Below the pieces are notes generated by a model, which did not search any database, was not told the origin of the DNA, and saw only the letters and a list, made by a program, of their open reading frames with translations. Positions 1-55,746 of a stretch of DNA of 55,746 nucleotides are shown piece by piece (within the stretch, counting starts at the first letter, position 1; the number at the start of each line of letters is the position of its first letter). The stretch comes from Kiritimatiellia bacterium (GTDB taxonomy: Bacteria; Verrucomicrobiota; Kiritimatiellia; RFP12; JAAYNR01), in the NCBI GenBank assembly GCA_044343885.1, contig JBIJDW010000001.1, positions 1-55,746 of the forward strand, in the 5' to 3' direction. The translations under genes and the position numbers were made by a program.

Positions 1-5
1 TTAAA

Positions 6-347
6 ATGGCCTCCGACAAGGAATTCGTCGATTTTGTAGTCGACCAAATGGGCGATGCAGGTTTTATTACTTTTAAAAAGATGTTTGGGGAATACGCCCT
101 ATATTGTGATGGCAAAGTTATCGCGCTTATTTGCGACAATCAGCTTTTCGTAAAGCCGACCGGCAAGGGAAGAATCTATATTGGCAAACCTGTTGAAGCT
201 CCTCCATATCCTGGAGCCAAGTTGTATTTTCTCGTTGAAGACAAATTTGAAGATAGAGACTGGATTTCTCAATTAATAGGCATAACCGCTCAAGAACTTT
301 CGGATTCAAAGAATAACAAACCAAGAAAAGGGAACAAAACTTTGTAG
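6..347 (+). CDS. TfoX/Sxy N-terminal-domain-like protein
   Basis: 113-aa ORF. The core KKMFGEYALYCDGKVIALICDNQLFVK resembles the TfoX_N consensus. GC is roughly 40% against ~60% for its neighbours. Confidence 0.55.
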   Translation: MASDKEFVDFVVDQMGDAGFITFKKMFGEYALYCDGKVIALICDNQLFVKPTGKGRIYIGKPVEAPPYPGAKLYFLVEDKFEDRDWISQLIGITAQELSDSKNNKPRKGNKTL

Positions 348-396
348 CGTACCGTTAGCCAAACGGCCAACGTCTACTAGAAGTCATCGTTCGCTG

Positions 397-1029
397 ATGC
401 CAATGAAGGCCATGACATGCACAATGTTTGCGCTGCTGGCCCTTACAAGCCATGCCGACTCTGGATTTGACGCCACGCAGCTCGTTGCCGCTGCCCGGTC
501 TCAAATTGGCGTAACCACTCACTATGATGGCTCCTACAGGAAGCTGGCCTATCCGGGCGGCGACGTGCCGAAGGCGACGGGCGTCTGCTGTGATGTCATT
601 GTGCGGGCCCTGCGGGATCAGAAGATCGACCTTCAGCAATGGGTGCATGAGGACATGAACCGATCCTTCAAGGACTACCCGCAGAACTGGGGATTGAAGA
701 AACCTGATTCGAATATCGATCACCGGCGTGTGCCCAACCTGGCGTGCTTCTTTCGACGCTCAGGATGGGCCCTCGATGTCAGCACGAATGCCACCGATTA
801 CCTGCCGGGTGACATTGTGACATGGAAGCTCGCCAATGGGCTTCCTCACATAGGCATCGTCTCCAACAAGAAGACGCCCACCGGAACCCCATTGGTGATT
901 CATAACATTGGGGGCGGGACGCAGGAAGAGGATGTTTTATTCGGTTTCACGATCAACGGGCACTTCAGACCGAAAGCGATAGCGATCAAGCAGGTGCAGC
1001 CTATCGTCGGGAAGCCCGGCTCAGGTTGA
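397..1029 (+). CDS. DUF1287 domain-containing secreted protein
   Basis: Signal-peptide-like N-terminus. Motifs GVTTHYDGSYRKLAYPGGDVP, GVCCDVIVRALRDQKIDLQ, NIDHRRVPNL and PGDIVTW..PHIGIV are typical of DUF1287. Confidence 0.8.
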   Translation: MPMKAMTCTMFALLALTSHADSGFDATQLVAAARSQIGVTTHYDGSYRKLAYPGGDVPKATGVCCDVIVRALRDQKIDLQQWVHEDMNRSFKDYPQNWGLKKPDSNIDHRRVPNLACFFRRSGWALDVSTNATDYLPGDIVTWKLANGLPHIGIVSNKKTPTGTPLVIHNIGGGTQEEDVLFGFTINGHFRPKAIAIKQVQPIVGKPGSG

Positions 1030-1176
1030 CCTGCGGCTTTGGCAGATAGGCGTGGTACCGTTCAACATCCAATGCGGCAAAATCGGGGTAAATACCGCTT
1101 GCTCATAATGGAAAACCGCCTTACACTGACCGCATGTGGAAGAAAATGCTAATCGTTCGCCTGGAGCGCCATCGTC

Positions 1177-1620
1177 ATGGAACCTGTAATCATAGTTGTC
1201 GGAGTCATCATCTTTGCGATCGTGATTCGCCTGATTGCCGGATCGTTCGACGGAGACCGCGTTGAACAGTACATTCGAGAGATCGGTGGAGAATTGATTG
1301 ATCGGAGTTGGGACCCGTTTGGGCCGGGGTGGTTCGGCGAGAAGGAATCACGGATTTATGAGATTGTTTATCGTGATCGCGATGGCAGGACCCATCGTGC
1401 GCACGTGAAGACCTCAATGATGAGCGGGGTTTACCTCACCAACGATCGTATTGTGGAGGACACGCCGCCGCGCTCCGCTGAGGAAGAGAAGGAGCAATTG
1501 AGGCGCCGACTCGCCGATCTTGAACGTCTATCGACAAAAGGCGAACCAAGCGCTACACCGAATGGCGGCCCCACGACGCCGCTTGGCAATTCGGGAGTCA
1601 CGGAGGGCCGCCATCGGTGA
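1177..1620 (+). CDS. hypothetical membrane-anchored protein
   Basis: 147-aa ORF with a hydrophobic N-terminal helix (PVIIVVGVIIFAIVIRLIAG). No family recognised. Confidence 0.5.
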   Translation: MEPVIIVVGVIIFAIVIRLIAGSFDGDRVEQYIREIGGELIDRSWDPFGPGWFGEKESRIYEIVYRDRDGRTHRAHVKTSMMSGVYLTNDRIVEDTPPRSAEEEKEQLRRRLADLERLSTKGEPSATPNGGPTTPLGNSGVTEGRHR

Positions 1621-1637
1621 GCTGAATCGTTCGCTGA

Positions 1638-2288
1638 ATGAGAATGAAAGCAAAATTGTCATTGGTAATTGCGTTCCTTGCGCCGTTGCTCGCACAAGCA
1701 GATGATTTGCGAGATAAGCTCCTTGCCTCACCACTCATGACTGGTGCGCGATGTTCCCAGTCCTCGCCAGAAGTGGTTTGCGAGTCACTGGCGAGAAGCG
1801 GCCAGTTTGGACCCATTGGTCTGGCGCAGGAGGATACGATCCACACGGTTTATGCAGAGCGCCTCGCACCTGTTGTAGAGAGTGCCTACGCCAAAGCCTC
1901 CAAACTTCGACCACACATGGTTGCGGCCTTACGGACGTTCAACCAATTCATTGCCGGAGTTCACCACGGCGGCAGGATTGGCCATTGGGATGAAAGGATT
2001 CCCGCACATATCGAGTGGGTGATGCTAGGCGGTCGCACGAGCAACTTCGGAATCGATGGCTCGGGCTACACTCTGACCGACATCAGGAACACGGCTACAG
2101 CGCTTTTCAGGGCACAATTCTCCGCTGAGGGCCCGGAAGATCTTCCCAGCGGAAAGAAATACAATGAGATCATGCGCCTTCTTGACGAGGCTCTGGAACA
2201 CTGGCAGAAGGCGGAAGACTTAATGACACCTGAAGAGAAGAAGTACTATCGCGATGTCTTTATGAAAGTGGTAGCGAAATACCTATGA
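1638..2288 (+). CDS. hypothetical secreted protein
   Basis: 216-aa ORF with signal peptide MRMKAKLSLVIAFLAPLLAQA. No family recognised. Confidence 0.55.
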   Translation: MRMKAKLSLVIAFLAPLLAQADDLRDKLLASPLMTGARCSQSSPEVVCESLARSGQFGPIGLAQEDTIHTVYAERLAPVVESAYAKASKLRPHMVAALRTFNQFIAGVHHGGRIGHWDERIPAHIEWVMLGGRTSNFGIDGSGYTLTDIRNTATALFRAQFSAEGPEDLPSGKKYNEIMRLLDEALEHWQKAEDLMTPEEKKYYRDVFMKVVAKYL

Positions 2289-2293
2289 GAACA

Positions 2294-2598
2294 TCGATCG
2301 GGCTAGGGACGCCCCTTGCGTAACCGCCCAAACTGATCTTACGGACCAGCCTAGCGTTTCTTCCGCCCAGCTTGGCTGAACCGGCCAGCCCCCGGCCTTG
2401 CAGCCGATTAGCCGCCAGCGACTATCCAGTTTTTGAAACTGTCAGCAAATAGTCAGCCAAGCCCACAGGCCGTCAGCCAAGCACCCCGCTGCTCCGTTCA
2501 ACACATTCTATCATGCCGCAAGAATACGCTTGTTTGCAGACAGCAGGTGGCATACACTGGTCACACGAGGATAAAACGCTATTCGTTCGGTGTCAGAA
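2294..2598 (+). repeat. Copy 1 of a ~300-bp conserved upstream/leader element
   Basis: Aligns with 3419..3700. Shared blocks include cgatcggg.taggga.gcccct, cagccgattagcc, ctgtcagca, and a near-identical ~110-nt 3' part: ctccgttcaacacatt.tatcatgc.gcaaga.tacgcttgtttgca.a.agcaggtggcatacac ... taaaacgctattcgtt. Confidence 0.8.
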
Positions 2599-2599
2599 A

Positions 2600-3412
2600 A
2601 TGACGATGAGTACAGAACCGCAACCTGGTGAGCGCAAGTGGAAAAGGCGCATAGCACCTTCAATCCTCGGATTCGCCTGCTCTTTCTCCCTTCTCTTCCT
2701 TGGTGTCTCAATCGGGCCGGGGTGGACGGTATTGTTCATTCCGGGGATCGTCATACTCCTGCTTGCTGCACTCGCCTTGGCAAAGCGGAGTTTCCCACGG
2801 CTTGCAGCCTGGTGTGAGTTCGGAATCACGTTCCTACTCGCTACCGTCACAGGAACGGTGCTGATCGGCAGCGTGGTTGCTGCCCTCGTGTGGGCAAGCT
2901 TCGATACTGAATACGCCGCAGGATACACGGAGAAAGCCTTCCGCGCCGTACGACCGGGCGATACGCAGGAGGCTGTGATTTCCAGACTCGGCGACCCTAT
3001 ATCGTCTCACGACACGGAGCCTTTTCGGCAATGGATATTCTCCGCCAATGAACAACTCTCATTCGCCGAAAGTGGTGTTGGCAACGGAACATATACGATC
3101 TTCACGTTTGATGTCAGCGGGAGGGTGAAGAACGTTTCGGGTCAAACACAACCGACGGCAAACACCATCCGTATGGGCGATGGCGAGAACTTCCTGAAGC
3201 TGAAGGGCGAGGAGATCAAGAAGCTCCACGGAGCGACGCTGGACGAAATTGGAACCCGGTTTGGCCAGCCGGTTGCCGTGTATGACTACCGGGCATCGAA
3301 GGTGCTCGACTATTCACGTTCGCCATCGAGTTCGCACTACAATCTCAGAAGGGTGGGTATGAATGAGGGCGGAAAAGTCGTGCACATCTGGAGTTCGGTT
3401 TACTGGGATTGA
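2600..3412 (+). CDS. hypothetical multi-pass membrane protein
   Basis: Start re-picked at the ATG at 2600 because the upstream ORF part lies inside the repeated leader. Two to three hydrophobic helices are followed by a soluble domain. Confidence 0.55.
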   Translation: MTMSTEPQPGERKWKRRIAPSILGFACSFSLLFLGVSIGPGWTVLFIPGIVILLLAALALAKRSFPRLAAWCEFGITFLLATVTGTVLIGSVVAALVWASFDTEYAAGYTEKAFRAVRPGDTQEAVISRLGDPISSHDTEPFRQWIFSANEQLSFAESGVGNGTYTIFTFDVSGRVKNVSGQTQPTANTIRMGDGENFLKLKGEEIKKLHGATLDEIGTRFGQPVAVYDYRASKVLDYSRSPSSSHYNLRRVGMNEGGKVVHIWSSVYWD

Positions 3413-3418
3413 CAAGCA

Positions 3419-3700
3419 CCGATCGGGATAGGGATGCCCCTCGCTTACCCTCCCAAACTAATCGTACAGGCCAGCCGCCATCTTGGATGAACCAGTCAGC
3501 CCCAGCCGAGCAGCCGATTAGCCTCCTACCAACGATCCAGGGATTGGAACTGTCAGCAGCTCCGTCCGTCTTGCCCCTAGGCCATCAGCCAAGCCCCCGG
3601 CTCCGTTCAACACATTTTATCATGCGGCAAGATTACGCTTGTTTGCAAATAGCAGGTGGCATACACTTGCAGATCAAGGTAAAACGCTATTCGTTGGGCC
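3419..3700 (+). repeat. Copy 2 of the ~300-bp conserved upstream/leader element
   Basis: See 2294..2598. It ends just upstream of the ATG at 3713. Confidence 0.8.
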
Positions 3701-3712
3701 GGAGAGAACGAT

Positions 3713-4267
3713 ATGAAGAACACCTTCTGTGCGCTGGTTGCCGCTCTCACCGTTCCGTTCGTGCATTGCGAGTCCGCAACGCCAGACACGCCGGTGGCGG
3801 TGGTCTCCAATGTCATCGTAGAGGTTGCCGCCTTGGCCACCAACCATGCCGAACTCGCCGATTTCCCTGCATACGTGAAGCGACTGCAAGCGCAGTCAGC
3901 GATAGCGTTCCAGAAGGACATAAAGCCCCTCGCCGTATCATTCGCTACGAATATAACTCCGGTGCTCACCAAACGGCGCATCCGTCCGTCCGATTTTGGA
4001 ACAAACGGGATACTTCTGCATTTCGAGTTGTATGACGAAACCAATCTGCGACAAGCCCCGCTCGACACCGTCACCTGCTTTCCAAATCTTAAACTGACAC
4101 TGTACGCCGAAGTGGTGCTGTGGGAGAAGGCATCGCCTGAACTGAAGAAACAGCTTGAGGACATCATCGGAAGACACAAGGCGATGTTGAAGGAATTGGA
4201 CATGAAGAAGGCGGCCAACAAAGCGCCGGAGGATACGTCTCGCAAGCTCGCCGATCCTCAGCAATAA
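3713..4267 (+). CDS. hypothetical secreted protein
   Basis: 184-aa ORF with signal peptide MKNTFCALVAALTVPFVHC. No family recognised. Confidence 0.55.
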   Translation: MKNTFCALVAALTVPFVHCESATPDTPVAVVSNVIVEVAALATNHAELADFPAYVKRLQAQSAIAFQKDIKPLAVSFATNITPVLTKRRIRPSDFGTNGILLHFELYDETNLRQAPLDTVTCFPNLKLTLYAEVVLWEKASPELKKQLEDIIGRHKAMLKELDMKKAANKAPEDTSRKLADPQQ

Positions 4268-4576
4268 CGTTCGGCGGAAAGGAACGGAAATGAATTGTTC
4301 GGCCAACTGGATGGGATGGGCGCTTCAGGCCACGTAGGACTGTCGATTGCGGAAAAATCAGACTCCATGAGCAGGACATCGGCCGGAGGTGTGTCCAGAA
4401 ATCGAGAACAATCCGGCACGTGATATCAGAAAACGGCCTATTCGCCTCTTCCATCCGCATTTGCCGCCCACCGGCCATCGAAATGCGCCAACCACCCTCT
4501 TCGACACGTCGTTGGGACCCCAATTAATCTTCCCGATAGCGATAGCGATTTCGATTTCGACTGTACAGATGTGCCG

Positions 4577-4737
4577 AGGCGCTTGCAAAACCTCCTTCGT
4601 CGGTTCTGCAAGCGCCGTATTCAGAAGCCAGAATTCAGTATTCAGAACACGCGCGACGTGTTCTATTATTCTGACTCCTGACTCCTGTATTCTGACTTCT
4701 CTCTTGCAAACACCCCAGCGGGGTTTTGCAAGAGCCT
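4577..4737. repeat. Composite hairpin repeat, copy A (REP/BIME-like)
   Basis: Three parts. A left hairpin ggcgcttgca..tgcaagcgcc (4578-4615). A central imperfect palindrome of oligo-periodic motifs (ttcag / gactcct, 4618-4700). A right hairpin ctcttgcaaa..ttttgcaagag (4701-4734). Confidence 0.75.
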
Positions 4738-4832
4738 CGTGCCATAAATAGAATTGCTGGTCCGCCTGACTGTGCGATTGTTTTCCGGCACACGGCGTGG
4801 TATACTACCACTCACGAAAGGATAATGACCCT

Positions 4833-4994
4833 ATGAAAAAGTACGTGTGCAATGTGTGCGGTTATGTGTATGACCCCCTCACGGGAGATCCGGAACATGG
4901 CGTGGCTCGTGGGACGGCTTTCCCGGATGTCCCGAGCGACTGGACATGTCCCGAATGCGGTGTTGGCAAGGATGATTTTTCAGTTCAGGAGTAG
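4833..4994 (+). CDS. rubredoxin
   Basis: Sequence [14 protein letters not shown]...[14 protein letters not shown] carries the two CxxC pairs and aromatic core of rubredoxin. Start set at the ATG at 4833 inside the 4797 ORF. Confidence 0.9.
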
Positions 4995-4999
4995 ATCGG

Positions 5000-6235
5000 A
5001 TGGATATCGGACAGCAGGTTGATTTGGAGATTGCCTCCCTGGTCTACCGTGGAAACGGTCTGGCCCGCAAGGATGGTTTGGTTGTTTTTGTTCCGCATGT
5101 CGCGGCCGGTGAGCGTGTCACGGCCGAGATCCTGCGGGTGCGCAAAAATTATGCCGAAGCGCGCCTAGTGACAGTGGAGGCGCCGTCTCCTGATCGAATC
5201 GCGCCCTGCTGCACGCTTGCCGACGGCACATCGGTTCCCGGCTGCGTGTACGACCATCTCGCCTATCCGGCCGAGGTGGCGGTGAAGAACGGGCAGTTGC
5301 TCGACATGCTGCGACGGCTGCCCGGGTGCGCCGAGGTGCAGGCCGATCCGCCCTTCGCCTCGCCGATGCCCCTCCATTACCGCAACAAGATTGTGCTGCA
5401 TGCACGGCGGCCACGGGGGACGCCTGCCGAGGCCGTTGGCGAGCCGCCGATCCTCGGCTATCTGGCGGAGGACAACCGGACGGTGATCGACCTCCCGCAG
5501 TGCCCGCTCGCCCGCGCGCCAATCAACGAGGCTCTCGCCCGGTTTCGCGACGGAGAGTCGTTCCGGCAACTGGCGCACGGCGATGACGTGACCTTCCGTT
5601 GGACATCGGCGGACGGAGTAAAGTCCTGGGTGGGGCGTCCGCCCAAGGATCTCATGCTCTCCGAGACCAGTCCGGCTGGCCCATTGACGGTGCCCGCCGA
5701 CGGGTTCTATCAGGTCAATCCCGAGGTCGGCTATGCGCTCGTCCGCCAGATCGCCGAGTGGTATGGGGCGGAGCGGCCCGGGGTGTGCGACGTGCTCGAC
5801 CTGTATTGCGGGGTCGGTGTGTTCGGGCTGGCCTGCGCTGCTGTGGGCACGCGGAACCTGCTCGGCGTCGAGTCAGGCCGGGGCGCCGTCGCCGCGGCGC
5901 AAGCCAATGCGGCCGCGCTGAATCTTACGGGCGCATTCCATTGCGTGTCGGTGGCGCAGGCCGCCAGCCAGCGTTTCGGAGGGATTGACTGTGCGCAGGC
6001 CGTGGTGATCGCCGATCCGCCGCGGGATGGATTTGAGCCAAAGGTCGCCGCGGCGCTGGTGCGGGCCAGCCCGGCTCGCATCTTCTACGTCTCGTGCGAT
6101 CCGGCAACCCTGTGCCGGGATTTGAAGACACTTCTGGCTGGCGGATACCGAATTTCCGGAGTTCGGATGTTCGACATGTTCCCGCGGACCGCGCATTTCG
6201 AATCGGTTGTAGCGCTGACACGGGCACAGGCCTGA
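5000..6235 (+). CDS. RumA/TrmA-family SAM-dependent RNA (uracil-5)-methyltransferase with TRAM domain
   Basis: N-terminal TRAM-like segment, then VLDLYCGVGVFGL (motif I), ADPPRDG (motif IV) and YVSCDPATLCRDL. Confidence 0.88.
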   Translation: MDIGQQVDLEIASLVYRGNGLARKDGLVVFVPHVAAGERVTAEILRVRKNYAEARLVTVEAPSPDRIAPCCTLADGTSVPGCVYDHLAYPAEVAVKNGQLLDMLRRLPGCAEVQADPPFASPMPLHYRNKIVLHARRPRGTPAEAVGEPPILGYLAEDNRTVIDLPQCPLARAPINEALARFRDGESFRQLAHGDDVTFRWTSADGVKSWVGRPPKDLMLSETSPAGPLTVPADGFYQVNPEVGYALVRQIAEWYGAERPGVCDVLDLYCGVGVFGLACAAVGTRNLLGVESGRGAVAAAQANAAALNLTGAFHCVSVAQAASQRFGGIDCAQAVVIADPPRDGFEPKVAAALVRASPARIFYVSCDPATLCRDLKTLLAGGYRISGVRMFDMFPRTAHFESVVALTRAQA

Positions 6236-6298
6236 AACGAGTAGGGGACCCGTTGTCTTTTCGTGCACTTCGTGGTGAATTCAACTTCCGAATCCAGG

Positions 6299-7720
6299 AT
6301 GAATAGTCGCATGGAAAAGGCGGGCGCGGATGTGCCTGAACAGGTGGCTGCGGCGCTCAACGCGGGCAACCTGCTGGAGGGCGTGTGTCGACTCGGCGTG
6401 GCGGTTTCGGGTGGCGCCGACTCCGTTGCGCTGCTGCATCTGCTGGATCCGATATGCCGACGGCAACGAATCACCCTGGTGGCGCTCCACCTGAATCATG
6501 GGTTGCGCGGTGCGGCGTCGGAGGGTGACGCGGATTTTGTGCGAACGTTATGCGCCAGACTGGACATCGTCTGTGTGGTCGGTCGTGTGCGTGGGCTGGC
6601 TGGAAATCGCCCGAAGCGGCGCGGGGCGTGTCAGTCGCTGGAAATGGCGGCACGCGCGGCGCGGCAGGCGTTCTTTCGGCGGGCGGCAAAGCGGCGTCAC
6701 CTCGATGCTGTAGCCGTCGCGCATCACCGCGACGATGTGGCCGAGACGGTGCTGCTGCGGTTGATGCGAGGCGCCGGGGCGGCCGGTTTGTCGGGGATGC
6801 GGCCGAGAGCGATGGTGGACGGACTGCAGGTGATCCGTCCGCTACTGGGCATCGCCCGCGAGGATTTGCGCGCGTGGCTGAGACTTCATGACGAGGTCTG
6901 GCGTGACGATGCGAGCAACACCGATATCTCCATTCCTCGCAATCGCGTGCGGACGTCGGTGTTGCCGTTTCTGGAAGAGGTGTTTGGATCCGGGGTGGTT
7001 CGCGGACTGGCCCAATCGGCGGATCTGTTGCGCGAAGACGATGCGGCGCTGGATGCGCTGGCGGTCGATGCCCAGACGGCAACGTGCGCCGGGACGGGAT
7101 TGATGACCGACCGGCTGATGCCACTGCCGGCGGCGCTGCGGCGTCGGTTGGTGTACCGGTGGCTGCTGGATCACGGCGGCGCGGCGGCGGCCACATTCGA
7201 AACGGTTCGCCGGGTGCTGGAGAATCTCGCTGCGGGAAGCAGCCGTTGGCGGCTCGCGGCTGGCGGTGGTATTCGAATCGGCTGTCGGGACGGTGTGCTG
7301 TCGGCCGATGCCGACGGGCCTGGGCCGGTTAAGCTGAACACGCGATTTCTCCGTCGGAACGGCACGGTCACGGTGGGTGAGCTACGTGTGACGGTGCGGA
7401 CGGCGGTTGGAATTGTGCGGGAAGGCGGGCCTGTGGGGCGCCTTCCCGCGCAGTGTACGATCAGCGCCGAAGCGGTTCGTGGCAAGCGGCTGGCGGTGCG
7501 ATGCCGCAGGCCTGGCGACCGAATCGCGCCGCTTGGAATGTCCGGCAGTCGCAAGGTTCAAGATGTGCTGACCGACGCAAAAATTCCCGTCGAACGGCGC
7601 GACGCAGTGCCGCTGCTCGTCTGCGGGAACGAGGTGGTCTGGATACCGGGCTACCGCGTCGCCGCGCGATTCGCCGTACCCAGTCCCACCGCTCCCGCGC
7701 TGTTGGTCACGCTTGCGTGA
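6299..7720 (+). CDS. tilS: tRNA(Ile)-lysidine synthetase
   Basis: PP-loop GVAVSGGADSVALLHLL, followed by HLNHGLRG and DDASN motifs. Start set at the ATG at 6299. Confidence 0.88.
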   Translation: MNSRMEKAGADVPEQVAAALNAGNLLEGVCRLGVAVSGGADSVALLHLLDPICRRQRITLVALHLNHGLRGAASEGDADFVRTLCARLDIVCVVGRVRGLAGNRPKRRGACQSLEMAARAARQAFFRRAAKRRHLDAVAVAHHRDDVAETVLLRLMRGAGAAGLSGMRPRAMVDGLQVIRPLLGIAREDLRAWLRLHDEVWRDDASNTDISIPRNRVRTSVLPFLEEVFGSGVVRGLAQSADLLREDDAALDALAVDAQTATCAGTGLMTDRLMPLPAALRRRLVYRWLLDHGGAAAATFETVRRVLENLAAGSSRWRLAAGGGIRIGCRDGVLSADADGPGPVKLNTRFLRRNGTVTVGELRVTVRTAVGIVREGGPVGRLPAQCTISAEAVRGKRLAVRCRRPGDRIAPLGMSGSRKVQDVLTDAKIPVERRDAVPLLVCGNEVVWIPGYRVAARFAVPSPTAPALLVTLA

Positions 7721-7721
7721 G

Positions 7722-7850
7722 AGGCGCTTGCAAACCCCCTGCAAGCGCCGGTTTCAGGTTTCAGTGTTCAGGTTTCAGGAAGAAGCAACATCGTGTGGTT
7801 CTTCCTGACACCTGAACACTACGCTTGCAAAACAGGGTTTTGCAAGCGGC
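7722..7850. repeat. Composite hairpin repeat, copy B, between convergent genes (probable bidirectional terminator)
   Basis: Same three-part architecture as copy A. Left hairpin ggcgcttgcaaaccccctgcaagcgcc (7723-7749). Central hairpin gtgttcaggtttcaggaagaa / ttcttcctgacacctgaacac. Right hairpin cgcttgcaaaacagggttttgcaagcg (7822-7848). Confidence 0.8.
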
Positions 7851-7853
7851 TCA

Positions 7854-9635
7854 CTACTTAATCTCTTTCGCGTCTTTGCCTGCTGGCGCCTCCTCTGCAA
7901 CATCATCGTCATCGTCATCGCCTTCACCCTCGTCATCGATGGTGGCGTTCATACCTTCAGACGGATTGACCGCCTTGAAGATCGCGGTCAAGGATGTGAT
8001 TTCTGATGTTGTGATCAGGATGGCCGATTCGGACTGTCCGCCGGTGGCCCACTCGGCCATGACGACGCCATCGCCGGTCGGAAGAGCGGATGCAGCTTCG
8101 GCGGGGACGACGTGGGTCATGGTCAGAATGACCTTGGCGAGCCCAGACAGGGAGAGGCGGCTGATCACAAAGGGAGCGGACGACGGCGCGAGCAGTTGGG
8201 TGATGCGATTCGCCTCGACGGAGGGTTTTACCGGCTTATCGATCCGGTCGATGACCTGCTCCACCATCGCGGGCGCACCCATGCCGAAGGCGAGGGTCTT
8301 TCCTTTTGCCGCATACTCATAGCCCGGTTCCATCAGCTTCATCATGAAGCGCATGGGCTTGAGTCCGTTCTGCATGGCCTCATCGAGGTCTTTCGGATCC
8401 AGATTGGCGGGCATCTGGTCACGGAGCAGCTTCTTGAATCCATCTTCGTCGAGCGCGGTTTTGAATGTGTGGATCTTCACATCCTTGTACGTGCGTACGA
8501 CGGGATTGGGCATCTTCATGGCGGACTGCCGCATAAGGGCTGCAAACACCGGCTTTTTCATCATCGCCAATTGCTCATTCAGATAGGTCTCAGCCTGGGG
8601 CATGTCCATCATTCCCTGAACCAGAATGGCGTTCGTGCGGCAATTGGCGGTGAGGGCGATCGGGGCGCCGATGGCGCGCAGGGACTGATCGAACAGCTCC
8701 GCAAGATCCTTCGCCTCGACAGTAGCGAGGCCGGGCGAGAGACGCATCATCGACGTATACAGGTCGACGATCTGCTTGCGGAGGGTCGCGGGGAACGTGT
8801 AGCTACCAGCCGCGCAACGGAACAGACCGTCTCCATCCATAACCGTCAGGTATTCGGGGGTGACGGGCTTGGCCGAAGCGAGCAGGGCGGCGATGTCGGA
8901 GTCCTTGACTGGGGTGACCCGGGAGCGGATGGCGAGGCCATCACGCTGCACGGCGATGCCGATTTGCAGGGACTCGATCTGTCCGAGCATCTGGCCATAG
9001 AAATCAAAGATCGCCTCCATGGACTGCTGGGTCTGTTTGGCGTTGGGCATGCCCGACTCCGACAAGCCGGCGAAAGCCGTCGTCTTGAAGTTGTTGATCA
9101 TCGGCTTCATGGCGGCCGGAAAGACCACCACTCGAATCGTTCCTGGGATGGTGGGGATCGACGGCAAAGCAGGGGCGTTCGTACCCGCACAAGCTTCGAG
9201 ATCGGCGGCCTTGGGAGCGAAGAGCACACGGGTTCCGACCACGCGGGCGGCACCGCCATTAAAGACATACACCCCGTTGACGGGTGCGGGGAGTTTGCTT
9301 TCATTGCCGATGATCGCCTGAAGATAGGCGGAGGCGTTCGTTCCCACCGGGGTGAGTTCCATGATAAAACCCGTCTCAGCGTTGCCGACATTGAAGATGT
9401 GCAAGGCCACCGGTTGGTCGGGATTGATCTGGGCAGCCCCGGGGAGCGACCTCGTGATCCACATCGGCAAGGCGCCGAGATCGGGGGCATTAAACACTTC
9501 GGCACCCAGAAAAAGCTGCTTTTGGAGAGAGGCGTAGCTCTGAACATAAACAGAACAGATGCGGGTGGCGGCAGATGAGACGAGGGGGAGGATTGCGCAA
9601 AGCGCGATTGTGATGAGACGAGCGAGGCGGGTCAT
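7854..9635 (-). CDS. hypothetical secreted protein with acidic C-terminal tail
   Basis: Long ORF. Signal peptide MTRLARLITIALCAILPLVSSA begins at the ATG at 9635. The C-terminus is DDEGEGDDDDDDVAEE. No family recognised. Confidence 0.6.
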   Translation of the reverse strand: MTRLARLITIALCAILPLVSSAATRICSVYVQSYASLQKQLFLGAEVFNAPDLGALPMWITRSLPGAAQINPDQPVALHIFNVGNAETGFIMELTPVGTNASAYLQAIIGNESKLPAPVNGVYVFNGGAARVVGTRVLFAPKAADLEACAGTNAPALPSIPTIPGTIRVVVFPAAMKPMINNFKTTAFAGLSESGMPNAKQTQQSMEAIFDFYGQMLGQIESLQIGIAVQRDGLAIRSRVTPVKDSDIAALLASAKPVTPEYLTVMDGDGLFRCAAGSYTFPATLRKQIVDLYTSMMRLSPGLATVEAKDLAELFDQSLRAIGAPIALTANCRTNAILVQGMMDMPQAETYLNEQLAMMKKPVFAALMRQSAMKMPNPVVRTYKDVKIHTFKTALDEDGFKKLLRDQMPANLDPKDLDEAMQNGLKPMRFMMKLMEPGYEYAAKGKTLAFGMGAPAMVEQVIDRIDKPVKPSVEANRITQLLAPSSAPFVISRLSLSGLAKVILTMTHVVPAEAASALPTGDGVVMAEWATGGQSESAILITTSEITSLTAIFKAVNPSEGMNATIDDEGEGDDDDDDVAEEAPAGKDAKEIK

Positions 9636-9742
9636 GACGACGTCCTTTCGTTTGTGCACGCTGGCTTGTGGCGCGGCGACAGGCCGCTGAGTAAACCGTT
9701 GGAAATTATTGCACGTTACATCGAAGGTGTCCAGCGCGTGTT

Positions 9743-9804
9743 TTGGTGGGCGGTGAGGGACTCGAACCCCCGACAGCCTGGGTGTAAACCGGGCACTCTA
9801 ACCA
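9743..9804 (-). repeat. Duplicated 3' portion of tRNA-Val (distal att repeat of the island)
   Basis: 9743..9790 is identical (48/48) to 53651..53698. The next 14 nt have 2 mismatches against 53699..53712. Similarity is then lost. Confidence 0.9.
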
Positions 9805-9945
9805 TAAAAAATAGAATAAAAACGTGTAATTATACAAGGCAACTTGTTGTTTGGAAGATAATTTGGAAGATTTTGCTTGCGCAAGCTTCCATAATTCGCC
9901 ATACTTCACCGCAACGAAGGTAAACCCCTTGAAAGGCGGTGCGTC

Positions 9946-11589
9946 ATGGCGGTAGAACTGCGAAAGAAGCCCGACGGGACACTTTACCCCGACTTCTACG
10001 GGCGTTATTACGAGAACGGCAAGAGCAAGGTTGTCAATCTGGGCGTCAAGTGGGACGGCACGCCCCCTGACTCGATGTGCGCCCAGGGTGACGACATCTT
10101 CGAAATCATGCGCAAGAAGGCAGAAGAGAAGCTGGAGCGGCAAGCCGAGGAAAGCAAGCGGAAGGGCAAGGCCGACCACCTGACGGAACGTCTGATCGAG
10201 AGTAAGACCGGCACGAAGGTGAAGTATACCCGGCTGGCCGATCTCGCCGCCGCATGGCGGGGGATCGGCCGGGACGGGGGCGCGCCCTCTGAAGCCTACC
10301 TGAAATGGTGCGACTCGGTCTTCAAGCGCTTCTCCGAGGCGACCCCCTGCACGTTCCTTTACGAGGTGAACCCCGGACACGCCGACGCCTTCCTTGCCGA
10401 CATGCGCAAGGGCCACGCCGATAAGACGGTGAAAGAGATGGCGACCCTCCTGAAAGTCGCCTTTGCTCGGATACTCCCCACCGGATGCCAGAACCCCTTC
10501 ACGAAAACTATACGGCGCAAGAAGGCGCGCGTGGTCTCGGATGGGGCCGCGGTTGCGCGCCGGCCGCTGACCGACTCACAGCTTGAGCACTTGCTTGACG
10601 TGGCTAAACCCGACCCCCTGCTTTACCCGCTGACCGTGTGCGCCTCGCATACCGGGATGCGGATTGGGGACGTGTGCCGACTGAAATGGGGGTCGGTTGA
10701 CCTGCGGGGCGGATGGGTCAACGTGGCGACCAGCAAGACGGGCGTCGTTATAGAAGCGCCGATACTGCGGAGGCTGCGGGAGACGCTGGAAACCGCATTG
10801 GCGGAGCGGGAACACGGCAAGGATTACGTCTGGCCCGAGGCGGCGCGGATGTACGCGACGAACAAGGCGGGCGTCATCTACCGGGGAAAGGCGCTGTTTG
10901 CGCGGGCGTTCGCACCCGCACAGGATGCGCCGGAACTGGCCGAAAATGCGACCGAGGGCGCACATCCTGCTGATGATACATGGGGAAAAGCGGCCGACGC
11001 CCTGACGGCCCGTTTTCGAGGCGACAAGCGCGAGCGCATTCTGGACACCTTGCGGCGCGTGGCGGCTGGGGCGTCGTATGGCGATGTTCAGAAGGCGACC
11101 GGACGGCGAAAGGCTATCGTTTCGCAAGACCTGCGGGATGCCGAGACCGTGGCGGGGGTGACGCTGCGGCGTGGCAACGCAGAGGCGACCGGTCGCGACC
11201 TAAAAACCCTGATCGGCGCGACCCGGCAAGTGCGTGCCCGTGGCGCGGTGGCGGCCTCGCTTCTGGGCTGGCACAACCTTCGGGGCACGTTTGTGACGAT
11301 CGCGCTTTCCGCCGGGATACCTTTCGACACAGTGGCGAAGATCACCGGGCACCAGACGGCGAAGGTCGTGAAGGATCACTATTACAACCCGACCCGCGAG
11401 CACACGAGGGCAGCAATGGAGAGGTCTTTGCCGTCCGTGCTGACCGGGGCCAAAGCCGCACCCGCCGTACGGCCCTCCGCCGCCCTTCTCGCAGGTGCCC
11501 CCGAGGATCCTCTGGTCGATATCGTCGCGAAACTGAACGCCCTGACACCCGCGCAACGGGCCGGTGTCGTCAAGATGCTGAAAACGTAA
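9946..11589 (+). CDS. tyrosine-type site-specific recombinase/integrase
   Basis: RIGDVCRLKW (box I Arg), HNLRGTFVTIALSAGIP..ITGH (H-x-x-R ... H) and VKDHYY (catalytic Tyr region). It lies 140 bp from the att repeat. Confidence 0.85.
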   Translation: MAVELRKKPDGTLYPDFYGRYYENGKSKVVNLGVKWDGTPPDSMCAQGDDIFEIMRKKAEEKLERQAEESKRKGKADHLTERLIESKTGTKVKYTRLADLAAAWRGIGRDGGAPSEAYLKWCDSVFKRFSEATPCTFLYEVNPGHADAFLADMRKGHADKTVKEMATLLKVAFARILPTGCQNPFTKTIRRKKARVVSDGAAVARRPLTDSQLEHLLDVAKPDPLLYPLTVCASHTGMRIGDVCRLKWGSVDLRGGWVNVATSKTGVVIEAPILRRLRETLETALAEREHGKDYVWPEAARMYATNKAGVIYRGKALFARAFAPAQDAPELAENATEGAHPADDTWGKAADALTARFRGDKRERILDTLRRVAAGASYGDVQKATGRRKAIVSQDLRDAETVAGVTLRRGNAEATGRDLKTLIGATRQVRARGAVAASLLGWHNLRGTFVTIALSAGIPFDTVAKITGHQTAKVVKDHYYNPTREHTRAAMERSLPSVLTGAKAAPAVRPSAALLAGAPEDPLVDIVAKLNALTPAQRAGVVKMLKT

Positions 11590-11941
11590 TGGCGACTCTG
11601 CAAGCCAACGCGCTGCCCTGCGCCACCGCGCAAAACCTCTGGGTTTCAAAGCGTCACCAACAGGTCTTTTTGTCCTTGCGCAGGCAGATTGGATGTGTTT
11701 TACTCTCTTCGGCCGTTTGATCTGAATGCTGATCCGGGAGGGGCGCCCGATCATGGACAGAGCGGGAATCCGGTCTTGACGCATAGCGCGGAGGCATAGC
11801 AAACCTCATATGCGTCAAAACTGCGACACAAACGGTTTGAGATCAACGGATGTATTGACGGCTTTCGTGTTTTGAGGGTACGAATTCCCCCGCTATGCGT
11901 GACGGCTAATACGATGTTGAAACGGATAAAGGAGAGCAAAA

Positions 11942-12478
11942 ATGAAGATACCGGTATTCGTATCGACACCGACAATGCTCAGCACTGCGCAACTGGCAGC
12001 CAAGCAAATTGTGCTGGATGAACTCGACTCGCTCCGACTGGAACCACGGTCTCTGGGCACCTCCGACTACCCCAGCGACCTACCGCTGAGGGAGGTCTAC
12101 GTATTGGGCACGCATTGCTCAGGCGGAGTCATTCTCGGCTTTGAGCAGTTCTTCGCGCCCGCAGGCACGAAGAAGAGGGGAACGCCAAGGGAGACTCCAG
12201 TGACTGGGGGCATTCCGTTCCCGACTCCATGGAACCATCTGGAATCCGGAATCTTGTTCGGTCTTGGTCTTCCTCTGCTCGTCTTCCGTGAGCCTGGCAT
12301 CGAAGGCGGCATCTTCGATCCTGGCGTGACGGATGTTTTCGTCCACCAGATGCCAGACCCCGGCATGACCCCGGCAAATCGCGAAGCACTCAGAGAGGTC
12401 TTCCTGAAATGGCAGGCTAGGGTCAGAGAACACTACTACAGAGACCGACGGCCGACGAGTAGATCAACAACACCGTGA
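11942..12478 (+). CDS. hypothetical protein, possible TIR/NDT/SLOG-like Rossmann-fold nucleotide-processing domain
   Basis: N-terminal strand MKIPVFVS, then GGVILG, then WNHLESGILFGLGLPLLVF. This resembles the E-x-G...G-x-P-hydrophobic signature of nucleoside 2-deoxyribosyltransferase/LOG-like folds. The call is by eye only. Confidence 0.35.
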   Translation: MKIPVFVSTPTMLSTAQLAAKQIVLDELDSLRLEPRSLGTSDYPSDLPLREVYVLGTHCSGGVILGFEQFFAPAGTKKRGTPRETPVTGGIPFPTPWNHLESGILFGLGLPLLVFREPGIEGGIFDPGVTDVFVHQMPDPGMTPANREALREVFLKWQARVREHYYRDRRPTSRSTTP

Positions 12479-12509
12479 AGGCAGTACACCACTCGCATGA
12501 GGAGACATT

Positions 12510-13250
12510 ATGAAGAAGCCCCCGCCCCTAACTCCGCAGCAACTCAGAGATCGGGTTGTTCGTTTCTATGCGCGATATGGAACCGAATTGGAACAGATTG
12601 CCGAGTTGCTCCGCATCCAGTTGAAGCAATTGTGCTTAGCTTACACGATAGACCATCATCTGCCTGCAGAAGCTGTGCAGGTCACAACGAGGGTCAAGAA
12701 GCAAGCGAGTTTCCTGAAGAAACTTGAACTAGACGGCTGGCCCCAGTTCTATTACCCAACGGAAGTCGTGAAGGATCTGATCGGCGCGAGAGTCGTTTGT
12801 TGGTTCGTTGATGATTGCTACGGCCTTCTCGCCTTCGTCAGACGTTCCACCCATTTCCGCCTTGCCGATGAATCAGCTTACCCAGTCAAGGACTACATTG
12901 GCGATCCTCAACCTGCAGGTTACCGAGCCCTTCACGTCTTTGCTGAGGTGCCATACAACAGAGTTAAGAGACTCGGGAAGAAGGTAACCGTCGTTACGGA
13001 CCACCTCTTGGGCGAGATACAGATCAGGTCGAAACTTCAAGACGCATGGGGCGACATCACTCACGAGTTCTTCTACAAGGCGAAGAACGTGGGCATCACC
13101 GACGAGAAGCTTGAGCAGTTCCTCGCCGATGTGGCAAGCCGCCTCGCCTTGGAAGATCAGACACTGAAGAAGTTCCGCGACACTTACCAAGCGATGGCTG
13201 AGACCAAGTTGCGCAAGGGTAATCGTGAGGGCTTCCGAGACGAGGACTGA
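12510..13250 (+). CDS. RelA/SpoT-homolog nucleotide pyrophosphokinase (small alarmone synthetase / toxSAS-like)
   Basis: Synthetase-domain motifs TRVKKQASFLKKL, DLIGARVVCWF, GYRALHVFAEV and EIQIRSKLQDAWGDITHEFFYK. Confidence 0.85.
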   Translation: MKKPPPLTPQQLRDRVVRFYARYGTELEQIAELLRIQLKQLCLAYTIDHHLPAEAVQVTTRVKKQASFLKKLELDGWPQFYYPTEVVKDLIGARVVCWFVDDCYGLLAFVRRSTHFRLADESAYPVKDYIGDPQPAGYRALHVFAEVPYNRVKRLGKKVTVVTDHLLGEIQIRSKLQDAWGDITHEFFYKAKNVGITDEKLEQFLADVASRLALEDQTLKKFRDTYQAMAETKLRKGNREGFRDED

Positions 13251-13348
13251 GGGGCCAACAAGCAATTGCTGCCTACTCCGCTTCGCTCCGAGGCAGATTT
13301 GCGACGTTGGGCAGAGAAACAGAGATCGCAGCAAAAACAGGAGGAGCC

Positions 13349-13894
13349 ATGCCAACACCAAACGACAAAGGCGCAGCATTCGAGTCTGAAGTCAGAGACC
13401 TTCTTGTTACCATCCAGAAACTGCATCCGAATTCAGTGACGATCCTTGAGAAACCATCAATCGAGTTACAGAACGGTGAGACCGTCTACCCTGATTTCCA
13501 TCTGATCGTCTCCTATCCTCATGAACGGCGCCACTACCTCATCGAATGCCAGAACAGGGAGCACAACTCCAAATCGATTCTCCACAAGATCCAACATGTC
13601 CGAGCCAAGCAAGCCTTCAAGACCTTCTTCTTCCTCTATCCGGAGAGCATTCCGGAGGAACTGGCCCGCGCATTCGCTGCCGAAGGCATCGTTCACCAAA
13701 ATGTCCGCTCGTTTCGCCAGTTCCTGGATGGTCTCTCAGGATTGCTCGTTGCCCTGCCATCATCAGAAACGGGCAACATTACACAGACTCATGATCGTCC
13801 TGACTATGCAATGTCGGTTGTTGACTCGAAACGCGAATGGGAAAAGCGTATAGGTCGTGAACTGGATGAGTGGCGGCGCAGGGGATTTCAATGA
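13349..13894 (+). CDS. NERD/Mrr-like restriction-endonuclease-fold protein (putative)
   Basis: AGGAGG lies 4 nt upstream of the ATG at 13349. It has an AAFESEVRDLL helix and PDFHLIV ... YLIECQNRE, which is a D...E-x-Q variant of D...E-x-K. Confidence 0.4.
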   Translation: MPTPNDKGAAFESEVRDLLVTIQKLHPNSVTILEKPSIELQNGETVYPDFHLIVSYPHERRHYLIECQNREHNSKSILHKIQHVRAKQAFKTFFFLYPESIPEELARAFAAEGIVHQNVRSFRQFLDGLSGLLVALPSSETGNITQTHDRPDYAMSVVDSKREWEKRIGRELDEWRRRGFQ

Positions 13895-13975
13895 TACACA
13901 TGCCCAACAACACGCCAGAGGATATTCATCGCTAACGCGCCGAAATCATCAGCGTGAGCGTTATGCGGAGGAGCT

Positions 13976-14362
13976 ATGCCACAAGATAGAGCATCAGGGG
14001 CTGCAGCGAGCGAATGGGGGCGCCTTACCGCCCAGCGGCTCATCGAGGAGCTGGGAGGAACTTCCCTATCTGAGAACAGCAACGAGTTTCTCCTCGGCGG
14101 CGAAAAGCTTGTACTTAAATGTGCGTCTGCATCGACAACGTCTGTGGGCGTCTCCCTCAAGATGCTTGATTGCATTGACGGTATCGTGGCAGCTTTTGCA
14201 GACACCGACGGTGCATTCACTCTATCCCGCATGAGCCCGCATGCGTATCGCGCTAGAATGCGTCCGACGCGTAGCTGCGGCGCTTCCGCCGGTAAAGTAG
14301 GCAAGGTATCGAAGTCGGCGTTCTCGGAACACGGTGTTGCATTGTCAGTAATCCATCTATAG
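13976..14362 (+). CDS. hypothetical protein
   Basis: 128-aa ORF with protein-like composition. Preferred over the overlapping 253-aa minus-strand ORF, whose sequence looks like high-GC antisense noise. Confidence 0.4.
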   Translation: MPQDRASGAAASEWGRLTAQRLIEELGGTSLSENSNEFLLGGEKLVLKCASASTTSVGVSLKMLDCIDGIVAAFADTDGAFTLSRMSPHAYRARMRPTRSCGASAGKVGKVSKSAFSEHGVALSVIHL

Positions 14363-14487
14363 AGGCGCGCTATGATCCATCTTTGTTCTTGCCATTTTCC
14401 AGCCTCTTTGGCACTCTTCCCTCGGTTGGGAACGCTGCCTTTTTTGCGTTGCCGCCAAAGCTCAAGGCTAAGGATGGGCAAGATACT

Positions 14488-15276
14488 ATGGTTTCCAACA
14501 GGGAGAAGGAAAATGCAGCCGGCTTTAAATACGGCAGCAACGGCCCTCATAGCAGTCGCACCCTGATGCTGGACAGCGTGTCCAAGTGTCTGGATGTTTT
14601 GTCCGTCGGCGCGAGTTATGCCGATTACCAGACGGGCATAGTCGATCAAAACATCCTTGGAAAGCGAACCGAGGCGACACGTAAAGAATCTTTCCGCCGT
14701 TTGCGTGAGTTGTATGCCCTCGATCCCTTGGTGCCGCTGTTTCGCATCTACCGGGAACTGGATGCTTTGGACCCCGTTTCCCGCCCATTGCTATCACTCC
14801 TTGTCGCCAGCGCGCGCGATCCACTGCTGCGTGCCACTTTTCCTGTTATCCTAGGCTCGCGTGAGGAGGAACCCATTGGTGCGGAACATTTTGACAATGC
14901 CTTGGAACATTGCTTTCCCGGCCACTTTCGCCCTGCCATCCGCGCAGCTACGGCCAGGCATATCGCTTCGACCTGGACACAGTCCGGCCATCTCACGGGC
15001 CGACGCCCGAAGTTTCGCGCCCGCGTCGTACCCACGCCTGCCGCGCTCGTGATGGCACTGCTTCTGGGGACGTTGCAGGGGATTCACGGTGCAGCCCTGT
15101 TCGGAACCACCTGGTGTCAGATATTGGATTTGAACGCTGCAGAGGCGCAATCTCTGGCCTCTCTGGCGCATCGGGAGGGGTTGCTCGACCTGCGGGCGGT
15201 GGGCACGGTTGTTGCCGTTGCCTTCCCCCGTTTCACTGCGGCCCTGAATACCGGAGACGCACATGAGCCATTGTGA
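14488..15276 (+). CDS. brxA: BREX protein BrxA (DUF1819-like)
   Basis: It sits immediately upstream of, and overlaps, brxB. The segment IVDQNILGKRTEATRKESFRRLRELY resembles DUF1819. Start set at the ATG at 14488. Confidence 0.6.
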   Translation: MVSNREKENAAGFKYGSNGPHSSRTLMLDSVSKCLDVLSVGASYADYQTGIVDQNILGKRTEATRKESFRRLRELYALDPLVPLFRIYRELDALDPVSRPLLSLLVASARDPLLRATFPVILGSREEEPIGAEHFDNALEHCFPGHFRPAIRAATARHIASTWTQSGHLTGRRPKFRARVVPTPAALVMALLLGTLQGIHGAALFGTTWCQILDLNAAEAQSLASLAHREGLLDLRAVGTVVAVAFPRFTAALNTGDAHEPL

Positions 15277-15823
15277 CCGGCTGATTGAAAACTATCGGCG
15301 ATTCGTGCGCCTGCCCTGGTCTGGAAACTTGGCTGGCAAGCAACGGGTCTGGTTCGCCGTCTATCCCCCATCGGAGGAGCGACGGGTCCGAGCCCACCTT
15401 CAGGAGTTTCAGGTCGCCACGTTGGACGCCGGACACAAATGGCAGGCAGTCGACATCACCGACCTGCCCGCCCGCTGGCTTGCTGGCCATCGCTACGGTG
15501 CGGGTTATTTCGCCGACCCTACCGCTATTCCGGCTGTCGAGGAGGACATCCGGCAGGCCGCCGCCGACGTTCTGGAAGAGGCGTTACAGGCATCTTGTGC
15601 CGATGCGGAAACCGTTGTCGCCGTGACGGGGGCCGGATCGCTCTACGGTTTTACGCATGTCTCTTCCGTCGTCTCCAAGATTGAAGATTCTATTCGCGGG
15701 CGCCTGCTGCTATTCTTTCCAGGCGAATACGAACGCAACCTCTACCGCTTTATGGATGCCCGCGACGGCTTCAACTACATGGCCGTGCCAATCACCTCAA
15801 ACGAAAGCGTACTACAACCGTGA
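15263..15823 (+). CDS. brxB: BREX protein BrxB (DUF1788)
   Basis: RVWFAVYPPSEERRVR and FFPGEYERNLYRFMDARDGFNYMAVPI are characteristic of DUF1788. Confidence 0.85.
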   Translation: MSHCDRLIENYRRFVRLPWSGNLAGKQRVWFAVYPPSEERRVRAHLQEFQVATLDAGHKWQAVDITDLPARWLAGHRYGAGYFADPTAIPAVEEDIRQAAADVLEEALQASCADAETVVAVTGAGSLYGFTHVSSVVSKIEDSIRGRLLLFFPGEYERNLYRFMDARDGFNYMAVPITSNESVLQP

Positions 15824-18800
15824 AAAACAGGGACCTTTACCAGAAAGACCCCCTCAGTTTCGAGTTGCTGAACAACGGCGTCTCGAAAGTCGGGGAAGTC
15901 GGGATCGACCCGGAACAGCTTAAGACATTGCGCTTTGAATTGGAGACTTTTGTTTGCGACGGAGAGTATGCCAAAGGGCTTGAACGCATCCTGAGCGCCT
16001 ACCTGGGCGGTATGAATCGCTCGGAGCAGCAGGCCGTCTGGGTCAGCGGTTTTTTTGGCAGCGGTAAAACGCACCTGGTCAAGATGCTGCGCTACCTGTG
16101 GGAAGACTTTGTCTTTCCGGACGGCGCCAACACCCGCTCCATTGTCGTGTTGCCCGCAAACATCAGCGACCTGCTAAAGGAACTGACGACCCGCTCGCGC
16201 CGCTATCAGGGATTGCGCGCTGCGGCTGGTACGCTGGGTGCAGGAAACATGGACAGTGTGCGCGTAGCTTTTCTCCAACTGGTATTCCGGGCCGCCGGCT
16301 TGCCTGAAAACCTTGCGGCTGCCCGGTTTGTTCTTTGGCTCCGCGAAAGAGGCCTGTATGACACGGTCTGCGCCCACTTGAAGGCTCAACGGCTGGATCC
16401 CGCCTCGGAAATGCGCAATTTCTTCGTCTCTCCCAAGCTTGCCGAGGCCCTTGTCGCGGCCGAGGCCAGCTACGGCACGCCGCAAAATGCCCAAGGCGCC
16501 ATTCGCGCGCAGTTTCCGACAAGCTACACCCCCACCATTGACGATTCGCTGCACATCCTTCGCCAGGTCTTTACCAAAGACGACATTTTTCCCTGCGTGC
16601 TGCTTGTCGTGGATGAGATTCAACAGTTCATTGGCGATCGGGTGCAGCGCGCCATGGACGTGCAGGAAATTACGGAACACTGCTGCACGCGATTGGACAG
16701 CCGCCTTCTGATCGTTGGAACAGGCCAGTCGGCCCTTACGGGAACGGCCAGTCTGAGCCGGCTCCAGGCGCGATTCTCCGTCAAGGTGCCCCTGTCCGAC
16801 ACCGATGTCGAGACGGTCATCCGTCGCACCGTCCTGGCCAAGAAGCCTGAAAAGAACGCCACCATCGAGAAGGTTATTGAAAGCAACGCCGGCGAAATCA
16901 GCCGACATTTGCAGAACACCCGTCTCGCCAGCACCGCTGCTGACCGCGCCGTCTACGCCTCCGACTACCCGCTGCTCCCTGTCCGGCGCCGTTTCTGGGA
17001 GAAAGTGCTGCGCAATGTGGACGCCAGCGGCACCACGGCGCAATTGCGCACCCAACTTAAGATCGTCTTCGACGCGGCGCGCGAATCGGCCGAATGGAAG
17101 CTCGGCTCCGTCGTTCCGGCGGATTACATCTATGACCAGATCGCTACCGACCTGCTCAACACCGGCATCCTCCAGCGCGAGTATCACGAGATCATCCTCG
17201 GTGCGCGCGACGGAACCCCGGACGGTCTCCTGCGGTCCCGCATCTGCGCCCTCGTCTTCTTGATCGCCCAGCTTCCGCGCACACCCGGTGCGGACGATAA
17301 CGTGCGCGCCACCGAGGAAACCCTGGCCGATCTTCTGGTGTGCAATCTGACCGAAGACGGCCAGAAACTGCGCCAGTCCGTCCCAAGTCTCCTTTCGGGT
17401 CTGGAGTCCGACGGCAAACTGATGCGGGTCGAGAACGAATACTGTCTTCAGACCCGCGAAGGCGCGGGATGGAACCATGATTTCGGCCAACGCCGATCAC
17501 GAATTCTTAATGACGACGCATTGCTCGGAGCGGAACGAGAACGCCTGTTTGGCGAAGCGATAGCCCTTGCCTTGAAGCCCCTGTCTCTCCAGCACGGCAA
17601 TGCGCGCGAACCCCGCAAACTGGAGTATTGCTTATCGGCATCCCGCCCCTCGCAGCCCGATAACGCGCTCTTGCTCTGGGTGCGTCATGGCTGGTCGGAA
17701 TCCCAGACACGCGTCGAGACCGATGCCAAGGCGGCAGGGTCAGAAAGCCCCACACTCTTCGGCTTCCTGCCCCGCGAACGCCACAACGAGTTGAAGCAGG
17801 GCATCGGCTCTCAACTCGCCGCCAGGGAAACGCTGGATGCCCACGGCGTTCCTTCCACGCCGGAGGCCATCCAGGCGGCAAACGCCATGAAGACTCAGCT
17901 CGAAGCGGCCCGCCTGCGCGTCCAGTCTTGCCTCCGCGAGATCATCGCAAACGCCAAGATCTACCTGGGCGGCGGCAATGAAGTCGGCGGTCTCGAATGG
18001 GTGGACAAGGCGAACGCCGCCGCCGCCAACGCCCTTCAACGCCTCTTTCCCCGTTTCGCCGAGGCCGACCATGCGAGTTGGGCACAGGTTCGGAACACCG
18101 CTCGCGGCGGAAACGTGGGCGCGTTGCAGGTGGTGGGCTACCAGGGGGAAACGGTTCGCCACCCCGTCTGCAAGGCCGTGTACGATTTTATCGGCGCCGG
18201 CAAGAAGGGCAGAGAGGTACGCGAACAGTTCCGGAGCGCGCCCTTCGGCTGGCCGCAGGACGCGGTGGACGCCGCACTGGTCATTCTGACCCTCGCCGGC
18301 AATCTCCGCGCCGCAGCGAACGGACAGCCGATTCTGGCAACGGCCATCGGACAGGACCAGATCGGCTCGCTCTCGTTTCATGTGGACATCCCGCCGCTGA
18401 CCGTGGTGCAGCGGCTCGACCTGAAAGCCCTTTTCCAGAAACTCAGTGTCACCACACCGAACGGACAGGAGTCCGCCGCTGCCGGACAGTTTCTCGTCAA
18501 GTTGCTGGAACTGGCCCAAGCCGCCGGGGGAGAACCGCCCAGCCCCGAAACGCCCCCCGTCAAACCGATCCGCGATCTGCAAACCGAAAGCGGGAATGCC
18601 CAGCTTTTGGCCATCCACCAGCAAAAGGATGCTTGGGCGCAGAGCATCGGCGCCTGGACGACTACCCGTGACGCCATCGCCAAGCGACTGTCACGTTGGC
18701 AGCGGCTTGCCGAACTGCAGAATCTGGCTGCTGATCTGCCCGAAGCCACCGCCGTGGCCCAGTCCGTGAATGGCATCCTGTCCAGTCGCTGCCTGCTGGC

Positions 18801-19257
18801 TGATCCAGACCCGGTGCCGCCTCTGATTCAGACCCTTGTTGCCGCGCTGCGCACGGCTTTGAACGCCTTGCAGGCCCAGGTGCAAGCCGCGCATGCGGCC
18901 GGCATGGCCAAACTGGACGCCAGCCCGGCGTGGCGCAAGCTGGGCAAGGCCGTGCAATCCGGGCTTCTGGACCGGTTCAATGCCAATCCCCCTCCACCGG
19001 TCGCCGTCGGCACGGAGGAGGAGGTCGTCAACGCCGTGCGGACGGTATCGTTGGCCAACCGGCGCACCGCGATCGAGGCCGTGCCCCAGCGTTTCAGCAT
19101 GGCAATGGAGGAGGCTATCCATCTGGCGGAGCCCAAGGCCGTGCGCGTCACGTTGCCCTCGGCGACCATCAAGGACGCGCAGGAGCTGGACGCTTGGTTG
19201 AAGGGCGCCAAGGCGGCCGTCGAGGCCAAGCTCAAGGACGGGCCGGTGATCGTATGA
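15820..19257 (+). CDS. brxC: BREX ATPase BrxC/PglY
   Basis: 1145 aa. Walker A is GFFGSGKTH and Walker B is LLVVDEIQQF. The GTG start overlaps the brxB stop (GTGA). Confidence 0.88.
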   Translation: MKNRDLYQKDPLSFELLNNGVSKVGEVGIDPEQLKTLRFELETFVCDGEYAKGLERILSAYLGGMNRSEQQAVWVSGFFGSGKTHLVKMLRYLWEDFVFPDGANTRSIVVLPANISDLLKELTTRSRRYQGLRAAAGTLGAGNMDSVRVAFLQLVFRAAGLPENLAAARFVLWLRERGLYDTVCAHLKAQRLDPASEMRNFFVSPKLAEALVAAEASYGTPQNAQGAIRAQFPTSYTPTIDDSLHILRQVFTKDDIFPCVLLVVDEIQQFIGDRVQRAMDVQEITEHCCTRLDSRLLIVGTGQSALTGTASLSRLQARFSVKVPLSDTDVETVIRRTVLAKKPEKNATIEKVIESNAGEISRHLQNTRLASTAADRAVYASDYPLLPVRRRFWEKVLRNVDASGTTAQLRTQLKIVFDAARESAEWKLGSVVPADYIYDQIATDLLNTGILQREYHEIILGARDGTPDGLLRSRICALVFLIAQLPRTPGADDNVRATEETLADLLVCNLTEDGQKLRQSVPSLLSGLESDGKLMRVENEYCLQTREGAGWNHDFGQRRSRILNDDALLGAERERLFGEAIALALKPLSLQHGNAREPRKLEYCLSASRPSQPDNALLLWVRHGWSESQTRVETDAKAAGSESPTLFGFLPRERHNELKQGIGSQLAARETLDAHGVPSTPEAIQAANAMKTQLEAARLRVQSCLREIIANAKIYLGGGNEVGGLEWVDKANAAAANALQRLFPRFAEADHASWAQVRNTARGGNVGALQVVGYQGETVRHPVCKAVYDFIGAGKKGREVREQFRSAPFGWPQDAVDAALVILTLAGNLRAAANGQPILATAIGQDQIGSLSFHVDIPPLTVVQRLDLKALFQKLSVTTPNGQESAAAGQFLVKLLELAQAAGGEPPSPETPPVKPIRDLQTESGNAQLLAIHQQKDAWAQSIGAWTTTRDAIAKRLSRWQRLAELQNLAADLPEATAVAQSVNGILSSRCLLADPDPVPPLIQTLVAALRTALNALQAQVQAAHAAGMAKLDASPAWRKLGKAVQSGLLDRFNANPPPPVAVGTEEEVVNAVRTVSLANRRTAIEAVPQRFSMAMEEAIHLAEPKAVRVTLPSATIKDAQELDAWLKGAKAAVEAKLKDGPVIV

Positions 19258-20873
19258 AAGAGGCTGGCTCTGAGGCACCGAACATGGGCACGAAGCATCC
19301 GGAACCCGACGACCGTCCGTTCGGGCACGGCGAAGGGCTTGCTTTGGAGTTCAAGCGTGCCGCCGACCGGCTGCCGTCGAGTTTCTTCGAGACCGTCTGC
19401 GCCTTCCTGAACATGGACGGCGGTCTGATCGTGTTGGGCGTCGAGGATGACGGCCGCATCTCGGGCGTGGAGCCGGAATCTGTTGCCCAGATTATGGCCG
19501 ACATCGCGAACCTCTCCAACAATCCGCAGAAACTGGACCCGCCCTATCTGCTGTTTCCCCACGATGAACAGATCGGAGGCGGACGGGTCATCACCGTGCA
19601 GGTGCCAGCCAGCTCGCAGGTTCATCGTACGGGGGGCGAGGTCTTCCTGCGCAGCGAAGACGGCGACTACCGCATCAAGGACCCCTACCAGATCGCGGGG
19701 CTGGTCAACCGCAAGCTCAGTTTCTACACCGAGCAGCGCGTACTGCCGTGGCTTGGCATCGGCGACTTGCGCCCCGATCTGTTCGACCAGGCCCGCGCGC
19801 TGCTCAACGCCCAGCGTCGCAACCATCCGTGGGCGAAACTCCGTGACGAGGAATTACTTCAGATCGGCGGCTTTATCCGCAGGGACCCGCTGACATCCAA
19901 GACCGGATACACGCTCGCCTCCGCGCTCATGTTCGGCACGGACGCCACCATTCAGCAGGCCGCTCCGGCGATGGTCTTCGACGCTCTTCTGAGACGGGAC
20001 AACGTGGACCGATACGACGACCGCGTGATGCTCTACACCAACCTCATCGAAGCCTTCGGCGGACTCATGGCATTCGTTGAAAAGCACCTGAACGACCCCT
20101 TCTACCTGGAAGGCACGGAACGGGTCAGCTTGCGTGACCGCATCTTCCGGGAACTGGTCTCCAATCTCATCGCGCACCGCGAATACACCAGCGCCGCTCC
20201 GGCGACCCTGACGATCTTCCGCGACAAGGTCGTCTTCCGCAACCCCCATGTGCCGCATCTGCGGGGGCGCATCGATCCGAAGCGGTTTACCCCCTTCCCG
20301 AAGAACCCGACGATCTGCCGCTTCATGCTGCAACTCGGCCGCTACGAACAGGCCGGCTCCGGCGTGTACAATGTCACCAAGTACCTGCCTATCTACACCC
20401 TAGGAGCTTCGCCGGTCTTCGAGGAATACGCCGATGTCTTCGAGACGACCATTCCGCTGACTCCCCCGGAATCGGGAACCGGCGCACAAGTCACCGGACA
20501 AGTCACCGGACAAGTCACCGGACAAGTCGCGGCACAAGTCACGGGTAAAGTCGAAGGTGAAGTCGGCGAGCAAGCCAGTGAGCATGTTGATGAGCAAGCT
20601 ACCCCACAAGTCACCCCACAAGTCACCCCACAAGTCACCCCACAAGTCATAGCGGTTCTTAGGACGGCTGAGAACGTGGCCACGGCGGGGGCACTGCAGA
20701 AGGCCGCTGGACTAAAGGATCGGGTCCATTTCCTGAAGGCGTACTTGGAGCCGCTATTGAAGGCCGACATCCTTGAACGAACCATTCCCGACAGACCCCG
20801 CAGCCGCCTCCAAAAGTACCGGCTCACGCCCAAAGGCGCGAAATGGCTGAAGCAGCACAAGGATAACCAATAA
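19254..20873 (+). CDS. AlbA_2/Schlafen-type ATP-binding putative DNA-binding protein (RecG-like regulator family)
   Basis: LEFKRAADRLPSSFFETVCAFLNMDGGLIVLGVEDDG matches the AlbA_2 core. The C-terminus has xQVx repeats followed by PDRPRSRLQKYRLTPKG. ATGA overlap with brxC. Confidence 0.75.
   Translation: MKEAGSEAPNMGTKHPEPDDRPFGHGEGLALEFKRAADRLPSSFFETVCAFLNMDGGLIVLGVEDDGRISGVEPESVAQIMADIANLSNNPQKLDPPYLLFPHDEQIGGGRVITVQVPASSQVHRTGGEVFLRSEDGDYRIKDPYQIAGLVNRKLSFYTEQRVLPWLGIGDLRPDLFDQARALLNAQRRNHPWAKLRDEELLQIGGFIRRDPLTSKTGYTLASALMFGTDATIQQAAPAMVFDALLRRDNVDRYDDRVMLYTNLIEAFGGLMAFVEKHLNDPFYLEGTERVSLRDRIFRELVSNLIAHREYTSAAPATLTIFRDKVVFRNPHVPHLRGRIDPKRFTPFPKNPTICRFMLQLGRYEQAGSGVYNVTKYLPIYTLGASPVFEEYADVFETTIPLTPPESGTGAQVTGQVTGQVTGQVAAQVTGKVEGEVGEQASEHVDEQATPQVTPQVTPQVTPQVIAVLRTAENVATAGALQKAAGLKDRVHFLKAYLEPLLKADILERTIPDRPRSRLQKYRLTPKGAKWLKQHKDNQ
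20487..20649 (+). repeat. Two blocks of 12-nt in-frame tandem repeats (QVTG x3+, TPQV x4)
   Basis: The unit caagtcaccgga occurs three times perfectly, then degenerates (20487-20570). The unit ccacaagtcacc occurs four times (20602-20649). Confidence 0.9.
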
Positions 20874-20925
20874 CCACCCTCCACCTTCCACCCTCCACCC
20901 TCCACCTTCCACCCTCCACCCCTCC
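20874..20925. repeat. Oligo-periodic repeat (ccaccct/ccacctt)n upstream of pglX
   Basis: Sequence ccaccctccaccttccaccctccaccctccaccttccaccctccacccctcc. Its 16-nt core tccaccttccaccctc recurs inverted at 24259..24276, just after the pglX stop. Confidence 0.9.
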
Positions 20926-20932
20926 CCAAACC

Positions 20933-23900
20933 ATGACCTCCCTTTCCAAACCCCTCCGCAACGAGCTCTCTAGCGCCGTACTCGCTGCCCGCAAGCTGGC
21001 CGAGGCGGCTGCGGGCAAGGCGTTGCACGGCCTTGGCGTGGACGAGGCCGATCCGCCGGAACACCTCGACACCGAGGGGCGTCGGCTGCGTGTCCGACTC
21101 CGCTCTCAGGCGCGGCAGTTGGGCGACTGCGAGGACGCCGCCAAACGGGGATGCCTCGAAATCCGCCATCTCTCCGAAAAGATCGCCTATGACCACTGGC
21201 ATCGCCTGCTGTTCGCTCGCTTCCTGGCCGAGAACGACCTGCTGATCTCGCCCGATCACGGTGTCGGCGTCAGCCTAGCCGACTGCGAGGAACTCGCGCC
21301 CGCCCTGGGTCTCCGCGATGGATGGGAGGTCGCCACCCGCTTCGCCTCCCGGATGCTGCCGCAGATCTTCCGGCCCGACGACCCCGCCGACAGCGTCGTC
21401 TTCGCCCCCGAGGATCGCGTCGCCTTGCGCAAGCGGGTCACCGCTTTGTCCGGCGACATCTTCCTCGCCAACGACAGCCTCGGCTGGTGCTACCAATTCT
21501 GGCAGGCGGAGCGGAAGGAGGAGGTCAACAAGGCCGGCAACAAGATCGGCGCCGATGAATTGCCAGCCGTCACGCAACTGTTCACCGAGGATTACATGGT
21601 GGACTTCCTCTTGGACAACACCCTCGGCGCGTGGCACGCAGGGAAAGTTTTCAGTGTTCAGTCTTCAGTTTTCAGCACAGAGGCGGAGGCACGCGCGGCC
21701 TTCGCCTTGCCGGCGTGCGAATGGAAATATCTGCGGCTCATCCAAGGTGAGGACGGCAAATGGACTCCCGCCGCTGGCACGTTTGACGGCTGGCCCAAGT
21801 CTGCCGCCGCCATCCGGGCGCTCGACCCGTGCATGGGCAGCGGGCATTTCGTCGTGGCGATGTTCGCGCGTCTGGTGGCCTTGCGCCTGGCCGAGGAAGA
21901 ACTGGACGAAGCGGCGGCGGTGGCGGCGGTCATCCGTGACAACCTCTTCGGCTTGGAGATCGACCCCCGATGCACGCAGATCGCCGCCTTCAACCTGGCG
22001 CTGGCCGCGTGGCGGCGCGTAGGCCACTGCAAGCTGCCGGCGATGAACCTGGCCTGCTCCGGACTCGCGCCGAACACCCCGGAAAAGGAGTGGGTCGCGC
22101 TGGCCGGCGATACCGAGCGCCTTCAGCGCGGAATGTCACGCCTCTACGCCCTGTTCAACAACGCCCCGGTCTTGGGCAGTCTGATTAACCCCATAGCGGC
22201 GAAAGACGACCTGCTCGATGCCAATTACCATGAGGTCGCCGACCTGCTCACCCAAGCGCTGGCGCAAGAGTCTCATTCATCCTTCATCATTCATCCTTCA
22301 TCCATGGAATCCGCTGTGACCGCGCGTGGAATCGCCAAGGCGGCGGAAATTCTCGCCGGCCAGTTCACGCTCGTCGCCACCAACGTGCCGTATCTGATGC
22401 GCAGAAAACAAGACGACGCGCTGCAAGATTTTTGCGTGGCAGATTTCCCGGATTCCAAAAACGACTTGGCAACTGTTTTCATTGAGCGAGGGTTTTCATT
22501 TCTCGGTCGGTTCGGTAGTCAAGCTCTAGTCACGCCTCAAAACTGGCTATTCCTTGGGAGCTACGAACATCTTCGTTCGGATTTCCTAAAGGAACGGAAA
22601 TTCAATTTGGTCGCGCGTCTTGGTGCGAAAGGCTTTCGCACGCCGATGTGGGATTTCAATGTCGCGCTTTTAATAATGTCGGCTGACCGACCTTTCGAGG
22701 TTCACCCTCTTAATGGTGTTTCTGTGGAATCGAAGGAAGACCCGTCGGAAAAAGCGAATGAGCTAGTCCACGCCGATATAACGAGCGTTCCTCAAAAGTC
22801 GCAACTTCTCAATCCTGCTGCGGCCCTCACATTCTCCGCGCCGTCGGAGTTGTCCCCTCTCAGTCGCTACGCATACGCACCCAACGGTTCACATGGCGGT
22901 GATTCTCAGCGGCATCGTCGGCCATTTTGGGAGTTCAATCGCGTGAGTTCTGATTGGCGAACATTCCAAGGAACATTCGGAGAAACCAGCATGTTTACTG
23001 GGCGAGAACAGCTTTTCTCGTGGTTTCGCGATGGTGCTGACCATCGTGAGAACCCAAGTGCTTATATCAAAGGAGAAGATGTGTTCGGAAAGCCTGGCGT
23101 TGTTGTCAGTATGATGGGAGCGCTTCCGGTTTCGATATATTCAGGAGACATGTTTGACATAAGTTGCACACCGATTGTCCCCAACGATCCAAGCCACCTG
23201 CCAGTGATTTGGGCTTACTGTTCCTCACCAGAATACCACAAGGAAGTGCGTCTCATTGACCAGGCTCTCAAGGTGACAAATGCCACGCTCGCCAAAGTCC
23301 CCTTCGACCTTGCGCACTGGCAGAAGGTGGCGGCGGAGAAATATCCGGATGGATTGCCAAAACCGTTTTCCAGCGACCCGACGCAATGGCTGTTCAACGG
23401 CCATCCTGCCGGTTCGGACCAGCCTTTGCAGGTAGCCGTGGCGCGGTTGCTCGGCTACCGCTGGCCGCGCCAGACCGGATCCGAGTTCCCGGATTGCCCC
23501 GCGCTCGAACCGGACGGCCTGGAGAAATATGCCGATGCCGATGGGATCGTCTGCCTCAACGCGATCAAGGGCGAGCAGCCCGCCGCCGAGCGGCTCCGGG
23601 CCTTGCTTGCCGCTGCATTCGGCGCGGACTGGAGCGCCTCCACCCTCTCCCATCTCCTCTCCACCCTCCACCCTCCACCGTCCACCCTTGACGACTGGCT
23701 CCGCAACGGCTTCTTTGAGCAGCACTGTCAACTTTTCCATCAGCGTCCATTCATCTGGCACATCTGGGACGGCCTGCGCGATGGCTTCAGCGTGCTGGTC
23801 AACTACCACAAGCTCAACCGTTCCGCCTTGGAGAAACTGACCTACACTTACCTCGGCGACTGGATCGGACGCCAGAAGGCCGCCGTTGCCGCCGGAGAAG

Positions 23901-24259
23901 AGGGCAGCGACGCCAAACTGGCCGCCGCCCAGCAGCTCCAGTCCTCGCTGAAGCTGATCATCGAAGGTGAGAAGCCCTACGACATCTTCGTCCGCTGGAA
24001 GTCGCTGGAGAAGCAACCCATCGGGTGGGTGCCGGATCTGAACGACGGCGTGCGCATGAACATCCGCCCGTTCCTGTCCGTCCCCGACGTCGGCCGCAAG
24101 GGCGCCGGCATCCTCCGCTGGTCCACCAAGATCAAGTGGGACAAAGATCGCGGCAAAGACGTCCCCAGCGCCCCCTGGTACAAGGTCTTCAACGGCGACC
24201 GCATCAACGACCACCACCTGACGCTGGCGGAGAAGCGTGAGGCGAGGGAGAAGGGTTGA
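20933..24259 (+). CDS. pglX: BREX N6-adenine DNA methyltransferase PglX
   Basis: 1108 aa. Motif I is LDPCMGSGHFVV and motif IV is ATNVPY. Its position follows brxC. Confidence 0.88.
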   Translation: MTSLSKPLRNELSSAVLAARKLAEAAAGKALHGLGVDEADPPEHLDTEGRRLRVRLRSQARQLGDCEDAAKRGCLEIRHLSEKIAYDHWHRLLFARFLAENDLLISPDHGVGVSLADCEELAPALGLRDGWEVATRFASRMLPQIFRPDDPADSVVFAPEDRVALRKRVTALSGDIFLANDSLGWCYQFWQAERKEEVNKAGNKIGADELPAVTQLFTEDYMVDFLLDNTLGAWHAGKVFSVQSSVFSTEAEARAAFALPACEWKYLRLIQGEDGKWTPAAGTFDGWPKSAAAIRALDPCMGSGHFVVAMFARLVALRLAEEELDEAAAVAAVIRDNLFGLEIDPRCTQIAAFNLALAAWRRVGHCKLPAMNLACSGLAPNTPEKEWVALAGDTERLQRGMSRLYALFNNAPVLGSLINPIAAKDDLLDANYHEVADLLTQALAQESHSSFIIHPSSMESAVTARGIAKAAEILAGQFTLVATNVPYLMRRKQDDALQDFCVADFPDSKNDLATVFIERGFSFLGRFGSQALVTPQNWLFLGSYEHLRSDFLKERKFNLVARLGAKGFRTPMWDFNVALLIMSADRPFEVHPLNGVSVESKEDPSEKANELVHADITSVPQKSQLLNPAAALTFSAPSELSPLSRYAYAPNGSHGGDSQRHRRPFWEFNRVSSDWRTFQGTFGETSMFTGREQLFSWFRDGADHRENPSAYIKGEDVFGKPGVVVSMMGALPVSIYSGDMFDISCTPIVPNDPSHLPVIWAYCSSPEYHKEVRLIDQALKVTNATLAKVPFDLAHWQKVAAEKYPDGLPKPFSSDPTQWLFNGHPAGSDQPLQVAVARLLGYRWPRQTGSEFPDCPALEPDGLEKYADADGIVCLNAIKGEQPAAERLRALLAAAFGADWSASTLSHLLSTLHPPPSTLDDWLRNGFFEQHCQLFHQRPFIWHIWDGLRDGFSVLVNYHKLNRSALEKLTYTYLGDWIGRQKAAVAAGEEGSDAKLAAAQQLQSSLKLIIEGEKPYDIFVRWKSLEKQPIGWVPDLNDGVRMNIRPFLSVPDVGRKGAGILRWSTKIKWDKDRGKDVPSAPWYKVFNGDRINDHHLTLAEKREAREKG

Positions 24260-24368
24260 GGGTGGAAGGTGGAAGAACAAGAGAAAGGTGGACGCTCGGT
24301 TATTGAATCGAACAATAGGGGCACCCAGCCACTCTGCGACTAAGAATCATGATTAGGAGTGTAGCAAC

Positions 24369-26597
24369 ATGCATCTTGCCTGTATAAGAGTCCGGAACTA
24401 TAGGCGCCTGCGCAACGTACGGATTGACCTTGCCGATGACACGTCGATCTTCGTCGGCGCAAACAACAGCGGCAAGACATCAGCTTGCCATGCCCTTAAG
24501 GCGTTTTCAGCGGGCGATAAAAAGTGTTTCCGTATTCACGATTTCAGCGCCAATTGCTGGTCTGATTTTGACGCTTTCGGAGTCGGTGCCGAGGGAGTCG
24601 TCCTGCCCAGTATTTCTCTGGACTTGTGGTTCCGAGTGGATGCGTCCGATCTCCATCGCGTGATTGATCTGCTCCCCAGCTTGACTTGGCGCGGGAGTCT
24701 TGTCGGGCTTCGCGTCGAGTTTGCGGCCGTGAGCCCTGATAAGCTTCGCGTGAGTTTTAGGGAGGCCAACACGGCAGCCCGTGCGTCTATCCCGGAGGGA
24801 GAGGCGGAGTCTTCGTATCATCCATGGCCAGTGGGGCTGCGGGATTTCCTCGAAAAGCATCTGCACCGCGAATACGAACTGCGATACTACGTTCTGGATC
24901 GAGCGCAGTTCGACGACGAGTTGATCGAGACAACCGGATACACACCCCAACCACTCACCGTGAGAGAAGGGACATCCGGGCGAGAGGTTCTGAACTCGTT
25001 GCTCTGTGTCGATTTCCTGCATGCTCAGCGATACCTGTCCGACAGTGACGAGGGTAGCCGATCAGAACAGTTGTCCCATAGGTTCAGCCGCTTCTATGAA
25101 CAGAACCTAGAGAAACGGGCGACAGACTACTCGGTTCTAAAGGCGTTGGCTGATTCTGAAAAGCATCTTGATGGGCATTTTGACAGCGTTTTCCAAGAGA
25201 CACTGACCCGCATTTCGACGTTGGGATACCCAGGGCTCGCCAACCCGCGTCTTAGGATCAAATCAGACCTGAATCCCGCAATCATATTGAGCAGTCAAGA
25301 TGGAGCGCAGCTCCTTTATGAGTTAAACGAGCCTCTGGAAGGGGCCGAGACGCTTTCTCTTCCTGATCAGTCTAATGGCTTGGGTTTCAAGAACCTGATC
25401 TACATGGTCGTAGAACTGCTCGATTTGCAAAATCGTTGGAAGAAGACAGAAGACAACCGGCCACTGATCCATCTGATCTGTATCGAGGAACCAGAGGCGC
25501 ATATGCATGCGCAACTCCAGCAAGTCTTCATCCGCAAAGTCTTCGATGTCCTTGCAATTGGAGGGGATGACGACAACCGGTACAAAAGTCAGCTCGTGGT
25601 GACAACCCACTCCCCGCACATCCTGTATGAGAGTGGTTTTCAGCCCATTCGCTATTTTCTTCGACAGTCCGGCAGCGAAGTTCACACCTCGGAGGTTCTT
25701 AACCTATCCGCATACTATGACAGAATGGACGTCCCGATCCGGGACTTCCTCGAACGCTACATGAAGCTGACGCACTGCGACCTGTTTTTTGCGGACGCAG
25801 CGATTCTCGTCGAAGGGAACGTGGAGCGTTTGCTCTTGCCTGAGATGATCGGCAAAGTCGCGCCTCGGCTGCAATCCACCTATTGCAGTATTCTTGAGGT
25901 CGGAGGTGCCTACGGATTCCGCTTCAAATCATTGATCGAGTTTCTAGGTATCACTACGCTGATCATCACCGATATCGACAGCGTGACGCCCCCTGTGGAC
26001 GCCGACCCGCCTGCGCAGGCAGCGGATGAAGAGGAAGAGGGTGACGAGGCCGCAGCGACTGGGAAAGCGTGCAAGGTGTGTGAACCAGGAGCCATTACAT
26101 CGAACCAGACCTTAATTCAATGGCTTCCACGGCTCCGGACAATTTGCGAATTGCTTGCCGCAACGCCCGAACAGCGGACGCAAGCTCGGACCGGTGCCAA
26201 CCAGGCTCTTATCCGTGTTGCCTACCAGACTGCGGTGTCTGTCACATGGGGAGAACAGACCCGTACGCTCACAGGTCGAACACTAGAGGAAGCCTTTGCG
26301 TTGGAGAATTTCGCCCTTTGTCAGGGTCCAGCCCGTACAGACCTGCGGCTTTCTGTGCGAGGGAATGCGACAATGGAGATCGAAGAGGTTTTCGAGCGCA
26401 TTCACAAGCGCATCAAGGGGTCCGCGTTCAAGAAGACGGATTTCGCGCTCGCACTCCTAGCCATGGATCCGGCCGCCTGGCAGGTGCCGACCTACATCGC
26501 TGAAGGGCTACGCTGGCTTGAGGGCGAAGTCGCGCCGCCTGCGCCAGCAGCCCCACCCATTGCGCCTGCAGCAGCGACCGCAGCGAGACCGTCATGA
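24369..26597 (+). CDS. OLD-family ATP-dependent endonuclease (GajA-like)
   Basis: N-terminal IRVRNYRRLRNVRIDL..FVGANNSGKTS (ABC-type ATPase). ICIEEPEAHMH (Walker B / D-loop region). Toprim residues at ILVEGNVERLLL and LIITDIDSV. Has acidic and Ala/Pro-rich insertions. Confidence 0.8.
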   Translation: MHLACIRVRNYRRLRNVRIDLADDTSIFVGANNSGKTSACHALKAFSAGDKKCFRIHDFSANCWSDFDAFGVGAEGVVLPSISLDLWFRVDASDLHRVIDLLPSLTWRGSLVGLRVEFAAVSPDKLRVSFREANTAARASIPEGEAESSYHPWPVGLRDFLEKHLHREYELRYYVLDRAQFDDELIETTGYTPQPLTVREGTSGREVLNSLLCVDFLHAQRYLSDSDEGSRSEQLSHRFSRFYEQNLEKRATDYSVLKALADSEKHLDGHFDSVFQETLTRISTLGYPGLANPRLRIKSDLNPAIILSSQDGAQLLYELNEPLEGAETLSLPDQSNGLGFKNLIYMVVELLDLQNRWKKTEDNRPLIHLICIEEPEAHMHAQLQQVFIRKVFDVLAIGGDDDNRYKSQLVVTTHSPHILYESGFQPIRYFLRQSGSEVHTSEVLNLSAYYDRMDVPIRDFLERYMKLTHCDLFFADAAILVEGNVERLLLPEMIGKVAPRLQSTYCSILEVGGAYGFRFKSLIEFLGITTLIITDIDSVTPPVDADPPAQAADEEEEGDEAAATGKACKVCEPGAITSNQTLIQWLPRLRTICELLAATPEQRTQARTGANQALIRVAYQTAVSVTWGEQTRTLTGRTLEEAFALENFALCQGPARTDLRLSVRGNATMEIEEVFERIHKRIKGSAFKKTDFALALLAMDPAAWQVPTYIAEGLRWLEGEVAPPAPAAPPIAPAAATAARPS

Positions 26598-28486
26598 CAG
26601 CTAGAATCAACCAGCCGGACACAGAGGCCGACCGTCAAGTGCGCGAGTGCCTCGCCCAGGAGCCGCCACGAAGTTTCGTGATGGTATCCGGTGCCGGGTC
26701 AGGCAAGACCACTTCTTTGGTGAAGGCACTTGCTCACATGTCGCAGACAAGGGGGGCTCAACTGCGACGGCATGGCCAGAAGATCGCCTGCATCACCTAT
26801 ACCGAAGTCGCCGCCGGTGAGATCTGGGATGAAGTCGGTAATTCGCCGATCTTTCATGTCTCAACGATTCACAGCTTCCTATGGACCATATTCCACCCGT
26901 TCCAGCCAGAGATCCGCGAGTGGGTTCGAAGGCGCATTGATGAGAAAATCGCGGAAGCGGAAGAGAAGAGAGCCAAGCCGCGGACACAGGAACGCACCCG
27001 GATCACGCTTGCGTCCGACATCGCGCGCTATCGGGAGCAGATCGCGAGCCTCGCGAATGTCCGGGGTTTCAAGTACGGCACCGGCAGCGACTATTCCGCC
27101 GGTCTCTTGGGGCATGATGATGTCCTGAAGATAGGGCCCTATCTCATCGAAGCGCATGAATTGTTGCACAAGCTGGTCGCGGGCCGGTTCCCGGTCGTCT
27201 TTGTCGACGAGAGCCAGGATACCTTCCCGACCTTTGTGACTGCGCTTCGGCGGATACAGCAGACCACAGGGTCGGCCTTCAGCCTCGGTTTCTTTGGTGA
27301 TCCCATGCAGAAAATTTACATGTCTGGCGTGGGACCGATTCCGCCGCTGGAGACCGACAGACATATTACGAAGCGAGAGAACTTCCGCTGTCCGAGGCCC
27401 GTTCTTGAGGTCATCAACCGCATCCGCGCGGAGGATGACGGCATAGAGCAAGTTGGGGGGCGGATGGTGCATGCCAAGGAAGGGGGTAACCCCACCGAGG
27501 GTACCGCGCGGCTGTTCATAATGCCGACTGACGATCATGATCGGCGAACTACGCGCCTGACTAAGATCCGAAACTGGTTAGCGAGCGCAAATTCCGATCC
27601 GCTTTGGCGCGAGGACCGGCATTCAGCGGTGCGCATGATGGTGCTGGTTCATCGGATGGCTGCGACTCGCCTTGGTTTTCCAAACCTGTACGCAGCTCTG
27701 AATGACAGAGCGCCGCCCAGCCTCAAGAGCGGACTAGTCGACGGAACCGCTTGGGTGCTCAGGCCATTTCTAAGCACCATTTGCCCATTGGTCCTAGCGG
27801 CGCGAGCAAATGACAACTTTGCAGTCATCCGCGCACTTCGTCTCACATGTCCCTTGCTATCCAGCAAGGCGCCGGAAGCAGGGAACATGGCAGTGATTTT
27901 GGATCGTCTGAACGAGGGTGTACAGACTCTCAAAGCCATGTTTGAGAACGGATACAGATCGTCTATCAAGTCCGTATTGGAGATGGTCTTTCGGGCGCAG
28001 TTATTGACACTGGACGAGCGCTTCGACACCTATCTAGAGGACGCGGGCGATACACCAGATGCCGAAGACGAGGAGCGCGCGGCAGTTGAGGCTTTTCTGG
28101 CCTGCCACCCTGCTGAACTGCTGGGCTATCGCGACTATATCGAGGGAAACTCGCCATTTACGACCCAGCACGGAGTCAAGGGCGCAGAATTTGATCGAGT
28201 CCTCGTGGTGCTGGACGACGAAGAAAGCGCCTATAACCTGTACTCCTATGGGAAGTACTTCGGCTATACGCCTCTGTCAGGCACTGATCGTGAGAACGTC
28301 GCGAACGGAGACGATTCTGTCGTGGATCGAACGAGACGCTTGTTCTATGTGTGCTGTTCGAGGGCCACAAAAGATCTAGCCGTCGTTTTGTTCGCGTCTG
28401 ATATTGCGGAAGCGCGGGCGGCCGTTCTCCGCAAAGGCTTCTTCCCGGAGGACGAGATTTATGACGCGGAGGCGATTAATGTCTGA
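26594..28486 (+). CDS. UvrD/PcrA-like superfamily 1 helicase (GajB-like)
   Basis: Walker A VSGAGSGKTT and motif II VVFVDESQDT. The C-terminus has HGVKGAEFDRVLVV and LFYVCCSRA. ATGA overlap with the OLD gene. Confidence 0.8.
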   Translation: MTARINQPDTEADRQVRECLAQEPPRSFVMVSGAGSGKTTSLVKALAHMSQTRGAQLRRHGQKIACITYTEVAAGEIWDEVGNSPIFHVSTIHSFLWTIFHPFQPEIREWVRRRIDEKIAEAEEKRAKPRTQERTRITLASDIARYREQIASLANVRGFKYGTGSDYSAGLLGHDDVLKIGPYLIEAHELLHKLVAGRFPVVFVDESQDTFPTFVTALRRIQQTTGSAFSLGFFGDPMQKIYMSGVGPIPPLETDRHITKRENFRCPRPVLEVINRIRAEDDGIEQVGGRMVHAKEGGNPTEGTARLFIMPTDDHDRRTTRLTKIRNWLASANSDPLWREDRHSAVRMMVLVHRMAATRLGFPNLYAALNDRAPPSLKSGLVDGTAWVLRPFLSTICPLVLAARANDNFAVIRALRLTCPLLSSKAPEAGNMAVILDRLNEGVQTLKAMFENGYRSSIKSVLEMVFRAQLLTLDERFDTYLEDAGDTPDAEDEERAAVEAFLACHPAELLGYRDYIEGNSPFTTQHGVKGAEFDRVLVVLDDEESAYNLYSYGKYFGYTPLSGTDRENVANGDDSVVDRTRRLFYVCCSRATKDLAVVLFASDIAEARAAVLRKGFFPEDEIYDAEAINV

Positions 28487-28522
28487 AGGGCTAAGCAAAC
28501 ATCAGAAGAGAGATAAGGCTTT

Positions 28523-29299
28523 ATGGTAGGCGCCATGGATGGAATCAAGACTGTTGTTGAGTTACTGCTCGGTCTACTTGGCCGACTCGATGACCTACGC
28601 CGCCGCAAAAGCCAAGCCGGACATGTGCAGCCGGCGGTCGACCGGTTTAAACTTCTAGCCAAGTCTCACGGACTCACGCTGGCACAGGTGTCAGGGCTTC
28701 TGCCGCGCGAGTTGGCTGGCCGGCTGGCGCAGTTCAAAGATGACGCGGCTATTGCTGAAACGCTGACCCCTGATTTTCTCGCCTGGGCTGCGGAGAGTTT
28801 TGGGGTACAGCGAGCATGGCTGGAAGGAGGAACGGACGAGGTTTACGGGACTATTCGGAGTGGCTACAAATGGCCCGACAAGTTCGTGTTGTGGCTACAG
28901 AGCCAGGGCTGGTTGACTGAAGAGACCCAAATGTATGTATTCACCGCCGAACGAAAACTCGCCACGGCACACAAACCCAGTCCGATGGCTATCGCTTTCG
29001 CCCGTCCGCTTCCTGTTTTTCCTGACTCGGACGCCCGTCAGTTCCTACCCACAGGTGACTTCTGGGACTGGGGCCATCCGCCATGCCGGGCCTCCATTTT
29101 GGTCTTGGCAAATCGCGTTCTAGACTGCTCGGGTATTCCTATTGGCATCCATCGCGTGACGTTGAAGACTGTTGAGAAACTCCAACGTCGATTGCTTGTG
29201 CCGAATCCAGAGAGTTTACCGCATTGCCGGGTATTGCCCGAGATGCTGGAATGTGAGTCTTCGTTCGCAGATCCCGATTCAGCTTTCCCGATCCGGTGA
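28523..29299 (+). CDS. hypothetical protein
   Basis: 258-aa ORF lying 36 nt after the helicase stop. No family recognised. Confidence 0.5.
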   Translation: MVGAMDGIKTVVELLLGLLGRLDDLRRRKSQAGHVQPAVDRFKLLAKSHGLTLAQVSGLLPRELAGRLAQFKDDAAIAETLTPDFLAWAAESFGVQRAWLEGGTDEVYGTIRSGYKWPDKFVLWLQSQGWLTEETQMYVFTAERKLATAHKPSPMAIAFARPLPVFPDSDARQFLPTGDFWDWGHPPCRASILVLANRVLDCSGIPIGIHRVTLKTVEKLQRRLLVPNPESLPHCRVLPEMLECESSFADPDSAFPIR

Positions 29300-29402
29300 G
29301 TAGTGACATGTTTCGCATGTAAGGAGAATCAATTGAATACGGAGTGCAACATCGAGAGCGGAAAAAATAGTCGAAAAAAGGGCTTGCATATGGACGTGTA
29401 CA

Positions 29403-29432
29403 ATGATATACCGTGTGTACACGGTATATCAT
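29403..29432. promoter_or_regulatory. 30-bp palindrome, putative operator 1 (abiE promoter region)
   Basis: atgatataccgtgt-gt-acacggtatatcat, with perfect 14-nt arms. Confidence 0.6.
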
Positions 29433-29520
29433 ACCTTACACGTCGCGTGCCTGCGCCTCGTTCGGCAATGATGATTGCCCAAGAATTGTTGAGTTTGGAG
29501 TTGCATGGTGCCAGTGCAGT

Positions 29521-29550
29521 ATGATAAAACGTGTTTACACGTTTTATCAT
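29521..29550. promoter_or_regulatory. 30-bp palindrome, putative operator 2 (abiE promoter region)
   Basis: atgataaaacgtgt-tt-acacgttttatcat, with perfect 14-nt arms. It shares the half-site ATGATAwAmCGTGT with operator 1 and ends 23 nt before the abiEi start. Confidence 0.6.
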
Positions 29551-29573
29551 ATCGTTGATCCGTTGAGGTTCTC

Positions 29574-30461
29574 ATGACCAGACTGACAACCCCTAACAAG
29601 TACGAACTCGCGAACCTGTTGTGTCTTCCACGGCGATATCGCGAGTTGAAGCCCCTGCTGCTTGCGTATATGCCCAAGACGCCGTACAGGCTTCTGGCCT
29701 CCTTTGAGACCGCCTTACGCAGTGATGGCCTCTTGATGGATATGGAACTGAATTCGGATGTCGGGCATGCCGTAACCCTCTATGCGTCCGTCGATCCGGC
29801 CAAGTGGAACACCTACCATGTGGCACAAGCTCTGCGTCCTCAGGGGTACTTTTGCAATCTTACCTCCCTGTACCATCACGGGCTGACCAATCAAGTCCCA
29901 GCACGTGTGTATACGGCCGTGGAAGAGAACAGGGCGAAGGATCAGGCGCAGGAAAAGCGATCCAGGCTCTCGGACGATGCGATATTCGATGCGTTCATTC
30001 AGCCTCACCGCGTGAGCAAGCACAACTATCGGTTCCGGGACAGCGAGATCACGATCACCGAGCGCGTGAGCCACGGTTGCATTGGCGTCGAGAGCGTGGG
30101 CGAAAATAATCGCACCTGCCCCATGGGTGCCCGTGTCACCAGTTTGGAGAGAGCGATGATAGACGCCGTTGTTCACCCCCAGTACAATGGCGGTCTCGCT
30201 GCCGTCGTCGAGATGCTCCGGATAGGCGCGCCCGAGGCAGACGTGAAGCGATTGCTCGGCATTTACGACGCATGCGCTTTTGCGTATCCATACTGGCAAG
30301 CGCTGGGGTTTCTGTTTGAGAGGATAGGCGCGGCCAATATCGCCGATGCTTTTGCTCGGCGCTCACGGCCGGTCAACAAGTTCTATCTGGATCACAACGC
30401 CAAGACATCGTGGGCCTTCGACTCCACATGGTGTATCTACTACCCCAAGGGGGTCGTATGA
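29574..30461 (+). CDS. abiEi: AbiEi-family type IV antitoxin/transcriptional regulator
   Basis: SLYHHGLTNQVPARVY and VTSLERAMIDAVVHPQYNGG resemble AbiEi (COG5340). Paired with the downstream DUF1814 gene by an ATGA overlap. Confidence 0.7.
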   Translation: MTRLTTPNKYELANLLCLPRRYRELKPLLLAYMPKTPYRLLASFETALRSDGLLMDMELNSDVGHAVTLYASVDPAKWNTYHVAQALRPQGYFCNLTSLYHHGLTNQVPARVYTAVEENRAKDQAQEKRSRLSDDAIFDAFIQPHRVSKHNYRFRDSEITITERVSHGCIGVESVGENNRTCPMGARVTSLERAMIDAVVHPQYNGGLAAVVEMLRIGAPEADVKRLLGIYDACAFAYPYWQALGFLFERIGAANIADAFARRSRPVNKFYLDHNAKTSWAFDSTWCIYYPKGVV

Positions 30462-31375
30462 GAATCGAAGACGTGATTGACGAGAGCATTCTGGCTGTTT
30501 TCAAGGATCGCATCCTTTCGCGCCATATGGTGTTGAAAGGGGGCAGCGCCCTCCGCATGCTTGAACACGACCGGACTCGTCTCTCGATTGACGCAGACTT
30601 CTCCGTTCGCGGCTCCATCCGATCATCGGAGCCGTTCTTCGCCAGAATGGAAACGACCCTCTCCCGCGCATTCGCCCCTCGTGATTATTGCGTGATGGAC
30701 TTCCGGGTAACTCCCCGGCCCAAGTGCAGGAAACCACGGATGCCGAGGTGGTGGAAAGGCTGGCTTTGCCAGTTCAAGCTGCTGGCCCGCGAATTCACAA
30801 CCCAGCCGCTGGAGGCGCAACGGCGGCGCGCGTTGGTACCCGAGGGGTCCAACTCGCCGGTGATCGAAATCGAGGTTAGCGAGCACGAGTATTGCGGTAC
30901 TGAAAGGAAGAGACGCATTCGTGGCGTGGTGGTACACGGATACACAAGAGAACTGCTTGTCTTGGAGAAACTGAGGGCAATATGCCAGCAGCACCCCGAG
31001 TACCAGTTCCGTTCGAACAAGAATCGTGCACGGGATTTCTATGACATTCACAGGTTGTGCGGCGGCAGAATGGGGACTCGGTTCGTTCAACGGTGTCGCA
31101 AGGACCTGCCGGCCGTGTTTGGAGCCAAGGCTGTTCCGGTGGATCTGCTGCGCGCACTTTGGGATCCGGAGTTCCTCGTCGTGCAGCAACGAGGTTTCGC
31201 CCAGGTCGTAGACGACGTCAGGGGTGCCGTGCGGGAGTTTGATGTGTATGTGGAATGCCTGCGCTACTTGGTCCAGCGCATCTGCCCTGGAATGCCACGG
31301 TCGGAAACGACTCCCTCGAGCTTACAATCATCATCGCCAGGAGCAACCACATGGACGCAAAAGCACGAACAGTGA
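30458..31375 (+). CDS. abiEii: AbiEii/AbiGii nucleotidyltransferase toxin (DUF1814)
   Basis: VLKGGSALRML..RLSIDADFSV at the N-terminus and RARDFYDI later in the protein. Start set at the ATG at 30458. Confidence 0.8.
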   Translation: MRIEDVIDESILAVFKDRILSRHMVLKGGSALRMLEHDRTRLSIDADFSVRGSIRSSEPFFARMETTLSRAFAPRDYCVMDFRVTPRPKCRKPRMPRWWKGWLCQFKLLAREFTTQPLEAQRRRALVPEGSNSPVIEIEVSEHEYCGTERKRRIRGVVVHGYTRELLVLEKLRAICQQHPEYQFRSNKNRARDFYDIHRLCGGRMGTRFVQRCRKDLPAVFGAKAVPVDLLRALWDPEFLVVQQRGFAQVVDDVRGAVREFDVYVECLRYLVQRICPGMPRSETTPSSLQSSSPGATTWTQKHEQ

Positions 31376-31587
31376 GCGAGATTCTGCATGCGCCAGGGCA
31401 TTACATCGTGCCACTGTTTCAGCGCTCGTACTCCTGGCACAAAGCCAATTGGCAACGGCTGAACGACGATGTGATGGCGTTGGTGGATGATTCGACGCAC
31501 CATGTGCATTTCCTGGGGCCGCTGGTCTGCACGATCGGCAAAAGCGTGCCCGGATGTCTGCCGACCTATCAGTTTAAGTTGTCTTAG
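31351..31587 (+). pseudogene. Truncated DUF262 (GmrSD/BrxU-like) N-terminal fragment
   Basis: YIVPLFQRSYSWHKANWQRLNDDV matches the DUF262 signature (IPxFQRxYxW). The ORF stops after ~78 aa, whereas full proteins are several hundred aa long. Confidence 0.7.
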
Positions 31588-31650
31588 CGACAAAGCCCGT
31601 GATATTTGGTAAGGTTTCCAAAACGAGAAATGATGCGTGACGGATAAACC

Positions 31651-34074
31651 ATGGCAAAGCAAAGAATAAAGAGGACAGCAGTAATCGAAGCCAAGCCCTA
31701 CACGGCTGGCTCGAACTGGGTGGGTTCCGTGCAGGATGAGGACGCGACAACCATCGGCGAACGGCTCGCGCAGCGCGTGCGGGCGGTTGCAGAGGCCTAT
31801 ACGACGGGCGACCAGACGCCACCGGCCGCGATTCTGTGGCCCGATGGTGACCGGCGCTGGGCTGGCGTGTTGGCGGAATTGAAGACACTGATCCCGGAGC
31901 TTTATGTGCTGGGCGATTTTGCACCGACAGACAAAACCGGACCGGCAATCTGGCTCCGATGTGTCGAGGCAAGAACCGTGCCCGAGCATCCTGCTTCGGG
32001 GCAGGCACCGATATTCTATCTCCCCGGCGTCAGCCGGCAAGCCCTGCGTGCCGTCGAGGAGAGTCCCGTTGAGTTGGATCCTCTGATTGAACTGCAGTTT
32101 CGCGGGGCCGTGTGGTCGCATCCGAACGGCCGGGACTGGACCCCCTTCGCCTTTCTCACCTCGACCTACGGCGGCTTGGGGCTGGATGTGGCGGACACAG
32201 CCGATACGTCCGTGGCGTTGGACCGGTCACTGGCCGTGCTGCTGAACGAGCGTATCGCCAGTCTGGCCGGATCCCGCCTTGACGCTCCCTTCTTGAATGC
32301 GCTGCTGTCACCTGACCTTCCTGCCGAGATTCTTCGCTGGATGAACGATCCTGCAGAGGCGCGGAAGCGCAAGCCCGATTCGGAGTGGCAGGCTTTCTGC
32401 GCGCAATGCGCGGCCGATTTCCATCTACACCCCGAGACAGACGGCGAACTGCGGGCAGCGGAGCTAATGGGAAACCGTTCCGGTGAGTGGGGCAAGGTCT
32501 GGAAGCGCTTTACCGAAGCACCGAACCGCTATCCCGCTGTGGCCGTTTTGCTCGAACGGGCCTCGCCGACCACGGACGGTATGCTGGGGCTTGATCGCGA
32601 GGTTTGGCCCTGTTTTAACACCCAGGACGAGTCGGACGTTGCTAAAGTGCTCCTGGCGCTGAAAGACAGCCATTCCGAACAGGCTGCCTCCGCTGTCCTG
32701 GAGTTGGAGAAAAAGCACGGCTGCCGGCGCGGCTGGGTCTGGCGCGAACTGGGTCGGGCGCCGTTGGCGGTGGCGCTAGAACACCTGAGCCTTCTGGCGA
32801 CGTTGACACGGAAGGCGCTCGCAGCGGCGGATGCCACCGGAATCGCGGAACAGTTCGCGCAAATCGGATGGGAGGCTGATGCGGCGGCCATAGCAGCACT
32901 GGCGGGTGGAACAGCACCGGGTACGGACGATGCGATCGCCACCGCAGTGCGGGCGCTCTATCTGCCTTGGATTGACCAGTCCGCGCGGAATTTACAGCGG
33001 TTCGCTGCACAGGCGCCCACCTGTATCCAGCCGCGGCTGGAACCGGCGACGCCTGCAGATGGCCGGGTGATTCTTTTTGTGGACGGCCTGCGGTTTGATC
33101 TTGCGCAAAGATTGAGCCGTCTTCTGCACACGATGGGATCCCCCTCCGAACTGCAATGGGACTGGGCTGCTTTCCCTTCGGTGACGGCAACTGGAAAAGC
33201 GGCTGTCTCGCCGATGGCGACCGTTCTGACCGGCGGCGGGCCGGAAGAGGAGTTTGCACCATGCGGCAGCGAAAACGGGCATCGATGGAATGCGGACCGG
33301 TTCCATGCCTTTCTGAAGGCGCAGGCCATTCAATGCCTCCAAGGACGCCTCTGCGGTGACCCGGCAGGGCGCGCGTGGGCTGAAACCGGCACGCTGGATA
33401 GCCGCGGGCACAATGAGGGTGTGAAGGCGGCGAAGACGCTGGATCAGGAAGTCCGAAATATTGCCACCCGCATCCGGGAACTGCTCGATGCCGGCTGGCG
33501 GGAGATCGTCGTGGTGACCGATCACGGGTGGCTGCTCGTGCCCGGCGGCTTGCCAAAGGTGGAACTGTCGCATTACGTAGTCGAAAACCGTTGGGGCCGT
33601 TGCGCGGCGATCAAGGCGGCCGGAGCCACCGATCTGCCCACCCTTCCCTGGTATTGGAACCCCTCTGTCACAGTCGCCACGCCACCCGGTGTGGGCTGCT
33701 TCCGCGCCGGGGTGGAATACGCCCATGGCGGGTTGTCGCTCCAGGAGATGGTCATTCCCCGCCTGACCGTGCGCGCCGGCATGACGGCTAACAGCCAAAG
33801 CAAGATCAGCGGGATCAAATGGGTTAACCAGCGCTGCCGCCTGAGCGTCCAGAATACCCTGCCCGGCCTGCAGGCCGATATCCGCAGCCGTCCCGCAGAT
33901 GCCCGGTCTTCCAAAGTGGAGGGAGGACAGCCGCGCGAGATCGGAACGGACGGAACGGTTTCGCTCATTGTCGGCGATGACCGGGAAGCCGGTAATGCCG
34001 CCGTTATCGTGCTGCTGTCCCCTGACGGAACCCCGATACACACAATCCCCACGGTTATTGGAGAAAACGGATGA
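31651..34074 (+). CDS. pglZ: BREX alkaline-phosphatase-superfamily protein PglZ
   Basis: 807 aa. Contains ILFVDGLRFDLAQRL and VVVTDHGWLLVPGG. Its position precedes brxL. Confidence 0.85.
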   Translation: MAKQRIKRTAVIEAKPYTAGSNWVGSVQDEDATTIGERLAQRVRAVAEAYTTGDQTPPAAILWPDGDRRWAGVLAELKTLIPELYVLGDFAPTDKTGPAIWLRCVEARTVPEHPASGQAPIFYLPGVSRQALRAVEESPVELDPLIELQFRGAVWSHPNGRDWTPFAFLTSTYGGLGLDVADTADTSVALDRSLAVLLNERIASLAGSRLDAPFLNALLSPDLPAEILRWMNDPAEARKRKPDSEWQAFCAQCAADFHLHPETDGELRAAELMGNRSGEWGKVWKRFTEAPNRYPAVAVLLERASPTTDGMLGLDREVWPCFNTQDESDVAKVLLALKDSHSEQAASAVLELEKKHGCRRGWVWRELGRAPLAVALEHLSLLATLTRKALAAADATGIAEQFAQIGWEADAAAIAALAGGTAPGTDDAIATAVRALYLPWIDQSARNLQRFAAQAPTCIQPRLEPATPADGRVILFVDGLRFDLAQRLSRLLHTMGSPSELQWDWAAFPSVTATGKAAVSPMATVLTGGGPEEEFAPCGSENGHRWNADRFHAFLKAQAIQCLQGRLCGDPAGRAWAETGTLDSRGHNEGVKAAKTLDQEVRNIATRIRELLDAGWREIVVVTDHGWLLVPGGLPKVELSHYVVENRWGRCAAIKAAGATDLPTLPWYWNPSVTVATPPGVGCFRAGVEYAHGGLSLQEMVIPRLTVRAGMTANSQSKISGIKWVNQRCRLSVQNTLPGLQADIRSRPADARSSKVEGGQPREIGTDGTVSLIVGDDREAGNAAVIVLLSPDGTPIHTIPTVIGENG

Positions 34075-36122
34075 AAATCGAACTCGACGCCTTGGACCGT
34101 ATCGCCACTGACGCCTTCGAGGGTGTCGTGGTCCGTAAAGATCTTGTTCGCCGATTCAAGGGACAATACCCGGTGCCGACCTACGTCGCAGAGTTTGTTC
34201 TTGGGCGGTACTGTTCCTCGGTGGAGCAAGAGGAAATACAGGAGGGGCTCAAGATCGTAGAACGCCAATTGGGTGAGAAGACCGTGCGCGCCGGAGAGCA
34301 AGAACTGTTCAAGGCGCGAGCGAAAGAACTCGGGCAAGTGCGGATCATTGACCTCATCACCGCGCGGCTGGACGCCGCTTCTGACTCCTTTGTGGCTACG
34401 CTGCCAAGCCTTCAACTGAACAACGTTCGCATCACACCCGAGACGGTCAGGGCAAATGAGCGAATGCTGACGGGTGGCTTTTATGCCGAGATCGAGTTGG
34501 CCTATGATCCCACCATCGCACAGGAGAGCAAGGGGCGTCCGTTCGGCGTATCCTCCCTTCGGGAGATTCAGATATCCAAGCGTGACGTGTTGGACACGCT
34601 GTGCCGTGGCAGGGAGATGTTCAGCCTTGCCGAATGGAAGCGGTTTCTGCTTCGCAGCACGGGGCTGGAGCCTGAAAAGCTGAGCGAGCGGGCCTGCGAC
34701 GTGATGCTTCTTCGTATGGTGCCGTTTGTCGAGCGCAATTACAATCTGGTCGAACTCGGTCCCCGAGGGACCGGCAAGAGCCACCTCTACCAGCAGGTCT
34801 CACCCTACGCACATTTGGTATCCGGCGGCAAAACAACCGTGGCCAAAATGTTCGTCAACAACGCCAATGGTCAGCGCGGACTCGTGTGCCAATACGATGT
34901 AGTCTGCTTCGACGAAGTTTCCGGCGTCTCTTTTGACCAGAAGGACGGCGTGAACATCATGAAGGGCTACATGGAATCTGGCGAATTCAGCCGCGGCAAG
35001 GAGAGCATCCGGGCGGATGGCAGCGTCGTGATGGTCGGCAACTTTGATGTAGACGTCCAGCACCAGCAGCGTATCGGTCACCTTCTCGGACCCTTGCCTC
35101 CCGAAATGCGCAACGACACGGCGTTCATGGATCGGCTGCACGCTTACCTACCGGGATGGGATATCCCCAAGATCAGCCGAGAGGTGCTGACCGACCATTT
35201 CGGCCTTGTGAGCGACTTCCTGTCCGAATGTTTCAACCAGCTCAGGCGCCAGAGCCGCGTGAACCAGCTTCAAGGGCGGGTACAATTCGGCGGTGCCTTG
35301 AGCGGCCGTGACGTCAACGCTGTGCAGAAAACCGCCAGCGGATTGATCAAGCTACTTTATCCGAACCCGGCGACGCCCATTCCCGACGACGCCATGGAGT
35401 GGGCGCTCCGACTGGCACTGGAGTCACGCCGACGAGTTAAAGAACAGCAGAAACGCATTGGCGCTGCCGAATACCGCAACACCCATTTCAGTTACCAAAT
35501 GGGCTTGGACGGGGTTGAGCGTTTCGTTTCCACGCCCGAACTTCAAAAAGAGGACAGCATCGGCGCCGATCCCTTGCCGCCGGGCCAGGTGTGGACCATT
35601 TCGCCCGGCGGGATGGACGAGAATCCGGCCCTGTACCGTATCGAAACGGCGGAAGGGCCGGGGTCTGGCATCCGGATTCTGAACCAGCCGGCGCCCGGAC
35701 CCCTCCGGGAGAGCGTCCGTTGCGCCGAGCAGAATCTCTACGGCCGCGCCAAAGCCCTGGTCGGCGAGCGGGATCCACGCGAGCACGAATTCACCATTCA
35801 ACTGCGGGCCTTCGACGCAGCACGCAGCGGCTCCTCGTTGGGCGTCGGCGTCCTCCTGTCACTCTGCGGCGCCCTACTGCAGAAAAGCCTCAAAGCCGGT
35901 CTGGTGGTCGTCGGCGGCTTGAACCTTGGCGGCTCTGTGGATCCCATATACAACGCCGTCTCCGTGGCTGAACTGGCCAACGAAAAAGGCGCCACCGCCC
36001 TGCTAATGCCGGTTTCTGCCCGCAAGCAATTGCTCGATCTCCCGGACGAACTAGCCACTCAGATCGACATCCAGTTCTACGCCGACGCCCGCGACGCCCT
36101 TCTCAAGGCGCTGGTCGAGTAA
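34071..36122 (+). CDS. brxL: BREX Lon-like protease BrxL
   Basis: 683 aa. Contains ELGPRGTGKSHLYQQVSPY and a Lon-protease-like C-terminus GGLNLGGSV. ATGA overlap with pglZ. Confidence 0.85.
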   Translation: MKIELDALDRIATDAFEGVVVRKDLVRRFKGQYPVPTYVAEFVLGRYCSSVEQEEIQEGLKIVERQLGEKTVRAGEQELFKARAKELGQVRIIDLITARLDAASDSFVATLPSLQLNNVRITPETVRANERMLTGGFYAEIELAYDPTIAQESKGRPFGVSSLREIQISKRDVLDTLCRGREMFSLAEWKRFLLRSTGLEPEKLSERACDVMLLRMVPFVERNYNLVELGPRGTGKSHLYQQVSPYAHLVSGGKTTVAKMFVNNANGQRGLVCQYDVVCFDEVSGVSFDQKDGVNIMKGYMESGEFSRGKESIRADGSVVMVGNFDVDVQHQQRIGHLLGPLPPEMRNDTAFMDRLHAYLPGWDIPKISREVLTDHFGLVSDFLSECFNQLRRQSRVNQLQGRVQFGGALSGRDVNAVQKTASGLIKLLYPNPATPIPDDAMEWALRLALESRRRVKEQQKRIGAAEYRNTHFSYQMGLDGVERFVSTPELQKEDSIGADPLPPGQVWTISPGGMDENPALYRIETAEGPGSGIRILNQPAPGPLRESVRCAEQNLYGRAKALVGERDPREHEFTIQLRAFDAARSGSSLGVGVLLSLCGALLQKSLKAGLVVVGGLNLGGSVDPIYNAVSVAELANEKGATALLMPVSARKQLLDLPDELATQIDIQFYADARDALLKALVE

Positions 36123-36230
36123 TAGAAAACAGCGAGTGAGGCATACTTCGATGAAGCAAAAAACCATCTTCACGAGAGACGTTGCTGGCAGTCGCGTAGG
36201 TAGAGTCATGTCAGAACTGGAGTCATCAAA

Positions 36231-36539
36231 ATGAACACCATCTCTATCACCGTCACACAGAGGGTAATCGATTATCTGAAACTCCAGCCTACTCAGAACC
36301 AGCGGCAGATCGCGATTAAGGACGCATCTTCCGGCATCAGCACCGCCCTTGCTTCAGCCACCAAGGATCATCAGATCGCCCTCCTTGTCGGCAATCGGAT
36401 CAAGTTGTCGGCCGGCGACAACGCAGCCATCTGGCGTTCCCATAACGCAACCACCGTGGCCGAATATGACATCCTCTTCGACCTTCTCGCCCTCCGCCCA
36501 GACATCCCCATGCTCTTTCCCTGTGAGTTGGATCTCTAA
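36231..36539 (+). CDS. hypothetical small protein
   Basis: 102-aa ORF. No family recognised. Confidence 0.4.
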   Translation: MNTISITVTQRVIDYLKLQPTQNQRQIAIKDASSGISTALASATKDHQIALLVGNRIKLSAGDNAAIWRSHNATTVAEYDILFDLLALRPDIPMLFPCELDL

Positions 36540-36555
36540 CCAATAGAAACCCGAT

Positions 36556-36790
36556 ATGCCCACCATACGCCTCTTAACTCCTGCCGCTCCCGCCATAAAA
36601 TCCTTCCTCCTGCGGGAGTTTTTCACCCTGACGCTCTCCGGCACGGTGCAGCGGTCGGGGCTGTACAAGAACGAAACGACGGAGAAGGATCGCAAGCCGT
36701 TCCAAGATTCGCTGCGGAAGTTGCTGGAGAAGATGGCTGGCACCTATGGCAATCCCGTCACCGAAGAGAGAAGGACGGAAGGCCCGTCCC
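36556..36790 (+). pseudogene. Possible frameshifted gene fragment
   Basis: The first ~75 aa look protein-like (KPFQDSLRKLLEKMAGTYGNPVTEE). The remainder of ORF 36556..37098 is Arg/Gly-rich, out-of-frame-like sequence. Confidence 0.3.
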
Positions 36791-36931
36791 TTATCTGGCG
36801 TCGAACGGATGGACGTCAGTTCCAGAGACATGGGCTTCCTGAAGGGAATGCTGGAGGCAGAGCGAGACTCGGGCAGTTAGGAAGAGCCATGGGGTGTTGC
36901 GGCGGAAACAAATCTCACTTGAGGCGCCAGT

Positions 36932-37258
36932 ATGAACGCTTCAAAAGGGGAACCGGTAATGCGGGAGTCATCCACGGAATGCGCCTGCAAACACATTGCA
37001 CAGACGCGGGTGTTGCTGTTGGAGAAGGCCAAGGGATACCCGGAGCACTACTGGTTCGCCATGGGACATCTCGCAGAAGCCGAGGAAGAACTCGTTAAGG
37101 ATTTCCCGGAGAAGACGGCGCTGGTGAGAGCCGAACGCCTGAACCTACAGAAGAACAGGGACTATGAGATGCCCTTCGCGGACCTGATCAACGCGATCTG
37201 CAATGTTGTAGGGAAGATAAGCCACCTCGGAGCCGATGGACACGTCGGGCGTTCCTGA
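36932..37258 (+). CDS. hypothetical helical protein
   Basis: 108-aa ORF with plausible composition. An alternative ATG lies at 36959. Confidence 0.4.
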   Translation: MNASKGEPVMRESSTECACKHIAQTRVLLLEKAKGYPEHYWFAMGHLAEAEEELVKDFPEKTALVRAERLNLQKNRDYEMPFADLINAICNVVGKISHLGADGHVGRS

Positions 37259-37522
37259 CCTTACGGTTGCGGCGGTCGGCCCCGGCCTGTACTCGGTGTC
37301 GCTCTGAGTGCTGGCCGATTCCGCCTACATCGTCGCCTGCGCCCGGCGGGGGAGCATGAGGGGCTCCGCCGCGACGCTGGTCATCCCGGCTCCCATCCAC
37401 ATCGAGGACTTGTCTGGGGATTGACATCGCAGCCTGTATGCACTATAAAGCGCCCTATCACATGCAATACACAGGAGCGTCCCGAGGTGATGCGGCTCCG
37501 AGCGCACGCCGGGCGTGATGCG

Positions 37523-37738
37523 ATGACCAAGAACACGGAGAGCAACGTGGCGGAGATGGTTAAAAAAATGAGGGCCAAACTCGGCCTGACGCAGGAGCAG
37601 TTCGCAGCCAAGGTTGGCGTGACATGGTCCACCATCAACCGATGGGAGAACGGGCGTGGCAAGCCGTCGCCACTAGCAATGCGCCGAATCGAAGAACTTG
37701 GGGCCGAACCCCTGAAGAAGGAGCAAGCCTCACAATGA
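37523..37738 (+). CDS. XRE-family helix-turn-helix regulator
   Basis: MRAKLGLTQEQFAAKVGVTWSTINRWENGRGKPS is a canonical HTH_3 motif. Start set at the ATG at 37523. Confidence 0.8.
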   Translation: MTKNTESNVAEMVKKMRAKLGLTQEQFAAKVGVTWSTINRWENGRGKPSPLAMRRIEELGAEPLKKEQASQ

Positions 37739-37884
37739 TGGCACGGGGGCTGCGATGAAGACGAGTTCTTTCAATTCCAACAACCGGTCTTGTGTTTCAG
37801 GTCTCGCTGACCACCATGCACATGGTCCTAGACCGCCGGACAGAGACAATCATCGGGCATGGCCTGACGGATTGATTCACCACA

Positions 37885-40395
37885 GTGTCGGCTGCCAAAT
37901 GGGGAACGGAACCTATGAACAACATCGCCCGTGATGCTTCGCAGTCGATCCACTTCCCCCCGTATGCCCACAAGGACAACCACACGATCAAGTCGTCCCT
38001 GCGATCAATAACCAGACGGCTCCGTGACGCATACTACAGCGCATGCCCTCAACGCGCAGAAGTCTATACAACGCCATTCGGAGGTCCCATTGGCGACTCC
38101 ATCGGCCCATGGCCCGAGTTCATTTTGCGGGGTCTACCATGCCAGAAATCTAAGCAAGGCTGCTGTACGCCATGCTTCTACTCACGAATGCCACAAGTCT
38201 CCTTGCCTCGACAGGACGTCTACGAATCACTTGTGGAGCAGGTCAACTATATCCTGCGGAACTTCGACGCGCTTGTCACACGTAACCAATGGGGCCCGGT
38301 GGCCTGGGCCGGCGATAAGACAGATAGCATCCCAGTCGCATTCGTTCTGACACCTACGGGGTCCTTCTTTGATGAAATCGAGTTCCCGCTTCATGTGCGG
38401 ACTCACATCCTGTCAATTCTCGCCAAGCATTCTATTGAGACAGGCATCCCGATTGCACTGCACGTCGAGACGCACGCGGAACACTTCCTTGCCGCCTCAG
38501 AGAATCAGGAGGGGTTCGCACAGACAATCGATCTCCTCAAACGGCTTAACGGAAGAATACTGTTCGGATTTGAGAGCAGCGACGCATTTGTCAGGAATGT
38601 CCTCTACAACAAGTTCCTGGAGGAAGCCGTGTTCCTGAGTGCTGCCGAACTGGCTAAGTCAGTGGGGCTAGGCGTGGGTGCGTTTGCGTTCGCCGGGATA
38701 AACCCACTGAACGATGCCGAGATTCTGGCGGACTCCGTGAAGACGCTGGCATTCCTGCACACTCATCAGATTGCGCCGGTTTTGATGTTCCACAATGTCC
38801 AGTCCTACACCATCCAAGAACTCCTGTTTCTTTACGGCGCACACACACTCCCGGAACCGAGAACCGTTCTGGAAGTGGTCAACAACCTCCTGCAGACAAC
38901 GCCCGACAACCGTCGAGGCAACATAGACTCTTGGTTGATTGCCGACCCTGTAGGGGGTCCACCTCCACCTCGGTACAACATCTTTGCCAGCCGCAAGCAC
39001 GTTACGTGTTCGCGGTGCACCGATGCCATCTACCGGGCGGTCGTGCATCTTCGTCAGACCCGCGACGTCGATGCGTATCTGGTCGTAGCCCGTGATCTGG
39101 CAGGGTGTTCGTGTGCGACGAGCTACGTTAACCTGCTCCAACAGCAATCGAAGGAGAATAGCGCTCTCATCAGGCGCACGGCCGACATGGTTCGCATCGC
39201 TTCCGACAAGGTTGGTGACTACGTCGCAGTGGTCAGGCCGATAATGAATGAAGTTGAGGAATTCAGCCTCTTTCAGGACAACGTTCCGCGTTACGGCCAA
39301 CTCAATGATCCTGCCGTTGATGGCCCGATGCTCAAGGCGGAACTGCTCTGCTATGGCATCCGCATCGCGCCTGATCTCAAAGAAGACCTGTTGCGTTTCA
39401 ACTCGTATGTCCACGAAGCCGGTTTCGTGCATGCGGCCCACTTCATGATTGGCACGCATCTGGTGAATACCTGTGTCGCCGAGTCGTTCTGCGAACAGTC
39501 GCCCTATGTCCTGAAACGCCGCAACGAACACTACGAACTCTCCAAGGAAGGCATCATCGTTGCTCCGTGCGATGTTCTGCCAACTCCTTCTTGGTGCGGC
39601 ACAGTTGTCGATGGCTTTAAGCTCGGGGATATACTGCGACCGCACAGCCGAAATGTCATCTCTGGCATGCCCAACCCGATCTGCTGCTATTTTCGGTCAA
39701 ACGAGGGATGTGCCTTCTGCAGCCTGGGAAGGCTCCAGAACTCAAGACCAATCCCTCCGACAACGGTAGCGCAGGCCGCTGTCATCGCTCGGCAACACAA
39801 TCCCGACTATGAACTTGCGCTGAGTGGCGGTACTTCGCACACGCCGGACCGAAGTGCTTCGTATTTTGCTGAGATCGCGCGTCAGATCACGCGAGAAACG
39901 CAAATGGCAATATCTGTGGAACTGGTCCCACCTGAGAGTACGGACTTTCTTGACGAGTTGAAGGCTTCGGGAGTCACATCGGTAATACTGAACATTGAAC
40001 TTTGGAATCAGCCGTTACGGTCCGTCTACTGTCCGGGTAAAGCGCGGATACCGCTTGAGAGCTACCTCAAAGCCATTGAGCACGGCACGAGCTTGTTTGG
40101 CCGGGGGCAAGTCGCGTCTGTGCTGATCGCTGGCTTGCAGTCCCCCAGTGCTGTCGTCGAAGGGGCGCGAGAGGTGATAAGTCGAGGAGCGATTCCGACA
40201 ATCATTCCATTCAAGCCGTTCGATGACTGCAAGATGGCCAATGCACCGAGGACTAGGCCCGAGGAAGTGACTGAGATACATGCTGCTGTCGCAGATCTAC
40301 TGACTCAGTCTCAACTCGGACCACGAATGCAGCGTGGATGCACCGGATGCGGCGGATGTTCGCTTGAGAACCTTCAATCAAGGAGTGGCCGATGA
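37885..40395 (+). CDS. Tandem (double) radical-SAM-like protein; the N-terminal half looks TIGR01210/RaSEA-like
   Basis: 836 aa (GTG at 37885; alternative ATG at 37915). There are two C-x7-C-x2-C triads: C86/C94/C97 (CQKSKQGCCTPCFY) and C601/C609/C612 (CYFRSNEGCAFC). Half 1 motifs are FGFESSD and HNVQSYTIQELL..LPEPRTVLEV. Half 2 motifs are LALSGGTS, ISVELVP and SVLIAGL. A terminal cluster reads CTGCGGC. Confidence 0.6.
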   Translation: MSAAKWGTEPMNNIARDASQSIHFPPYAHKDNHTIKSSLRSITRRLRDAYYSACPQRAEVYTTPFGGPIGDSIGPWPEFILRGLPCQKSKQGCCTPCFYSRMPQVSLPRQDVYESLVEQVNYILRNFDALVTRNQWGPVAWAGDKTDSIPVAFVLTPTGSFFDEIEFPLHVRTHILSILAKHSIETGIPIALHVETHAEHFLAASENQEGFAQTIDLLKRLNGRILFGFESSDAFVRNVLYNKFLEEAVFLSAAELAKSVGLGVGAFAFAGINPLNDAEILADSVKTLAFLHTHQIAPVLMFHNVQSYTIQELLFLYGAHTLPEPRTVLEVVNNLLQTTPDNRRGNIDSWLIADPVGGPPPPRYNIFASRKHVTCSRCTDAIYRAVVHLRQTRDVDAYLVVARDLAGCSCATSYVNLLQQQSKENSALIRRTADMVRIASDKVGDYVAVVRPIMNEVEEFSLFQDNVPRYGQLNDPAVDGPMLKAELLCYGIRIAPDLKEDLLRFNSYVHEAGFVHAAHFMIGTHLVNTCVAESFCEQSPYVLKRRNEHYELSKEGIIVAPCDVLPTPSWCGTVVDGFKLGDILRPHSRNVISGMPNPICCYFRSNEGCAFCSLGRLQNSRPIPPTTVAQAAVIARQHNPDYELALSGGTSHTPDRSASYFAEIARQITRETQMAISVELVPPESTDFLDELKASGVTSVILNIELWNQPLRSVYCPGKARIPLESYLKAIEHGTSLFGRGQVASVLIAGLQSPSAVVEGAREVISRGAIPTIIPFKPFDDCKMANAPRTRPEEVTEIHAAVADLLTQSQLGPRMQRGCTGCGGCSLENLQSRSGR

Positions 40396-40964
40396 AAGTG
40401 CTGGCTCTATGCGGTAGTCCCAGGGCAAACGGAAACACGTCGCAACTGTTGGCAGTTGTGGCAAGCGAATTGAGGAGCCAAGGGCATTCGGTCGACATTC
40501 TCAACCTTGGGGATCTCGCAATCGCAGACTGCAATGGATGCCTCGTATGTGAGGAGACCGAATGCAGCGGAGATTGCTCTATTGAGGACGATATGCAACG
40601 GAGAGTCGTCCCGCTCTTGCTCGCCGCTGACGCTATAATTCTTGGCTCTCCCAGTTATTTTGACATGCCAAGCGCACAGATAAAGCGTTTTATGGATCGG
40701 TCCAACATGGTGTTGAACAGAATCACCAAGAAGGGCATGGCGTGCGCTTTGGTCGTTGTCGGGCAATCCGAAATGGCCAGTCTCAATGCCGCGTGTCGCG
40801 CATTGAGACGATATACCAAGATCTGTGGCATGAAGGAAGTTAGGGGCAGCCCGGTGCGTGTGATAGCAAGGGACGAGGGCGATGTGCGGGCGAGCAAGTC
40901 CGCAATCGATGAGGCAAAGGGGCTGGCAAACGGGCTGATTGCCGCCGTAAGGAAGGCGACATGA
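40392..40964 (+). CDS. Iron-sulfur flavoprotein (Isf-type, NADPH-dependent FMN reductase fold)
   Basis: MKVLALCGSPRANGNTS, then the compact Cys motif C47-x2-C50-x2-C53-x4-C58, then IILGSPSYF. ATGA overlap with the upstream gene. Confidence 0.75.
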   Translation: MKVLALCGSPRANGNTSQLLAVVASELRSQGHSVDILNLGDLAIADCNGCLVCEETECSGDCSIEDDMQRRVVPLLLAADAIILGSPSYFDMPSAQIKRFMDRSNMVLNRITKKGMACALVVVGQSEMASLNAACRALRRYTKICGMKEVRGSPVRVIARDEGDVRASKSAIDEAKGLANGLIAAVRKAT

Positions 40965-42256
40965 AGAACGACATAGGCGACCTGGAGGAACGATCTGATC
41001 CAGGATCATCAGACGCAATCGAGATGGGCTTGCGGCGCAAGGAACAAAAGCTGTTCCAACGCTTTCAGGCCATACGGGAGACCGTTCTCAAAGAGATTGC
41101 TTCGCGGCAGCAGAATGCCAAAGACACCCAGGCGTCTGGAGCGCACTTGGAGTCTGTGCAGCGAATTCTTGCAAGTCTGATTCCGGCCGAACACGTGTCC
41201 AAGTATAATGCCATCGAGTTGTTCGTGTTGCTTGTGGCGGTATACCTTCATGATATCGGTAAGACGCAAACCGCAGGCAAGGACAAACAGCATCACAGCA
41301 CGGTGGGCCGCGAGGTCCTGATGGAACATGCCAAGATTCTCCACCTCGAAGAGCCAGAGGCGCTGGCTGTCGGGTACGTGATCGAGGGTCATGGCCCCAC
41401 CGACATCGCCCGACTTCCTGAATCTAAGGGCATTGCGCCGTACGGCGCAATAAGGTTGCGTCCCCTGGCGGCAATCCTTCGCCTTGCTGACGACCTCGAC
41501 ATGACATTCACTCGGGCGTCGCAGATAAGCCGCAGCATTGTGAAACCCGGCCCGGATATCGACACGAAATGGAATCTTAGGCAATGCGTCGACAACGTGA
41601 GGATCGAGCCTGCCACTTGGTTCATTGAAGTGCAGGCTACACCTCGAAACGCCGGAGATATGGCGTTGCTGCAACGCGAAATCGAGGTGGTGAATGCGCG
41701 ACTTCTGGACGGGCGTCGGTTCCTGCGTGACGTGGGGCTCTGCTACTCGGTAGTGGATGTTAGCATTGACTATTGCTGGATGAAGGATGCGTCCGAGAAG
41801 ACTGCCGCTACTGCTGGCCCGGCAGATCGAGAAGTCGGCGCCGCGAAGGCCTCGGATGCCCGCGGCAACACAGCGGTTGTCATACTTCGATATGATCCGG
41901 CGTCAATGAACCTCTACCAGGATGTCATTGAGCCGTGTCTTCGAGAGAGTGGTCTGTCGCCAGCTCTCATTGAGAGCATGCTTCCAGAAGACACGATCTT
42001 GGAAAGAACGCGGCGTGCCATCGAAGATGCAGCACTAGTTGTTGTCATACTGACGGGTGGCGGTAGTCCATCGGTTCACTTCCGGCTCGGTGTCGCTGCT
42101 GGTTTGGATCGCGAGATTCTCGCTTTTACGTCATCTGGTGCCACAATGATTGGCGATCTTTGCGGGTTGAGAACCCGCATATTTGACACCGAAGAAGAGC
42201 TCCGGCAGCAACTCAAGGACGAACTATCAAGACGTACTGCAAGTGAGATGAGGTGA
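40961..42256 (+). CDS. HD-domain phosphohydrolase with C-terminal TIR/NDT-like module
   Basis: HD-domain motifs VAVYLHDIGK, HH..VG, IEGHG and LRLADDLD. The C-terminal ~130 aa (VVILRYD ... AALVVVILTGGGSPSVHFRLGVAAGLDREILAF) resemble TIR-like nucleotide-binding domains. ATGA overlap with the upstream gene. Confidence 0.65.
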   Translation: MKNDIGDLEERSDPGSSDAIEMGLRRKEQKLFQRFQAIRETVLKEIASRQQNAKDTQASGAHLESVQRILASLIPAEHVSKYNAIELFVLLVAVYLHDIGKTQTAGKDKQHHSTVGREVLMEHAKILHLEEPEALAVGYVIEGHGPTDIARLPESKGIAPYGAIRLRPLAAILRLADDLDMTFTRASQISRSIVKPGPDIDTKWNLRQCVDNVRIEPATWFIEVQATPRNAGDMALLQREIEVVNARLLDGRRFLRDVGLCYSVVDVSIDYCWMKDASEKTAATAGPADREVGAAKASDARGNTAVVILRYDPASMNLYQDVIEPCLRESGLSPALIESMLPEDTILERTRRAIEDAALVVVILTGGGSPSVHFRLGVAAGLDREILAFTSSGATMIGDLCGLRTRIFDTEEELRQQLKDELSRRTASEMR

Positions 42257-42508
42257 AGGGGACAGGGAAACAGCGTCAGGATGCAGCGGGGATCAGTAGA
42301 TGTATGGATGAATTACGCGGCTTCTTGGGGACGATTGCGTAGAAGTGTATGTTTCAGGCGCGATCAGTCGACTGTTGACCGTTTGGTGCGAGCCGAACGC
42401 CTGTTATGTCGCATCGAACCGGATTAACGGGCACAGCGGGATCGCTGCAACGGGTGTTGCGTTAGCCGATCTGCTGGCAGAAAGTTTAAATAATGTCAGG
42501 AATGCCGC

Positions 42509-42960
42509 TCATTCGAGGGCGAGGCGCAGATGACGCCAGCAGCAGACGCCGTCGGGGGCGTCGGACGTCGGCGCGGCCTTGGCGAGCCAGTGAGTCGGCT
42601 TCGTACTGGATGGCCGGGCGCGGCGAACTGCCTCCCGGACAAAGAGTTCGGATCCGATGCACAGTCCGTCCACCCAGTGGCGGACCCGGCGGCGGGCGGT
42701 GAGCAAAAACTCGCAGGGGGTTGAGACATCCGGATTCCCCTTCTGAGCGGCGTCTTCCACGGCATCGCGCGCAAAACGGTCCTTGAGCGTGTTCAGGAGG
42801 CCGTTTGCATCGAGTCCTTCAAACGGAAGTGGCAGTGTGGGCACGAGATAACGCGCAATGGCATCGGCAAAGTGCTATTATTTGCCTGTCCCCGGTTGTC
42901 AGGACAAACTCCTCCCATTCGGGGCGTCGATGATCCGGGAGGACCCGGAGACCCCGCCGT
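42509..42960 (-). pseudogene. Possible degraded IS200/RayT-like transposase remnant
   Basis: The minus-strand ORF pieces are in different frames. RRPEWEEFVLTTGDRQ resembles an N-terminal LPHWE..yFVTfR motif, and WVDGLCIGSELFVREAV resembles a C-terminal motif. The match is weak. Confidence 0.25.
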
Positions 42961-43131
42961 CGACGAATCCACCCGCCACTCCATACCCGTGCCCAGTCCA
43001 GACCTCCCTTCGTCGTCCCCCGCACCGCCGCCACCGCCGCGCCCCGGCCAGACCGGCCCCAACACACCTCCAACAGCTTGATACAAAAATGTCTCAATGA
43101 TCGCTTCGGATGCATCTCACAAAACCAGAGG

Positions 43132-43199
43132 GGTTGGTTCGGGGGTGGATTGTGGGTTGGTTCGGGGTTGGAATGTGGGTGAAACCGGGGTGGATTGTG
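43132..43199. repeat. Three tandem ~23-nt G/T-rich repeats
   Basis: The units are ggttggttcgggggtggattgtg, ggttggttcggggttggaatgtg and ggtgaaaccggggtggattgtg. They lie in a 1.5-kb stretch with no convincing ORF. Confidence 0.8.
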
Positions 43200-43766
43200 G
43201 GTGGTTTTTTCACACCCCATCCCAAAACACCCGCCAACTCGCAGAAAACTACCTCCTAGAGCGTCAACGCATAACGCCGCACCACGACGCACCACGCCCG
43301 CCAGACCCCACCAAGCCCGATTCCCACGCACACCCGGATAAACCCAACCAACACAAGACCTTAACGCCCATCCGCACCCTCGCCGGAATAAGCATTCCAT
43401 GTGCTTTGCATTAGGCCACGCGGCAACATCTCCTAAGTCAATACGCGGTAAGTTGTTACGGCTCGGATTCGCTGACAAATTCGGAAACACGTGCTAACCT
43501 TTTGCTAATCATTTTTCACTAGGCAACAAGTTTTACACCGCAACGCATCAAGAGAGAGCATAAGAGAGCATAGCAGCGGAAAATGCCATGATCGAGGGGA
43601 TTTTGATCAAGCGGGGTGAAATCTGGTACGTCGTCTGACGCCAAACTGGCCGAAAACACTGGAAATCCACCGGAGAGACGAGCACAAAAAGCCCATGAAA
43701 ATCCGATCCCGTATCATCGCCCCCATTGATCACTCAAAGCGGAGTGACTTTTCGTGAGGAACGGCC

Positions 43767-43988
43767 TCAATCTGCCATCAGCAGGCTCCAGTCACAGGCC
43801 AAAGCTTTCTGAATCCGGGCGGTCGTGGTGATGAGGATGTTCGTTTGGCCGGCTTCGATCTTCTGGACGGTGCGGATATTCAGGTCGGTCAATTCGGCCA
43901 GTCTTTCTTGCGTCATGCTGCGTGCGGTTCGCAACCGCCGAACATTTGCGCCGAAAATCTGAAGCCGGGGTTTTAGTATCTTGTCCAT
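43767..43988 (-). CDS. XRE-family helix-turn-helix regulator
   Basis: LRTARSMTQERLAELTDLNIRTVQKIEAGQTN. This is the only clear minus-strand gene inside the island. It is divergent from the Sel1/protease gene. Confidence 0.8.
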   Translation of the reverse strand: MDKILKPRLQIFGANVRRLRTARSMTQERLAELTDLNIRTVQKIEAGQTNILITTTARIQKALACDWSLLMAD

Positions 43989-44016
43989 TGCGGTGCATTA
44001 TGGCGTAATCTGTCGG

Positions 44017-44046
44017 TTGACAGTACGGCACAACAGGGCGTATCTT
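44017..44046 (+). promoter_or_regulatory. Putative sigma70-type promoter (TTGACA-18-TATCTT)
   Basis: ggttgacagtacggcacaacagggcgtatcttg lies 60 nt upstream of the ATG at 44107. A near copy occurs at 47611..47639. Confidence 0.5.
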
Positions 44047-44106
44047 GTGGGGCAATGAGTAGCATGCCGGATCTGTTTGATTCCACGCCCAACCGAGAGG
44101 AGTATT

Positions 44107-47100
44107 ATGCCCCAACCGACTCACCGCCGCCTGATCGCCATCTTCCTGATGACGCTGGCCATCACCGCAGCGGCATCCCGCGCGGCTGACAAGCAACCCG
44201 CCGTTGAGAGCGTGCCTGCCGACGTGAAGCGTGCAATCGCCTCGGAAATGCGCGAGCTTGAGAGTTTCACCCGTTCCGGCGTCAAGACGGATGCCGACTT
44301 TGTCCGCCCCCTCACTCAAACACGGTACAGCGTCTGGTTATCCGCCGCCAACGGGGGCTTGGCCGACGGCCAGTTCCTGATCGGCGTGTGCCACCTCGAC
44401 GGAATAGGCACACGAACCAACGCCACGGCAGCGGTGCAATGGTTCCGCAAGGCCGCCGAACAAAGCCACGCACGGGCGCAGTATGACCTCGGACGCTGTT
44501 ACGCCAACGGCGATGGCATTGAGAAGGACCCCACCGAGGCCGTCCGCTGGTTCAAAAAGGCGGCCGAACAGGGCGACGCCATGGCGCAGTTTTACCTCGG
44601 TGTTTGCTACTCCAATGGTAACGGCGTCGGAGAGGAACCCGCCGAGGCCGTTCGCTGGTGGAAGAAGGCGGCGGATCAGGGCGCTGCCGAGGCGCAGTAT
44701 AATCTCGGATGCTGTTACGCCAATGGCAACGGCGTCGGAGAGGAACCCGCCGAGGCCGTTCGCTGGTGGAAGAAGGCGGCGGATCAGGGCGATGCCGAGG
44801 CGCAGTATAATCTCGGATGCTGTTACGCCAATGGCAACGGCGTCGAGAAAAGCCTCACCGAGGCCGTCCGCTGGTACAAGAAGGCTGCGGAACAAGGTTA
44901 TGCCGATGCGCAGGTTAATCTCGGTGTTTGCTACCACACCGGCGCTGGCGTCGAGAAGAACCCCGCCGAGGCCATCCGCTGGGTCAAGAAGGCTGCGGAA
45001 CAGGGCCTTGCCTTGGCGCAGTTGAACCTCGGTTCTCGTTACTACATAGGCGATGGCGTCGAGGAGGACCCCGCCGAGGCCGTCCGCTGGTACAAGAAGG
45101 CAGCGGAACAAGGCAATGCCGACGCGCAGTTAATGCTCGAACACTGGTACACTGCCGGCGAGGGCGTCGAGAAGGATCCCGTCAAGGCCGCCCGCTGGTA
45201 CAGGGAGGCGGCGGAACTGGGCATTGCCAGGGCGCAGGTTAATCTCGGTAACCGTTACGCCAACGGCATCGGCGTCGAGAAGAACCCCGCCGAGGCTGCC
45301 CGCTGGTACAAGAAGGCAGCCGAACAGGGAGATGACAGGGCGCGGTTTAGTCTCGGTGTCTGTTACGCAACCGGTAACGGCGTCGAGAAGGATCCCTCCG
45401 AGGCTGCCCGCTGGTACAAGAAGGCATCCGAACAGGGCAATGCCGAGGCGCAGTATAATCTCGGGATCTGTTACGTAACCGGCGACGGTGTCGGGAAGAA
45501 CCCCGCAGAGGCCGTCCGATGGTTCAAGAAGGCGGCGGAAAGGGGCCATGCCGAGGCGCAGGGTATGCTTGGACTTCACGCCGAGGCGCAGGGTATGCTT
45601 GGACTCCACTACGCCGACGGCGACGGCGTCGAGAAAAACCTTTCCGAAGTCTTCCGCTGGTACAGGAAGGAGACGGAACAGGGAGAGGCCGAGGCGCAGG
45701 GTATTCCCGGTGCTTGTTACGCCGACGGCGACGGCGTCGAGAAGAACCGTGCCGAGGCCGCCCGCTGGTGGAAGGGTGAAGCCGAACAGGGCAATGACTG
45801 GGCGCAGTATTGGCTCGGACGCTGTTATGCCGTCGGTGAGGGTGTCGAGAAGGACCCTGCCAAAGCCGTCCGCTGGTTCAAAAAGGCGGCCGAACAGGGC
45901 TATGCCGACGCGCAGTATAAGCTCGGATGCTGTTACGCCAAAGGCGAAGGCATCGAGAAGAACGCCGCCGAGGCCGTCCGCTGGCACCGGAGGGCAGCCG
46001 AGCAGGGCGATGCCAGATCGCAGTATAATCTCGGGCTCTGTTATGCCAACGGCCTCGGCGTCGAGAAGTCTCCCGCCGAGGCCTTCCGCTGGTTCCGGAA
46101 GGCGGCGGATCAGGGCAACGCCGCGGCGTATCATAACCTCGGTGTTTGCTATGCCGCTGGTGAGGGCATCAAGAAGGACCCAGCCACGGCCTTCCGCTGC
46201 TTCGGGGTTGCGGCGGAGCTGGGATATGCCGACGCGCAGTATACTCTCGGATGCCATTACGCCATCGGCCTCGGCGACGAGCAGGACTTCGCCGAGGCCG
46301 CCCGCTGGTTCCGGAAGGCCGCTGACCAAGGTAATGCCGAGGCGCAACATCGCCTCGGTGTTTGTTACGCCGAAGGCGACGGCGTCGGGAAGAACTCCGC
46401 CGAGGCCGCCCGCTGGTGGAAGAAGGCGGCGGATCAGGGCCATGCCGAAGCGCACAACAACCTGGGATTTGGCTATGAGAAAGGAGCTGGAGTCGTCCAG
46501 GACAACGCGCAGGCCTGTGTCCATTTTCTGATTGCCAATGCGTTGGGCTGTACAGGTACAGAGCTAATGCAGAGCAATCTCCGAATCATCCGCGCCCGTC
46601 TCTCCGGGGCGCAATATGCGGCGGCGCAGCAGGCGGCGACCCGGTGGGTCGAGAAGTTTCGCTCGGGTGAGAGGCAGACCCCGGATGCGGCTATGCCCCC
46701 GACTGCTCCACCGCCCACTGACACGGTGAAAGCAACCGGTTCCGGGTTCGTCATCAGCACGGACGGCTATTTTCTCACCTGCGCCCATGTCATCGAAGGC
46801 GGGCGCGAGATCAAGGTGCGGATCGGCGACAAGACCCACCCGGCCAAAGTCGTCCGCGCCGACCGTCGGAACGACGTGGCCTTGCTCAAACTGGAAGGCG
46901 AGGGCTTCACCCCCCTGGCCCTGGCCCAGTCCATTCCCGAAATGGGTGACAAGGTCTTCACGATTGGATACCCGAACCCCGGCATCCAGGGCGGCGCCGC
47001 CAAATACACGGACGGCGTGATCAGCGCCCTCTCGGGCCTTCAGGACGATGTCCGCACCATGCAGATTACGGCCTCGGTCCAGGTGGGAAACTCCGGAGGC

Positions 47101-47352
47101 GTCTTGGCGGACGCAGCCGGCAATGCCATCGGTCTGGTCGTGGCCCAACTCAACGCCATAGCGGTTTTCGAGTACACAGGATCAATCCCCCAGAACGTCG
47201 CCTTCGCGGTGAAGAGCAACTACGCCCTGCCGCTGATCCAAGCCGTTCCCAATCTGGCCCGCCGCCTTCCCCCGCCGGCGAAGCCTGCGGCGAACGTCAG
47301 CCCAATCAAGGCGGTGGAGGCCGCAACCGGGCTGGTGATTGTGAATGAGTGA
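44107..47352 (+). CDS. Secreted Sel1-repeat (SLR) protein fused to a trypsin-like (S1/HtrA-type) serine protease domain
   Basis: Signal peptide RRLIAIFLMTLAITAAASRAA. About 20 units of 36 aa follow (A.RW..KAAEQG.A.AQ..LG.CY..G.GV.K). The C-terminus has GSGFVIS..LTCAHV, NDVALLKL and GNSGGV, the His/Asp/Ser triad context. Confidence 0.85.
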   Translation: MPQPTHRRLIAIFLMTLAITAAASRAADKQPAVESVPADVKRAIASEMRELESFTRSGVKTDADFVRPLTQTRYSVWLSAANGGLADGQFLIGVCHLDGIGTRTNATAAVQWFRKAAEQSHARAQYDLGRCYANGDGIEKDPTEAVRWFKKAAEQGDAMAQFYLGVCYSNGNGVGEEPAEAVRWWKKAADQGAAEAQYNLGCCYANGNGVGEEPAEAVRWWKKAADQGDAEAQYNLGCCYANGNGVEKSLTEAVRWYKKAAEQGYADAQVNLGVCYHTGAGVEKNPAEAIRWVKKAAEQGLALAQLNLGSRYYIGDGVEEDPAEAVRWYKKAAEQGNADAQLMLEHWYTAGEGVEKDPVKAARWYREAAELGIARAQVNLGNRYANGIGVEKNPAEAARWYKKAAEQGDDRARFSLGVCYATGNGVEKDPSEAARWYKKASEQGNAEAQYNLGICYVTGDGVGKNPAEAVRWFKKAAERGHAEAQGMLGLHAEAQGMLGLHYADGDGVEKNLSEVFRWYRKETEQGEAEAQGIPGACYADGDGVEKNRAEAARWWKGEAEQGNDWAQYWLGRCYAVGEGVEKDPAKAVRWFKKAAEQGYADAQYKLGCCYAKGEGIEKNAAEAVRWHRRAAEQGDARSQYNLGLCYANGLGVEKSPAEAFRWFRKAADQGNAAAYHNLGVCYAAGEGIKKDPATAFRCFGVAAELGYADAQYTLGCHYAIGLGDEQDFAEAARWFRKAADQGNAEAQHRLGVCYAEGDGVGKNSAEAARWWKKAADQGHAEAHNNLGFGYEKGAGVVQDNAQACVHFLIANALGCTGTELMQSNLRIIRARLSGAQYAAAQQAATRWVEKFRSGERQTPDAAMPPTAPPPTDTVKATGSGFVISTDGYFLTCAHVIEGGREIKVRIGDKTHPAKVVRADRRNDVALLKLEGEGFTPLALAQSIPEMGDKVFTIGYPNPGIQGGAAKYTDGVISALSGLQDDVRTMQITASVQVGNSGGVLADAAGNAIGLVVAQLNAIAVFEYTGSIPQNVAFAVKSNYALPLIQAVPNLARRLPPPAKPAANVSPIKAVEAATGLVIVNE
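44350..46530 (+). repeat. 108-bp periodic coding repeat array (Sel1 units)
   Basis: Includes two adjacent 108-bp units differing at one base (about 44627-44734 and 44735-44842). Also includes a 30-bp in-frame tandem duplication (45548-45577 and 45578-45607, HAEAQGMLGL x2). Confidence 0.9.
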
Positions 47353-47610
47353 GTGATGGACCTAGGATCGTCCGCTCCCCGTACACCACCGCCGCCCTCC
47401 ACAGCCCCCGCGTGAGGCATTGCGTGCGCCCCGGCACCTTGGGCGGCAACCTGCCTCCAGACGGCGCCACGGGGCTGCCTGTGCGGGTACACACGCAACC
47501 AGGCACCCCGCAGCCCAGCAAAACGCCCAGCCCAGCCCAGCCTTGCCAGTCGGGCGCCATAACCTGCTCGAAAGGAAGATCGGCGCCCTCCCTCTGGATG
47601 CCCCCGACGG

Positions 47611-47639
47611 TTGACAGGACAGCGCAATAGGCGTATCTT
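47611..47639 (+). promoter_or_regulatory. Putative sigma70-type promoter (TTGACA-17-TATCTT), paralog of 44017..44046
   Basis: ggttgacaggacagcgcaataggcgtatcttg shares the -35 element, the -10 element and spacer bases with the Sel1-gene promoter. Confidence 0.5.
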
Positions 47640-47740
47640 GCTGAACATTGAGCGGCAGGCTGATCTTGTTTGTCTCTCTTTGCGTACAAGTGGCTTCAAT
47701 CATTGACCGAAAGGCTCGCAAATCCAACACTGGAATCCCC

Positions 47741-47992
47741 ATGAACAGTCTTGACGTTCGCATCTACGACCCCCGCGCGCTCGATCCGGCGTCCGCCACC
47801 CGCGCCTCGCTTCACGCCAAGGTCCTGATCGTTGACCGCCGCAGCGCCCTGGTGACCTCCGCCAACTTCACCGACGCCGCGCAAAAGCGAAACGTCGAAA
47901 CCGGCGTGCTCATCACGTACCGCCCCTTTGTCATCCGCCTCGCCGATACCTTCGCCGGCCTCCAAAAGCACCTGTTTGTCGAGCTTCACTGA
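47741..47992 (+). pseudogene. Truncated phospholipase-D/HKD-family fragment
   Basis: LHAKVLIVDRRSALVTSANFT is an HKD motif (H-x-K-x4-D ... SxN). Only ~84 aa follow the first ATG, too short for a complete PLD/Nuc domain. Confidence 0.6.
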
Positions 47993-47996
47993 CCCA

Positions 47997-48275
47997 ATGG
48001 CATCTTTCGAACAACACTGCGCCGACTGCAGCCGTGAACTCGGCGAGCCATTCGCGCACGTCCACCAATGGCTGGACGCGCTGTTCAAGGTGCTTGGGCC
48101 GAAACACAGGTCCGTCCGGCATCACGCCGGGGGCGTGGAACAGGTCCGAAAGCTGTGGGGAGACCGCGCCGCCGAAGCCGCCGAGATCCACATCAAACGC
48201 GATTACAGTGGGGTGGTGCCGAGCGAGGAGAATGCGCAGATGGCGAGCATGTTTGGTGTGAAGGCAAAGGAGTAG
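47997..48275 (+). CDS. hypothetical small protein
   Basis: 92-aa ORF from the ATG at 47997, starting 4 nt after the HKD stop. No family assigned with confidence. Confidence 0.45.
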   Translation: MASFEQHCADCSRELGEPFAHVHQWLDALFKVLGPKHRSVRHHAGGVEQVRKLWGDRAAEAAEIHIKRDYSGVVPSEENAQMASMFGVKAKE

Positions 48276-48279
48276 CGAG

Positions 48280-49317
48280 ATGCAGGAATACCAAGCCAAA
48301 GGACGCACGTACCGTCTCGCCAGCAACCTCAAGGGTTTCCGACTGGGCATATATACCCATCTCACAGACCGAAAGTGGGCGAACTGGACAGAGGAGTGCG
48401 GCTACTACCGCTACAAAGACAAGCTTATCCCTTACGACATCCTATTGCCTGACGAAATGAAAGCGAAACTGGAGCCGGTCTACCGGCCCATTGTGGATCG
48501 GGTGCTGGAGCACCAACGCCGGTTCCCATTCAAACTGCACAAATTCGTGGGACACATGGCCAGTTCGCAGGCGGCGTGCCTCAACCTCTTTGTACCGCTC
48601 TTACTTCAGCCCTCCATCGCATCCGATGTCTTGCGGATGATTAAGCCCGACCTTCAGTCAATCGCTACCGACCATCTCGATGGAGGTTTTCAAGTCGAAT
48701 TCTGGCCGGGCAAAGGCCTGCAGAAGGGCCTGCTGCAAGACCACACGACCATCGCCGGAACCGATGCCGATATCGCCATTGCCTATCGGGACCGGGAAGG
48801 CCATCTGAGATTGTGGCTGATCGAGCACAAGTTGACCGAGCAGGAGTTCACAACTTGTGGCGGTGCCAAGAGTTCCTGCCGAACCGATCAGCATCGGTGC
48901 AGCCCGGCCGCAGACGTCCTGAGTGACCATTCTCTTTGCTACTACCATGAGCACTGCAAGTACGCATATTGGCCAATCACCGACCGGCACTCCGAAATCT
49001 TTTCGCCGGAAAGGCTAGTTGCACAAGACACCTGTCCGTTCAAGGGCGGCTTGAACCAGCTTTGGCGCAATATGCTTCTGGCTATGGCGGTTCAGGACGA
49101 GCCACAATCGCCCTATGCAGGCGTGCATTTCTCTGTTGTCCATCACCCCGACAATCACGCGCTGGATGCGTCCATGAAGGCATTCCAGCAGTTGCTTGGC
49201 AACAGTAACCAGTTCTCGTGGTTCACGTCTGATCGGATCGTGAACGCCCCTGCCGTCGCAACGATACCAGCGCTCAAAGGGTGGGCGACGTGGTACAAGA
49301 AACTCTACCGTGTTTGA
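48280..49317 (+). CDS. PD-(D/E)xK restriction-endonuclease-fold protein (putative)
   Basis: GTDADIAIAY ... LWLIEHKLTE gives a D...E-x-K arrangement. 345 aa. Confidence 0.55.
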   Translation: MQEYQAKGRTYRLASNLKGFRLGIYTHLTDRKWANWTEECGYYRYKDKLIPYDILLPDEMKAKLEPVYRPIVDRVLEHQRRFPFKLHKFVGHMASSQAACLNLFVPLLLQPSIASDVLRMIKPDLQSIATDHLDGGFQVEFWPGKGLQKGLLQDHTTIAGTDADIAIAYRDREGHLRLWLIEHKLTEQEFTTCGGAKSSCRTDQHRCSPAADVLSDHSLCYYHEHCKYAYWPITDRHSEIFSPERLVAQDTCPFKGGLNQLWRNMLLAMAVQDEPQSPYAGVHFSVVHHPDNHALDASMKAFQQLLGNSNQFSWFTSDRIVNAPAVATIPALKGWATWYKKLYRV

Positions 49318-49321
49318 TGAT

Positions 49322-50344
49322 ATGCAGAGCCATATCGATGGCCACGCACTTGGAGGCACAATAATGAGTATCGCAACGACGCAACTAAAGGGACCTGACT
49401 TGTTTTGGCATCGAGGCAAGGGAAAGAAAATGACCACCCTTAGGTTCTATAGATGGGATCGTGAGACTTTTGGAAAGCCGGTACCGATCATAGAGATGTG
49501 TTTAAAAGAGTTTAGTGGTACGTGTTATATCCTGAAACACGAGGATTGTTCGATCCCCGAATGGGCGTCAGCAAACGTTAATAGTTATTTGAAAGCCGAT
49601 CAAATCCGAGAACAAGAGAATGAGGTGCTGAACCGAGCATTCATGGCATTGCGCAATCCGGCGAACCCTCCTTTCAAAATGCCGTCTGCACTACGCAAGC
49701 CTACAGACGGCAGTCTGCGCGCTTGCCGTTTATGGATTCTTTCAATACCAACTAAAGGACAAAAGGAGGTGTTCATCCTTGAGATAATCTGGCCTTGTGC
49801 AAGCTCTTTTATTCCCGATAAAATCAACGAACGCGCTGTGGGGGTTGCCCTACCGGATGAAGCGAAGCGAGCTCCCGCTACACTGCTTTCCTTGCCACAA
49901 GAAGACTATGTCGAGTGTCCGCTGATTGATTATCGCATCTCGCGACTTCATAAAGCCGAGCAGGCGAAGCTTATCACCGAGAAAGTTGGAGACATTCCGT
50001 GCGTAAAGGAAATCCTCGGGAAGAGCATTGAGACTCCAGACACACAACGTCCTAACCAGAATGAAGTCAGTGGAGCTACTGCTGCAAAACTATGTCGCGT
50101 TACAGAAAGAACAATTCGAAATTGGGAGGAAGACAAAAGTATAAAGGCGCCTCCCGGCTATCCTGGACGAACTAGCCGGGCGACGTTGACAGAATGGGCT
50201 GAAGCACGGAGAAAACAAAAGAGTATTAATCAGTACGCGCGGAAGAGCAGAGATAGCATCAGAAGACCTTGTCACCCTGATAATTTGGGTTCGAACCGCA
50301 TTCAGGAGGAGGATGGGGAGAAGGAGAATGAGGCGGAAGAATAG
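49322..50344 (+). CDS. hypothetical protein with C-terminal helix-turn-helix
   Basis: SGATAAKLCRVTERTIRNWEED is an HTH-like segment. GC is lower (~45%). The start is uncertain: GTG 49310, or ATG at 49322, 49364 or 49430. Confidence 0.5.
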   Translation: MQSHIDGHALGGTIMSIATTQLKGPDLFWHRGKGKKMTTLRFYRWDRETFGKPVPIIEMCLKEFSGTCYILKHEDCSIPEWASANVNSYLKADQIREQENEVLNRAFMALRNPANPPFKMPSALRKPTDGSLRACRLWILSIPTKGQKEVFILEIIWPCASSFIPDKINERAVGVALPDEAKRAPATLLSLPQEDYVECPLIDYRISRLHKAEQAKLITEKVGDIPCVKEILGKSIETPDTQRPNQNEVSGATAAKLCRVTERTIRNWEEDKSIKAPPGYPGRTSRATLTEWAEARRKQKSINQYARKSRDSIRRPCHPDNLGSNRIQEEDGEKENEAEE

Positions 50345-50738
50345 CTTCGAGGAAAATACTTTCATACACTCCGAAGGGTGCAATAATTGGATTTCAGGGT
50401 ACCAGTCAATACCAAATGCACGATCCACCCGCATTTCCCGATGTCAGGTAGCTTCAACAAGATATAAAAAGCGTCAATAAAGGTGTCGGGCTGTCGGCAC
50501 ATCAAACGAGTCTTGACTATACAAAGATTTCGCCAACCCAGTGTGATTCACGCATAGGTTTCTGTGTTATAGTGAAGCAATAGTGAAGCTGAATATTTTT
50601 TAGTAGAAATGCTATCTGTCTGCCTGGCAGAGCTTTAGATATTAACGGAAGCTGATGGTCAGTGCTGAATAAGTGAAGCAAAGGTGAAATACCTGGGTAT
50701 GAGTATGGCGCATCCACCGCCAGAAAGGACATCCAGGT

Positions 50739-51032
50739 ATGAAAGAGTTACTCATCGGCCGCCTTCTGTCGGCCACCCCTGACCAACTCGTAGCCGTTGA
50801 AGCGGTCTTCAACGGGAAGATCGAGCCCAATCCCATGCCACCCGTCTCGACGCGCATGTTCGACAACGGACAGGCGGCGAAGTCGTTGGGCGTAAGTCGC
50901 CAAACCGTCCGCCGCATGATCGCCGCCGGACGTCTCCCCACAGTCGAGATCCGCGCGGGGCGTTTCCGCGTTCCCGAGCAGGAGATAATCAAACTCGTAG
51001 CTACAGCGACTGCGAAAGGAGATCGAGCATGA
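50739..51032 (+). CDS. excisionase-family / MerR-like HTH DNA-binding protein
   Basis: AAKSLGVSRQTVRRMIAAGRLPTVEIRAGRFRVPEQEI. Confidence 0.7.
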   Translation: MKELLIGRLLSATPDQLVAVEAVFNGKIEPNPMPPVSTRMFDNGQAAKSLGVSRQTVRRMIAAGRLPTVEIRAGRFRVPEQEIIKLVATATAKGDRA

Positions 51033-51229
51033 ATTCCTTCAAACAACGCGCACGATCCATCACGGGTGTCAGGCGCGCACTCAACCGGCTCGACCCCGAA
51101 GACCATCCATCAGTGGTGTTGATTCTCCTGAACATGCTTGGTGCGGGTGGCGGCGGCCAGATCATTGGGGCAGCCGTCCAGACCACGCAACCGGCCTCGT
51201 GCCAGCGCGCAAAGGTAGGTGCCCAATGA
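51029..51229 (+). CDS. hypothetical small protein
   Basis: 66-aa ORF coupled by start/stop overlaps on both sides. Confidence 0.35.
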   Translation: MNSFKQRARSITGVRRALNRLDPEDHPSVVLILLNMLGAGGGGQIIGAAVQTTQPASCQRAKVGAQ

Positions 51230-51501
51230 GCCGCGAACAGCTTCTTGTTGCCGTTGCGACTGCCGACCCGCAGACGCTGGCTCGCATCGAACAAGCCCTG
51301 AACCCCGCCAACACCTCGCCCATCGGTGGTAAGTTGTTGACCGTAGCGGACACGGCCAGGCAGATCGGACTCAGCCGATCGAGCATAACCCGTTTGATAA
51401 AGGAAAAGCGGTTGGCAACAGTCGAGACGCGCCGGGGCCGAGTGCGCATCCCGCAAAGCGCGATTGCCGACTTCATGGCGGGAAAAGGGCGGTCAGAATG
51501 A
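51226..51501 (+). CDS. excisionase-family / MerR-like HTH DNA-binding protein (paralog of 50739..51032)
   Basis: TARQIGLSRSSITRLIKEKRLATVETRRGRVRIPQSAI. The N-terminal pattern is the same as in the upstream paralog. Confidence 0.7.
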   Translation: MSREQLLVAVATADPQTLARIEQALNPANTSPIGGKLLTVADTARQIGLSRSSITRLIKEKRLATVETRRGRVRIPQSAIADFMAGKGRSE

Positions 51502-51713
51502 AGGCAGCATACATGATCAATGTCACGAATTACGAAGAGGGCCGGATGGCCCCCCTCGCGCCGGTTCAAAGTCGCTTCTCGCCGAGGGAACGCGCCCGAC
51601 AGGCGCAAAGGGCCATAGAGCCGCCCCCGGCGCCCGCACAGGAGGCCGCGCCCGATCCGACCAAGGATGACACCCCAAAGCCGCACACCGGAACCCGCAC
51701 GGATCGGCGGTGA
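51498..51713 (+). CDS. hypothetical small protein
   Basis: 71-aa ORF with a start overlap. Pro/Ala-rich. Confidence 0.3.
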   Translation: MKAAYMINVTNYEEGRMAPLAPVQSRFSPRERARQAQRAIEPPPAPAQEAAPDPTKDDTPKPHTGTRTDRR

Positions 51714-51716
51714 ACA

Positions 51717-53210
51717 ATGACAGCAAAACCGTTTGACTCGAAACCCTTTGAACGTGCGCTTGCTGGTGCCGTGCTGCTTGCCCCGGCCGGAACGATGCTT
51801 GCAATCGGCAAGGCGGGCGGGTTGCCTGCCGTGATTAGCGATACCGACGCGCAAGCCGTGTTCCGATACGTTGGTGGCGAAACGAATGCCGGGCGTCCGG
51901 TTTCCGCAGAGGCCGCAATGGCCGGTTGCGGGCTGCCTGGCAAAGTCTGGCAAACGCTGGCCGGTGGCGGATGTATGGGGCACGAGATCGGATCGCACGT
52001 CCGGGCCATCTGGGAGGGCAACCTATGCCGCAAAATGTCCGAACTTTGGATCCGACCCGATGCCGATGTTGTGTTCAAAGAGCACGAAGCCGGCCGTCTT
52101 CTGCGGGCGGCGGGCCATAACGCCGGCAACGGGTTCACCGTTCGCTCGTGGGACGAAATTGTCGAGATGGAGTTGACACCTAAGCGAATGATTTACGGGC
52201 GTCTCTTAGCGTGTGGACAACTCCAAACCATTTTTGGGCAAGGCGGTTTAGGCAAAAGTCGGCTGGCGACAAACCTTGCAAGGAATCAAGTCCTAGGGTT
52301 GCCGTTTCTTGGAGTCGAGACAATCGGTGAACCGCTGCGGCACCTTTTTGTCGGATCGGAAAACGACGCTCACCGATGGCAGGTTGACGCGCGGTGTATG
52401 TCCAAGGGACTGCGAACGGCCGATCTGGGAAAACTGGGTGAACACATCCGCATGACAACACTCGAGGCCGCCGAAGATTCATTCATCAACCTGGGTGACG
52501 AGCGCAACGTCGCAAAATGGCGCGAGACACTGCGGGGCTGGCCGTGTGACGTGCTGTGGGTCGACCCTTGGGGCGACGTGATCGAGGGCGACGGGTTTGA
52601 CAGGGATGTGCGGTCAACGCTTGCGACGTTGCGGAAACTGGCGCGGGAAGTGAATCCCGACGCCGGAGTTGTGGTGTTGGCTCACGCTCGAACCGGGGCG
52701 TCAAATATCGCGCAGGCTGGTGGATTCGATGCCGCAAACTTCGGCAAAGATTCCAAGGCGCTGTTTTCATGCTCACGCGCGGTTGTCAACGTGGCGCCGT
52801 TTGACGCGAGCGAGACACCCGACCTGTGCTGGATACCTGCCAAGTGCAACGACGGCAAACGGCCGGAAGCGCTACGCATACGTCTTGACCCCGACACGCT
52901 CACGTACCACGCCGTCGAACCGCTAGACGTGGAGGGCTGGCAGAGGTCGGTCAAGGAGTTCGCGAAAACGACGTGGCAGAAAACGTCCGTTAAGTTTGAC
53001 GCCGACGCCGTCCTCACTGCACTTGATTCGCCCGTTACTCGCACCGAGCTTCAGAACCTCGTGCAGGGGCTTGGGGTCACGAACCGCGAGGCGCGAGCCG
53101 GGATTGACGGCCTACTCCGCACCGGGCGACTGGTCGAGAAAAAGGGCTGTAGTCGTAACTCGAAAATGGTCGGTACGCCGGAAAGTTTTCAAACTTTGCA
53201 AGGCGCGTGA
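51717..53210 (+). CDS. RecA-like AAA ATPase (AAA_25/RepA-like) of an integrative element
   Basis: Walker A is FGQGGLGKSRLA and Walker B is VLWVDPWGD. It sits next to the excisionase-like genes and the tRNA. Confidence 0.7.
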   Translation: MTAKPFDSKPFERALAGAVLLAPAGTMLAIGKAGGLPAVISDTDAQAVFRYVGGETNAGRPVSAEAAMAGCGLPGKVWQTLAGGGCMGHEIGSHVRAIWEGNLCRKMSELWIRPDADVVFKEHEAGRLLRAAGHNAGNGFTVRSWDEIVEMELTPKRMIYGRLLACGQLQTIFGQGGLGKSRLATNLARNQVLGLPFLGVETIGEPLRHLFVGSENDAHRWQVDARCMSKGLRTADLGKLGEHIRMTTLEAAEDSFINLGDERNVAKWRETLRGWPCDVLWVDPWGDVIEGDGFDRDVRSTLATLRKLAREVNPDAGVVVLAHARTGASNIAQAGGFDAANFGKDSKALFSCSRAVVNVAPFDASETPDLCWIPAKCNDGKRPEALRIRLDPDTLTYHAVEPLDVEGWQRSVKEFAKTTWQKTSVKFDADAVLTALDSPVTRTELQNLVQGLGVTNREARAGIDGLLRTGRLVEKKGCSRNSKMVGTPESFQTLQGA

Positions 53211-53651
53211 AACGTTTGAAAAGTTTGCTATGAATGCCGTCCGGCAAACTTTTCACACACGGCTTATTAGACCGTGTGAAAAGTTTAGACGGCGGGACGA
53301 CACACGGGAAAGGTGAACGATGGGAAAGAGCAATCCAAGCATGGTTCACGCCCACCGAGCGCACAGGCGCGGCACAGGCGGCGCGTTCCACGAGCGGGCG
53401 GAGCCGGAAGACGGGCAGCGGCCCGACGAAGATGGGCAGGGGGGGCTGACAGAGACTCCGATTGCGCGGCCCTACCCCGTAAGCAGAGCGCCCTCGCGCG
53501 CGCGTGGAGAAAAATCTGGAAGGTATTTTGGAAGGTTTGGAAGGTAATCTGGAAGGTGTTGTCACAGTTCGCCACAATGCGGCAGATTGAAGCAATGAAA
53601 GGAATATTGCGCTTTTATTGGCCTTTTTTGGCATTAATCAGATTCAAAGGT

Positions 53652-53728
53652 TGGTGGGCGGTGAGGGACTCGAACCCCCGACAGCCTGGGTGTAAACCAG
53701 GTACTCTAACCAACTGAGTTAACCGCCC
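53652..53728 (-). tRNA. tRNA-Val (anticodon UAC), CCA encoded
   Basis: The reverse complement folds as a 77-nt cloverleaf: GGGCGGT TA ACTC AGTTGGTTA GAGT A CCTGG TTTACAC CCAGG CTGTC GGGGG TTCGAGT CCCTC ACCGCCC A CCA. Confidence 0.9.
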
Positions 53729-53837
53729 CAGTCGTCTGTGGTGGAGAAAAGTACCATACTCGGCTGGGACCTGCAAGCCAATCCCCCGACAGCCCAGCAA
53801 TTGCCCACCATGCAATTCTCATTTTGGAGATGGGACC

Positions 53838-53923
53838 ATCGGCGTCGGGGTCGGTATCGGTATCGGTATCGATAAAACCAACGGAAAATCGACCCCGATT
53901 CCGATACCGACTCCGACCCCGAT
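53838..53923. repeat. Imperfect 36-nt-arm hairpin built from a 6-nt periodic motif (cggtat/cggggt)
   Basis: The left arm atcggcgtcggggtcggtatcggtatcggtatcgat pairs with atcgaccccgattccgataccgactccgaccccgat (31/36). It is flanked by gcaattct/agaattgc and by a direct ctgcaagccaatc repeat at about 53773 and 53949. Confidence 0.75.
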
Positions 53924-53960
53924 AACTCATCGCCTCATAATTAGAATTGCTGCAAGCCAA

Positions 53961-55746
53961 TCACTTGCCCACTATGCGAAAGTTGCCGAATCGCAGCTCG
54001 CCGCCAGAGGGCGCGTAGATCAACACGTTGAGCTTGCCAACCTCGGCGGGCAGGGGGAGTGTGTCGCGGTATTCCCAGGCGGTCAATGCGCTCTTGAAGG
54101 TCTTGTCGGCGCAGACGAAAAACGCGGTGTTTCGGCCGGGTTTGATGTAGAATGGCACCGTTTCAAAATAGCGTCCGCCCGCGTCGAGTCCGAGCGCCAC
54201 TCGCGTGCCGCACGTGAGTCGGCTTTCCACGTCAACCAGCAGCGTGTCGCCCACGCGCAGCGTCAGCGCAGGCTCGCACACCCGGCTAAACACCGTCTTT
54301 TCCTTGCTCCCAACCTGGAACCGCACCACGAGCCGCCCGTCGGCCTCAACGCCTTCCGCCGCATCGCCCCATTCCTCGCGAACCCATGTCGCCGTCTGAG
54401 CGGCCCCACTGATCGGACGAGTCGGGCCATCGGGCGGTCGCGCGTCGGACGGATCGGACGCGCGGCGCATCCCGCCCGAGGCCTTGTCCACAAACGTCAA
54501 ATCAATCCCGCCGTGCTGACTGAGGAAGTACAAGATGAGGTTGACCCCCATCCGCGTCGCCCCTTCCTGCATCTCCGCCGGACTGAGACTCGTAAGCGAG
54601 TCTTTCAGCGGCTGGGTATGGGGATCGATGTTGAGACCGTCACCATAATCGTTACGCGTGTAGATCACAGCGACACGTCCGTTGATCCGTATTCCCTCGA
54701 TGTAGTCCTCACGATACTTGTCGCCCGGCGGAATGGCATAGCCCTTGTAACCGCGGGTCAGATCATAACCGGTACGCCAGCCCTCGAAATCAGCGCCAAG
54801 CCGCTCGATGACCGCGTCCGGCAGCACCCGAGCGATTTCACGCCGGAAGGCCCGATCAAAGGTCTCATCGCGGTAGTGCGTCGAGTCATCGGCCCACAGG
54901 TGTCCGTTTTTCTGCAAATACTCACGCAGGTTGCGCACTTCTGCGTCGGTGAAACGAAAATCATTATGGCCGGTCAGGTACACGAACGGAAGCCGTTGCA
55001 GCTCGGGTTGATCGAGCCGCACGACGCGGTCTCCGGCCATCAGCGACATGCCGGTGCGCTCACGAAGCTGATGACTTAGAAACATCATCGCGGTCCGCGC
55101 GCAATCCCAGTCGCCGCCGTATTGCGCCAGGGCCAGCGTCGCCGAGACCGTGCCCGGACCGCCGCTGCCGCCCTTCAATGCCAGATCGCCAGCCGTGCCG
55201 TTCTGCCGCTGCTGCGGCTGGCCCGTCCCCTTGGGCAGGGCGATGCCGACGTTTCGCGCCGCATCGGGCCGGTGCGCTTCGGACGCGGCCGCCACGTTTA
55301 CCGCCGCCGCTGTCTTTCGCTGCGTCGCGCCACCCCCCGCATCCGACGCGCGGGCGACCGTTGCGGCTGCCGCTCCGCTCCCGGTCGACGTCGCGGCCGG
55401 TGCGGCATGGCGCTGCGCCCCGGATGCCAGCGTGACCGTCTCCGCAACCACCGCAGTCGTACCGGCCGCCTGCCGCTCCGGTCCGAGGCTCTCCGGATGC
55501 GACGCTTCGGGCGCCGCCCCACGTGCTGCCCCGCTCGACGCGACACGCGCCAGACCAACCGTCGCCGCCTCCGGCTGACGCGCATCGGCCCCGGCCGCCA
55601 CACCGCTCGCCGCCGACGTGCGCTGTGCCGCGCCACCCCCCGCATCCGACGCGCGGGCGACCGTTGCGGCTGTCGCTCCGCTCCCGGTCGACGTCGCGGC
55701 CGGCGCGGCACGGCGCTGCGCCCCGGGTGCCATCGTGACCGTCTCC
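53961..55746 (-). CDS. DUF4159-like protein with repetitive Ala/Gly/Thr-rich N-terminal region (5' end probably outside the window)
   Basis: LPFVYLTGHNDFRFTDAEVRNLREYLQKNGHLWADD matches the DUF4159 core. The repeat unit at the window edge continues the reading frame. Confidence 0.65.
   Translation of the reverse strand, partial: ETVTMAPGAQRRAAPAATSTGSGATAATVARASDAGGGAAQRTSAASGVAAGADARQPEAATVGLARVASSGAARGAAPEASHPESLGPERQAAGTTAVVAETVTLASGAQRHAAPAATSTGSGAAAATVARASDAGGGATQRKTAAAVNVAAASEAHRPDAARNVGIALPKGTGQPQQRQNGTAGDLALKGGSGGPGTVSATLALAQYGGDWDCARTAMMFLSHQLRERTGMSLMAGDRVVRLDQPELQRLPFVYLTGHNDFRFTDAEVRNLREYLQKNGHLWADDSTHYRDETFDRAFRREIARVLPDAVIERLGADFEGWRTGYDLTRGYKGYAIPPGDKYREDYIEGIRINGRVAVIYTRNDYGDGLNIDPHTQPLKDSLTSLSPAEMQEGATRMGVNLILYFLSQHGGIDLTFVDKASGGMRRASDPSDARPPDGPTRPISGAAQTATWVREEWGDAAEGVEADGRLVVRFQVGSKEKTVFSRVCEPALTLRVGDTLLVDVESRLTCGTRVALGLDAGGRYFETVPFYIKPGRNTAFFVCADKTFKSALTAWEYRDTLPLPAEVGKLNVLIYAPSGGELRFGNFRIVGK
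55290..55746 (-). repeat. ~303-bp in-frame tandem repeat (about 1.4 copies visible)
   Basis: The block at about 55328-55450 recurs at about 55630-55746 (GAQR.AAPAATSTGSGA.AATVARASDAGGGA). The array runs off the window. Confidence 0.8.

What the first reader, a model, noticed from the sequence alone, without database searches (positions are those of the whole stretch)
11942..14362. RelA/SpoT-homolog cassette with a TIR/NDT-like partner and a nuclease-fold gene next to the integrase
A stand-alone RelA/SpoT synthetase-domain protein (12510..13250; motifs DLIGARVV, GYRALHVF, EIQIRSKLQDAW..H..YK) lies between two partner genes.

Upstream, 32 nt away, is a 178-aa protein. Its pattern (KIPVFVS, GGVILG, WNHLESGILFGLGLPLLVF) suggests a TIR/nucleoside-deoxyribosyltransferase/SLOG-like nucleotide-binding fold. 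Downstream is a NERD/Mrr-like nuclease-fold gene with a strong RBS, followed by a further small ORF.

Stand-alone RSH enzymes are known as toxSAS toxins, which synthesise ppApp or pyrophosphorylate tRNA and are paired with diverse antitoxins. The partners seen here are not the classic ones as far as I can tell. This could be a toxSAS toxin-antitoxin pair with a new antitoxin type. It could also be a nucleotide-signal generator plus sensor/effector defence module.
Basis: partly seen in the sequence, partly recalled or inferred. Interest (0 to 1): 0.7.

Follow-up and report, generated by a model that had tools for sequence, protein, structure and literature searches.

The report
Mosaic defence genes beside island integrase
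The four small genes are real and sit in a 44-kb anti-phage island, but they are separately shuffled modules rather than one conserved alarmone-synthetase cassette. The most interesting one is an unannotated enzyme-like family that elsewhere travels with TIR/SLATT immune genes.

Summary
All four ORFs exist on the + strand with good ribosome-binding sites.
- 12510..13250 is a complete RelA/SpoT synthetase.
- 11942..12478 (A) models as an NDT/TIR-like fold.
- 13349..13894 (C) models as a PD-(D/E)xK nuclease fold.

The genes are not co-conserved. 79 loci with RSH homologues (24-78% identity) and 81 loci with A homologues (55-87%) share none of the other genes. The quartet recurs only in identical copies of this element.

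- **RSH:** it is far closer to RelP/RelQ than to CapRel and is normally a solo gene.
- **A:** it belongs to a family of more than 1,000 unannotated proteins. Its recurrent partners are SLATT plus ThsB-TIR (like type VII Thoeris), FRG, DUF4062 NADase and a cyclase-STAND protein. The five closest A relatives each have a different neighbour.
- **D (13976..14362):** it travels with the 5' end of the BREX operon.

Everything lies in a 44-kb tRNA-Val island that also carries BREX and Gabija-like genes.

Best reading: a mosaic defence island. A and RSH are probably co-transcribed, and may form a nucleotide generator/effector pair (about 0.4), but that pairing is unique to this element.

The parts
9744..9804 (-). 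attL-type partial copy (61 nt, 2 mismatches) of the 3' part of tRNA-Val. It marks the left end of a ~44-kb genomic island.
   Evidence: The 31-nt core is found exactly twice in the window, with 0 expected by chance. Sequences were read. ARAGORN and Rfam find no complete tRNA here.
9946..11589 (+). Tyrosine integrase of the island.
   Evidence: Pfam Phage_integrase, E 7.7e-16.
11942..12478 (+). Gene A: 178-aa member of a large unannotated family with an NDT/TIR-like flavodoxin fold. It has invariant D42-Y43-P44, R50-E51, H58-C59, G66-F67-E68-Q69 and W97-N98...E101.
   Evidence: - More than 1,182 homologues, none annotated.
- Alignment A2.
- AF2 model and Foldseek hits to MilB, DNPH1, NDT and TIR.
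- Neighbours of homologues are SLATT, ThsB-TIR, FRG, DUF4062 and others.
12510..13250 (+). Stand-alone RelA/SpoT-homologue small alarmone synthetase (246 aa). All five synthetase motifs are intact. It has no hydrolase domain and no C-terminal sensor domain.
   Evidence: - Pfam RelA_SpoT 2.3e-18.
- PADLOC PDC-S33 matches the catalytic half only.
- RelP/RelQ are the best solved relatives.
- Family alignment A1.
- The mobile module runs from about 12493 to 13308, judged by homology with an 89%-identical solo copy.
13349..13894 (+). Gene C: 181-aa protein with a PD-(D/E)xK restriction-endonuclease-like fold, from a small family (11 homologues).
   Evidence: Its homologues lie next to a reverse transcriptase/transposase and a serine recombinase, without A or RSH.
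13976..14362 (+). Gene D: 128-aa protein of a family that is also found fused to HNH, NOV_C, FRG and DUF6998 domains. Here it is the gene immediately upstream of brxA.
   Evidence: - 255 cluster representatives.
- Fusion partners.
- About 95% DNA identity with L176 from ~15 nt before the ATG through brxA. Upstream of that, a VRR_NUC gene replaces C.
14383..19257 (+). BREX type 1 genes brxA, brxB and brxC. The operon continues with pglX 20933..24259, pglZ 31651..34074 and brxL 34071..36122.
   Evidence: PADLOC BrxA 1.6e-79, BrxB 4.2e-66, BrxC E=0. Pfam for PglX, PglZ and BrxL.
53652..53728 (-). Complete tRNA-Val (TAC). This is the integration target and the right end of the island.
   Evidence: ARAGORN, Rfam 68.6 bits, and the repeat with 9744..9804.

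Best explanation
The interval is the integrase-proximal cargo end of a ~44-kb island inserted in tRNA-Val. It is a mosaic of separately exchangeable defence-type modules, not one conserved system.

**Module 1: gene A**
- A has an NDT/TIR-like fold and looks like an enzyme or nucleotide-binding protein.
- Its family most often forms three-gene operons with a SLATT membrane effector and a ThsB-type TIR signal generator.
- In A's own clade those partners have been replaced by other nucleotide enzymes or single-gene defence proteins.

**Module 2: the RSH**
- It is a RelP/RelQ-like small alarmone synthetase from a family that is almost always a solo gene.
- Here its own upstream DNA has been cut back to 17 nt. 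It therefore sits 32 nt behind A and is most likely transcribed with it.

**Most likely mode of action (inferred, not shown)**
- On infection the RSH transfers pyrophosphate from ATP to a purine nucleotide. This makes (pp)pGpp or (pp)pApp, drains NTPs and arrests growth.
- As in the characterised GRel/Pag1B enzyme, it is probably held inactive until triggered rather than neutralised by an antitoxin.
- A either acts on the nucleotide pool or signal as an N-glycosidase-type effector or switch coupled to the RSH (about 0.4), or works independently (about 0.4).

**Modules 3 and 4**
- Gene C is an independent PD-(D/E)xK nuclease gene.
- Gene D belongs to the 5' end of the BREX operon. C and D may form a 'nuclease + D-domain' pair.
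For: **Shown**
- Island borders: a 61-nt tRNA-Val repeat.
- Defence content: BREX, Gabija-like OLD plus UvrD, and a SLFN/AlbA_2 protein.
- No co-conservation: tblastn and HMM searches of 79 RSH loci and 81 A loci find none of the other genes. The quartet appears only in 100%-identical copies.
- Sharp module borders:
  - A homology ends at its stop codon.
  - RSH homology to an 89% solo copy runs from 17 nt before the ATG to ~58 nt after the stop.
  - D-to-brxA is 95% identical to L176, with a different nuclease gene upstream.
- Partners of A:
  - SLATT in 15 of 81 loci, TIR in 13 of 81 and FRG in 11 of 81, with tight spacing and variable gene order.
  - SLATT+TIR partners are scattered over at least 7 clades of the A tree, and the window's clade is sister to one of them.
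  - The closest A relatives (84-88% identity) each have a different neighbour.
- Folds.
- RSH affinity to RelP/RelQ.
- No terminator-like site between A and the RSH.
- GC3 pairs A with the RSH (0.64 and 0.64) and C with D (0.57 and 0.56).

**Precedents from papers**
- TIR+SLATT is type VII Thoeris. A CMP-hydrolase-fold effector defines type VIII, and the two occasionally share an operon (10.64898/2025.12.03.692087).
- A toxSAS that is activated, not neutralised, by its partner and makes (pp)pGpp (10.64898/2026.04.06.716658).
- DUF4062 is a TIR-like NADase defence protein (10.64898/2026.05.01.722283).
Against: - Coupling of A and the RSH rests on adjacency in one lineage only.
- A proteins that are 84-88% identical sit next to unrelated partners. 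That argues against specific protein-protein coupling.
- A is flanked by opposite-strand genes in several loci, so it may be autonomous.
- A's link to NDT/TIR is structural only (TM about 0.55). Profile comparisons with DNPH1 and with ThsB-TIR are not significant.
- No sigma-70-like promoter was found upstream of A.
- Neighbour calls used a crude longest-ORF method, on at most 80 loci per scan, many of them short contigs.
- The RSH substrate and any toxicity are untested.
Confidence: 0.6

Rival explanations
1. A and the RSH form a dedicated two-gene nucleotide-signalling defence system. The RSH is the signal generator and has been swapped into the slot held by TIR, cyclase or DUF4062 enzymes in sister operons. 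A is the NDT-fold effector or sensor that responds to, or hydrolyses, the alarmone.
For: - 32-nt spacing, same strand, no terminator, and the RSH lacks its own upstream region.
- Equal GC3 for A and the RSH.
- In A's clade the neighbours are all nucleotide enzymes: a TIR-like 450-aa protein with a weak PADLOC hit, a Guanylate_cyc-STAND protein, a DUF4062 NADase and the RSH.
- Thoeris type VIII uses a CMP-hydrolase-fold effector (10.64898/2025.12.03.692087).
- From my own knowledge: (p)ppGpp allosterically activates the nucleotide nucleosidase PpnN.
Against: - The pairing is not seen in any other lineage.
- The RSH family works as a solo gene elsewhere.
- A also pairs with non-generators such as FRG, GNAT and RF-1, and often stands alone.
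Confidence: 0.4
2. Classic toxSAS toxin-antitoxin pair. The RSH is a constitutively toxic enzyme and A is a new antitoxin, either type II (binding) or type IV (degrading the product).
For: - The upstream small gene and tight spacing resemble TA operons.
- toxSAS enzymes pair with diverse antitoxins, including a product-degrading hydrolase (PMC7229694).
- A's promiscuity recalls the Panacea antitoxin domain (PMC8832971).
Against: - More than 75 RSH homologues have no conserved neighbour and no A, including an 89%-identical copy preceded by non-coding DNA. A strongly toxic enzyme could not persist alone like that.
- The family is closest to the non-toxic RelP/RelQ.
- A's main partners are TIR plus SLATT, not toxins lacking an antidote.
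Confidence: 0.1
3. The RSH is an ordinary accessory (p)ppGpp synthetase for stress physiology that happens to ride on the island. It has no role in phage defence and no link to A.
For: - RelP/RelQ-like over its whole length.
- Within Ferrimonas and Chloroflexia it lies in conserved chromosomal contexts next to housekeeping genes.
Against: - The clade nearest the window (at least 65% identity) lies with transposases, integrase fragments and a CapRel-like gene.
- A subclade carries a C-terminal extension and lies between HsdR and HEPN genes.
- Here it sits between defence genes in a mobile island.
Confidence: 0.15

Closest known systems
RelP/RelQ small alarmone synthetases (PDB 6fgk, 5dec, 5ded)
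   Same: Single synthetase domain of about 210-250 aa. The match covers residues ~20-224, including the flanking helices, at E 1e-19 to 1e-21. All five catalytic motifs are present.
   Different: Only about 25-30% identical. Patchy distribution across many phyla and on mobile DNA. The Asn of the guanine-binding loop (KxNGYxSxH) is replaced by Ala, Ser or Thr in this family (read; the reference motif is from my own knowledge).
GRel/Pag1B toxSAS of type I PANGU (10.64898/2026.04.06.716658)
   Same: An alarmone-type toxSAS used for defence that is not toxic on its own, and is held inactive and then activated. Ferrimonas futtsuensis, the source of PANGU, also carries a 52%-identical 249-aa homologue of the window's RSH (L010).
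   Different: No YejK-like nucleoid protein next to it, and no C-terminal DNA-mimic domain. The protein ends after the linker helix. Membership of the GRel subfamily could not be tested.
CapRel / PADLOC PDC-S33 fused toxin-antitoxin
   Same: The catalytic half matches (PDC-S33 6.4e-15, residues 53-221; 7ztb 6e-6). A full-length PDC-S33 gene directly follows a 75% homologue in L001.
   Different: It lacks the C-terminal antitoxin/sensor half, and the sequence relationship is far more distant than to RelP/RelQ.
Thoeris types VII (TIR+SLATT) and VIII (TIR + CMP-hydrolase-TPR) (10.64898/2025.12.03.692087)
   Same: Relatives of A lie in operons with ThsB-TIR and SLATT. A's best structural match is the CMP N-glycosidase MilB, the fold class of the type VIII effector.
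   Different: The window has no TIR gene and no SLATT gene. A has no TPR and is not recognised by any NDT, CMP-hydrolase, TIR or SLOG profile.
DUF4062 / other recently recognised TIR-like NADase families (10.64898/2026.05.01.722283)
   Same: A previously unannotated family with a TIR/NDT-superfamily fold, a conserved Glu, a patchy HGT-type distribution and defence-gene neighbours.
   Different: No sequence relationship was detected. An 87%-identical A homologue sits upstream of a DUF4062 protein rather than being one. Enzymatic activity is unknown.

Membership tests
RSH superfamily, small alarmone synthetase | RelA_SpoT synthetase domain above Pfam's gathering score | tested here: met
   66.9 bits against a cut-off of 27.
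RSH superfamily, small alarmone synthetase | Five synthetase motifs (RxKxxxSxxxK, DxxGxR, GYxxxH, ExQxR[TS], HxxYK) and no HD, TGS or ACT domains | tested here: met
   R61, K63, S67, K71, D89, R94, Y138, H142, E169, Q171, R173 and H185 are invariant; G92, Y189 and K190 are conserved in at least 90% of sequences. The protein is 246 aa with a single domain.
toxSAS toxin-antitoxin module (PMC7229694) | Conserved two- or three-gene arrangement with the same neighbour across lineages | tested here: not met
   No recurrent neighbour in 79 loci, and no A, C or D by tblastn or HMM.
toxSAS toxin-antitoxin module (PMC7229694) | Belongs to a validated toxic subfamily (FaRel, FaRel2, PhRel, PhRel2, CapRel) | tested here: inconclusive
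   The family profile hits RelP/RelQ at 1e-19 to 1e-21 and CapRel at only 6e-6, and no chain named FaRel2 or Tas1 appears among the hits. No reference phylogeny was available.
toxSAS toxin-antitoxin module (PMC7229694) | Toxicity neutralised by the neighbouring gene | not testable with these tools
   Needs expression assays.
PANGU type I (NAP + GRel) | Adjacent YejK-like nucleoid-associated protein and a C-terminal DNA-mimic domain on the synthetase | tested here: not met
   The neighbours are A and C, which have no Pfam hit and different folds. The RSH ends at residue 246 right after the linker helix.
Thoeris | ThsB-type TIR gene plus an effector in one operon | tested here: not met
   No TIR or SLATT profile hit in the window genes. 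This feature is met only in loci of A homologues.
NDT/TIR (N-ribosyltransferase-like) superfamily, for gene A | Profile-level sequence match to a member family | tested here: not met
   No Pfam hit for 33 members, even at E up to 5. hhalign against DNPH1 and against ThsB-TIR gives probability below 1%.
NDT/TIR (N-ribosyltransferase-like) superfamily, for gene A | Flavodoxin-like fold matching NDT/TIR structures | tested here: met
   MilB E 2e-4 with TMq 0.55, plus DNPH1, NDT, TIR-STING and SARM1. Viral NDT and hmCMP hydrolase models also match. The model pLDDT is only 76.6.
NDT/TIR (N-ribosyltransferase-like) superfamily, for gene A | Catalytic Glu at the equivalent position | tested here: inconclusive
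   E101 is invariant in the motif PWNHLE-AGILFGLGLPLLVF. The only hhalign segment pairs it with the W-x-W-E motif of ThsB, but not significantly.
PD-(D/E)xK nuclease, for gene C | Restriction-endonuclease-like fold with acidic and Lys motifs | tested here: met
   Foldseek hits Cdn1, Can2, R2-RLE, AF1548, Bax1 and MspJI. E12, D49 and E66-x-Q68 are invariant, and K75 is invariant. There is no NERD or Mrr profile hit.
BREX type 1 (context) | brxA, brxB, brxC, pglX, pglZ and brxL all present | tested here: met
Integron gene cassette (considered for the RSH module) | attC hairpin at the 3' end and GTTRRRY at both borders | tested here: not met
   The 3' hairpin folds no better than shuffled sequence (z = -0.25). 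There is no GTTRRRY at the 5' border.

The most novel reading that the evidence does not exclude
Gene A founds a new TIR/NDT-superfamily enzyme family that reads or destroys nucleotide second messengers. In this island it has been rewired from a TIR generator to a RelA/SpoT synthetase. That would make it the first signal-to-effector anti-phage pathway driven by an alarmone-type nucleotide, analogous to Thoeris or CBASS.
Probability: 0.15. Interest if true: 0.8.

Novelty: new variant of a known kind. Interest (0 to 1): 0.45.

Why it matters
As a 'new toxSAS cassette' the finding does not hold, which saves effort on a three-gene model.

What remains useful:
1. **Family A.** This is a very conserved, completely unannotated family: more than 1,000 90%-identity clusters and 65% mean column identity across phyla. 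It has a TIR/NDT-like fold and is a recurrent third gene of TIR+SLATT (type VII Thoeris-like) operons. It is also a highly promiscuous neighbour of single-gene defence proteins. Its role could be second effector, signal off-switch or activator, and this can be tested directly.
2. **The RSH clade.** This is a RelP/RelQ-like solo synthetase clade that has become mobile and sits in defence islands. It extends the recent finding that alarmone synthetases can be activated immune effectors rather than TA toxins.
3. **A worked example.** The locus shows how defence islands assemble operons from modules with borders only a few nucleotides from the coding sequence.

Tried and rejected
- **Profile searches.** Pfam, NCBIfam, PADLOC and PHROGs gave nothing for A, C and D. 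Scanning 33 A-family members against Pfam at E up to 5 gave nothing relevant.
- **Sequence searches of the PDB.** A and C, and the A profile, gave only chance hits.
- **Profile-profile comparisons.** A against DNPH1 (my recalled sequence was first verified against the PDB) and against a ThsB-TIR alignment were not significant.
- **A distant partner upstream of RSH homologues.** The 110-260-aa upstream ORFs are unrelated to each other and to A: guanylate kinase-like, GNAT-like, response regulator and others.
- **The 453-aa gene after the 89% RSH copy versus the 450-aa gene after the 84% A copy.** They are unrelated.
- **C versus the VRR_NUC gene that replaces it in L176.** No sequence similarity.
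- **D-like genes next to C homologues.** None found.
- **Phage origin.** No A or RSH relatives in IMG/VR contigs.
- **Integron-cassette idea for the RSH module.** Rejected.
- **Regulatory signals.** The promoter scan found nothing and the terminator scan found nothing convincing. Rfam found only the tRNA.
- **Classifying the RSH into Atkinson-lab subfamilies.** This failed because the supplementary tables are not held.
- **RSH variants with a C-terminal extension.** I tested whether they are Pag1B-like. They have no adjacent nucleoid protein and the extension is not acidic.
Full report
**1. The observation**

The + strand of 11942..14362 carries four ORFs. Each is preceded by an AGGAG-type ribosome-binding site:
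- A, 11942..12478 (178 aa)
- the RSH, 12510..13250 (246 aa), 32 nt after A
- C, 13349..13894 (181 aa from the ATG behind AGGAGG)
- D, 13976..14362 (128 aa)

A tyrosine integrase lies upstream at 9946..11589. All four proteins have homologues in public data. Antisense ORFs in the interval have no such support.

**2. What each gene is**

*The RSH.*
- It is a bona fide RelA/SpoT synthetase: Pfam scores 66.9 bits against a cut-off of 27.
- All catalytic motifs are invariant or at least 90% conserved in a 24-sequence family alignment.
- Its closest solved relatives are the housekeeping small alarmone synthetases RelP and RelQ. The family profile scores E 1e-19 to 1e-21 over almost the whole length.
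- The toxSAS CapRel scores only 6e-6, and no chain named FaRel2 or Tas1 appears among the hits.
- PADLOC's PDC-S33 model matches only through the catalytic half.

*Gene A.*
- It hits no profile library.
- It belongs to a large, strikingly conserved family: 1,182 proteins with E <= 0.001 and 65% mean column identity, with 42 invariant positions.
- Its AlphaFold2 model (pLDDT 76.6) is a flavodoxin-like alpha/beta fold.
- The best PDB matches are MilB CMP N-glycosidase, DNPH1, nucleoside 2-deoxyribosyltransferase and TIR domains.
- In the viral structure library it matches NDT and CMP/hmCMP-hydrolase models.
- Sequence-profile comparisons with DNPH1 and ThsB-TIR are not significant. The NDT/TIR assignment is therefore at fold level only.

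*Gene C.*
- It has only 11 homologues.
- It has a PD-(D/E)xK-type motif set.
- Its model matches the nuclease domains of Cdn1/Can2, the R2 endonuclease, AF1548, Bax1 and MspJI.

*Gene D.*
- It has 255 cluster representatives.
- In other proteins the D domain is fused to HNH, NOV_C, FRG or DUF6998 domains.

**3. Surroundings**

A 61-nt copy of the 3' part of tRNA-Val at 9744..9804 is repeated, with 2 mismatches, in the complete tRNA-Val at 53652..53728. This delimits a ~44-kb island with the integrase at its left end.

After D come the BREX type 1 genes:
- brxA, brxB and brxC
- pglX, pglZ and brxL

A Schlafen/AlbA_2 protein lies between brxC and pglX. A Gabija-like OLD-ATPase/UvrD-helicase pair lies between pglX and pglZ. 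The setting is clearly a defence island.

**4. Are the genes a unit?**

No.
- The exact A-RSH-C-D-BREX arrangement occurs in 13 contigs from several metagenomes, but all carry identical proteins. They are the same element.
- In 79 genome loci encoding RSH homologues (24-78% identity), tblastn and a family HMM find no A, C, D, integrase or BrxA.
- Clustering of neighbours shows no recurrent partner, and Pfam shows mostly housekeeping or transposon genes.
- An 89%-identical RSH is preceded by 290 nt of AT-rich non-coding DNA.
- In 81 loci encoding A homologues (55-87% identity) there is no RSH, C or D.
- C homologues lie beside a reverse transcriptase/transposase or a serine recombinase.
- A copy of D at 90% identity or more sits between a VRR_NUC nuclease gene and brxA-brxB-brxC. 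The window and that locus are ~95% identical in DNA from ~15 nt before D's ATG into brxA, and unrelated upstream. D therefore travels with the BREX 5' end.
- Another copy of D lies in a non-BREX nuclease-rich context.

Module borders are sharp:
- A homology ends at its stop codon.
- RSH homology runs from 17 nt before its ATG to ~58 nt after its stop.

**5. What A's relatives reveal**

Neighbours of A are strongly enriched for conflict-system domains:
- SLATT/DUF4231 in 15 loci.
- ThsB-type TIR in 13 loci, 12 of them together with SLATT. Gaps range from -8 to about 30 nt, and gene order varies.
- FRG (PADLOC PDC-S15) in 11 loci.
- Single cases of HEPN, Apea-HEPN, SIR2, cNMP-binding, TPR-S, nucleotidyltransferase, RF-1 and GNAT.

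In a neighbour-joining tree of 84 A proteins, SLATT+TIR partners are scattered over at least seven clades. FRG forms one clade. The window's clade is sister to a SLATT+TIR clade.

Within the window's clade (84-88% identity) every member has a different neighbour:
- a 450-aa protein with a weak TIR-type PADLOC hit
- a Guanylate_cyc-STAND protein
- a 152-aa unknown protein
- a DUF4062 protein 34 nt downstream
- the RSH in the window

Relevant published work:
- TIR+SLATT is the recently validated type VII Thoeris. Type VIII uses a CMP-hydrolase-fold effector, and rare operons carry both effectors (10.64898/2025.12.03.692087).
- DUF4062 is a TIR-like NADase defence family (10.64898/2026.05.01.722283).

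A is therefore a genuine but promiscuous component of nucleotide-centred immune operons. Several A genes are flanked only by opposite-strand genes, so it may also act alone.

**6. Mechanism**

*Shown.*
- An intact synthetase and an intact, fully conserved A lie in probable co-transcription. The gap is 32 nt, there is no terminator-like site, and the RSH has lost its own upstream region.
- GC3 is equal for A and the RSH (0.64). C and D share a lower value (0.56-0.57).

*Inferred.*
- The RSH makes (pp)pGpp or (pp)pApp and depletes NTPs to arrest infected cells.
- It persists alone in dozens of genomes and resembles the tetrameric RelP/RelQ. It is therefore more likely kept inactive and triggered than neutralised by an antitoxin.
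- This has been shown for the GRel toxSAS Pag1B, whose isolated synthetase domain is inactive (10.64898/2026.04.06.716658).
- A may be the coupled N-glycosidase-type effector or signal switch (about 0.4), or an independent neighbour (about 0.4). The antitoxin role is least likely (about 0.1).
- C plus D may form a separate 'nuclease + D-domain' pair. This is suggested by D's fusions to nucleases and by a nuclease gene upstream of D in another locus.

**7. Comparison with known systems, and novelty**

- The RSH is a member of the SAS class.
- It is not a demonstrated member of any toxSAS TA subfamily. It lacks the defining features of PANGU (no nucleoid protein, no DNA-mimic domain) and of CapRel (no C-terminal domain).
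- A works like an NDT/TIR-superfamily protein but fails profile-level membership.
- The locus is a new variant of known kinds of defence modules. The unannotated A family is its most novel element.

**8. Caveats**

- Neighbour analysis used longest-ORF calls, not a gene finder.
- Each collection scan kept only the best 80 loci, and many contigs are short.
- The structural models have moderate confidence.
- No function has been tested.

Noticed in passing
window 9744..9804 and 53652..53728: A 61-nt direct repeat (2 mismatches) made of the 3' part of tRNA-Val brackets a ~44-kb integrase-bearing genomic island. The left copy is a truncated tRNA that ARAGORN and Rfam do not call.
   Followed up: yes
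window 24369..28486: A Gabija-like pair (OLD-type AAA_15+TOPRIM ATPase and a UvrD-family helicase, with overlapping genes) is inserted inside the BREX operon between pglX and pglZ. Three further ORFs (28523..31375) were not examined.
   Followed up: partly
window 18930..20873 and 37885..40395: A Schlafen/AlbA_2 + HATPase_c_4 + Fic-like_C protein lies between brxC and pglX. An 836-aa radical-SAM protein lies downstream of brxL. Both are possible further defence cargo.
   Followed up: no
L001 1806..3760: In a Bipolaricaulis MAG, a 75%-identical homologue of the window's RSH is followed 26 nt later by a full-length PDC-S33 (CapRel-like, 373 aa) RelA/SpoT gene. This gives two different RSH genes in tandem.
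   Followed up: partly
P0090, P0095, P0102; L180 4001..5179: A subclade of the RSH family carries a ~130-aa C-terminal extension with no Pfam hit. In Herbaspirillum sp. B65 it lies between a type I HsdR gene and a HEPN RiboL-PSP gene. This could be a fused sensor or regulator, like the C-terminal half of CapRel.
   Followed up: partly
P0269, P0302, P0328, P0367 (relatives of window 13976..14362): The D domain is repeated 5-14 times in giant proteins of up to 3,213 aa, besides its fusions to HNH, NOV_C, FRG and DUF6998. The nature of the domain is unknown.
   Followed up: no
L025, L027-L030, L032-L035, L044 (about 150-700 nt upstream of the RSH homologue): Ten Chloroflexota/Anaerolineales (and one Verrucomicrobia) loci share a ~107-aa ORF, with overlapping alternative frames, at about 150-700 nt (mostly ~250 nt) upstream of the RSH homologue. 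It could be a conserved small gene or a non-coding element. It was not identified.
   Followed up: no
window 11773..11821: A 13-nt inverted repeat (GTCTTGACGCATA / TATGCGTCAAAAC, 92% complementary) lies in the 352-nt gap between the integrase and gene A. It overlaps a TTGACG hexamer and may be an operator or promoter for the A-RSH transcript.
   Followed up: no
L172 2839..6537: An 87%-identical A homologue lies 66 nt downstream of a 1,031-aa Guanylate_cyc + NB-ARC/STAND + TPR protein with weak matches to Pycsar cyclases. This may be a cyclase-based sensor paired with A.
   Followed up: partly

Follow-up and report, generated by a model that had tools for sequence, protein, structure and literature searches.

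A complete type 1 BREX locus with unusually crowded defence cargo in a Kiritimatiellia bacterium

Extra genes are lodged at two junctions of a BREX operon in a Kiritimatiellia bacterium, and the locus raises the question of whether such cargo consists of independent defence modules that come and go or of fixed or working parts of the system. The locus lies in a stretch of 55,746 nucleotides (GenBank assembly GCA_044343885.1, contig JBIJDW010000001.1), the whole of which is called the window here. Its type 1 BREX is complete and its defence cargo unusually crowded, which follows a published pattern and is not a new kind of system. In the reading that we hold to be probable, this complete BREX sits on an island in a tRNA-Val gene, and independent defence modules, co-oriented with it, occupy two permissive seams of the operon.

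The BREX core and its island

The core genes stand in the canonical type 1 order brxA-brxB-brxC-pglX-pglZ-brxL on a single strand (Table 1). An earlier note, made from the letters alone, had claimed that all six are present and apparently intact and had named failing profile searches as evidence that would count against this; PADLOC backs all six assignments with end-to-end profile matches, and none of the genes has an internal stop. The brxA frame is open from a TTG at 14383, and the first ATG, at 14488, is the likely start. The Walker A motif of BrxC is GFFGSGKT at residue 77, and that of BrxL is kept. PglX, which matches Pfam Eco57I and N6_Mtase, has motif I (DPCMGSG) at 298 and motif IV (NVPY) at 484, the latter in the form conserved in all relatives across the clade. 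The Pfam score of PglZ (24.8) falls just under the cut-off of 25. The comparison loci include 72 in which all six BREX genes are near-complete.

Many of the genes are joined by start/stop overlaps, as the same note had stated, namely brxA/brxB (14 nt), brxB/brxC (4 nt), brxC and the following Schlafen-type gene, gajA/gajB (4 nt), abiEi/abiEii, abiEii and the GmrSD remnant, and pglZ/brxL (4 nt). No terminator-like site was found in any intergenic gap. A sigma-70 consensus scan, whose consensus may not be that of the host, found no pglZ promoter in the 63 nt upstream, and no brxR regulator was found upstream of the locus.

The island is 43.9 kb long, bears an integrase and lies in tRNA-Val, where the two copies of a 62-nt direct repeat (9743-9804 and 53651-53712), 97% identical, are 43,908 bp apart. 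The pglX of the window was not found in 40 relatives ranging from the same genus to the same order. Of a supposed third interruption of the operon after brxL, only the presence of small ORFs stood up: these ORFs (36231-37258) are not within the operon and leave it unbroken. They have no match among Pfam or PADLOC families and no homologue beside BREX in 160 related loci.

Table 1. Features of the BREX locus and its island, with positions in the window
Feature	Position	Strand	Evidence or remark
Partial tRNA-Val copy, one island end (att-type direct repeat)	9743..9804	-	62-nt direct repeat
Island tyrosine integrase	9946..11589	+	Pfam Phage_integrase, E 7.7e-16; adjoins partial tRNA copy
brxA	14488..15276	+	PADLOC BrxA PDLC02450, 264.9 bits, nearly full profile
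brxB	15263..15823	+	PADLOC BrxB 220.1 bits, profile 1-182/184; Pfam BrxB above cut-off
brxC (P-loop ATPase)	15820..19257	+	PADLOC BrxC-PglY 1333 bits, profile 1-1145/1146
Prokaryotic Schlafen nuclease gene, 539 aa, slot 1 cargo	19254..20873	+	Pfam SLFN_AlbA_2, Fic-like_C
Heptamer repeat tract (CCACCYT, ~7 copies)	20874..20925	+	Fills 59-nt spacer before pglX
pglX (N6-adenine methyltransferase + specificity subunit)	20933..24259	+	PADLOC PglX 1527 bits, full length
gajA (OLD-family ABC ATPase + TOPRIM)	24369..26597	+	PADLOC GajA 862 bits, full length
gajB (UvrD-like helicase)	26594..28486	+	PADLOC GajB 770 bits, full length
Unannotated 258-aa gene, slot 2 cargo	28523..29299	+	Defence-associated family
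AbiE module, 2,017 bp	29328..31344	+	Absent from near-identical contigs; AGGAG microhomology at both edges
Two 14-2-14 palindromes upstream of abiEi	29403..29550	.	Half-site ATGATAnAnCGTGT
abiEi (antitoxin/regulator)	29574..30461	+	PADLOC AbiEi 48 bits; Pfam AbiEi_1 weak, under cut-off
abiEii (nucleotidyltransferase toxin)	30458..31375	+	Pfam AbiEii 61.7 bits vs cut-off 22.5
Truncated GmrSD/BrxU-type (DUF262) gene, first 78 codons	31351..31587	+	Pfam GmrSD_N 30.9 bits, below cut-off
pglZ	31651..34074	+	PADLOC PglZ 885.5 bits, profile 3-773/774
brxL (Lon-like)	34071..36122	+	PADLOC BrxL 962 bits; Pfam BrxL_N, BrxL_ATPase, Lon_C
Post-BREX stretch, small ORFs 36231-36539, 36556-37098, 36932-37258	36123..37520	+	Three-frame reading
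tRNA-Val (TAC), second island end	53651..53728	-	ARAGORN gene 53652-53728; direct repeat 53651-53712

Cargo of the two occupied junctions

The junction between brxC and pglX (slot 1) holds a Schlafen-type gene, as had been proposed, whose ATG overlaps the TGA of brxC as ATGA. The product exceeds the Pfam cut-offs for SLFN_AlbA_2 (63.4 bits) and for the winged-helix family Fic-like_C (66.4 bits), and matches HATPase_c_4 below the cut-off (21.4 bits against 26). Its nuclease motif, EGLALEFK at residues 27-34, conforms to the canonical E-x4-(E/D)-x-K in the form E-x4-E-x-K. The gene has a GC3 of 0.756, like brxC and pglX, and since its composition resembles that of the BREX core it is probably a long-standing resident. 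Given this composition, the close coupling to brxC and the preference of such genes for slot 1, it could be more than a passenger. The spacer that follows it is made of heptamer repeats, and an inverted 19-nt copy of this tract (24254-24272), with three mismatches, spans the stop codon of pglX.

The junction between pglX and pglZ (slot 2) is 7,391 bp long, in agreement with the roughly 7.4 kb of cargo first noticed there, and contains Gabija, an unannotated gene, abiEi/abiEii and a GmrSD/DUF262 remnant. The GC3 of this cargo is 0.58-0.69 versus 0.70-0.75 for brxC, pglX, pglZ and brxL. The pair of OLD nuclease and UvrD helicase is Gabija, with the ATPase-TOPRIM fusion of GajA and an adjacent GajB. 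GajA matches Pfam AAA_15 and OLD-like_TOPRIM, has the Walker A motif GANNSGKT and aligns over residues 1-733 with positions 1-745 of the 752 of its PADLOC profile; the Walker A motif of GajB is GAGSGKT. At 742 and 630 aa, respectively, GajA and GajB exceed their Bacillus cereus prototypes in size.

The next gene encodes a protein of 258 aa that matches no Pfam or PADLOC family and has 211 relatives at E<=1e-3, some of which carry a fused Schlafen, TIR or DUF4062 domain. Its AlphaFold2 model has a pLDDT of 88, and no fold match to this model was found in the PDB. The family also occurs in slot 2 of another BREX locus (L166), where it accompanies an AbiE unrelated to that of the window, and within a type I R-M operon (L167). 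Its candidate partners are GmrSD on the near-identical contigs described below and a protein with a PD-(D/E)xK-like motif in L166.

The AbiE module consists of a nucleotidyltransferase AbiEii, with the motif GGS...DADF, and an upstream AbiEi with putative operator repeats, and its two genes overlap as ATGA. The intergenic region upstream of abiEi, which AbiE brings with it, is 274 bp long, low in GC (43.8%) and carries the two palindromes of the AbiEi-operator type; these probably constitute AbiEi operators and a promoter. Paired inverted repeats are likewise found upstream of the autoregulated AbiE of Streptococcus agalactiae. The abiEii frame extends 25 nt into the GmrSD remnant, which matches the N-termini of PADLOC Orf5, HEC-06 and SspE. 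This remnant, at 78 codons and with no GmrSD_C match, does not qualify as GmrSD/BrxU, and since it is cut before DGQQR, the gene of the window is presumably non-functional.

Turnover of cargo among related loci

Occupancy was counted in 153 non-redundant related BREX loci, a junction being taken as occupied when it held more than 300 bp of extra DNA. Cargo was found at brxC|pglX in 47/137 loci and at pglX|pglZ in 67/125, while brxA|B (1/102), brxB|C (1/107) and pglZ|brxL (1/100) are each occupied in about 1%. The brxC|pglX junction is therefore a second slot of the same kind and not a one-off. Cargo ORFs are mostly co-oriented with BREX (188/203). Schlafen-type genes occur in 12 of 45 occupied slot 1 loci versus 5 of 68 slot 2 loci (p=0.007), OLD-type ATPases in 2/45 versus 19/68 (p=0.001) and GmrSD in 1/45 versus 11/68 (p=0.026). 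Within slot 2, OLD-type ATPases mostly come first and GmrSD last, as in the window, and in one locus (L155) Gabija directly follows pglX.

The pglX-pglZ junction had been suspected to be a hotspot where defence cargo is gained and lost, an idea that a fixed arrangement in related genomes would have contradicted. Slot content instead varies widely across the 153 loci, which supports the hotspot, and even loci that share more than 90% identity in their core proteins differ in cargo. In L054 and L056 (BrxC distance 0.08), slot 1 measures 29 and 1890 bp and slot 2 4530 and ~0 bp, and in L006 and L096 (BrxC distance 0.09) slot 2 measures ~0 and 4430 bp. Variation on a finer scale is seen in three metagenome contigs of at most 2.7 kb (L082-L084), which are 95-98% identical to the window and themselves show no surrounding BREX operon. 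All three are without the 2,017-bp AbiE module. L083 and L084 are 94.8% identical to the window up to 29327 and 98.3% identical from 31345, with one base between, and their GmrSD gene is 98% identical up to 31574 and then continues with LIDGQQRL where the window diverges. In L082, an ABC-ATPase gene and a gene with an HNH-like motif stand in place of Gabija. AbiE is thus polymorphic for presence and absence, and the junction fits a gain here and a loss elsewhere alike.

These observations leave next to no probability for a fixed composite inherited as a unit with zero turnover. The many start/stop overlaps do tie neighbouring genes together, but no other locus among 160 has the same cargo set, and the reading is refuted by near-identical contigs in which AbiE is absent, GmrSD continues and Gabija is replaced, and by the variable slots. 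Only slightly better placed, and very improbable, is the proposal that the slots exist since the whole pglX is an exchangeable cassette that drags its flanks along. Pairwise distances correlate at 0.83 between BrxC and PglZ and at 0.66 and 0.58 between PglX and BrxC and PglZ, respectively, and in the close loci L018 and L134 the PglX distance is 0.30 versus 0.04-0.08 for BrxC, PglZ and BrxL. However, the excess divergence of PglX is confined to about residues 500-780, presumed to be the target-recognition region, and its N- and C-terminal parts keep an identity of 84-98%, as does the rest of the operon. Exchange of the whole gene is thus largely refuted, and what has been exchanged or diversified is a domain inside PglX rather than pglX plus flanking DNA. 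A decaying BREX, in which the insertions have uncoupled pglX from pglZ-brxL and killed the system and the truncated GmrSD is a sign of erosion, is improbable. The GmrSD remnant does show deletion within the slot, the size of slot 2 is extreme (above 7 kb in 1 of 125 loci), and the 2015 work of Goldfarb is said to have found natural inactivation of BREX genes to be frequent. On the other hand, the six core ORFs are of full length with intact catalytic motifs, the gaps hold no terminator-like sites, and intact loci normally have occupied slots.

A reading that is unlikely, though to be taken more seriously than these, regards the cargo as guards or back-up effectors wired into BREX that sense phage inhibition of its subunits, instead of independent passengers. 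Its model is PARIS, which responds to Ocr, an inhibitor of BREX (PMC11341690); Ocr binds PglX, and cargo beside pglX would mirror this functional tie. The positional regularities of Schlafen-type genes in slot 1 and of OLD-type ATPases and GmrSD in slot 2 speak for it, as do the core-like GC3 of the Schlafen gene with its ATGA overlap with brxC, and PMC12839542 argues for 'backup effectors'. Against it, those embedded modules that have been put to the test work independently: BrxU restricts alone (PMC12707154), and Salmonella deleted for ariAB fully retains BREX methylation and defence (PMC11341690). Members of these families are also met away from BREX, the 258-aa family in a type I R-M operon and Gabija and AbiE as stand-alone systems, and near-identical cores carry different cargo.

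Independent modules in two permissive seams thus remain the preferred explanation. Judging from the known families, BREX would methylate host DNA and block the replication of unmethylated phage DNA, and the cargo would add separate defence layers, in which DNA cleavage would fall to Gabija and abortive infection to AbiE and Schlafen, and modified DNA would once have been restricted by GmrSD. Modules would come and go by recombination at short intergenic junctions such as the AbiE edges with their shared microhomology, and the cargo is probably transcribed by read-through and from promoters of its own. The slots probably owe their tolerance to coinciding with transcription-unit seams of studied BREX systems: in the BREX of E. 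fergusonii and Salmonella, brxA and pglZ are each preceded by a promoter (reviewed in PMC12707154), and since pglZ-brxL has its own promoter there, slot 2 would fall at such a seam.

The locus leaves the understanding of BREX and of the embedded systems unchanged. It provides an example of layered immunity with four or five defence modules in one operon on a mobile island, its near-identical variants catch cargo turnover under way, and the survey adds numbers to the published pattern, in that two of five junctions accept cargo and the contents of the two slots differ. It also draws attention to an unannotated family as a candidate for a part in defence. A wider claim, that BREX cargo follows a positional grammar tied to guards of the subunits and that the 258-aa gene encodes a new sensor or adaptor domain, seems doubtful to us. 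Such a grammar may place a stand-alone Schlafen-HisK-wHTH gene at brxC|pglX, an OLD-type ATPase on the pglX side of slot 2 and GmrSD on its pglZ side, and the 258-aa protein, by pairing with varying nucleases, may define a new family of two-gene modules inside BREX and type I R-M operons.

Comparison with known systems

Defence genes embedded in BREX, the idea of BREX as a scaffold, are already published for BrxU, PARIS, Schlafen and OLD-type ATPases, and the pattern is seen here as well, with extra defence genes between core genes that vary among related loci. About 7,000 of 9,000 genomes have one or more genes separating pglX from pglZ (PMC11341690), and linkage to BREX is given for Schlafen-HisK-wHTH in at least 1,017 taxa and for OLD-type ATPases in at least 1,242 in PMC12839542. 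The Schlafen-HisKinase-wHTH proteins of PMC12839542 and the 'HisKinase-HTH' class of pSlfn (bioRxiv 10.1101/2025.07.24.666596) have a three-part architecture that the protein of the window probably shares, its HisK region matching below cut-off, and they agree with it in the canonical E-x4-(E/D)-x-K motif and the tight linkage to the BREX core. The accessible parts of the two sources do not state a strong preference of Schlafen genes for brxC|pglX, and neither of the two pSlfn proteins proven defensive in the latter has the HisKinase-HTH architecture.

The BREX of Escherichia fergusonii pEFER embeds BrxU of the GmrSD family, which acts independently (PMC12707154, PMC11341690); its transcript is ABCUX, with brxU before pglX in slot 1, whereas the GmrSD gene of the window is in slot 2 and truncated. 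The classic case of a suicide nuclease gene housed by a restriction operon that relies on methylation is prrC in the type IC EcoprrI locus (PMC12707154), although PrrC has a functional tie to its host enzyme that for the cargo of the window would be hypothetical. The BREX of Salmonella Typhimurium D23580 with PARIS (ariA/ariB) likewise has an OLD-family ABC-ATPase module embedded in a type 1 system (PMC11341690). Unlike D23580, the window has Gabija, with its fused ATPase-TOPRIM and UvrD helicase, instead of PARIS; slot 2 holds three more modules beside it, and slot 1 is filled as well. Its Gabija and AbiE resemble the stand-alone systems in that they match the profiles over their full length, have the catalytic motifs and come as pairs of overlapping genes, and the window nests both of them in one BREX slot.

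A complete BREX operon on an integrative island

The six genes of type 1 BREX are present in canonical order on the plus strand of the window, between 14.4 and 36.1 kb. Each is matched by its PADLOC profile (see the table), and Pfam is in accord wherever Pfam models exist. Walker A motifs are retained in BrxC and BrxL. PglX carries motif I as DPCMGSG and has NVPY at the position of motif IV, which is not a defect because nearly every aligned relative has the same residues. The gene assignments of the earlier note, and its description of the genes as apparently intact, are thus borne out. By homology, PglX would methylate a host motif and BREX would block replication of unmethylated phage DNA.

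Features of the window on and beside the BREX island
Feature	Position	Strand	Remark
74-nt direct repeat	2485-2558, 3594-3667		91% identical, 1.1 kb apart
Island direct repeat	9743-9804, 53651-53712		62 nt, 97% identical; 3′ part of tRNA-Val
Tyrosine integrase	9946-11589
RelA/SpoT gene with small unannotated neighbours	11942-13894
RelA/SpoT-domain protein	12510-13250
brxA	14488-15276	+	PADLOC 265 bits, essentially end to end
brxB	15263-15823	+	PADLOC 220 bits, essentially end to end
brxC	15820-19257	+	PADLOC 1333 bits, essentially end to end
Schlafen-type ORF (slot 1)	19254-20873	+	ATG overlaps brxC stop as ATGA
Schlafen linker repeats	20483-20650		eight in-frame 12-nt units
CCACCYT tract	20874-20925		about seven tandem heptamers
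pglX	20933-24259	+	PADLOC 1527 bits, essentially end to end
Divergent pglX segment	22430-23270		residues ~500-780
Heptamer-like repeats in pglX	23626-23701		3′ part of pglX
Inverted CCACCYT-tract copy	24254-24272		19 nt, 3 mismatches
gajA (slot 2)	24369-26597		862 bits
gajB (slot 2)	26594-28486		770 bits
Unannotated gene (slot 2)	28523-29299	+	258 aa
AbiE module (slot 2)	29328-31344		2,017 bp
GmrSD remnant (slot 2)	31351-31587		first 78 codons only
pglZ	31651-34074	+	PADLOC 886 bits, essentially end to end
brxL	34071-36122	+	PADLOC 962 bits, essentially end to end
ORFs after brxL	36231-37258
Possible frameshifted gene	36556-37258		three-frame reading
Candidate defence cassette	37523-42256
Sel1-repeat protease gene	44077-47352		1,091 aa

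The window is one entire contig of a 3.3-Mb metagenome-assembled genome in 472 contigs. A long direct repeat of the 3′ part of tRNA-Val, together with the tyrosine integrase, shows that BREX is carried on a 43.9-kb integrative island. All 40 genomes compared from the same genus, family or order lack this pglX, so the island was acquired horizontally; the closest public PglX match is 62% identical. The comparison with close relatives proposed in the earlier note therefore gave no counterpart, and it rests instead on distant BREX loci, among which the cargo junctions proved variable, and on four short near-identical contigs.

Between the integrase and brxA, a RelA/SpoT-domain protein is encoded among small unannotated neighbours, and no BrxR/WYL regulator was seen in that interval. 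On the 3′ side of BREX, an XRE-like HTH gene and genes for an 836-aa radical-SAM protein, an FMN reductase and an HD-CE protein look like another candidate defence cassette. The ORFs between BREX and this cassette have neither a Pfam or PADLOC family nor a counterpart beside BREX in 160 other loci, and were rejected as BREX-linked genes; part of them is possibly a frameshifted gene. Counted previously as a third interruption of the operon, they lie outside it and split nothing. Farther on, 18 Sel1 repeats are fused to a trypsin-like protease domain in a gene with a 108-nt DNA periodicity and copies up to 83% identical. The 74-nt direct repeat belongs to the chromosomal flank and precedes two unannotated genes.

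Cargo slots on both flanks of pglX

Loci with PglX relatives (47-62% identity) were collected from species-representative genomes and metagenomes; the six core genes of these 160 loci were placed by tblastn, removal of duplicates left 153, and a junction was counted as occupied if its extra DNA exceeded 300 bp. The brxC-pglX junction (slot 1) is occupied in 47 of 137 loci and the pglX-pglZ junction (slot 2) in 67 of 125, whereas brxA-brxB, brxB-brxC and pglZ-brxL are occupied in 1/102, 1/107 and 1/100, respectively. A cargo slot thus borders pglX on each side, and cargo is hardly ever accepted at the other junctions. Filling of one slot tends to go with filling of the other (28/64 vs 9/52, p=0.003), and of the 203 cargo ORFs with 100 aa or more, 188 share the orientation of BREX. 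Cargo turnover is fast. BrxC, PglZ and BrxL are 92-95% identical between loci L054 and L056, one of which has cargo in slot 2 alone (4.5 kb) and the other in slot 1 alone (1.9 kb); two further pairs with close cores (L006/L096 and L005/L088) differ likewise in slot 2. The occupancy of slot 2 and its differing content beside near-identical cores agree with the earlier proposal of a hotspot there. The window stands at the crowded extreme, as only 1 of 125 loci has a slot 2 above 7 kb.

The slots differ in content. Schlafen-type genes occur in 12 of 45 occupied slot 1 loci and 5 of 68 occupied slot 2 loci (p=0.007), OLD-type ATPases in 2/45 and 19/68 (p=0.001), and GmrSD in 1/45 and 11/68 (p=0.026). 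Of the five Schlafen matches in slot 2, three (L018, L116, L069) are short proteins behind an OLD-type ATPase and a fourth (L118) comes after an unclassified 572-aa protein, so that long Schlafen genes standing alone are nearly restricted to slot 1. The ATPase of about 900 aa followed by a 413-423-aa Schlafen with E-x4-E-x-K constitutes a recurrent two-gene module of slot 2, which differs from the Schlafen-HisK-wHTH genes that occur singly in slot 1. Multi-gene stacks in slot 2 usually begin with an OLD-type ATPase and end with GmrSD, as in the window, and in one locus (L155) a GajA/GajB pair lies immediately 3′ of pglX.

Exchange of pglX as a whole-gene cassette was considered as the cause of the slots. 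PglX does seem uncoupled from its neighbours: distance matrices correlate at 0.83 between BrxC and PglZ and at 0.66 and 0.58 between PglX and BrxC or PglZ, and in close locus pairs PglX distances are 0.2-0.36 versus 0.04-0.17 for BrxC and PglZ. The excess is, however, confined to residues ~500-780, the presumed target-recognition region, which falls to 14-50% identity in pairs of loci (for example L018/L134, L112/L120 and L010/L098) with 90-97% identity in their other proteins, whereas the rest of PglX is 84-98% identical and the gene ends co-evolve with the operon. Whole-gene exchange was thus rejected; the pattern indicates rapid turnover of the presumed specificity domain within PglX, which does not account for the slots.

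Contents of the slots and cargo events at the window locus

As the earlier note had it, a Schlafen/AlbA_2 gene coupled to brxC precedes pglX. Its product combines a Schlafen/AlbA_2 domain, in which the catalytic E-x4-E-x-K motif reads EGLALEFK (residues 27-34), with a C-terminal winged helix and a putative histidine-kinase-like ATPase region, for which the Pfam match is weak and under the cut-off. These predicted domains would place it in the ‘HisKinase-HTH’ class, to which a preprint (bioRxiv 10.1101/2025.07.24.666596) assigns 19% of prokaryotic Schlafens. With a GC3 of 0.756 the gene matches brxC and pglX; the slot 2 cargo has lower values (0.58-0.69). The linker that joins the ATPase-like region to the winged helix contains repeats encoding (VTGQ)n and (VTPQ)n. 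Heptamers of CCACCYT occupy the spacer 5′ of the pglX start, an inverted copy of the tract lies across the pglX stop, and similar repeats occur in the 3′ part of pglX, with 8 matches vs 0.04 expected; a change in their copy number could alter pglX expression.

The cargo of about 7.4 kb reported at slot 2 (an OLD nuclease/UvrD pair, an unknown gene, abiEi/abiEii and a DUF262 remnant) was found in full within 7,391 bp, in the order gajA, gajB, unannotated gene, abiEi, abiEii, GmrSD remnant. GajA, an OLD-type ABC ATPase with TOPRIM, and the UvrD-like helicase GajB, encoded by overlapping genes, constitute Gabija. The unannotated gene starts 36 nt past gajB. A 274-nt spacer of 44% GC with two 14-2-14 palindromes precedes abiEi, which is linked to abiEii by an ATGA overlap; the nucleotidyltransferase motif is present. 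The truncated GmrSD/DUF262 gene overlaps the end of abiEii and is separated from pglZ by 63 nt.

A 93%-identical homologue of the unannotated gene is present on four short metagenome contigs. Two of these (L083 and L084) are 94.8% identical to window 28545-29327 and, after one base, 98.3% identical to window 31345-31574, and the AbiE module is therefore absent there: the unannotated gene is followed by a Shine-Dalgarno sequence, 12 nt and the GmrSD start codon. In the window, AGGAG is common to both edges of the module. The same contigs run beyond window position 31574 into LIDGQQRL, where the window diverges and meets a stop 13 nt on, so that the window GmrSD appears from its sequence to be a deletion product, cut just before the DGQQR motif. 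On another contig (L082:263-1719), an ABC ATPase (AAA_15/AAA_21) gene and a gene for a 283-aa protein, which has an HNH-like Cys/His motif read by eye and no Pfam match, lie at the place of Gabija; homology to the window starts 22 nt inside the unannotated gene, across which the two are 95% identical. This pair is similar to a dyad of OLD-ABC and HNH genes reported in PMC12839542. Three separate differences (AbiE present or absent, GmrSD truncated or continuing, another module on the 5′ side) are thus seen between sequences otherwise 95-98% identical; each may have arisen in either direction, and the contigs are too short for placement within a BREX operon.

The unannotated protein has no Pfam, PADLOC or PDB sequence match, and its confident AlphaFold2 model (pLDDT 88, pTM 0.81) has no PDB fold match (best E 0.17). 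It does belong to a genuine family, as a search of 1.84 billion representatives gave 211 relatives (E<=1e-3); in an alignment of 60 members, Schlafen domains are fused to three, TIR to one and DUF4062 to one. Members usually stand first in a two-gene unit with a changing partner, which may be GmrSD, DUF3800, a protein with a PD-(D/E)xK-like motif or an unknown. Further members lie at L168:630-1406, at L167:1430-2143, where hsdS and hsdR of a type I restriction operon flank the gene, and at L166:2835-3608. The last, 56% identical, is on a Logan contig that carries, in this order, the pglX end, a patatin gene, two unknown genes flanking the homologue, an unrelated AbiEi/AbiEii pair, and a PglZ gene whose product, at 53% identity, is the closest PglZ seen. 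A sensor or adaptor beside a nuclease is at most a reasonable guess for the protein.

Transcription and relation to known systems

A sequence scan found no terminator-like site in any intergenic gap of the window locus, and plus-strand sigma-70 promoter-like sites in the gaps only within the AbiE palindromes; the AbiE module has an upstream region of its own, which bears these palindromes. All cargo could plausibly be co-transcribed. Transcripts mapped in E. fergusonii BREX are ABCUX and ZL, and Salmonella BREX is transcribed mainly from starts ahead of brxA and of pglZ, with a leaky terminator following brxC (PMC12707154). Both slots would thus fall on transcription seams of the operon, and these two junctions probably take cargo because insertion at a seam would do least harm.

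The cargo probably acts as autonomous second layers of defence. Independent action is what studies of embedded modules have found: BrxU restricts on its own (PMC12707154), and BREX methylation and defence remain after deletion of ariAB in Salmonella (PMC11341690). Defence genes embedded in BREX are already a published concept, termed ‘extraneous’ or ‘adventitious’ in a review (PMC12707154). About 7,000 of 9,000 genomes have one or more genes between pglX and pglZ, BrxU and PARIS being among the commonest known systems there (PMC11341690), and PMC12839542 gives BREX linkage of Schlafen-HisK-wHTH genes in at least 1,017 taxa and of OLD-type ATPases in at least 1,242. Particular to the present case are the crowding, with four modules in slot 2 and a filled slot 1, the near-identical variants in which single cargo events can be discerned, the statistics on two slots that differ in content, and the family of the unannotated gene.

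Follow-up and report, generated by a model that had tools for sequence, protein, structure and literature searches.

A double radical-SAM enzyme, an Isf-type flavoprotein and an HD protein form a cassette that recurs beside anti-phage systems and is probably an undescribed immune module

Several described systems bear comparison with the cassette analyzed here. As with pVip, a radical-SAM enzyme is placed in defense islands, often near nucleotide kinases, with a likely antiviral small-molecule logic. However, pVip consists of one CX3CX2C enzyme of ~300 aa without a dedicated reductant or an HD partner, whereas the cassette enzyme has two barrels with Cx7Cx2C and Cx8Cx2C triads and matched no family in the PADLOC models at E≤0.1, pVip included. 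A preliminary description of the locus had taken viperin to be the only known radical-SAM defense enzyme, a view superseded by HXS (PMC13128918) and by Ophion, which consists of the radical-SAM protein OpnA, the PHP phosphoesterase OpnB and the PRTase OpnC (bioRxiv 10.1101/2025.09.30.679545). Ophion is a three-gene defense with a similar parts-list logic (radical SAM, metal phosphoesterase, N-ribosyl-bond enzyme), but its parts are non-homologous: the cassette has HD rather than PHP, an NDT-like domain rather than PRTase, double barrels unrelated to viperin and a private flavoprotein, and it is found mostly in anaerobes and archaea, in contrast to the Gammaproteobacteria that carry Ophion.

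In FO synthase, two radical-SAM domains, CofG and CofH, work in tandem on one product and are split or fused (FbiC) by lineage. The cassette shows the same fused/split pattern but is negligibly similar in sequence (CofH scores 13 bits, cut-off 426) and has other partners and another context. The MSMEG_0568 proteins of the Nit1C cluster (TIGR04043) resemble it in having a flavoprotein alongside and, among relatives of both, GNAT domains. They differ in that the window lacks nitrilase or AIR-synthase-like neighbors, true plasmid members have Nit1C partners, and the second half of the cassette enzyme scores 159.8 bits against TIGR04043, below the cut-off of 303.7. The Isf protein of Methanosarcina thermophila shares with the cassette flavoprotein the FMN_red/flavodoxin-like fold and a compact CX2CX2CXnC motif; the latter, with cofactors predicted from sequence, is distinguished by being dedicated, and coupled in translation, to a radical-SAM enzyme. 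RaSEA, whose substrate is a preQ0-lysine adduct in tRNA (PMC11298593), works with ArcS, while neither ArcS nor ArcTGT occurs among the cassette neighbors examined.

The window, a stretch of 55,746 nucleotides from a Kiritimatiellia bacterium (GCA_044343885.1 JBIJDW010000001.1:1-55746), holds four genes on one strand at 37523–42256 (Table 1). The ORFs were confirmed as first described, and the ATGA overlaps at 40392–40395 and 40961–40964 that couple the last three are exact. They lie downstream of BREX, with BrxL ending at 36122, within an island that is tRNA-integrated as first described: it is bounded by two direct copies (9743–9790 and 53651–53698) of a 48-bp stretch from the 3' part of tRNA-Val, and it contains an integrase (9946–11589). 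The first gene encodes a short XRE protein, given as 71 or 83 aa by different gene callers (83 aa from an alternative start at 37487), whose PADLOC matches are control-protein/RmrA-type HTH proteins. Although counted at first as part of the system, it has no homolog upstream of the other loci of the same clade (clade A), where regulators vary; the XRE gene is local to the window locus and outside the conserved cassette. The promoter-like site 5' of this gene was not listed by the consensus scan because its −10 hexamer ends in A.

Table 1. Features of the cassette region, in window coordinates
Feature	Coordinates	Strand	Basis
Putative promoter-like site (TTGACA, 17 nt, TATAAA), 5' of XRE gene	37421..37449	+	Sequence reading
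XRE/HTH_3 regulator, 71 aa	37523..37738	+	Pfam HTH_3 4.6e-14; gene calls
N-terminal radical-SAM half, residues 11-458 of 836-aa ORF	37915..39258	+	Remote TIGR01210 match, AlphaFold, conservation
C-terminal radical-SAM half, residues about 479-836	39319..40395	+	NF045502, TIGR04043, PF04055 and PDB profile matches
Isf-type iron-sulfur flavoprotein, FMN_red fold	40392..40964	+	PF03358 88.7 bits; Cys motif in 12 partners
HD-CE domain fused to NDT/DNPH1/TIR-like Rossmann-type domain	40961..42256	+	PF24391, PF01966, AlphaFold, Foldseek
Weak terminator-like hairpin, ~125 nt past last gene	42380..42399	+	Consensus scan; no commoner than in shuffled sequence

The large ORF (37885–40395) encodes 836 aa if counted from its GTG. 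The true start is likely the ATG at 37915, giving the 826 aa of the NCBI/ENA gene call; the 735-aa JGI call would lose the conserved first Cys triad. The two radical-SAM-like halves proposed earlier are supported, as folds, by the AlphaFold model (pLDDT 88.7), which contains two (β/α)6 barrels with the triad C86/C94/C97 just after strand 1, and by Foldseek, run on the whole structure, in which the top matches are all radical-SAM enzymes. Elp3 and RlmN appear among the Foldseek matches, and viperin stands at rank 47 (E 2e-3) among generic radical-SAM matches. The halves were analyzed individually by sequence profiles. They are only remotely related to each other, as hhalign gives a probability of 1.6%, and their being recent duplicates was rejected.

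The N-terminal half has no PF04055 match and no sequence relative in the PDB; its best named relative is TIGR01210/RaSEA (E 1.1e-11). The resemblance to RaSEA noted in the preliminary description is found as a remote match, but its 44.5 bits lie far under the cut-off (212.15) and do not amount to family membership. The Cx7Cx2C triad C86/C94/C97, at least 90% conserved in 42 homologs, directly follows strand 78–81 of the barrel, and C375, C378 and C408, absent from the earlier account, are invariant. Fold and motif fit a radical-SAM protein, and this half is a predicted radical-SAM enzyme. The 7-deazaguanine chemistry that had been suggested for it is not indicated, because the RaSEA match is remote and no ArcS/TGT-like gene was seen among the called or scanned neighbors of the window and related loci.

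The C-terminal half, a small β-rich domain followed by a barrel, is a member of the radical SAM superfamily. It scores 166 bits against NF045502 variant_rSAM (cut-off 125) and 32.7 bits against PF04055 (cut-off 29.5), and its PDB profile matches are ThiH (2e-5), NifB and BioB; the nearest annotated relatives are the MSMEG_0568 proteins, at 25–28% identity. Of the two Cys triads described previously, the first stands as given. The second must be shifted: C600 and C601 both exist, but the invariant triad carried by the barrel is C600/C609/C612, with a spacing of Cx8Cx2C rather than CX3CX2C. The terminal C-x2-C-x2-C (C819/C822/C825) is likewise invariant and is probably an auxiliary cluster, and no SPASM/twitch Pfam match was found in the protein.

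The second gene of the conserved trio encodes a flavoprotein that matches FMN_red (PF03358) with 88.7 bits and, by this fold and a compact four-Cys motif, is classed from its sequence as Isf-type. C47, C50, C53 and C58 are all present as described, but the fourth Cys conserved across 12 partners is C62, not C58. Of the 52 non-redundant loci, 36 have this gene next to the radical-SAM gene or genes, and many of the others are truncated contigs. We infer that the flavoprotein is the dedicated reductant of the radical-SAM pair; members of the Isf family are known, too, to detoxify oxidants.

The last gene product begins with an HD domain (~aa 18–255) that scores 63.7 bits against HD-CE (PF24391, cut-off 27) and 28.4 bits against PF01966 (cut-off 22). 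H62, H97-D98, H111-H112, H144 and D177-D178 are invariant in the alignment, and the domain is HD-CE by sequence, a predicted phosphohydrolase or nuclease with weak similarity to the HD nucleases of Cas3 and Cas10. HD-CE is a conflict-system effector domain; it co-occurs in P0083 with PF20703, a STAND NTPase family. The fusion of HD to an NDT/TIR-like module is upheld by Foldseek, with residues 302–430 of the AlphaFold model (pLDDT 71, moderate confidence) matching BcmB, DNPH1, MilB, NDT and TIR folds at a target-normalised TM-score of up to 0.75 and a weak E of 0.01–0.1 (TIR matches 0.03–0.1 only). These families share with the module the fold and a motif alignment around the catalytic Glu, but at that position the cassette domain has an invariant Arg: in the HMM alignment its FRLG faces FE[LV]G, R375 replacing the Glu. 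An NDT/DNPH1 enzyme was rejected on this substitution and on the PF05014 (Nuc_deoxyrib_tr) score of only 15.7 bits against a cut-off of 28.8, the fold alone being similar. A TIR NADase was rejected as well, with an Arg at the aligned acidic position and neither a TIR Pfam nor a TIR PADLOC match for the window protein. Lacking the catalytic Glu, the module is therefore probably neither a glycosidase nor a TIR NADase, and is probably a binding module instead of an enzyme. Extra NDT/TIR-like proteins that retain the Glu occur at two other loci (L001 and L023).

The module is conserved across genomes, as the trio of radical-SAM enzyme, flavoprotein and HD protein is complete in all nine clade-A loci with enough DNA, the radical-SAM enzyme being 50–63% identical. 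Full-length homologs of the HD protein number only 13, and several of them share a contig with the radical-SAM enzyme. In a sister clade the radical-SAM pair (frequently split into two genes) and the flavoprotein are retained, but the HD protein is replaced by protein X, a TPR-containing protein of ~1000 aa. The third gene is either HD (10 loci) or X (21 loci), never both, and the choice follows the radical-SAM phylogeny. Homology between X and the HD protein was rejected (hhalign probability 0.2%, no common motif detected), and a PDB profile search with X gave no match. In L014, L016, L018, L019 and L040-44 the N-terminal half has its own gene, encoding ~420 aa. Among 185,579 species genomes the cassette family is represented by nine loci (Clostridia, Fibrobacterota-like MAGs and Methanosarcina), and further matches come from Dehalococcoidia and Hodarchaeota. 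Phage-borne copies were also considered and set aside: the single phage match, MT835476 (an UNVERIFIED record), carries a stand-alone relative of the C-terminal half amid bacterial metabolic genes, and all plasmid matches are Nit1C-type relatives covering this half only. According to a published table, over-expressing the CARF protein MM_0565 strongly induces MM_2688 (radical SAM), MM_2692 (oxidoreductase) and MM_2693 ("RaSEA") (PMC7465815); the N-terminal half of Methanosarcina sp. Mfa9, used as query, found no M. mazei homolog.

At least nine independent cassette loci adjoin known defense systems of six or more types, a count taken from selected large neighborhoods and not a systematic genome-wide score. 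The window cassette lies with BREX, Gabija and AbiE, and in L016 the cassette again directly follows brxL, in a BREX of another subtype. Elsewhere it is accompanied by Thoeris and Dnd (L002), type III restriction-modification (L009), Hhe/PDC-S37 (L014), a TIR-effector-like protein and a caspase (L001), Wadjet (L036, a decayed, IS-disrupted copy), Lamassu (L042) and type IIG restriction-modification (L058). Of the non-redundant loci whose flanks could be used, about one in three is defense-positive. Several loci have non-defense surroundings, with agr/RiPP genes (L004), nucleoside transport (L006), a GDPD and an acyltransferase (L008) or housekeeping genes (L049). With defense neighbors recurring, rather than tRNA-modification or cofactor genes, and with the radical-SAM folds holding, the candidate-defense assignment of the preliminary description survives on both points: a conserved module lies near defense systems, in a selective sample. 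The cassette probably serves immunity, because the trio recurs beside known anti-phage systems in unrelated microbes. Its description as new is in keeping with the lack of a PADLOC model for either the radical-SAM enzyme or the flavoprotein, and searches of the literature on HD-CE, TIGR01210/TIGR04043, double radical-SAM proteins and radical SAM with FMN reductase in defense yielded no description of it; the radical-SAM effector in the conflict-systems paper of Kaur et al. 2020 is a different one. The cassette is thus probably an undescribed immune module.

These data have led us to a tentative model, to which we give somewhat less than an even chance, whereby the radical-SAM pair and its private flavoprotein make a small molecule derived from a nucleotide or an amine, with the HD protein as output. 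The cassette would be a self-contained accessory module of mobile defense islands. Its core, as fold and motifs show, is a pair of radical-SAM barrels, fused in the window and encoded by two adjacent genes elsewhere, with variant triads and extra conserved Cys clusters. The translationally coupled flavoprotein would pass electrons to the radical-SAM clusters and would therefore make the cassette independent of host flavodoxin. By analogy with CofG/CofH, the two barrels may catalyse a coupled pair of radical reactions on one small molecule; judging from partners and fusions, this substrate is probably a nucleotide, an arginine- or polyamine-type amine, or their conjugate. The disabled NDT-like pocket may bind the product or a nucleotide, and the intact HD site would cleave phosphoester bonds in nucleotides or in nucleic acids and stop phage replication; in the sister clade the unrelated X would stand in for this output. 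XRE may repress the window copy until it is needed. No infection sensor is evident. A sharper version, which we think unlikely in its full detail, has two coupled radical-SAM reactions, driven by the private flavoprotein, build a new nucleotide-amine second messenger that the degenerate pocket reads to switch on an HD nuclease or NTPase, with HD and X as interchangeable outputs across bacterial and archaeal lineages.

The nature of the product bears on the alternatives. That it is a modified nucleotide, as first proposed, is something we infer; accessory genes and fusions point to amine or amino-acid-derived chemistry at least as much. Genes with the look of ordinary biosynthesis accompany the cassette, namely pyruvoyl decarboxylases (PvlArgDC, in all three clades), a methyltransferase, an aldehyde dehydrogenase and an EamA exporter. 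In L004 two kinases, one P-loop and one GHMP, adjoin the module, and relatives are fused to GNAT, AdoMet decarboxylase, ATP-grasp and Fe-ADH domains.

The radical-SAM product could itself be antiviral, in the manner of viperin or Ophion, for example as a chain-terminating or poisonous nucleotide analog, the HD–NDT-like protein then being no effector but an enzyme that serves the pathway or protects the host cell from it, by dephosphorylating, supplying substrate or removing the toxic product. The defense context is the same under either account, the multi-enzyme accessory sets and nucleotide-type kinases beside the module fit, and Ophion joins a radical-SAM enzyme with a phosphoesterase and a PRTase. 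In oxetanocin biosynthesis the HD protein OxsA is paired with the radical-SAM enzyme OxsB, and MilB and BcmB, NDT-family relatives among the Foldseek matches, act in nucleoside-antibiotic pathways. The exchange of HD for X, however, fits an exchangeable output better than a pathway enzyme, and the missing catalytic Glu, the low Foldseek rank of viperin and the lack of a PADLOC pVip match also speak against this account, which we rate as a lesser possibility.

Doubtful too is the view that the cassette has no immune role and is a mobile biosynthetic unit, yielding a metabolite, cofactor or signal derived from an amine or amino acid, which lies near defense genes only through shared hotspots. 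It draws on the small-molecule partners and fusions listed above, on the metabolic Nit1C cluster as nearest annotated relatives of the C-terminal half, and on loci that have no recognizable defense neighbor. Against it stand the nine or more independent loci by six or more defense types, two of them with the cassette immediately following brxL in BREX systems of unlike subtype, and a third gene with HD-CE. The recurrence of NDT/TIR-like domains within and beside the cassette, its extreme rarity and patchy spread over bacteria and archaea, and the decay of the L036 copy, typical of dispensable accessory genes, argue in the same direction.

It is improbable that the radical-SAM pair marks host DNA or tRNA, much as RaSEA, Elp3 and RlmN modify RNA, while nucleic acid without (or with) the mark falls prey to the HD nuclease. 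The remote RaSEA likeness, Elp3 and RlmN among the structural matches, the similarity of HD to Cas3/Cas10, the BREX, Dnd and restriction-modification neighbors and an XRE resembling restriction-modification control proteins would all agree with such a scheme, but at the loci examined the cassette holds no nucleic-acid-binding or base-exchange part (TGT/DpdA-like, helicase, DNA-binding domain), the RaSEA score is far under the cut-off, the accessory genes encode small-molecule enzymes, and the C-terminal half groups with small-molecule enzymes of the ThiH/BioB/NifB type. We give as little weight to post-translational arming of the third gene product (HD or X) or of a peptide by the radical-SAM pair, comparable to HXS or glycyl-radical activation: the third gene invariably adjoins the others and is swapped as a unit, HXS is a precedent for a radical-SAM-matured defense effector (PMC13128918), and the terminal CxxCxxC could be an auxiliary cluster as in peptide-modifying enzymes, but no conserved small ORF or precursor lies in the 700 nt upstream of clade-A genes (near-identical contigs apart), neither a SPASM/twitch Pfam match nor a motif common to HD protein and X was detected, and the decarboxylase, methyltransferase and kinase partners are left unexplained.

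If the cassette protects against phage, it would add to viperin and Ophion a third, non-homologous lineage of radical-SAM immunity, one specialised for anaerobes and archaea, in which defense systems are poorly explored. The product of the two barrels would very likely be a new metabolite, perhaps an antiviral compound resembling a nucleoside, and under the second-messenger reading it would be the first immune signal made by radical chemistry, within a new kind of immune pathway. A private Isf reductant would be a clear case of a defense cassette with its own electron supply, and the HD/X exchange offers a natural experiment for telling "synthase" from "output". The analysis also defines two uncharacterised radical-SAM families, with about 500 representatives at E≤1e-30 and informative fusions.

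The cassette comprises an XRE regulator gene followed by genes for a large double radical-SAM enzyme, an FMN_red flavoprotein and a protein with HD and NDT-like domains (see the table). The preliminary description of four same-strand genes holds with small corrections, and the last three are translationally coupled through ATGA overlaps that read from the sequence exactly as first described. The most plausible start of the large ORF is the ATG at 37915, giving an 826-aa protein that matches the NCBI/ENA gene call; the JGI call of 735 aa would remove a conserved cysteine triad. The interval from brxL to the XRE gene holds two small ORFs, of 102 aa and 108 aa, which have no family match and are called as genes on all sister contigs.

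Features of the cassette and of the island that encloses it
Feature	Position	Strand	Remark
Direct repeat, left island end	9743-9790		48 bp, perfect; 3' part of tRNA-Val
Integrase	9946-11589
RelA/SpoT-domain protein	12510-13250		246 aa
pglX	20933-24259		BREX
Insertion between pglX and pglZ	24369-31375		Gabija pair, two unknown genes, AbiEii
GajA	24369-26597		Gabija
GajB	26594-28486		Gabija
AbiEii toxin gene	30410-31375
pglZ	31651-34074		BREX
Small ORF	36231-36539		102 aa
Small ORF	36932-37258		108 aa
Promoter-like site	37421-37449		ahead of XRE gene; near-consensus TTGACA-17-TATAAA
XRE regulator	37523-37738	+	called gene
Large ORF (double radical-SAM enzyme)	37885-40395	+
FMN_red gene	40392-40964	+
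HD gene	40961-42256	+
Sel1-protease region	43767-47352		1091-aa protein and XRE gene
Divergent XRE gene	43767-43988	-
Promoter-like site	44017-44046		strong
Nuclease and overlapping gene	48280-50344		second protein 344 aa
REase-ARP/PDDEXK nuclease	48280-49317
Direct repeat, right island end	53651-53698		copy of left repeat

An AlphaFold model of the large protein (pLDDT 88.7) contains two (beta/alpha)6 barrels with a disordered linker (residues 459-478) between them, and the top Foldseek matches are all radical-SAM enzymes (NifB, BioB, LipA, RlmN, Elp3, HydG and ThiH), in keeping with the proposal of two radical-SAM halves. Each barrel carries its own cluster motif. Among 42 homologues, the predicted triad C86/C94/C97 (Cx7Cx2C) is at least 90% conserved, and C600/C609/C612 (Cx8Cx2C) is invariant, with C600 taking the place of C601, which had been named initially and is not the conserved residue; C375/C378/C408 and C819/C822/C825 are also invariant. 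The sole match of the N-half, TIGR01210/RaSEA, is remote, scoring 44.5 bits where the cut-off is 212, and no sequence relative of this half was found in the PDB. The specific chemical guesses of the preliminary description are not supported. The C-half passes NF045502 “variant_rSAM” (166 bits against 125) and has relatives in the MSMEG_0568 family, which belongs to Nit1C nitrilase clusters, but falls under that family's cut-off; its nearest PDB relatives are ThiH, NifB and BioB. Recent duplication as the origin of the two halves was rejected on comparing them.

In a collection of 5.8 billion sequences, 69 proteins of the family were found, and loci number nine among 185,579 species genomes and 41 in metagenomes. 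An exhaustive profile search at E<=1e-30 recovered 486 representatives. The majority are single proteins that correspond to one half, either N-type (~420 aa) or C-type (~365 aa), and the halves are fused in only ~15 clusters. Several of the loci carrying relatives of the cassette proteins (given L numbers here) encode the halves in adjacent separate genes (L014, L016, L018, L019 and L040-44); the large protein of the window is therefore a fusion of the genes of a two-subunit enzyme.

The conserved module takes three forms. Clade A (50-63% identity to the window protein) has the order fused radical-SAM enzyme, FMN_red, HD-NDT-like protein, and this trio is complete in all nine clade-A loci having enough DNA. 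A decayed clade-A copy lies directly after Wadjet jetA/jetC (L036, 6467-12192), with the radical-SAM gene in fragments, the flavoprotein absent and the HD gene split by an ORF of 454 aa on the reverse strand that probably belongs to an IS element. Clade B (32-46% identity; for example the operon at 10016-17187 of L016) encodes a radical-SAM pair, FMN_red and protein X, a soluble protein of ~1000 aa with TPR-like repeats that is unrelated to the HD protein and stands in its place. The two are mutually exclusive: 10 loci have the HD protein, 21 have protein X and none has both. Clade C has the order FMN_red, small membrane protein, N-type enzyme and a different, canonical radical-SAM enzyme. In loci of the third architecture (L049 7800-10095, L052 and L055-L058), the N-type enzyme and FMN_red are accompanied by this other, canonical radical-SAM enzyme as well as by a protein of ~575 aa; the partner in L049 was identified by eye as a small stand-alone HD protein, in housekeeping-like surroundings.

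The smaller proteins of the cassette largely match their first assignment. The flavoprotein has the FMN_red fold (88.7 bits) and a compact Isf-like cysteine motif, C47/C50/C53/C62, that is conserved across partners, in keeping with the Isf-type partner originally proposed. The HD phosphohydrolase and TIR/NDT-like module were likewise recovered as domains: the N-terminal domain is HD-CE (63.7 bits), with all HD metal ligands invariant, and the C-terminal domain is of Rossmann type and resembles NDT, DNPH1, BcmB and MilB, with a weaker likeness to TIR domains. An HMM-based alignment with NDT and DNPH1 puts an invariant Arg375 where their FE[LV]G motif has its catalytic Glu. Because Arg375 replaces this residue, glycosidase or NADase activity is unlikely for the NDT-like domain, whose probable role is binding. 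Just 13 full-length homologues of the protein were found, several of which share a contig with the radical-SAM enzyme.

The cassette lies ~1.4 kb downstream of brxL, whose operon, a type I BREX, carries Gabija and AbiE as insertions. The region as a whole is an integrated tRNA-Val island of 44 kb, with TilS and a tRNA U5-methyltransferase encoded beyond its left end. A scan of selected large neighbours revealed a wider association with defence islands, at least nine independent loci having known systems next to the module: BREX, Gabija and AbiE in the window, a different BREX subtype in L016 (the module again directly after brxL), Thoeris and Dnd in L002, type III restriction-modification in L009, Hhe/PDC-S37 in L014, a TIR-effector-like protein and caspase with an adjoining integrase in L001, Wadjet in L036, Lamassu in L042 and type IIG restriction-modification in L058. 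In the same scan no defence neighbours were seen in L004, L006, L008 and L049, and no locus lay in a tRNA-modification or cofactor-biosynthesis neighbourhood, the setting that would have spoken against defence. Conservation and context support the initial proposal of an undescribed defence system, and the cassette is a rare, well-delimited and experimentally tractable candidate.

The radical-SAM enzyme and flavoprotein matched no PADLOC v2 family, the HD protein gave only weak Cas3/Cas10 HD matches, and a literature search found no paper describing the cassette. Membership of its proteins in the RaSEA, Nit1C-NitD, NDT, TIR or pVip families was rejected after examination of the defining features of each. 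The cassette would represent an enzyme-based, nucleotide- or metabolite-centred kind of defence, and there is a real chance that its chemistry and signalling logic are new. We tentatively favour a model whereby the flavoprotein would serve as private reductant and the two barrels would run coupled radical steps, as CofG/CofH do in FO synthase, on a small molecule that may be nucleotide- or arginine/polyamine-derived. The HD protein would be the output module, its degenerate NDT-like pocket binding the product or a nucleotide and its HD domain hydrolysing nucleotides or nucleic acids.

Viperin, the one radical-SAM defence enzyme named initially, is not the only one, since Ophion and HXS exist. 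Ophion (radical SAM, PHP and PRTase) joins a radical-SAM enzyme to a phosphoesterase and to an enzyme that acts in N-ribosyl-bond chemistry; its parts list is strikingly parallel to that of the cassette, and its proteins are non-homologous. Direct antiviral action of the product, on the pattern of viperin or Ophion and with the HD protein as processing or self-protection enzyme, is rather unlikely. A mobile biosynthetic cassette without immune function is similarly doubtful. A nucleic-acid modification and restriction system is quite improbable. Post-translational maturation of the third protein, HXS being a system that uses a radical-SAM maturase, is also very unlikely, as a conserved precursor ORF was looked for and not found.

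IS elements and recombinases are often nearby across loci. A pyruvoyl-dependent arginine-decarboxylase homologue is present in each of the three clades, and in L023-25 its gene is the one immediately upstream. Other recurring neighbours are kinases of the GHMP and P-loop types, a methyltransferase, an aldehyde dehydrogenase and an EamA exporter. Relatives of the halves carry fused GNAT, AdoMet decarboxylase, ATP-grasp, methyltransferase or Fe-ADH domains. Extra NDT/TIR-like proteins occur in L001, L023 and L014 (DUF4062) and at the C-terminus of protein X in L008, those of L001 and L023 keeping the catalytic Glu. Over-expressing the CARF protein MM_0565 in Methanosarcina mazei causes strong induction of MM_2688 (radical SAM), MM_2691, MM_2692 (oxidoreductase) and MM_2693 (annotated RaSEA) (PMC7465815); these genes may form a related cluster whose control is CRISPR-associated. 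A stand-alone C-half relative occurs on an “UNVERIFIED bacteriophage” scaffold (L065, MT835476.1 73611-92642) among ABC-transporter, sugar-kinase, TetR, GNAT and FAD-oxidoreductase genes, and this stretch looks bacterial rather than viral. In a plasmid search, 371 Klebsiella plasmid records match part of the query at E<=1e-10.

Elsewhere in the island, the small RelA/SpoT-domain protein near the integrase end may represent a toxSAS/CapRel-like module, in which a small alarmone synthetase is the toxin. A further single-gene defence candidate may be the 1091-aa protein, which has ~17 Sel1 repeats and a C-terminal trypsin-like protease and gives weak PADLOC matches to the protease portions of RT-protease, LmuA and Avs1b. 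The REase-ARP/PDDEXK nuclease gene is followed by an overlapping gene for a protein of unknown function, and small PLD-like and DUF6915 ORFs are called just upstream of this pair on sister contigs.
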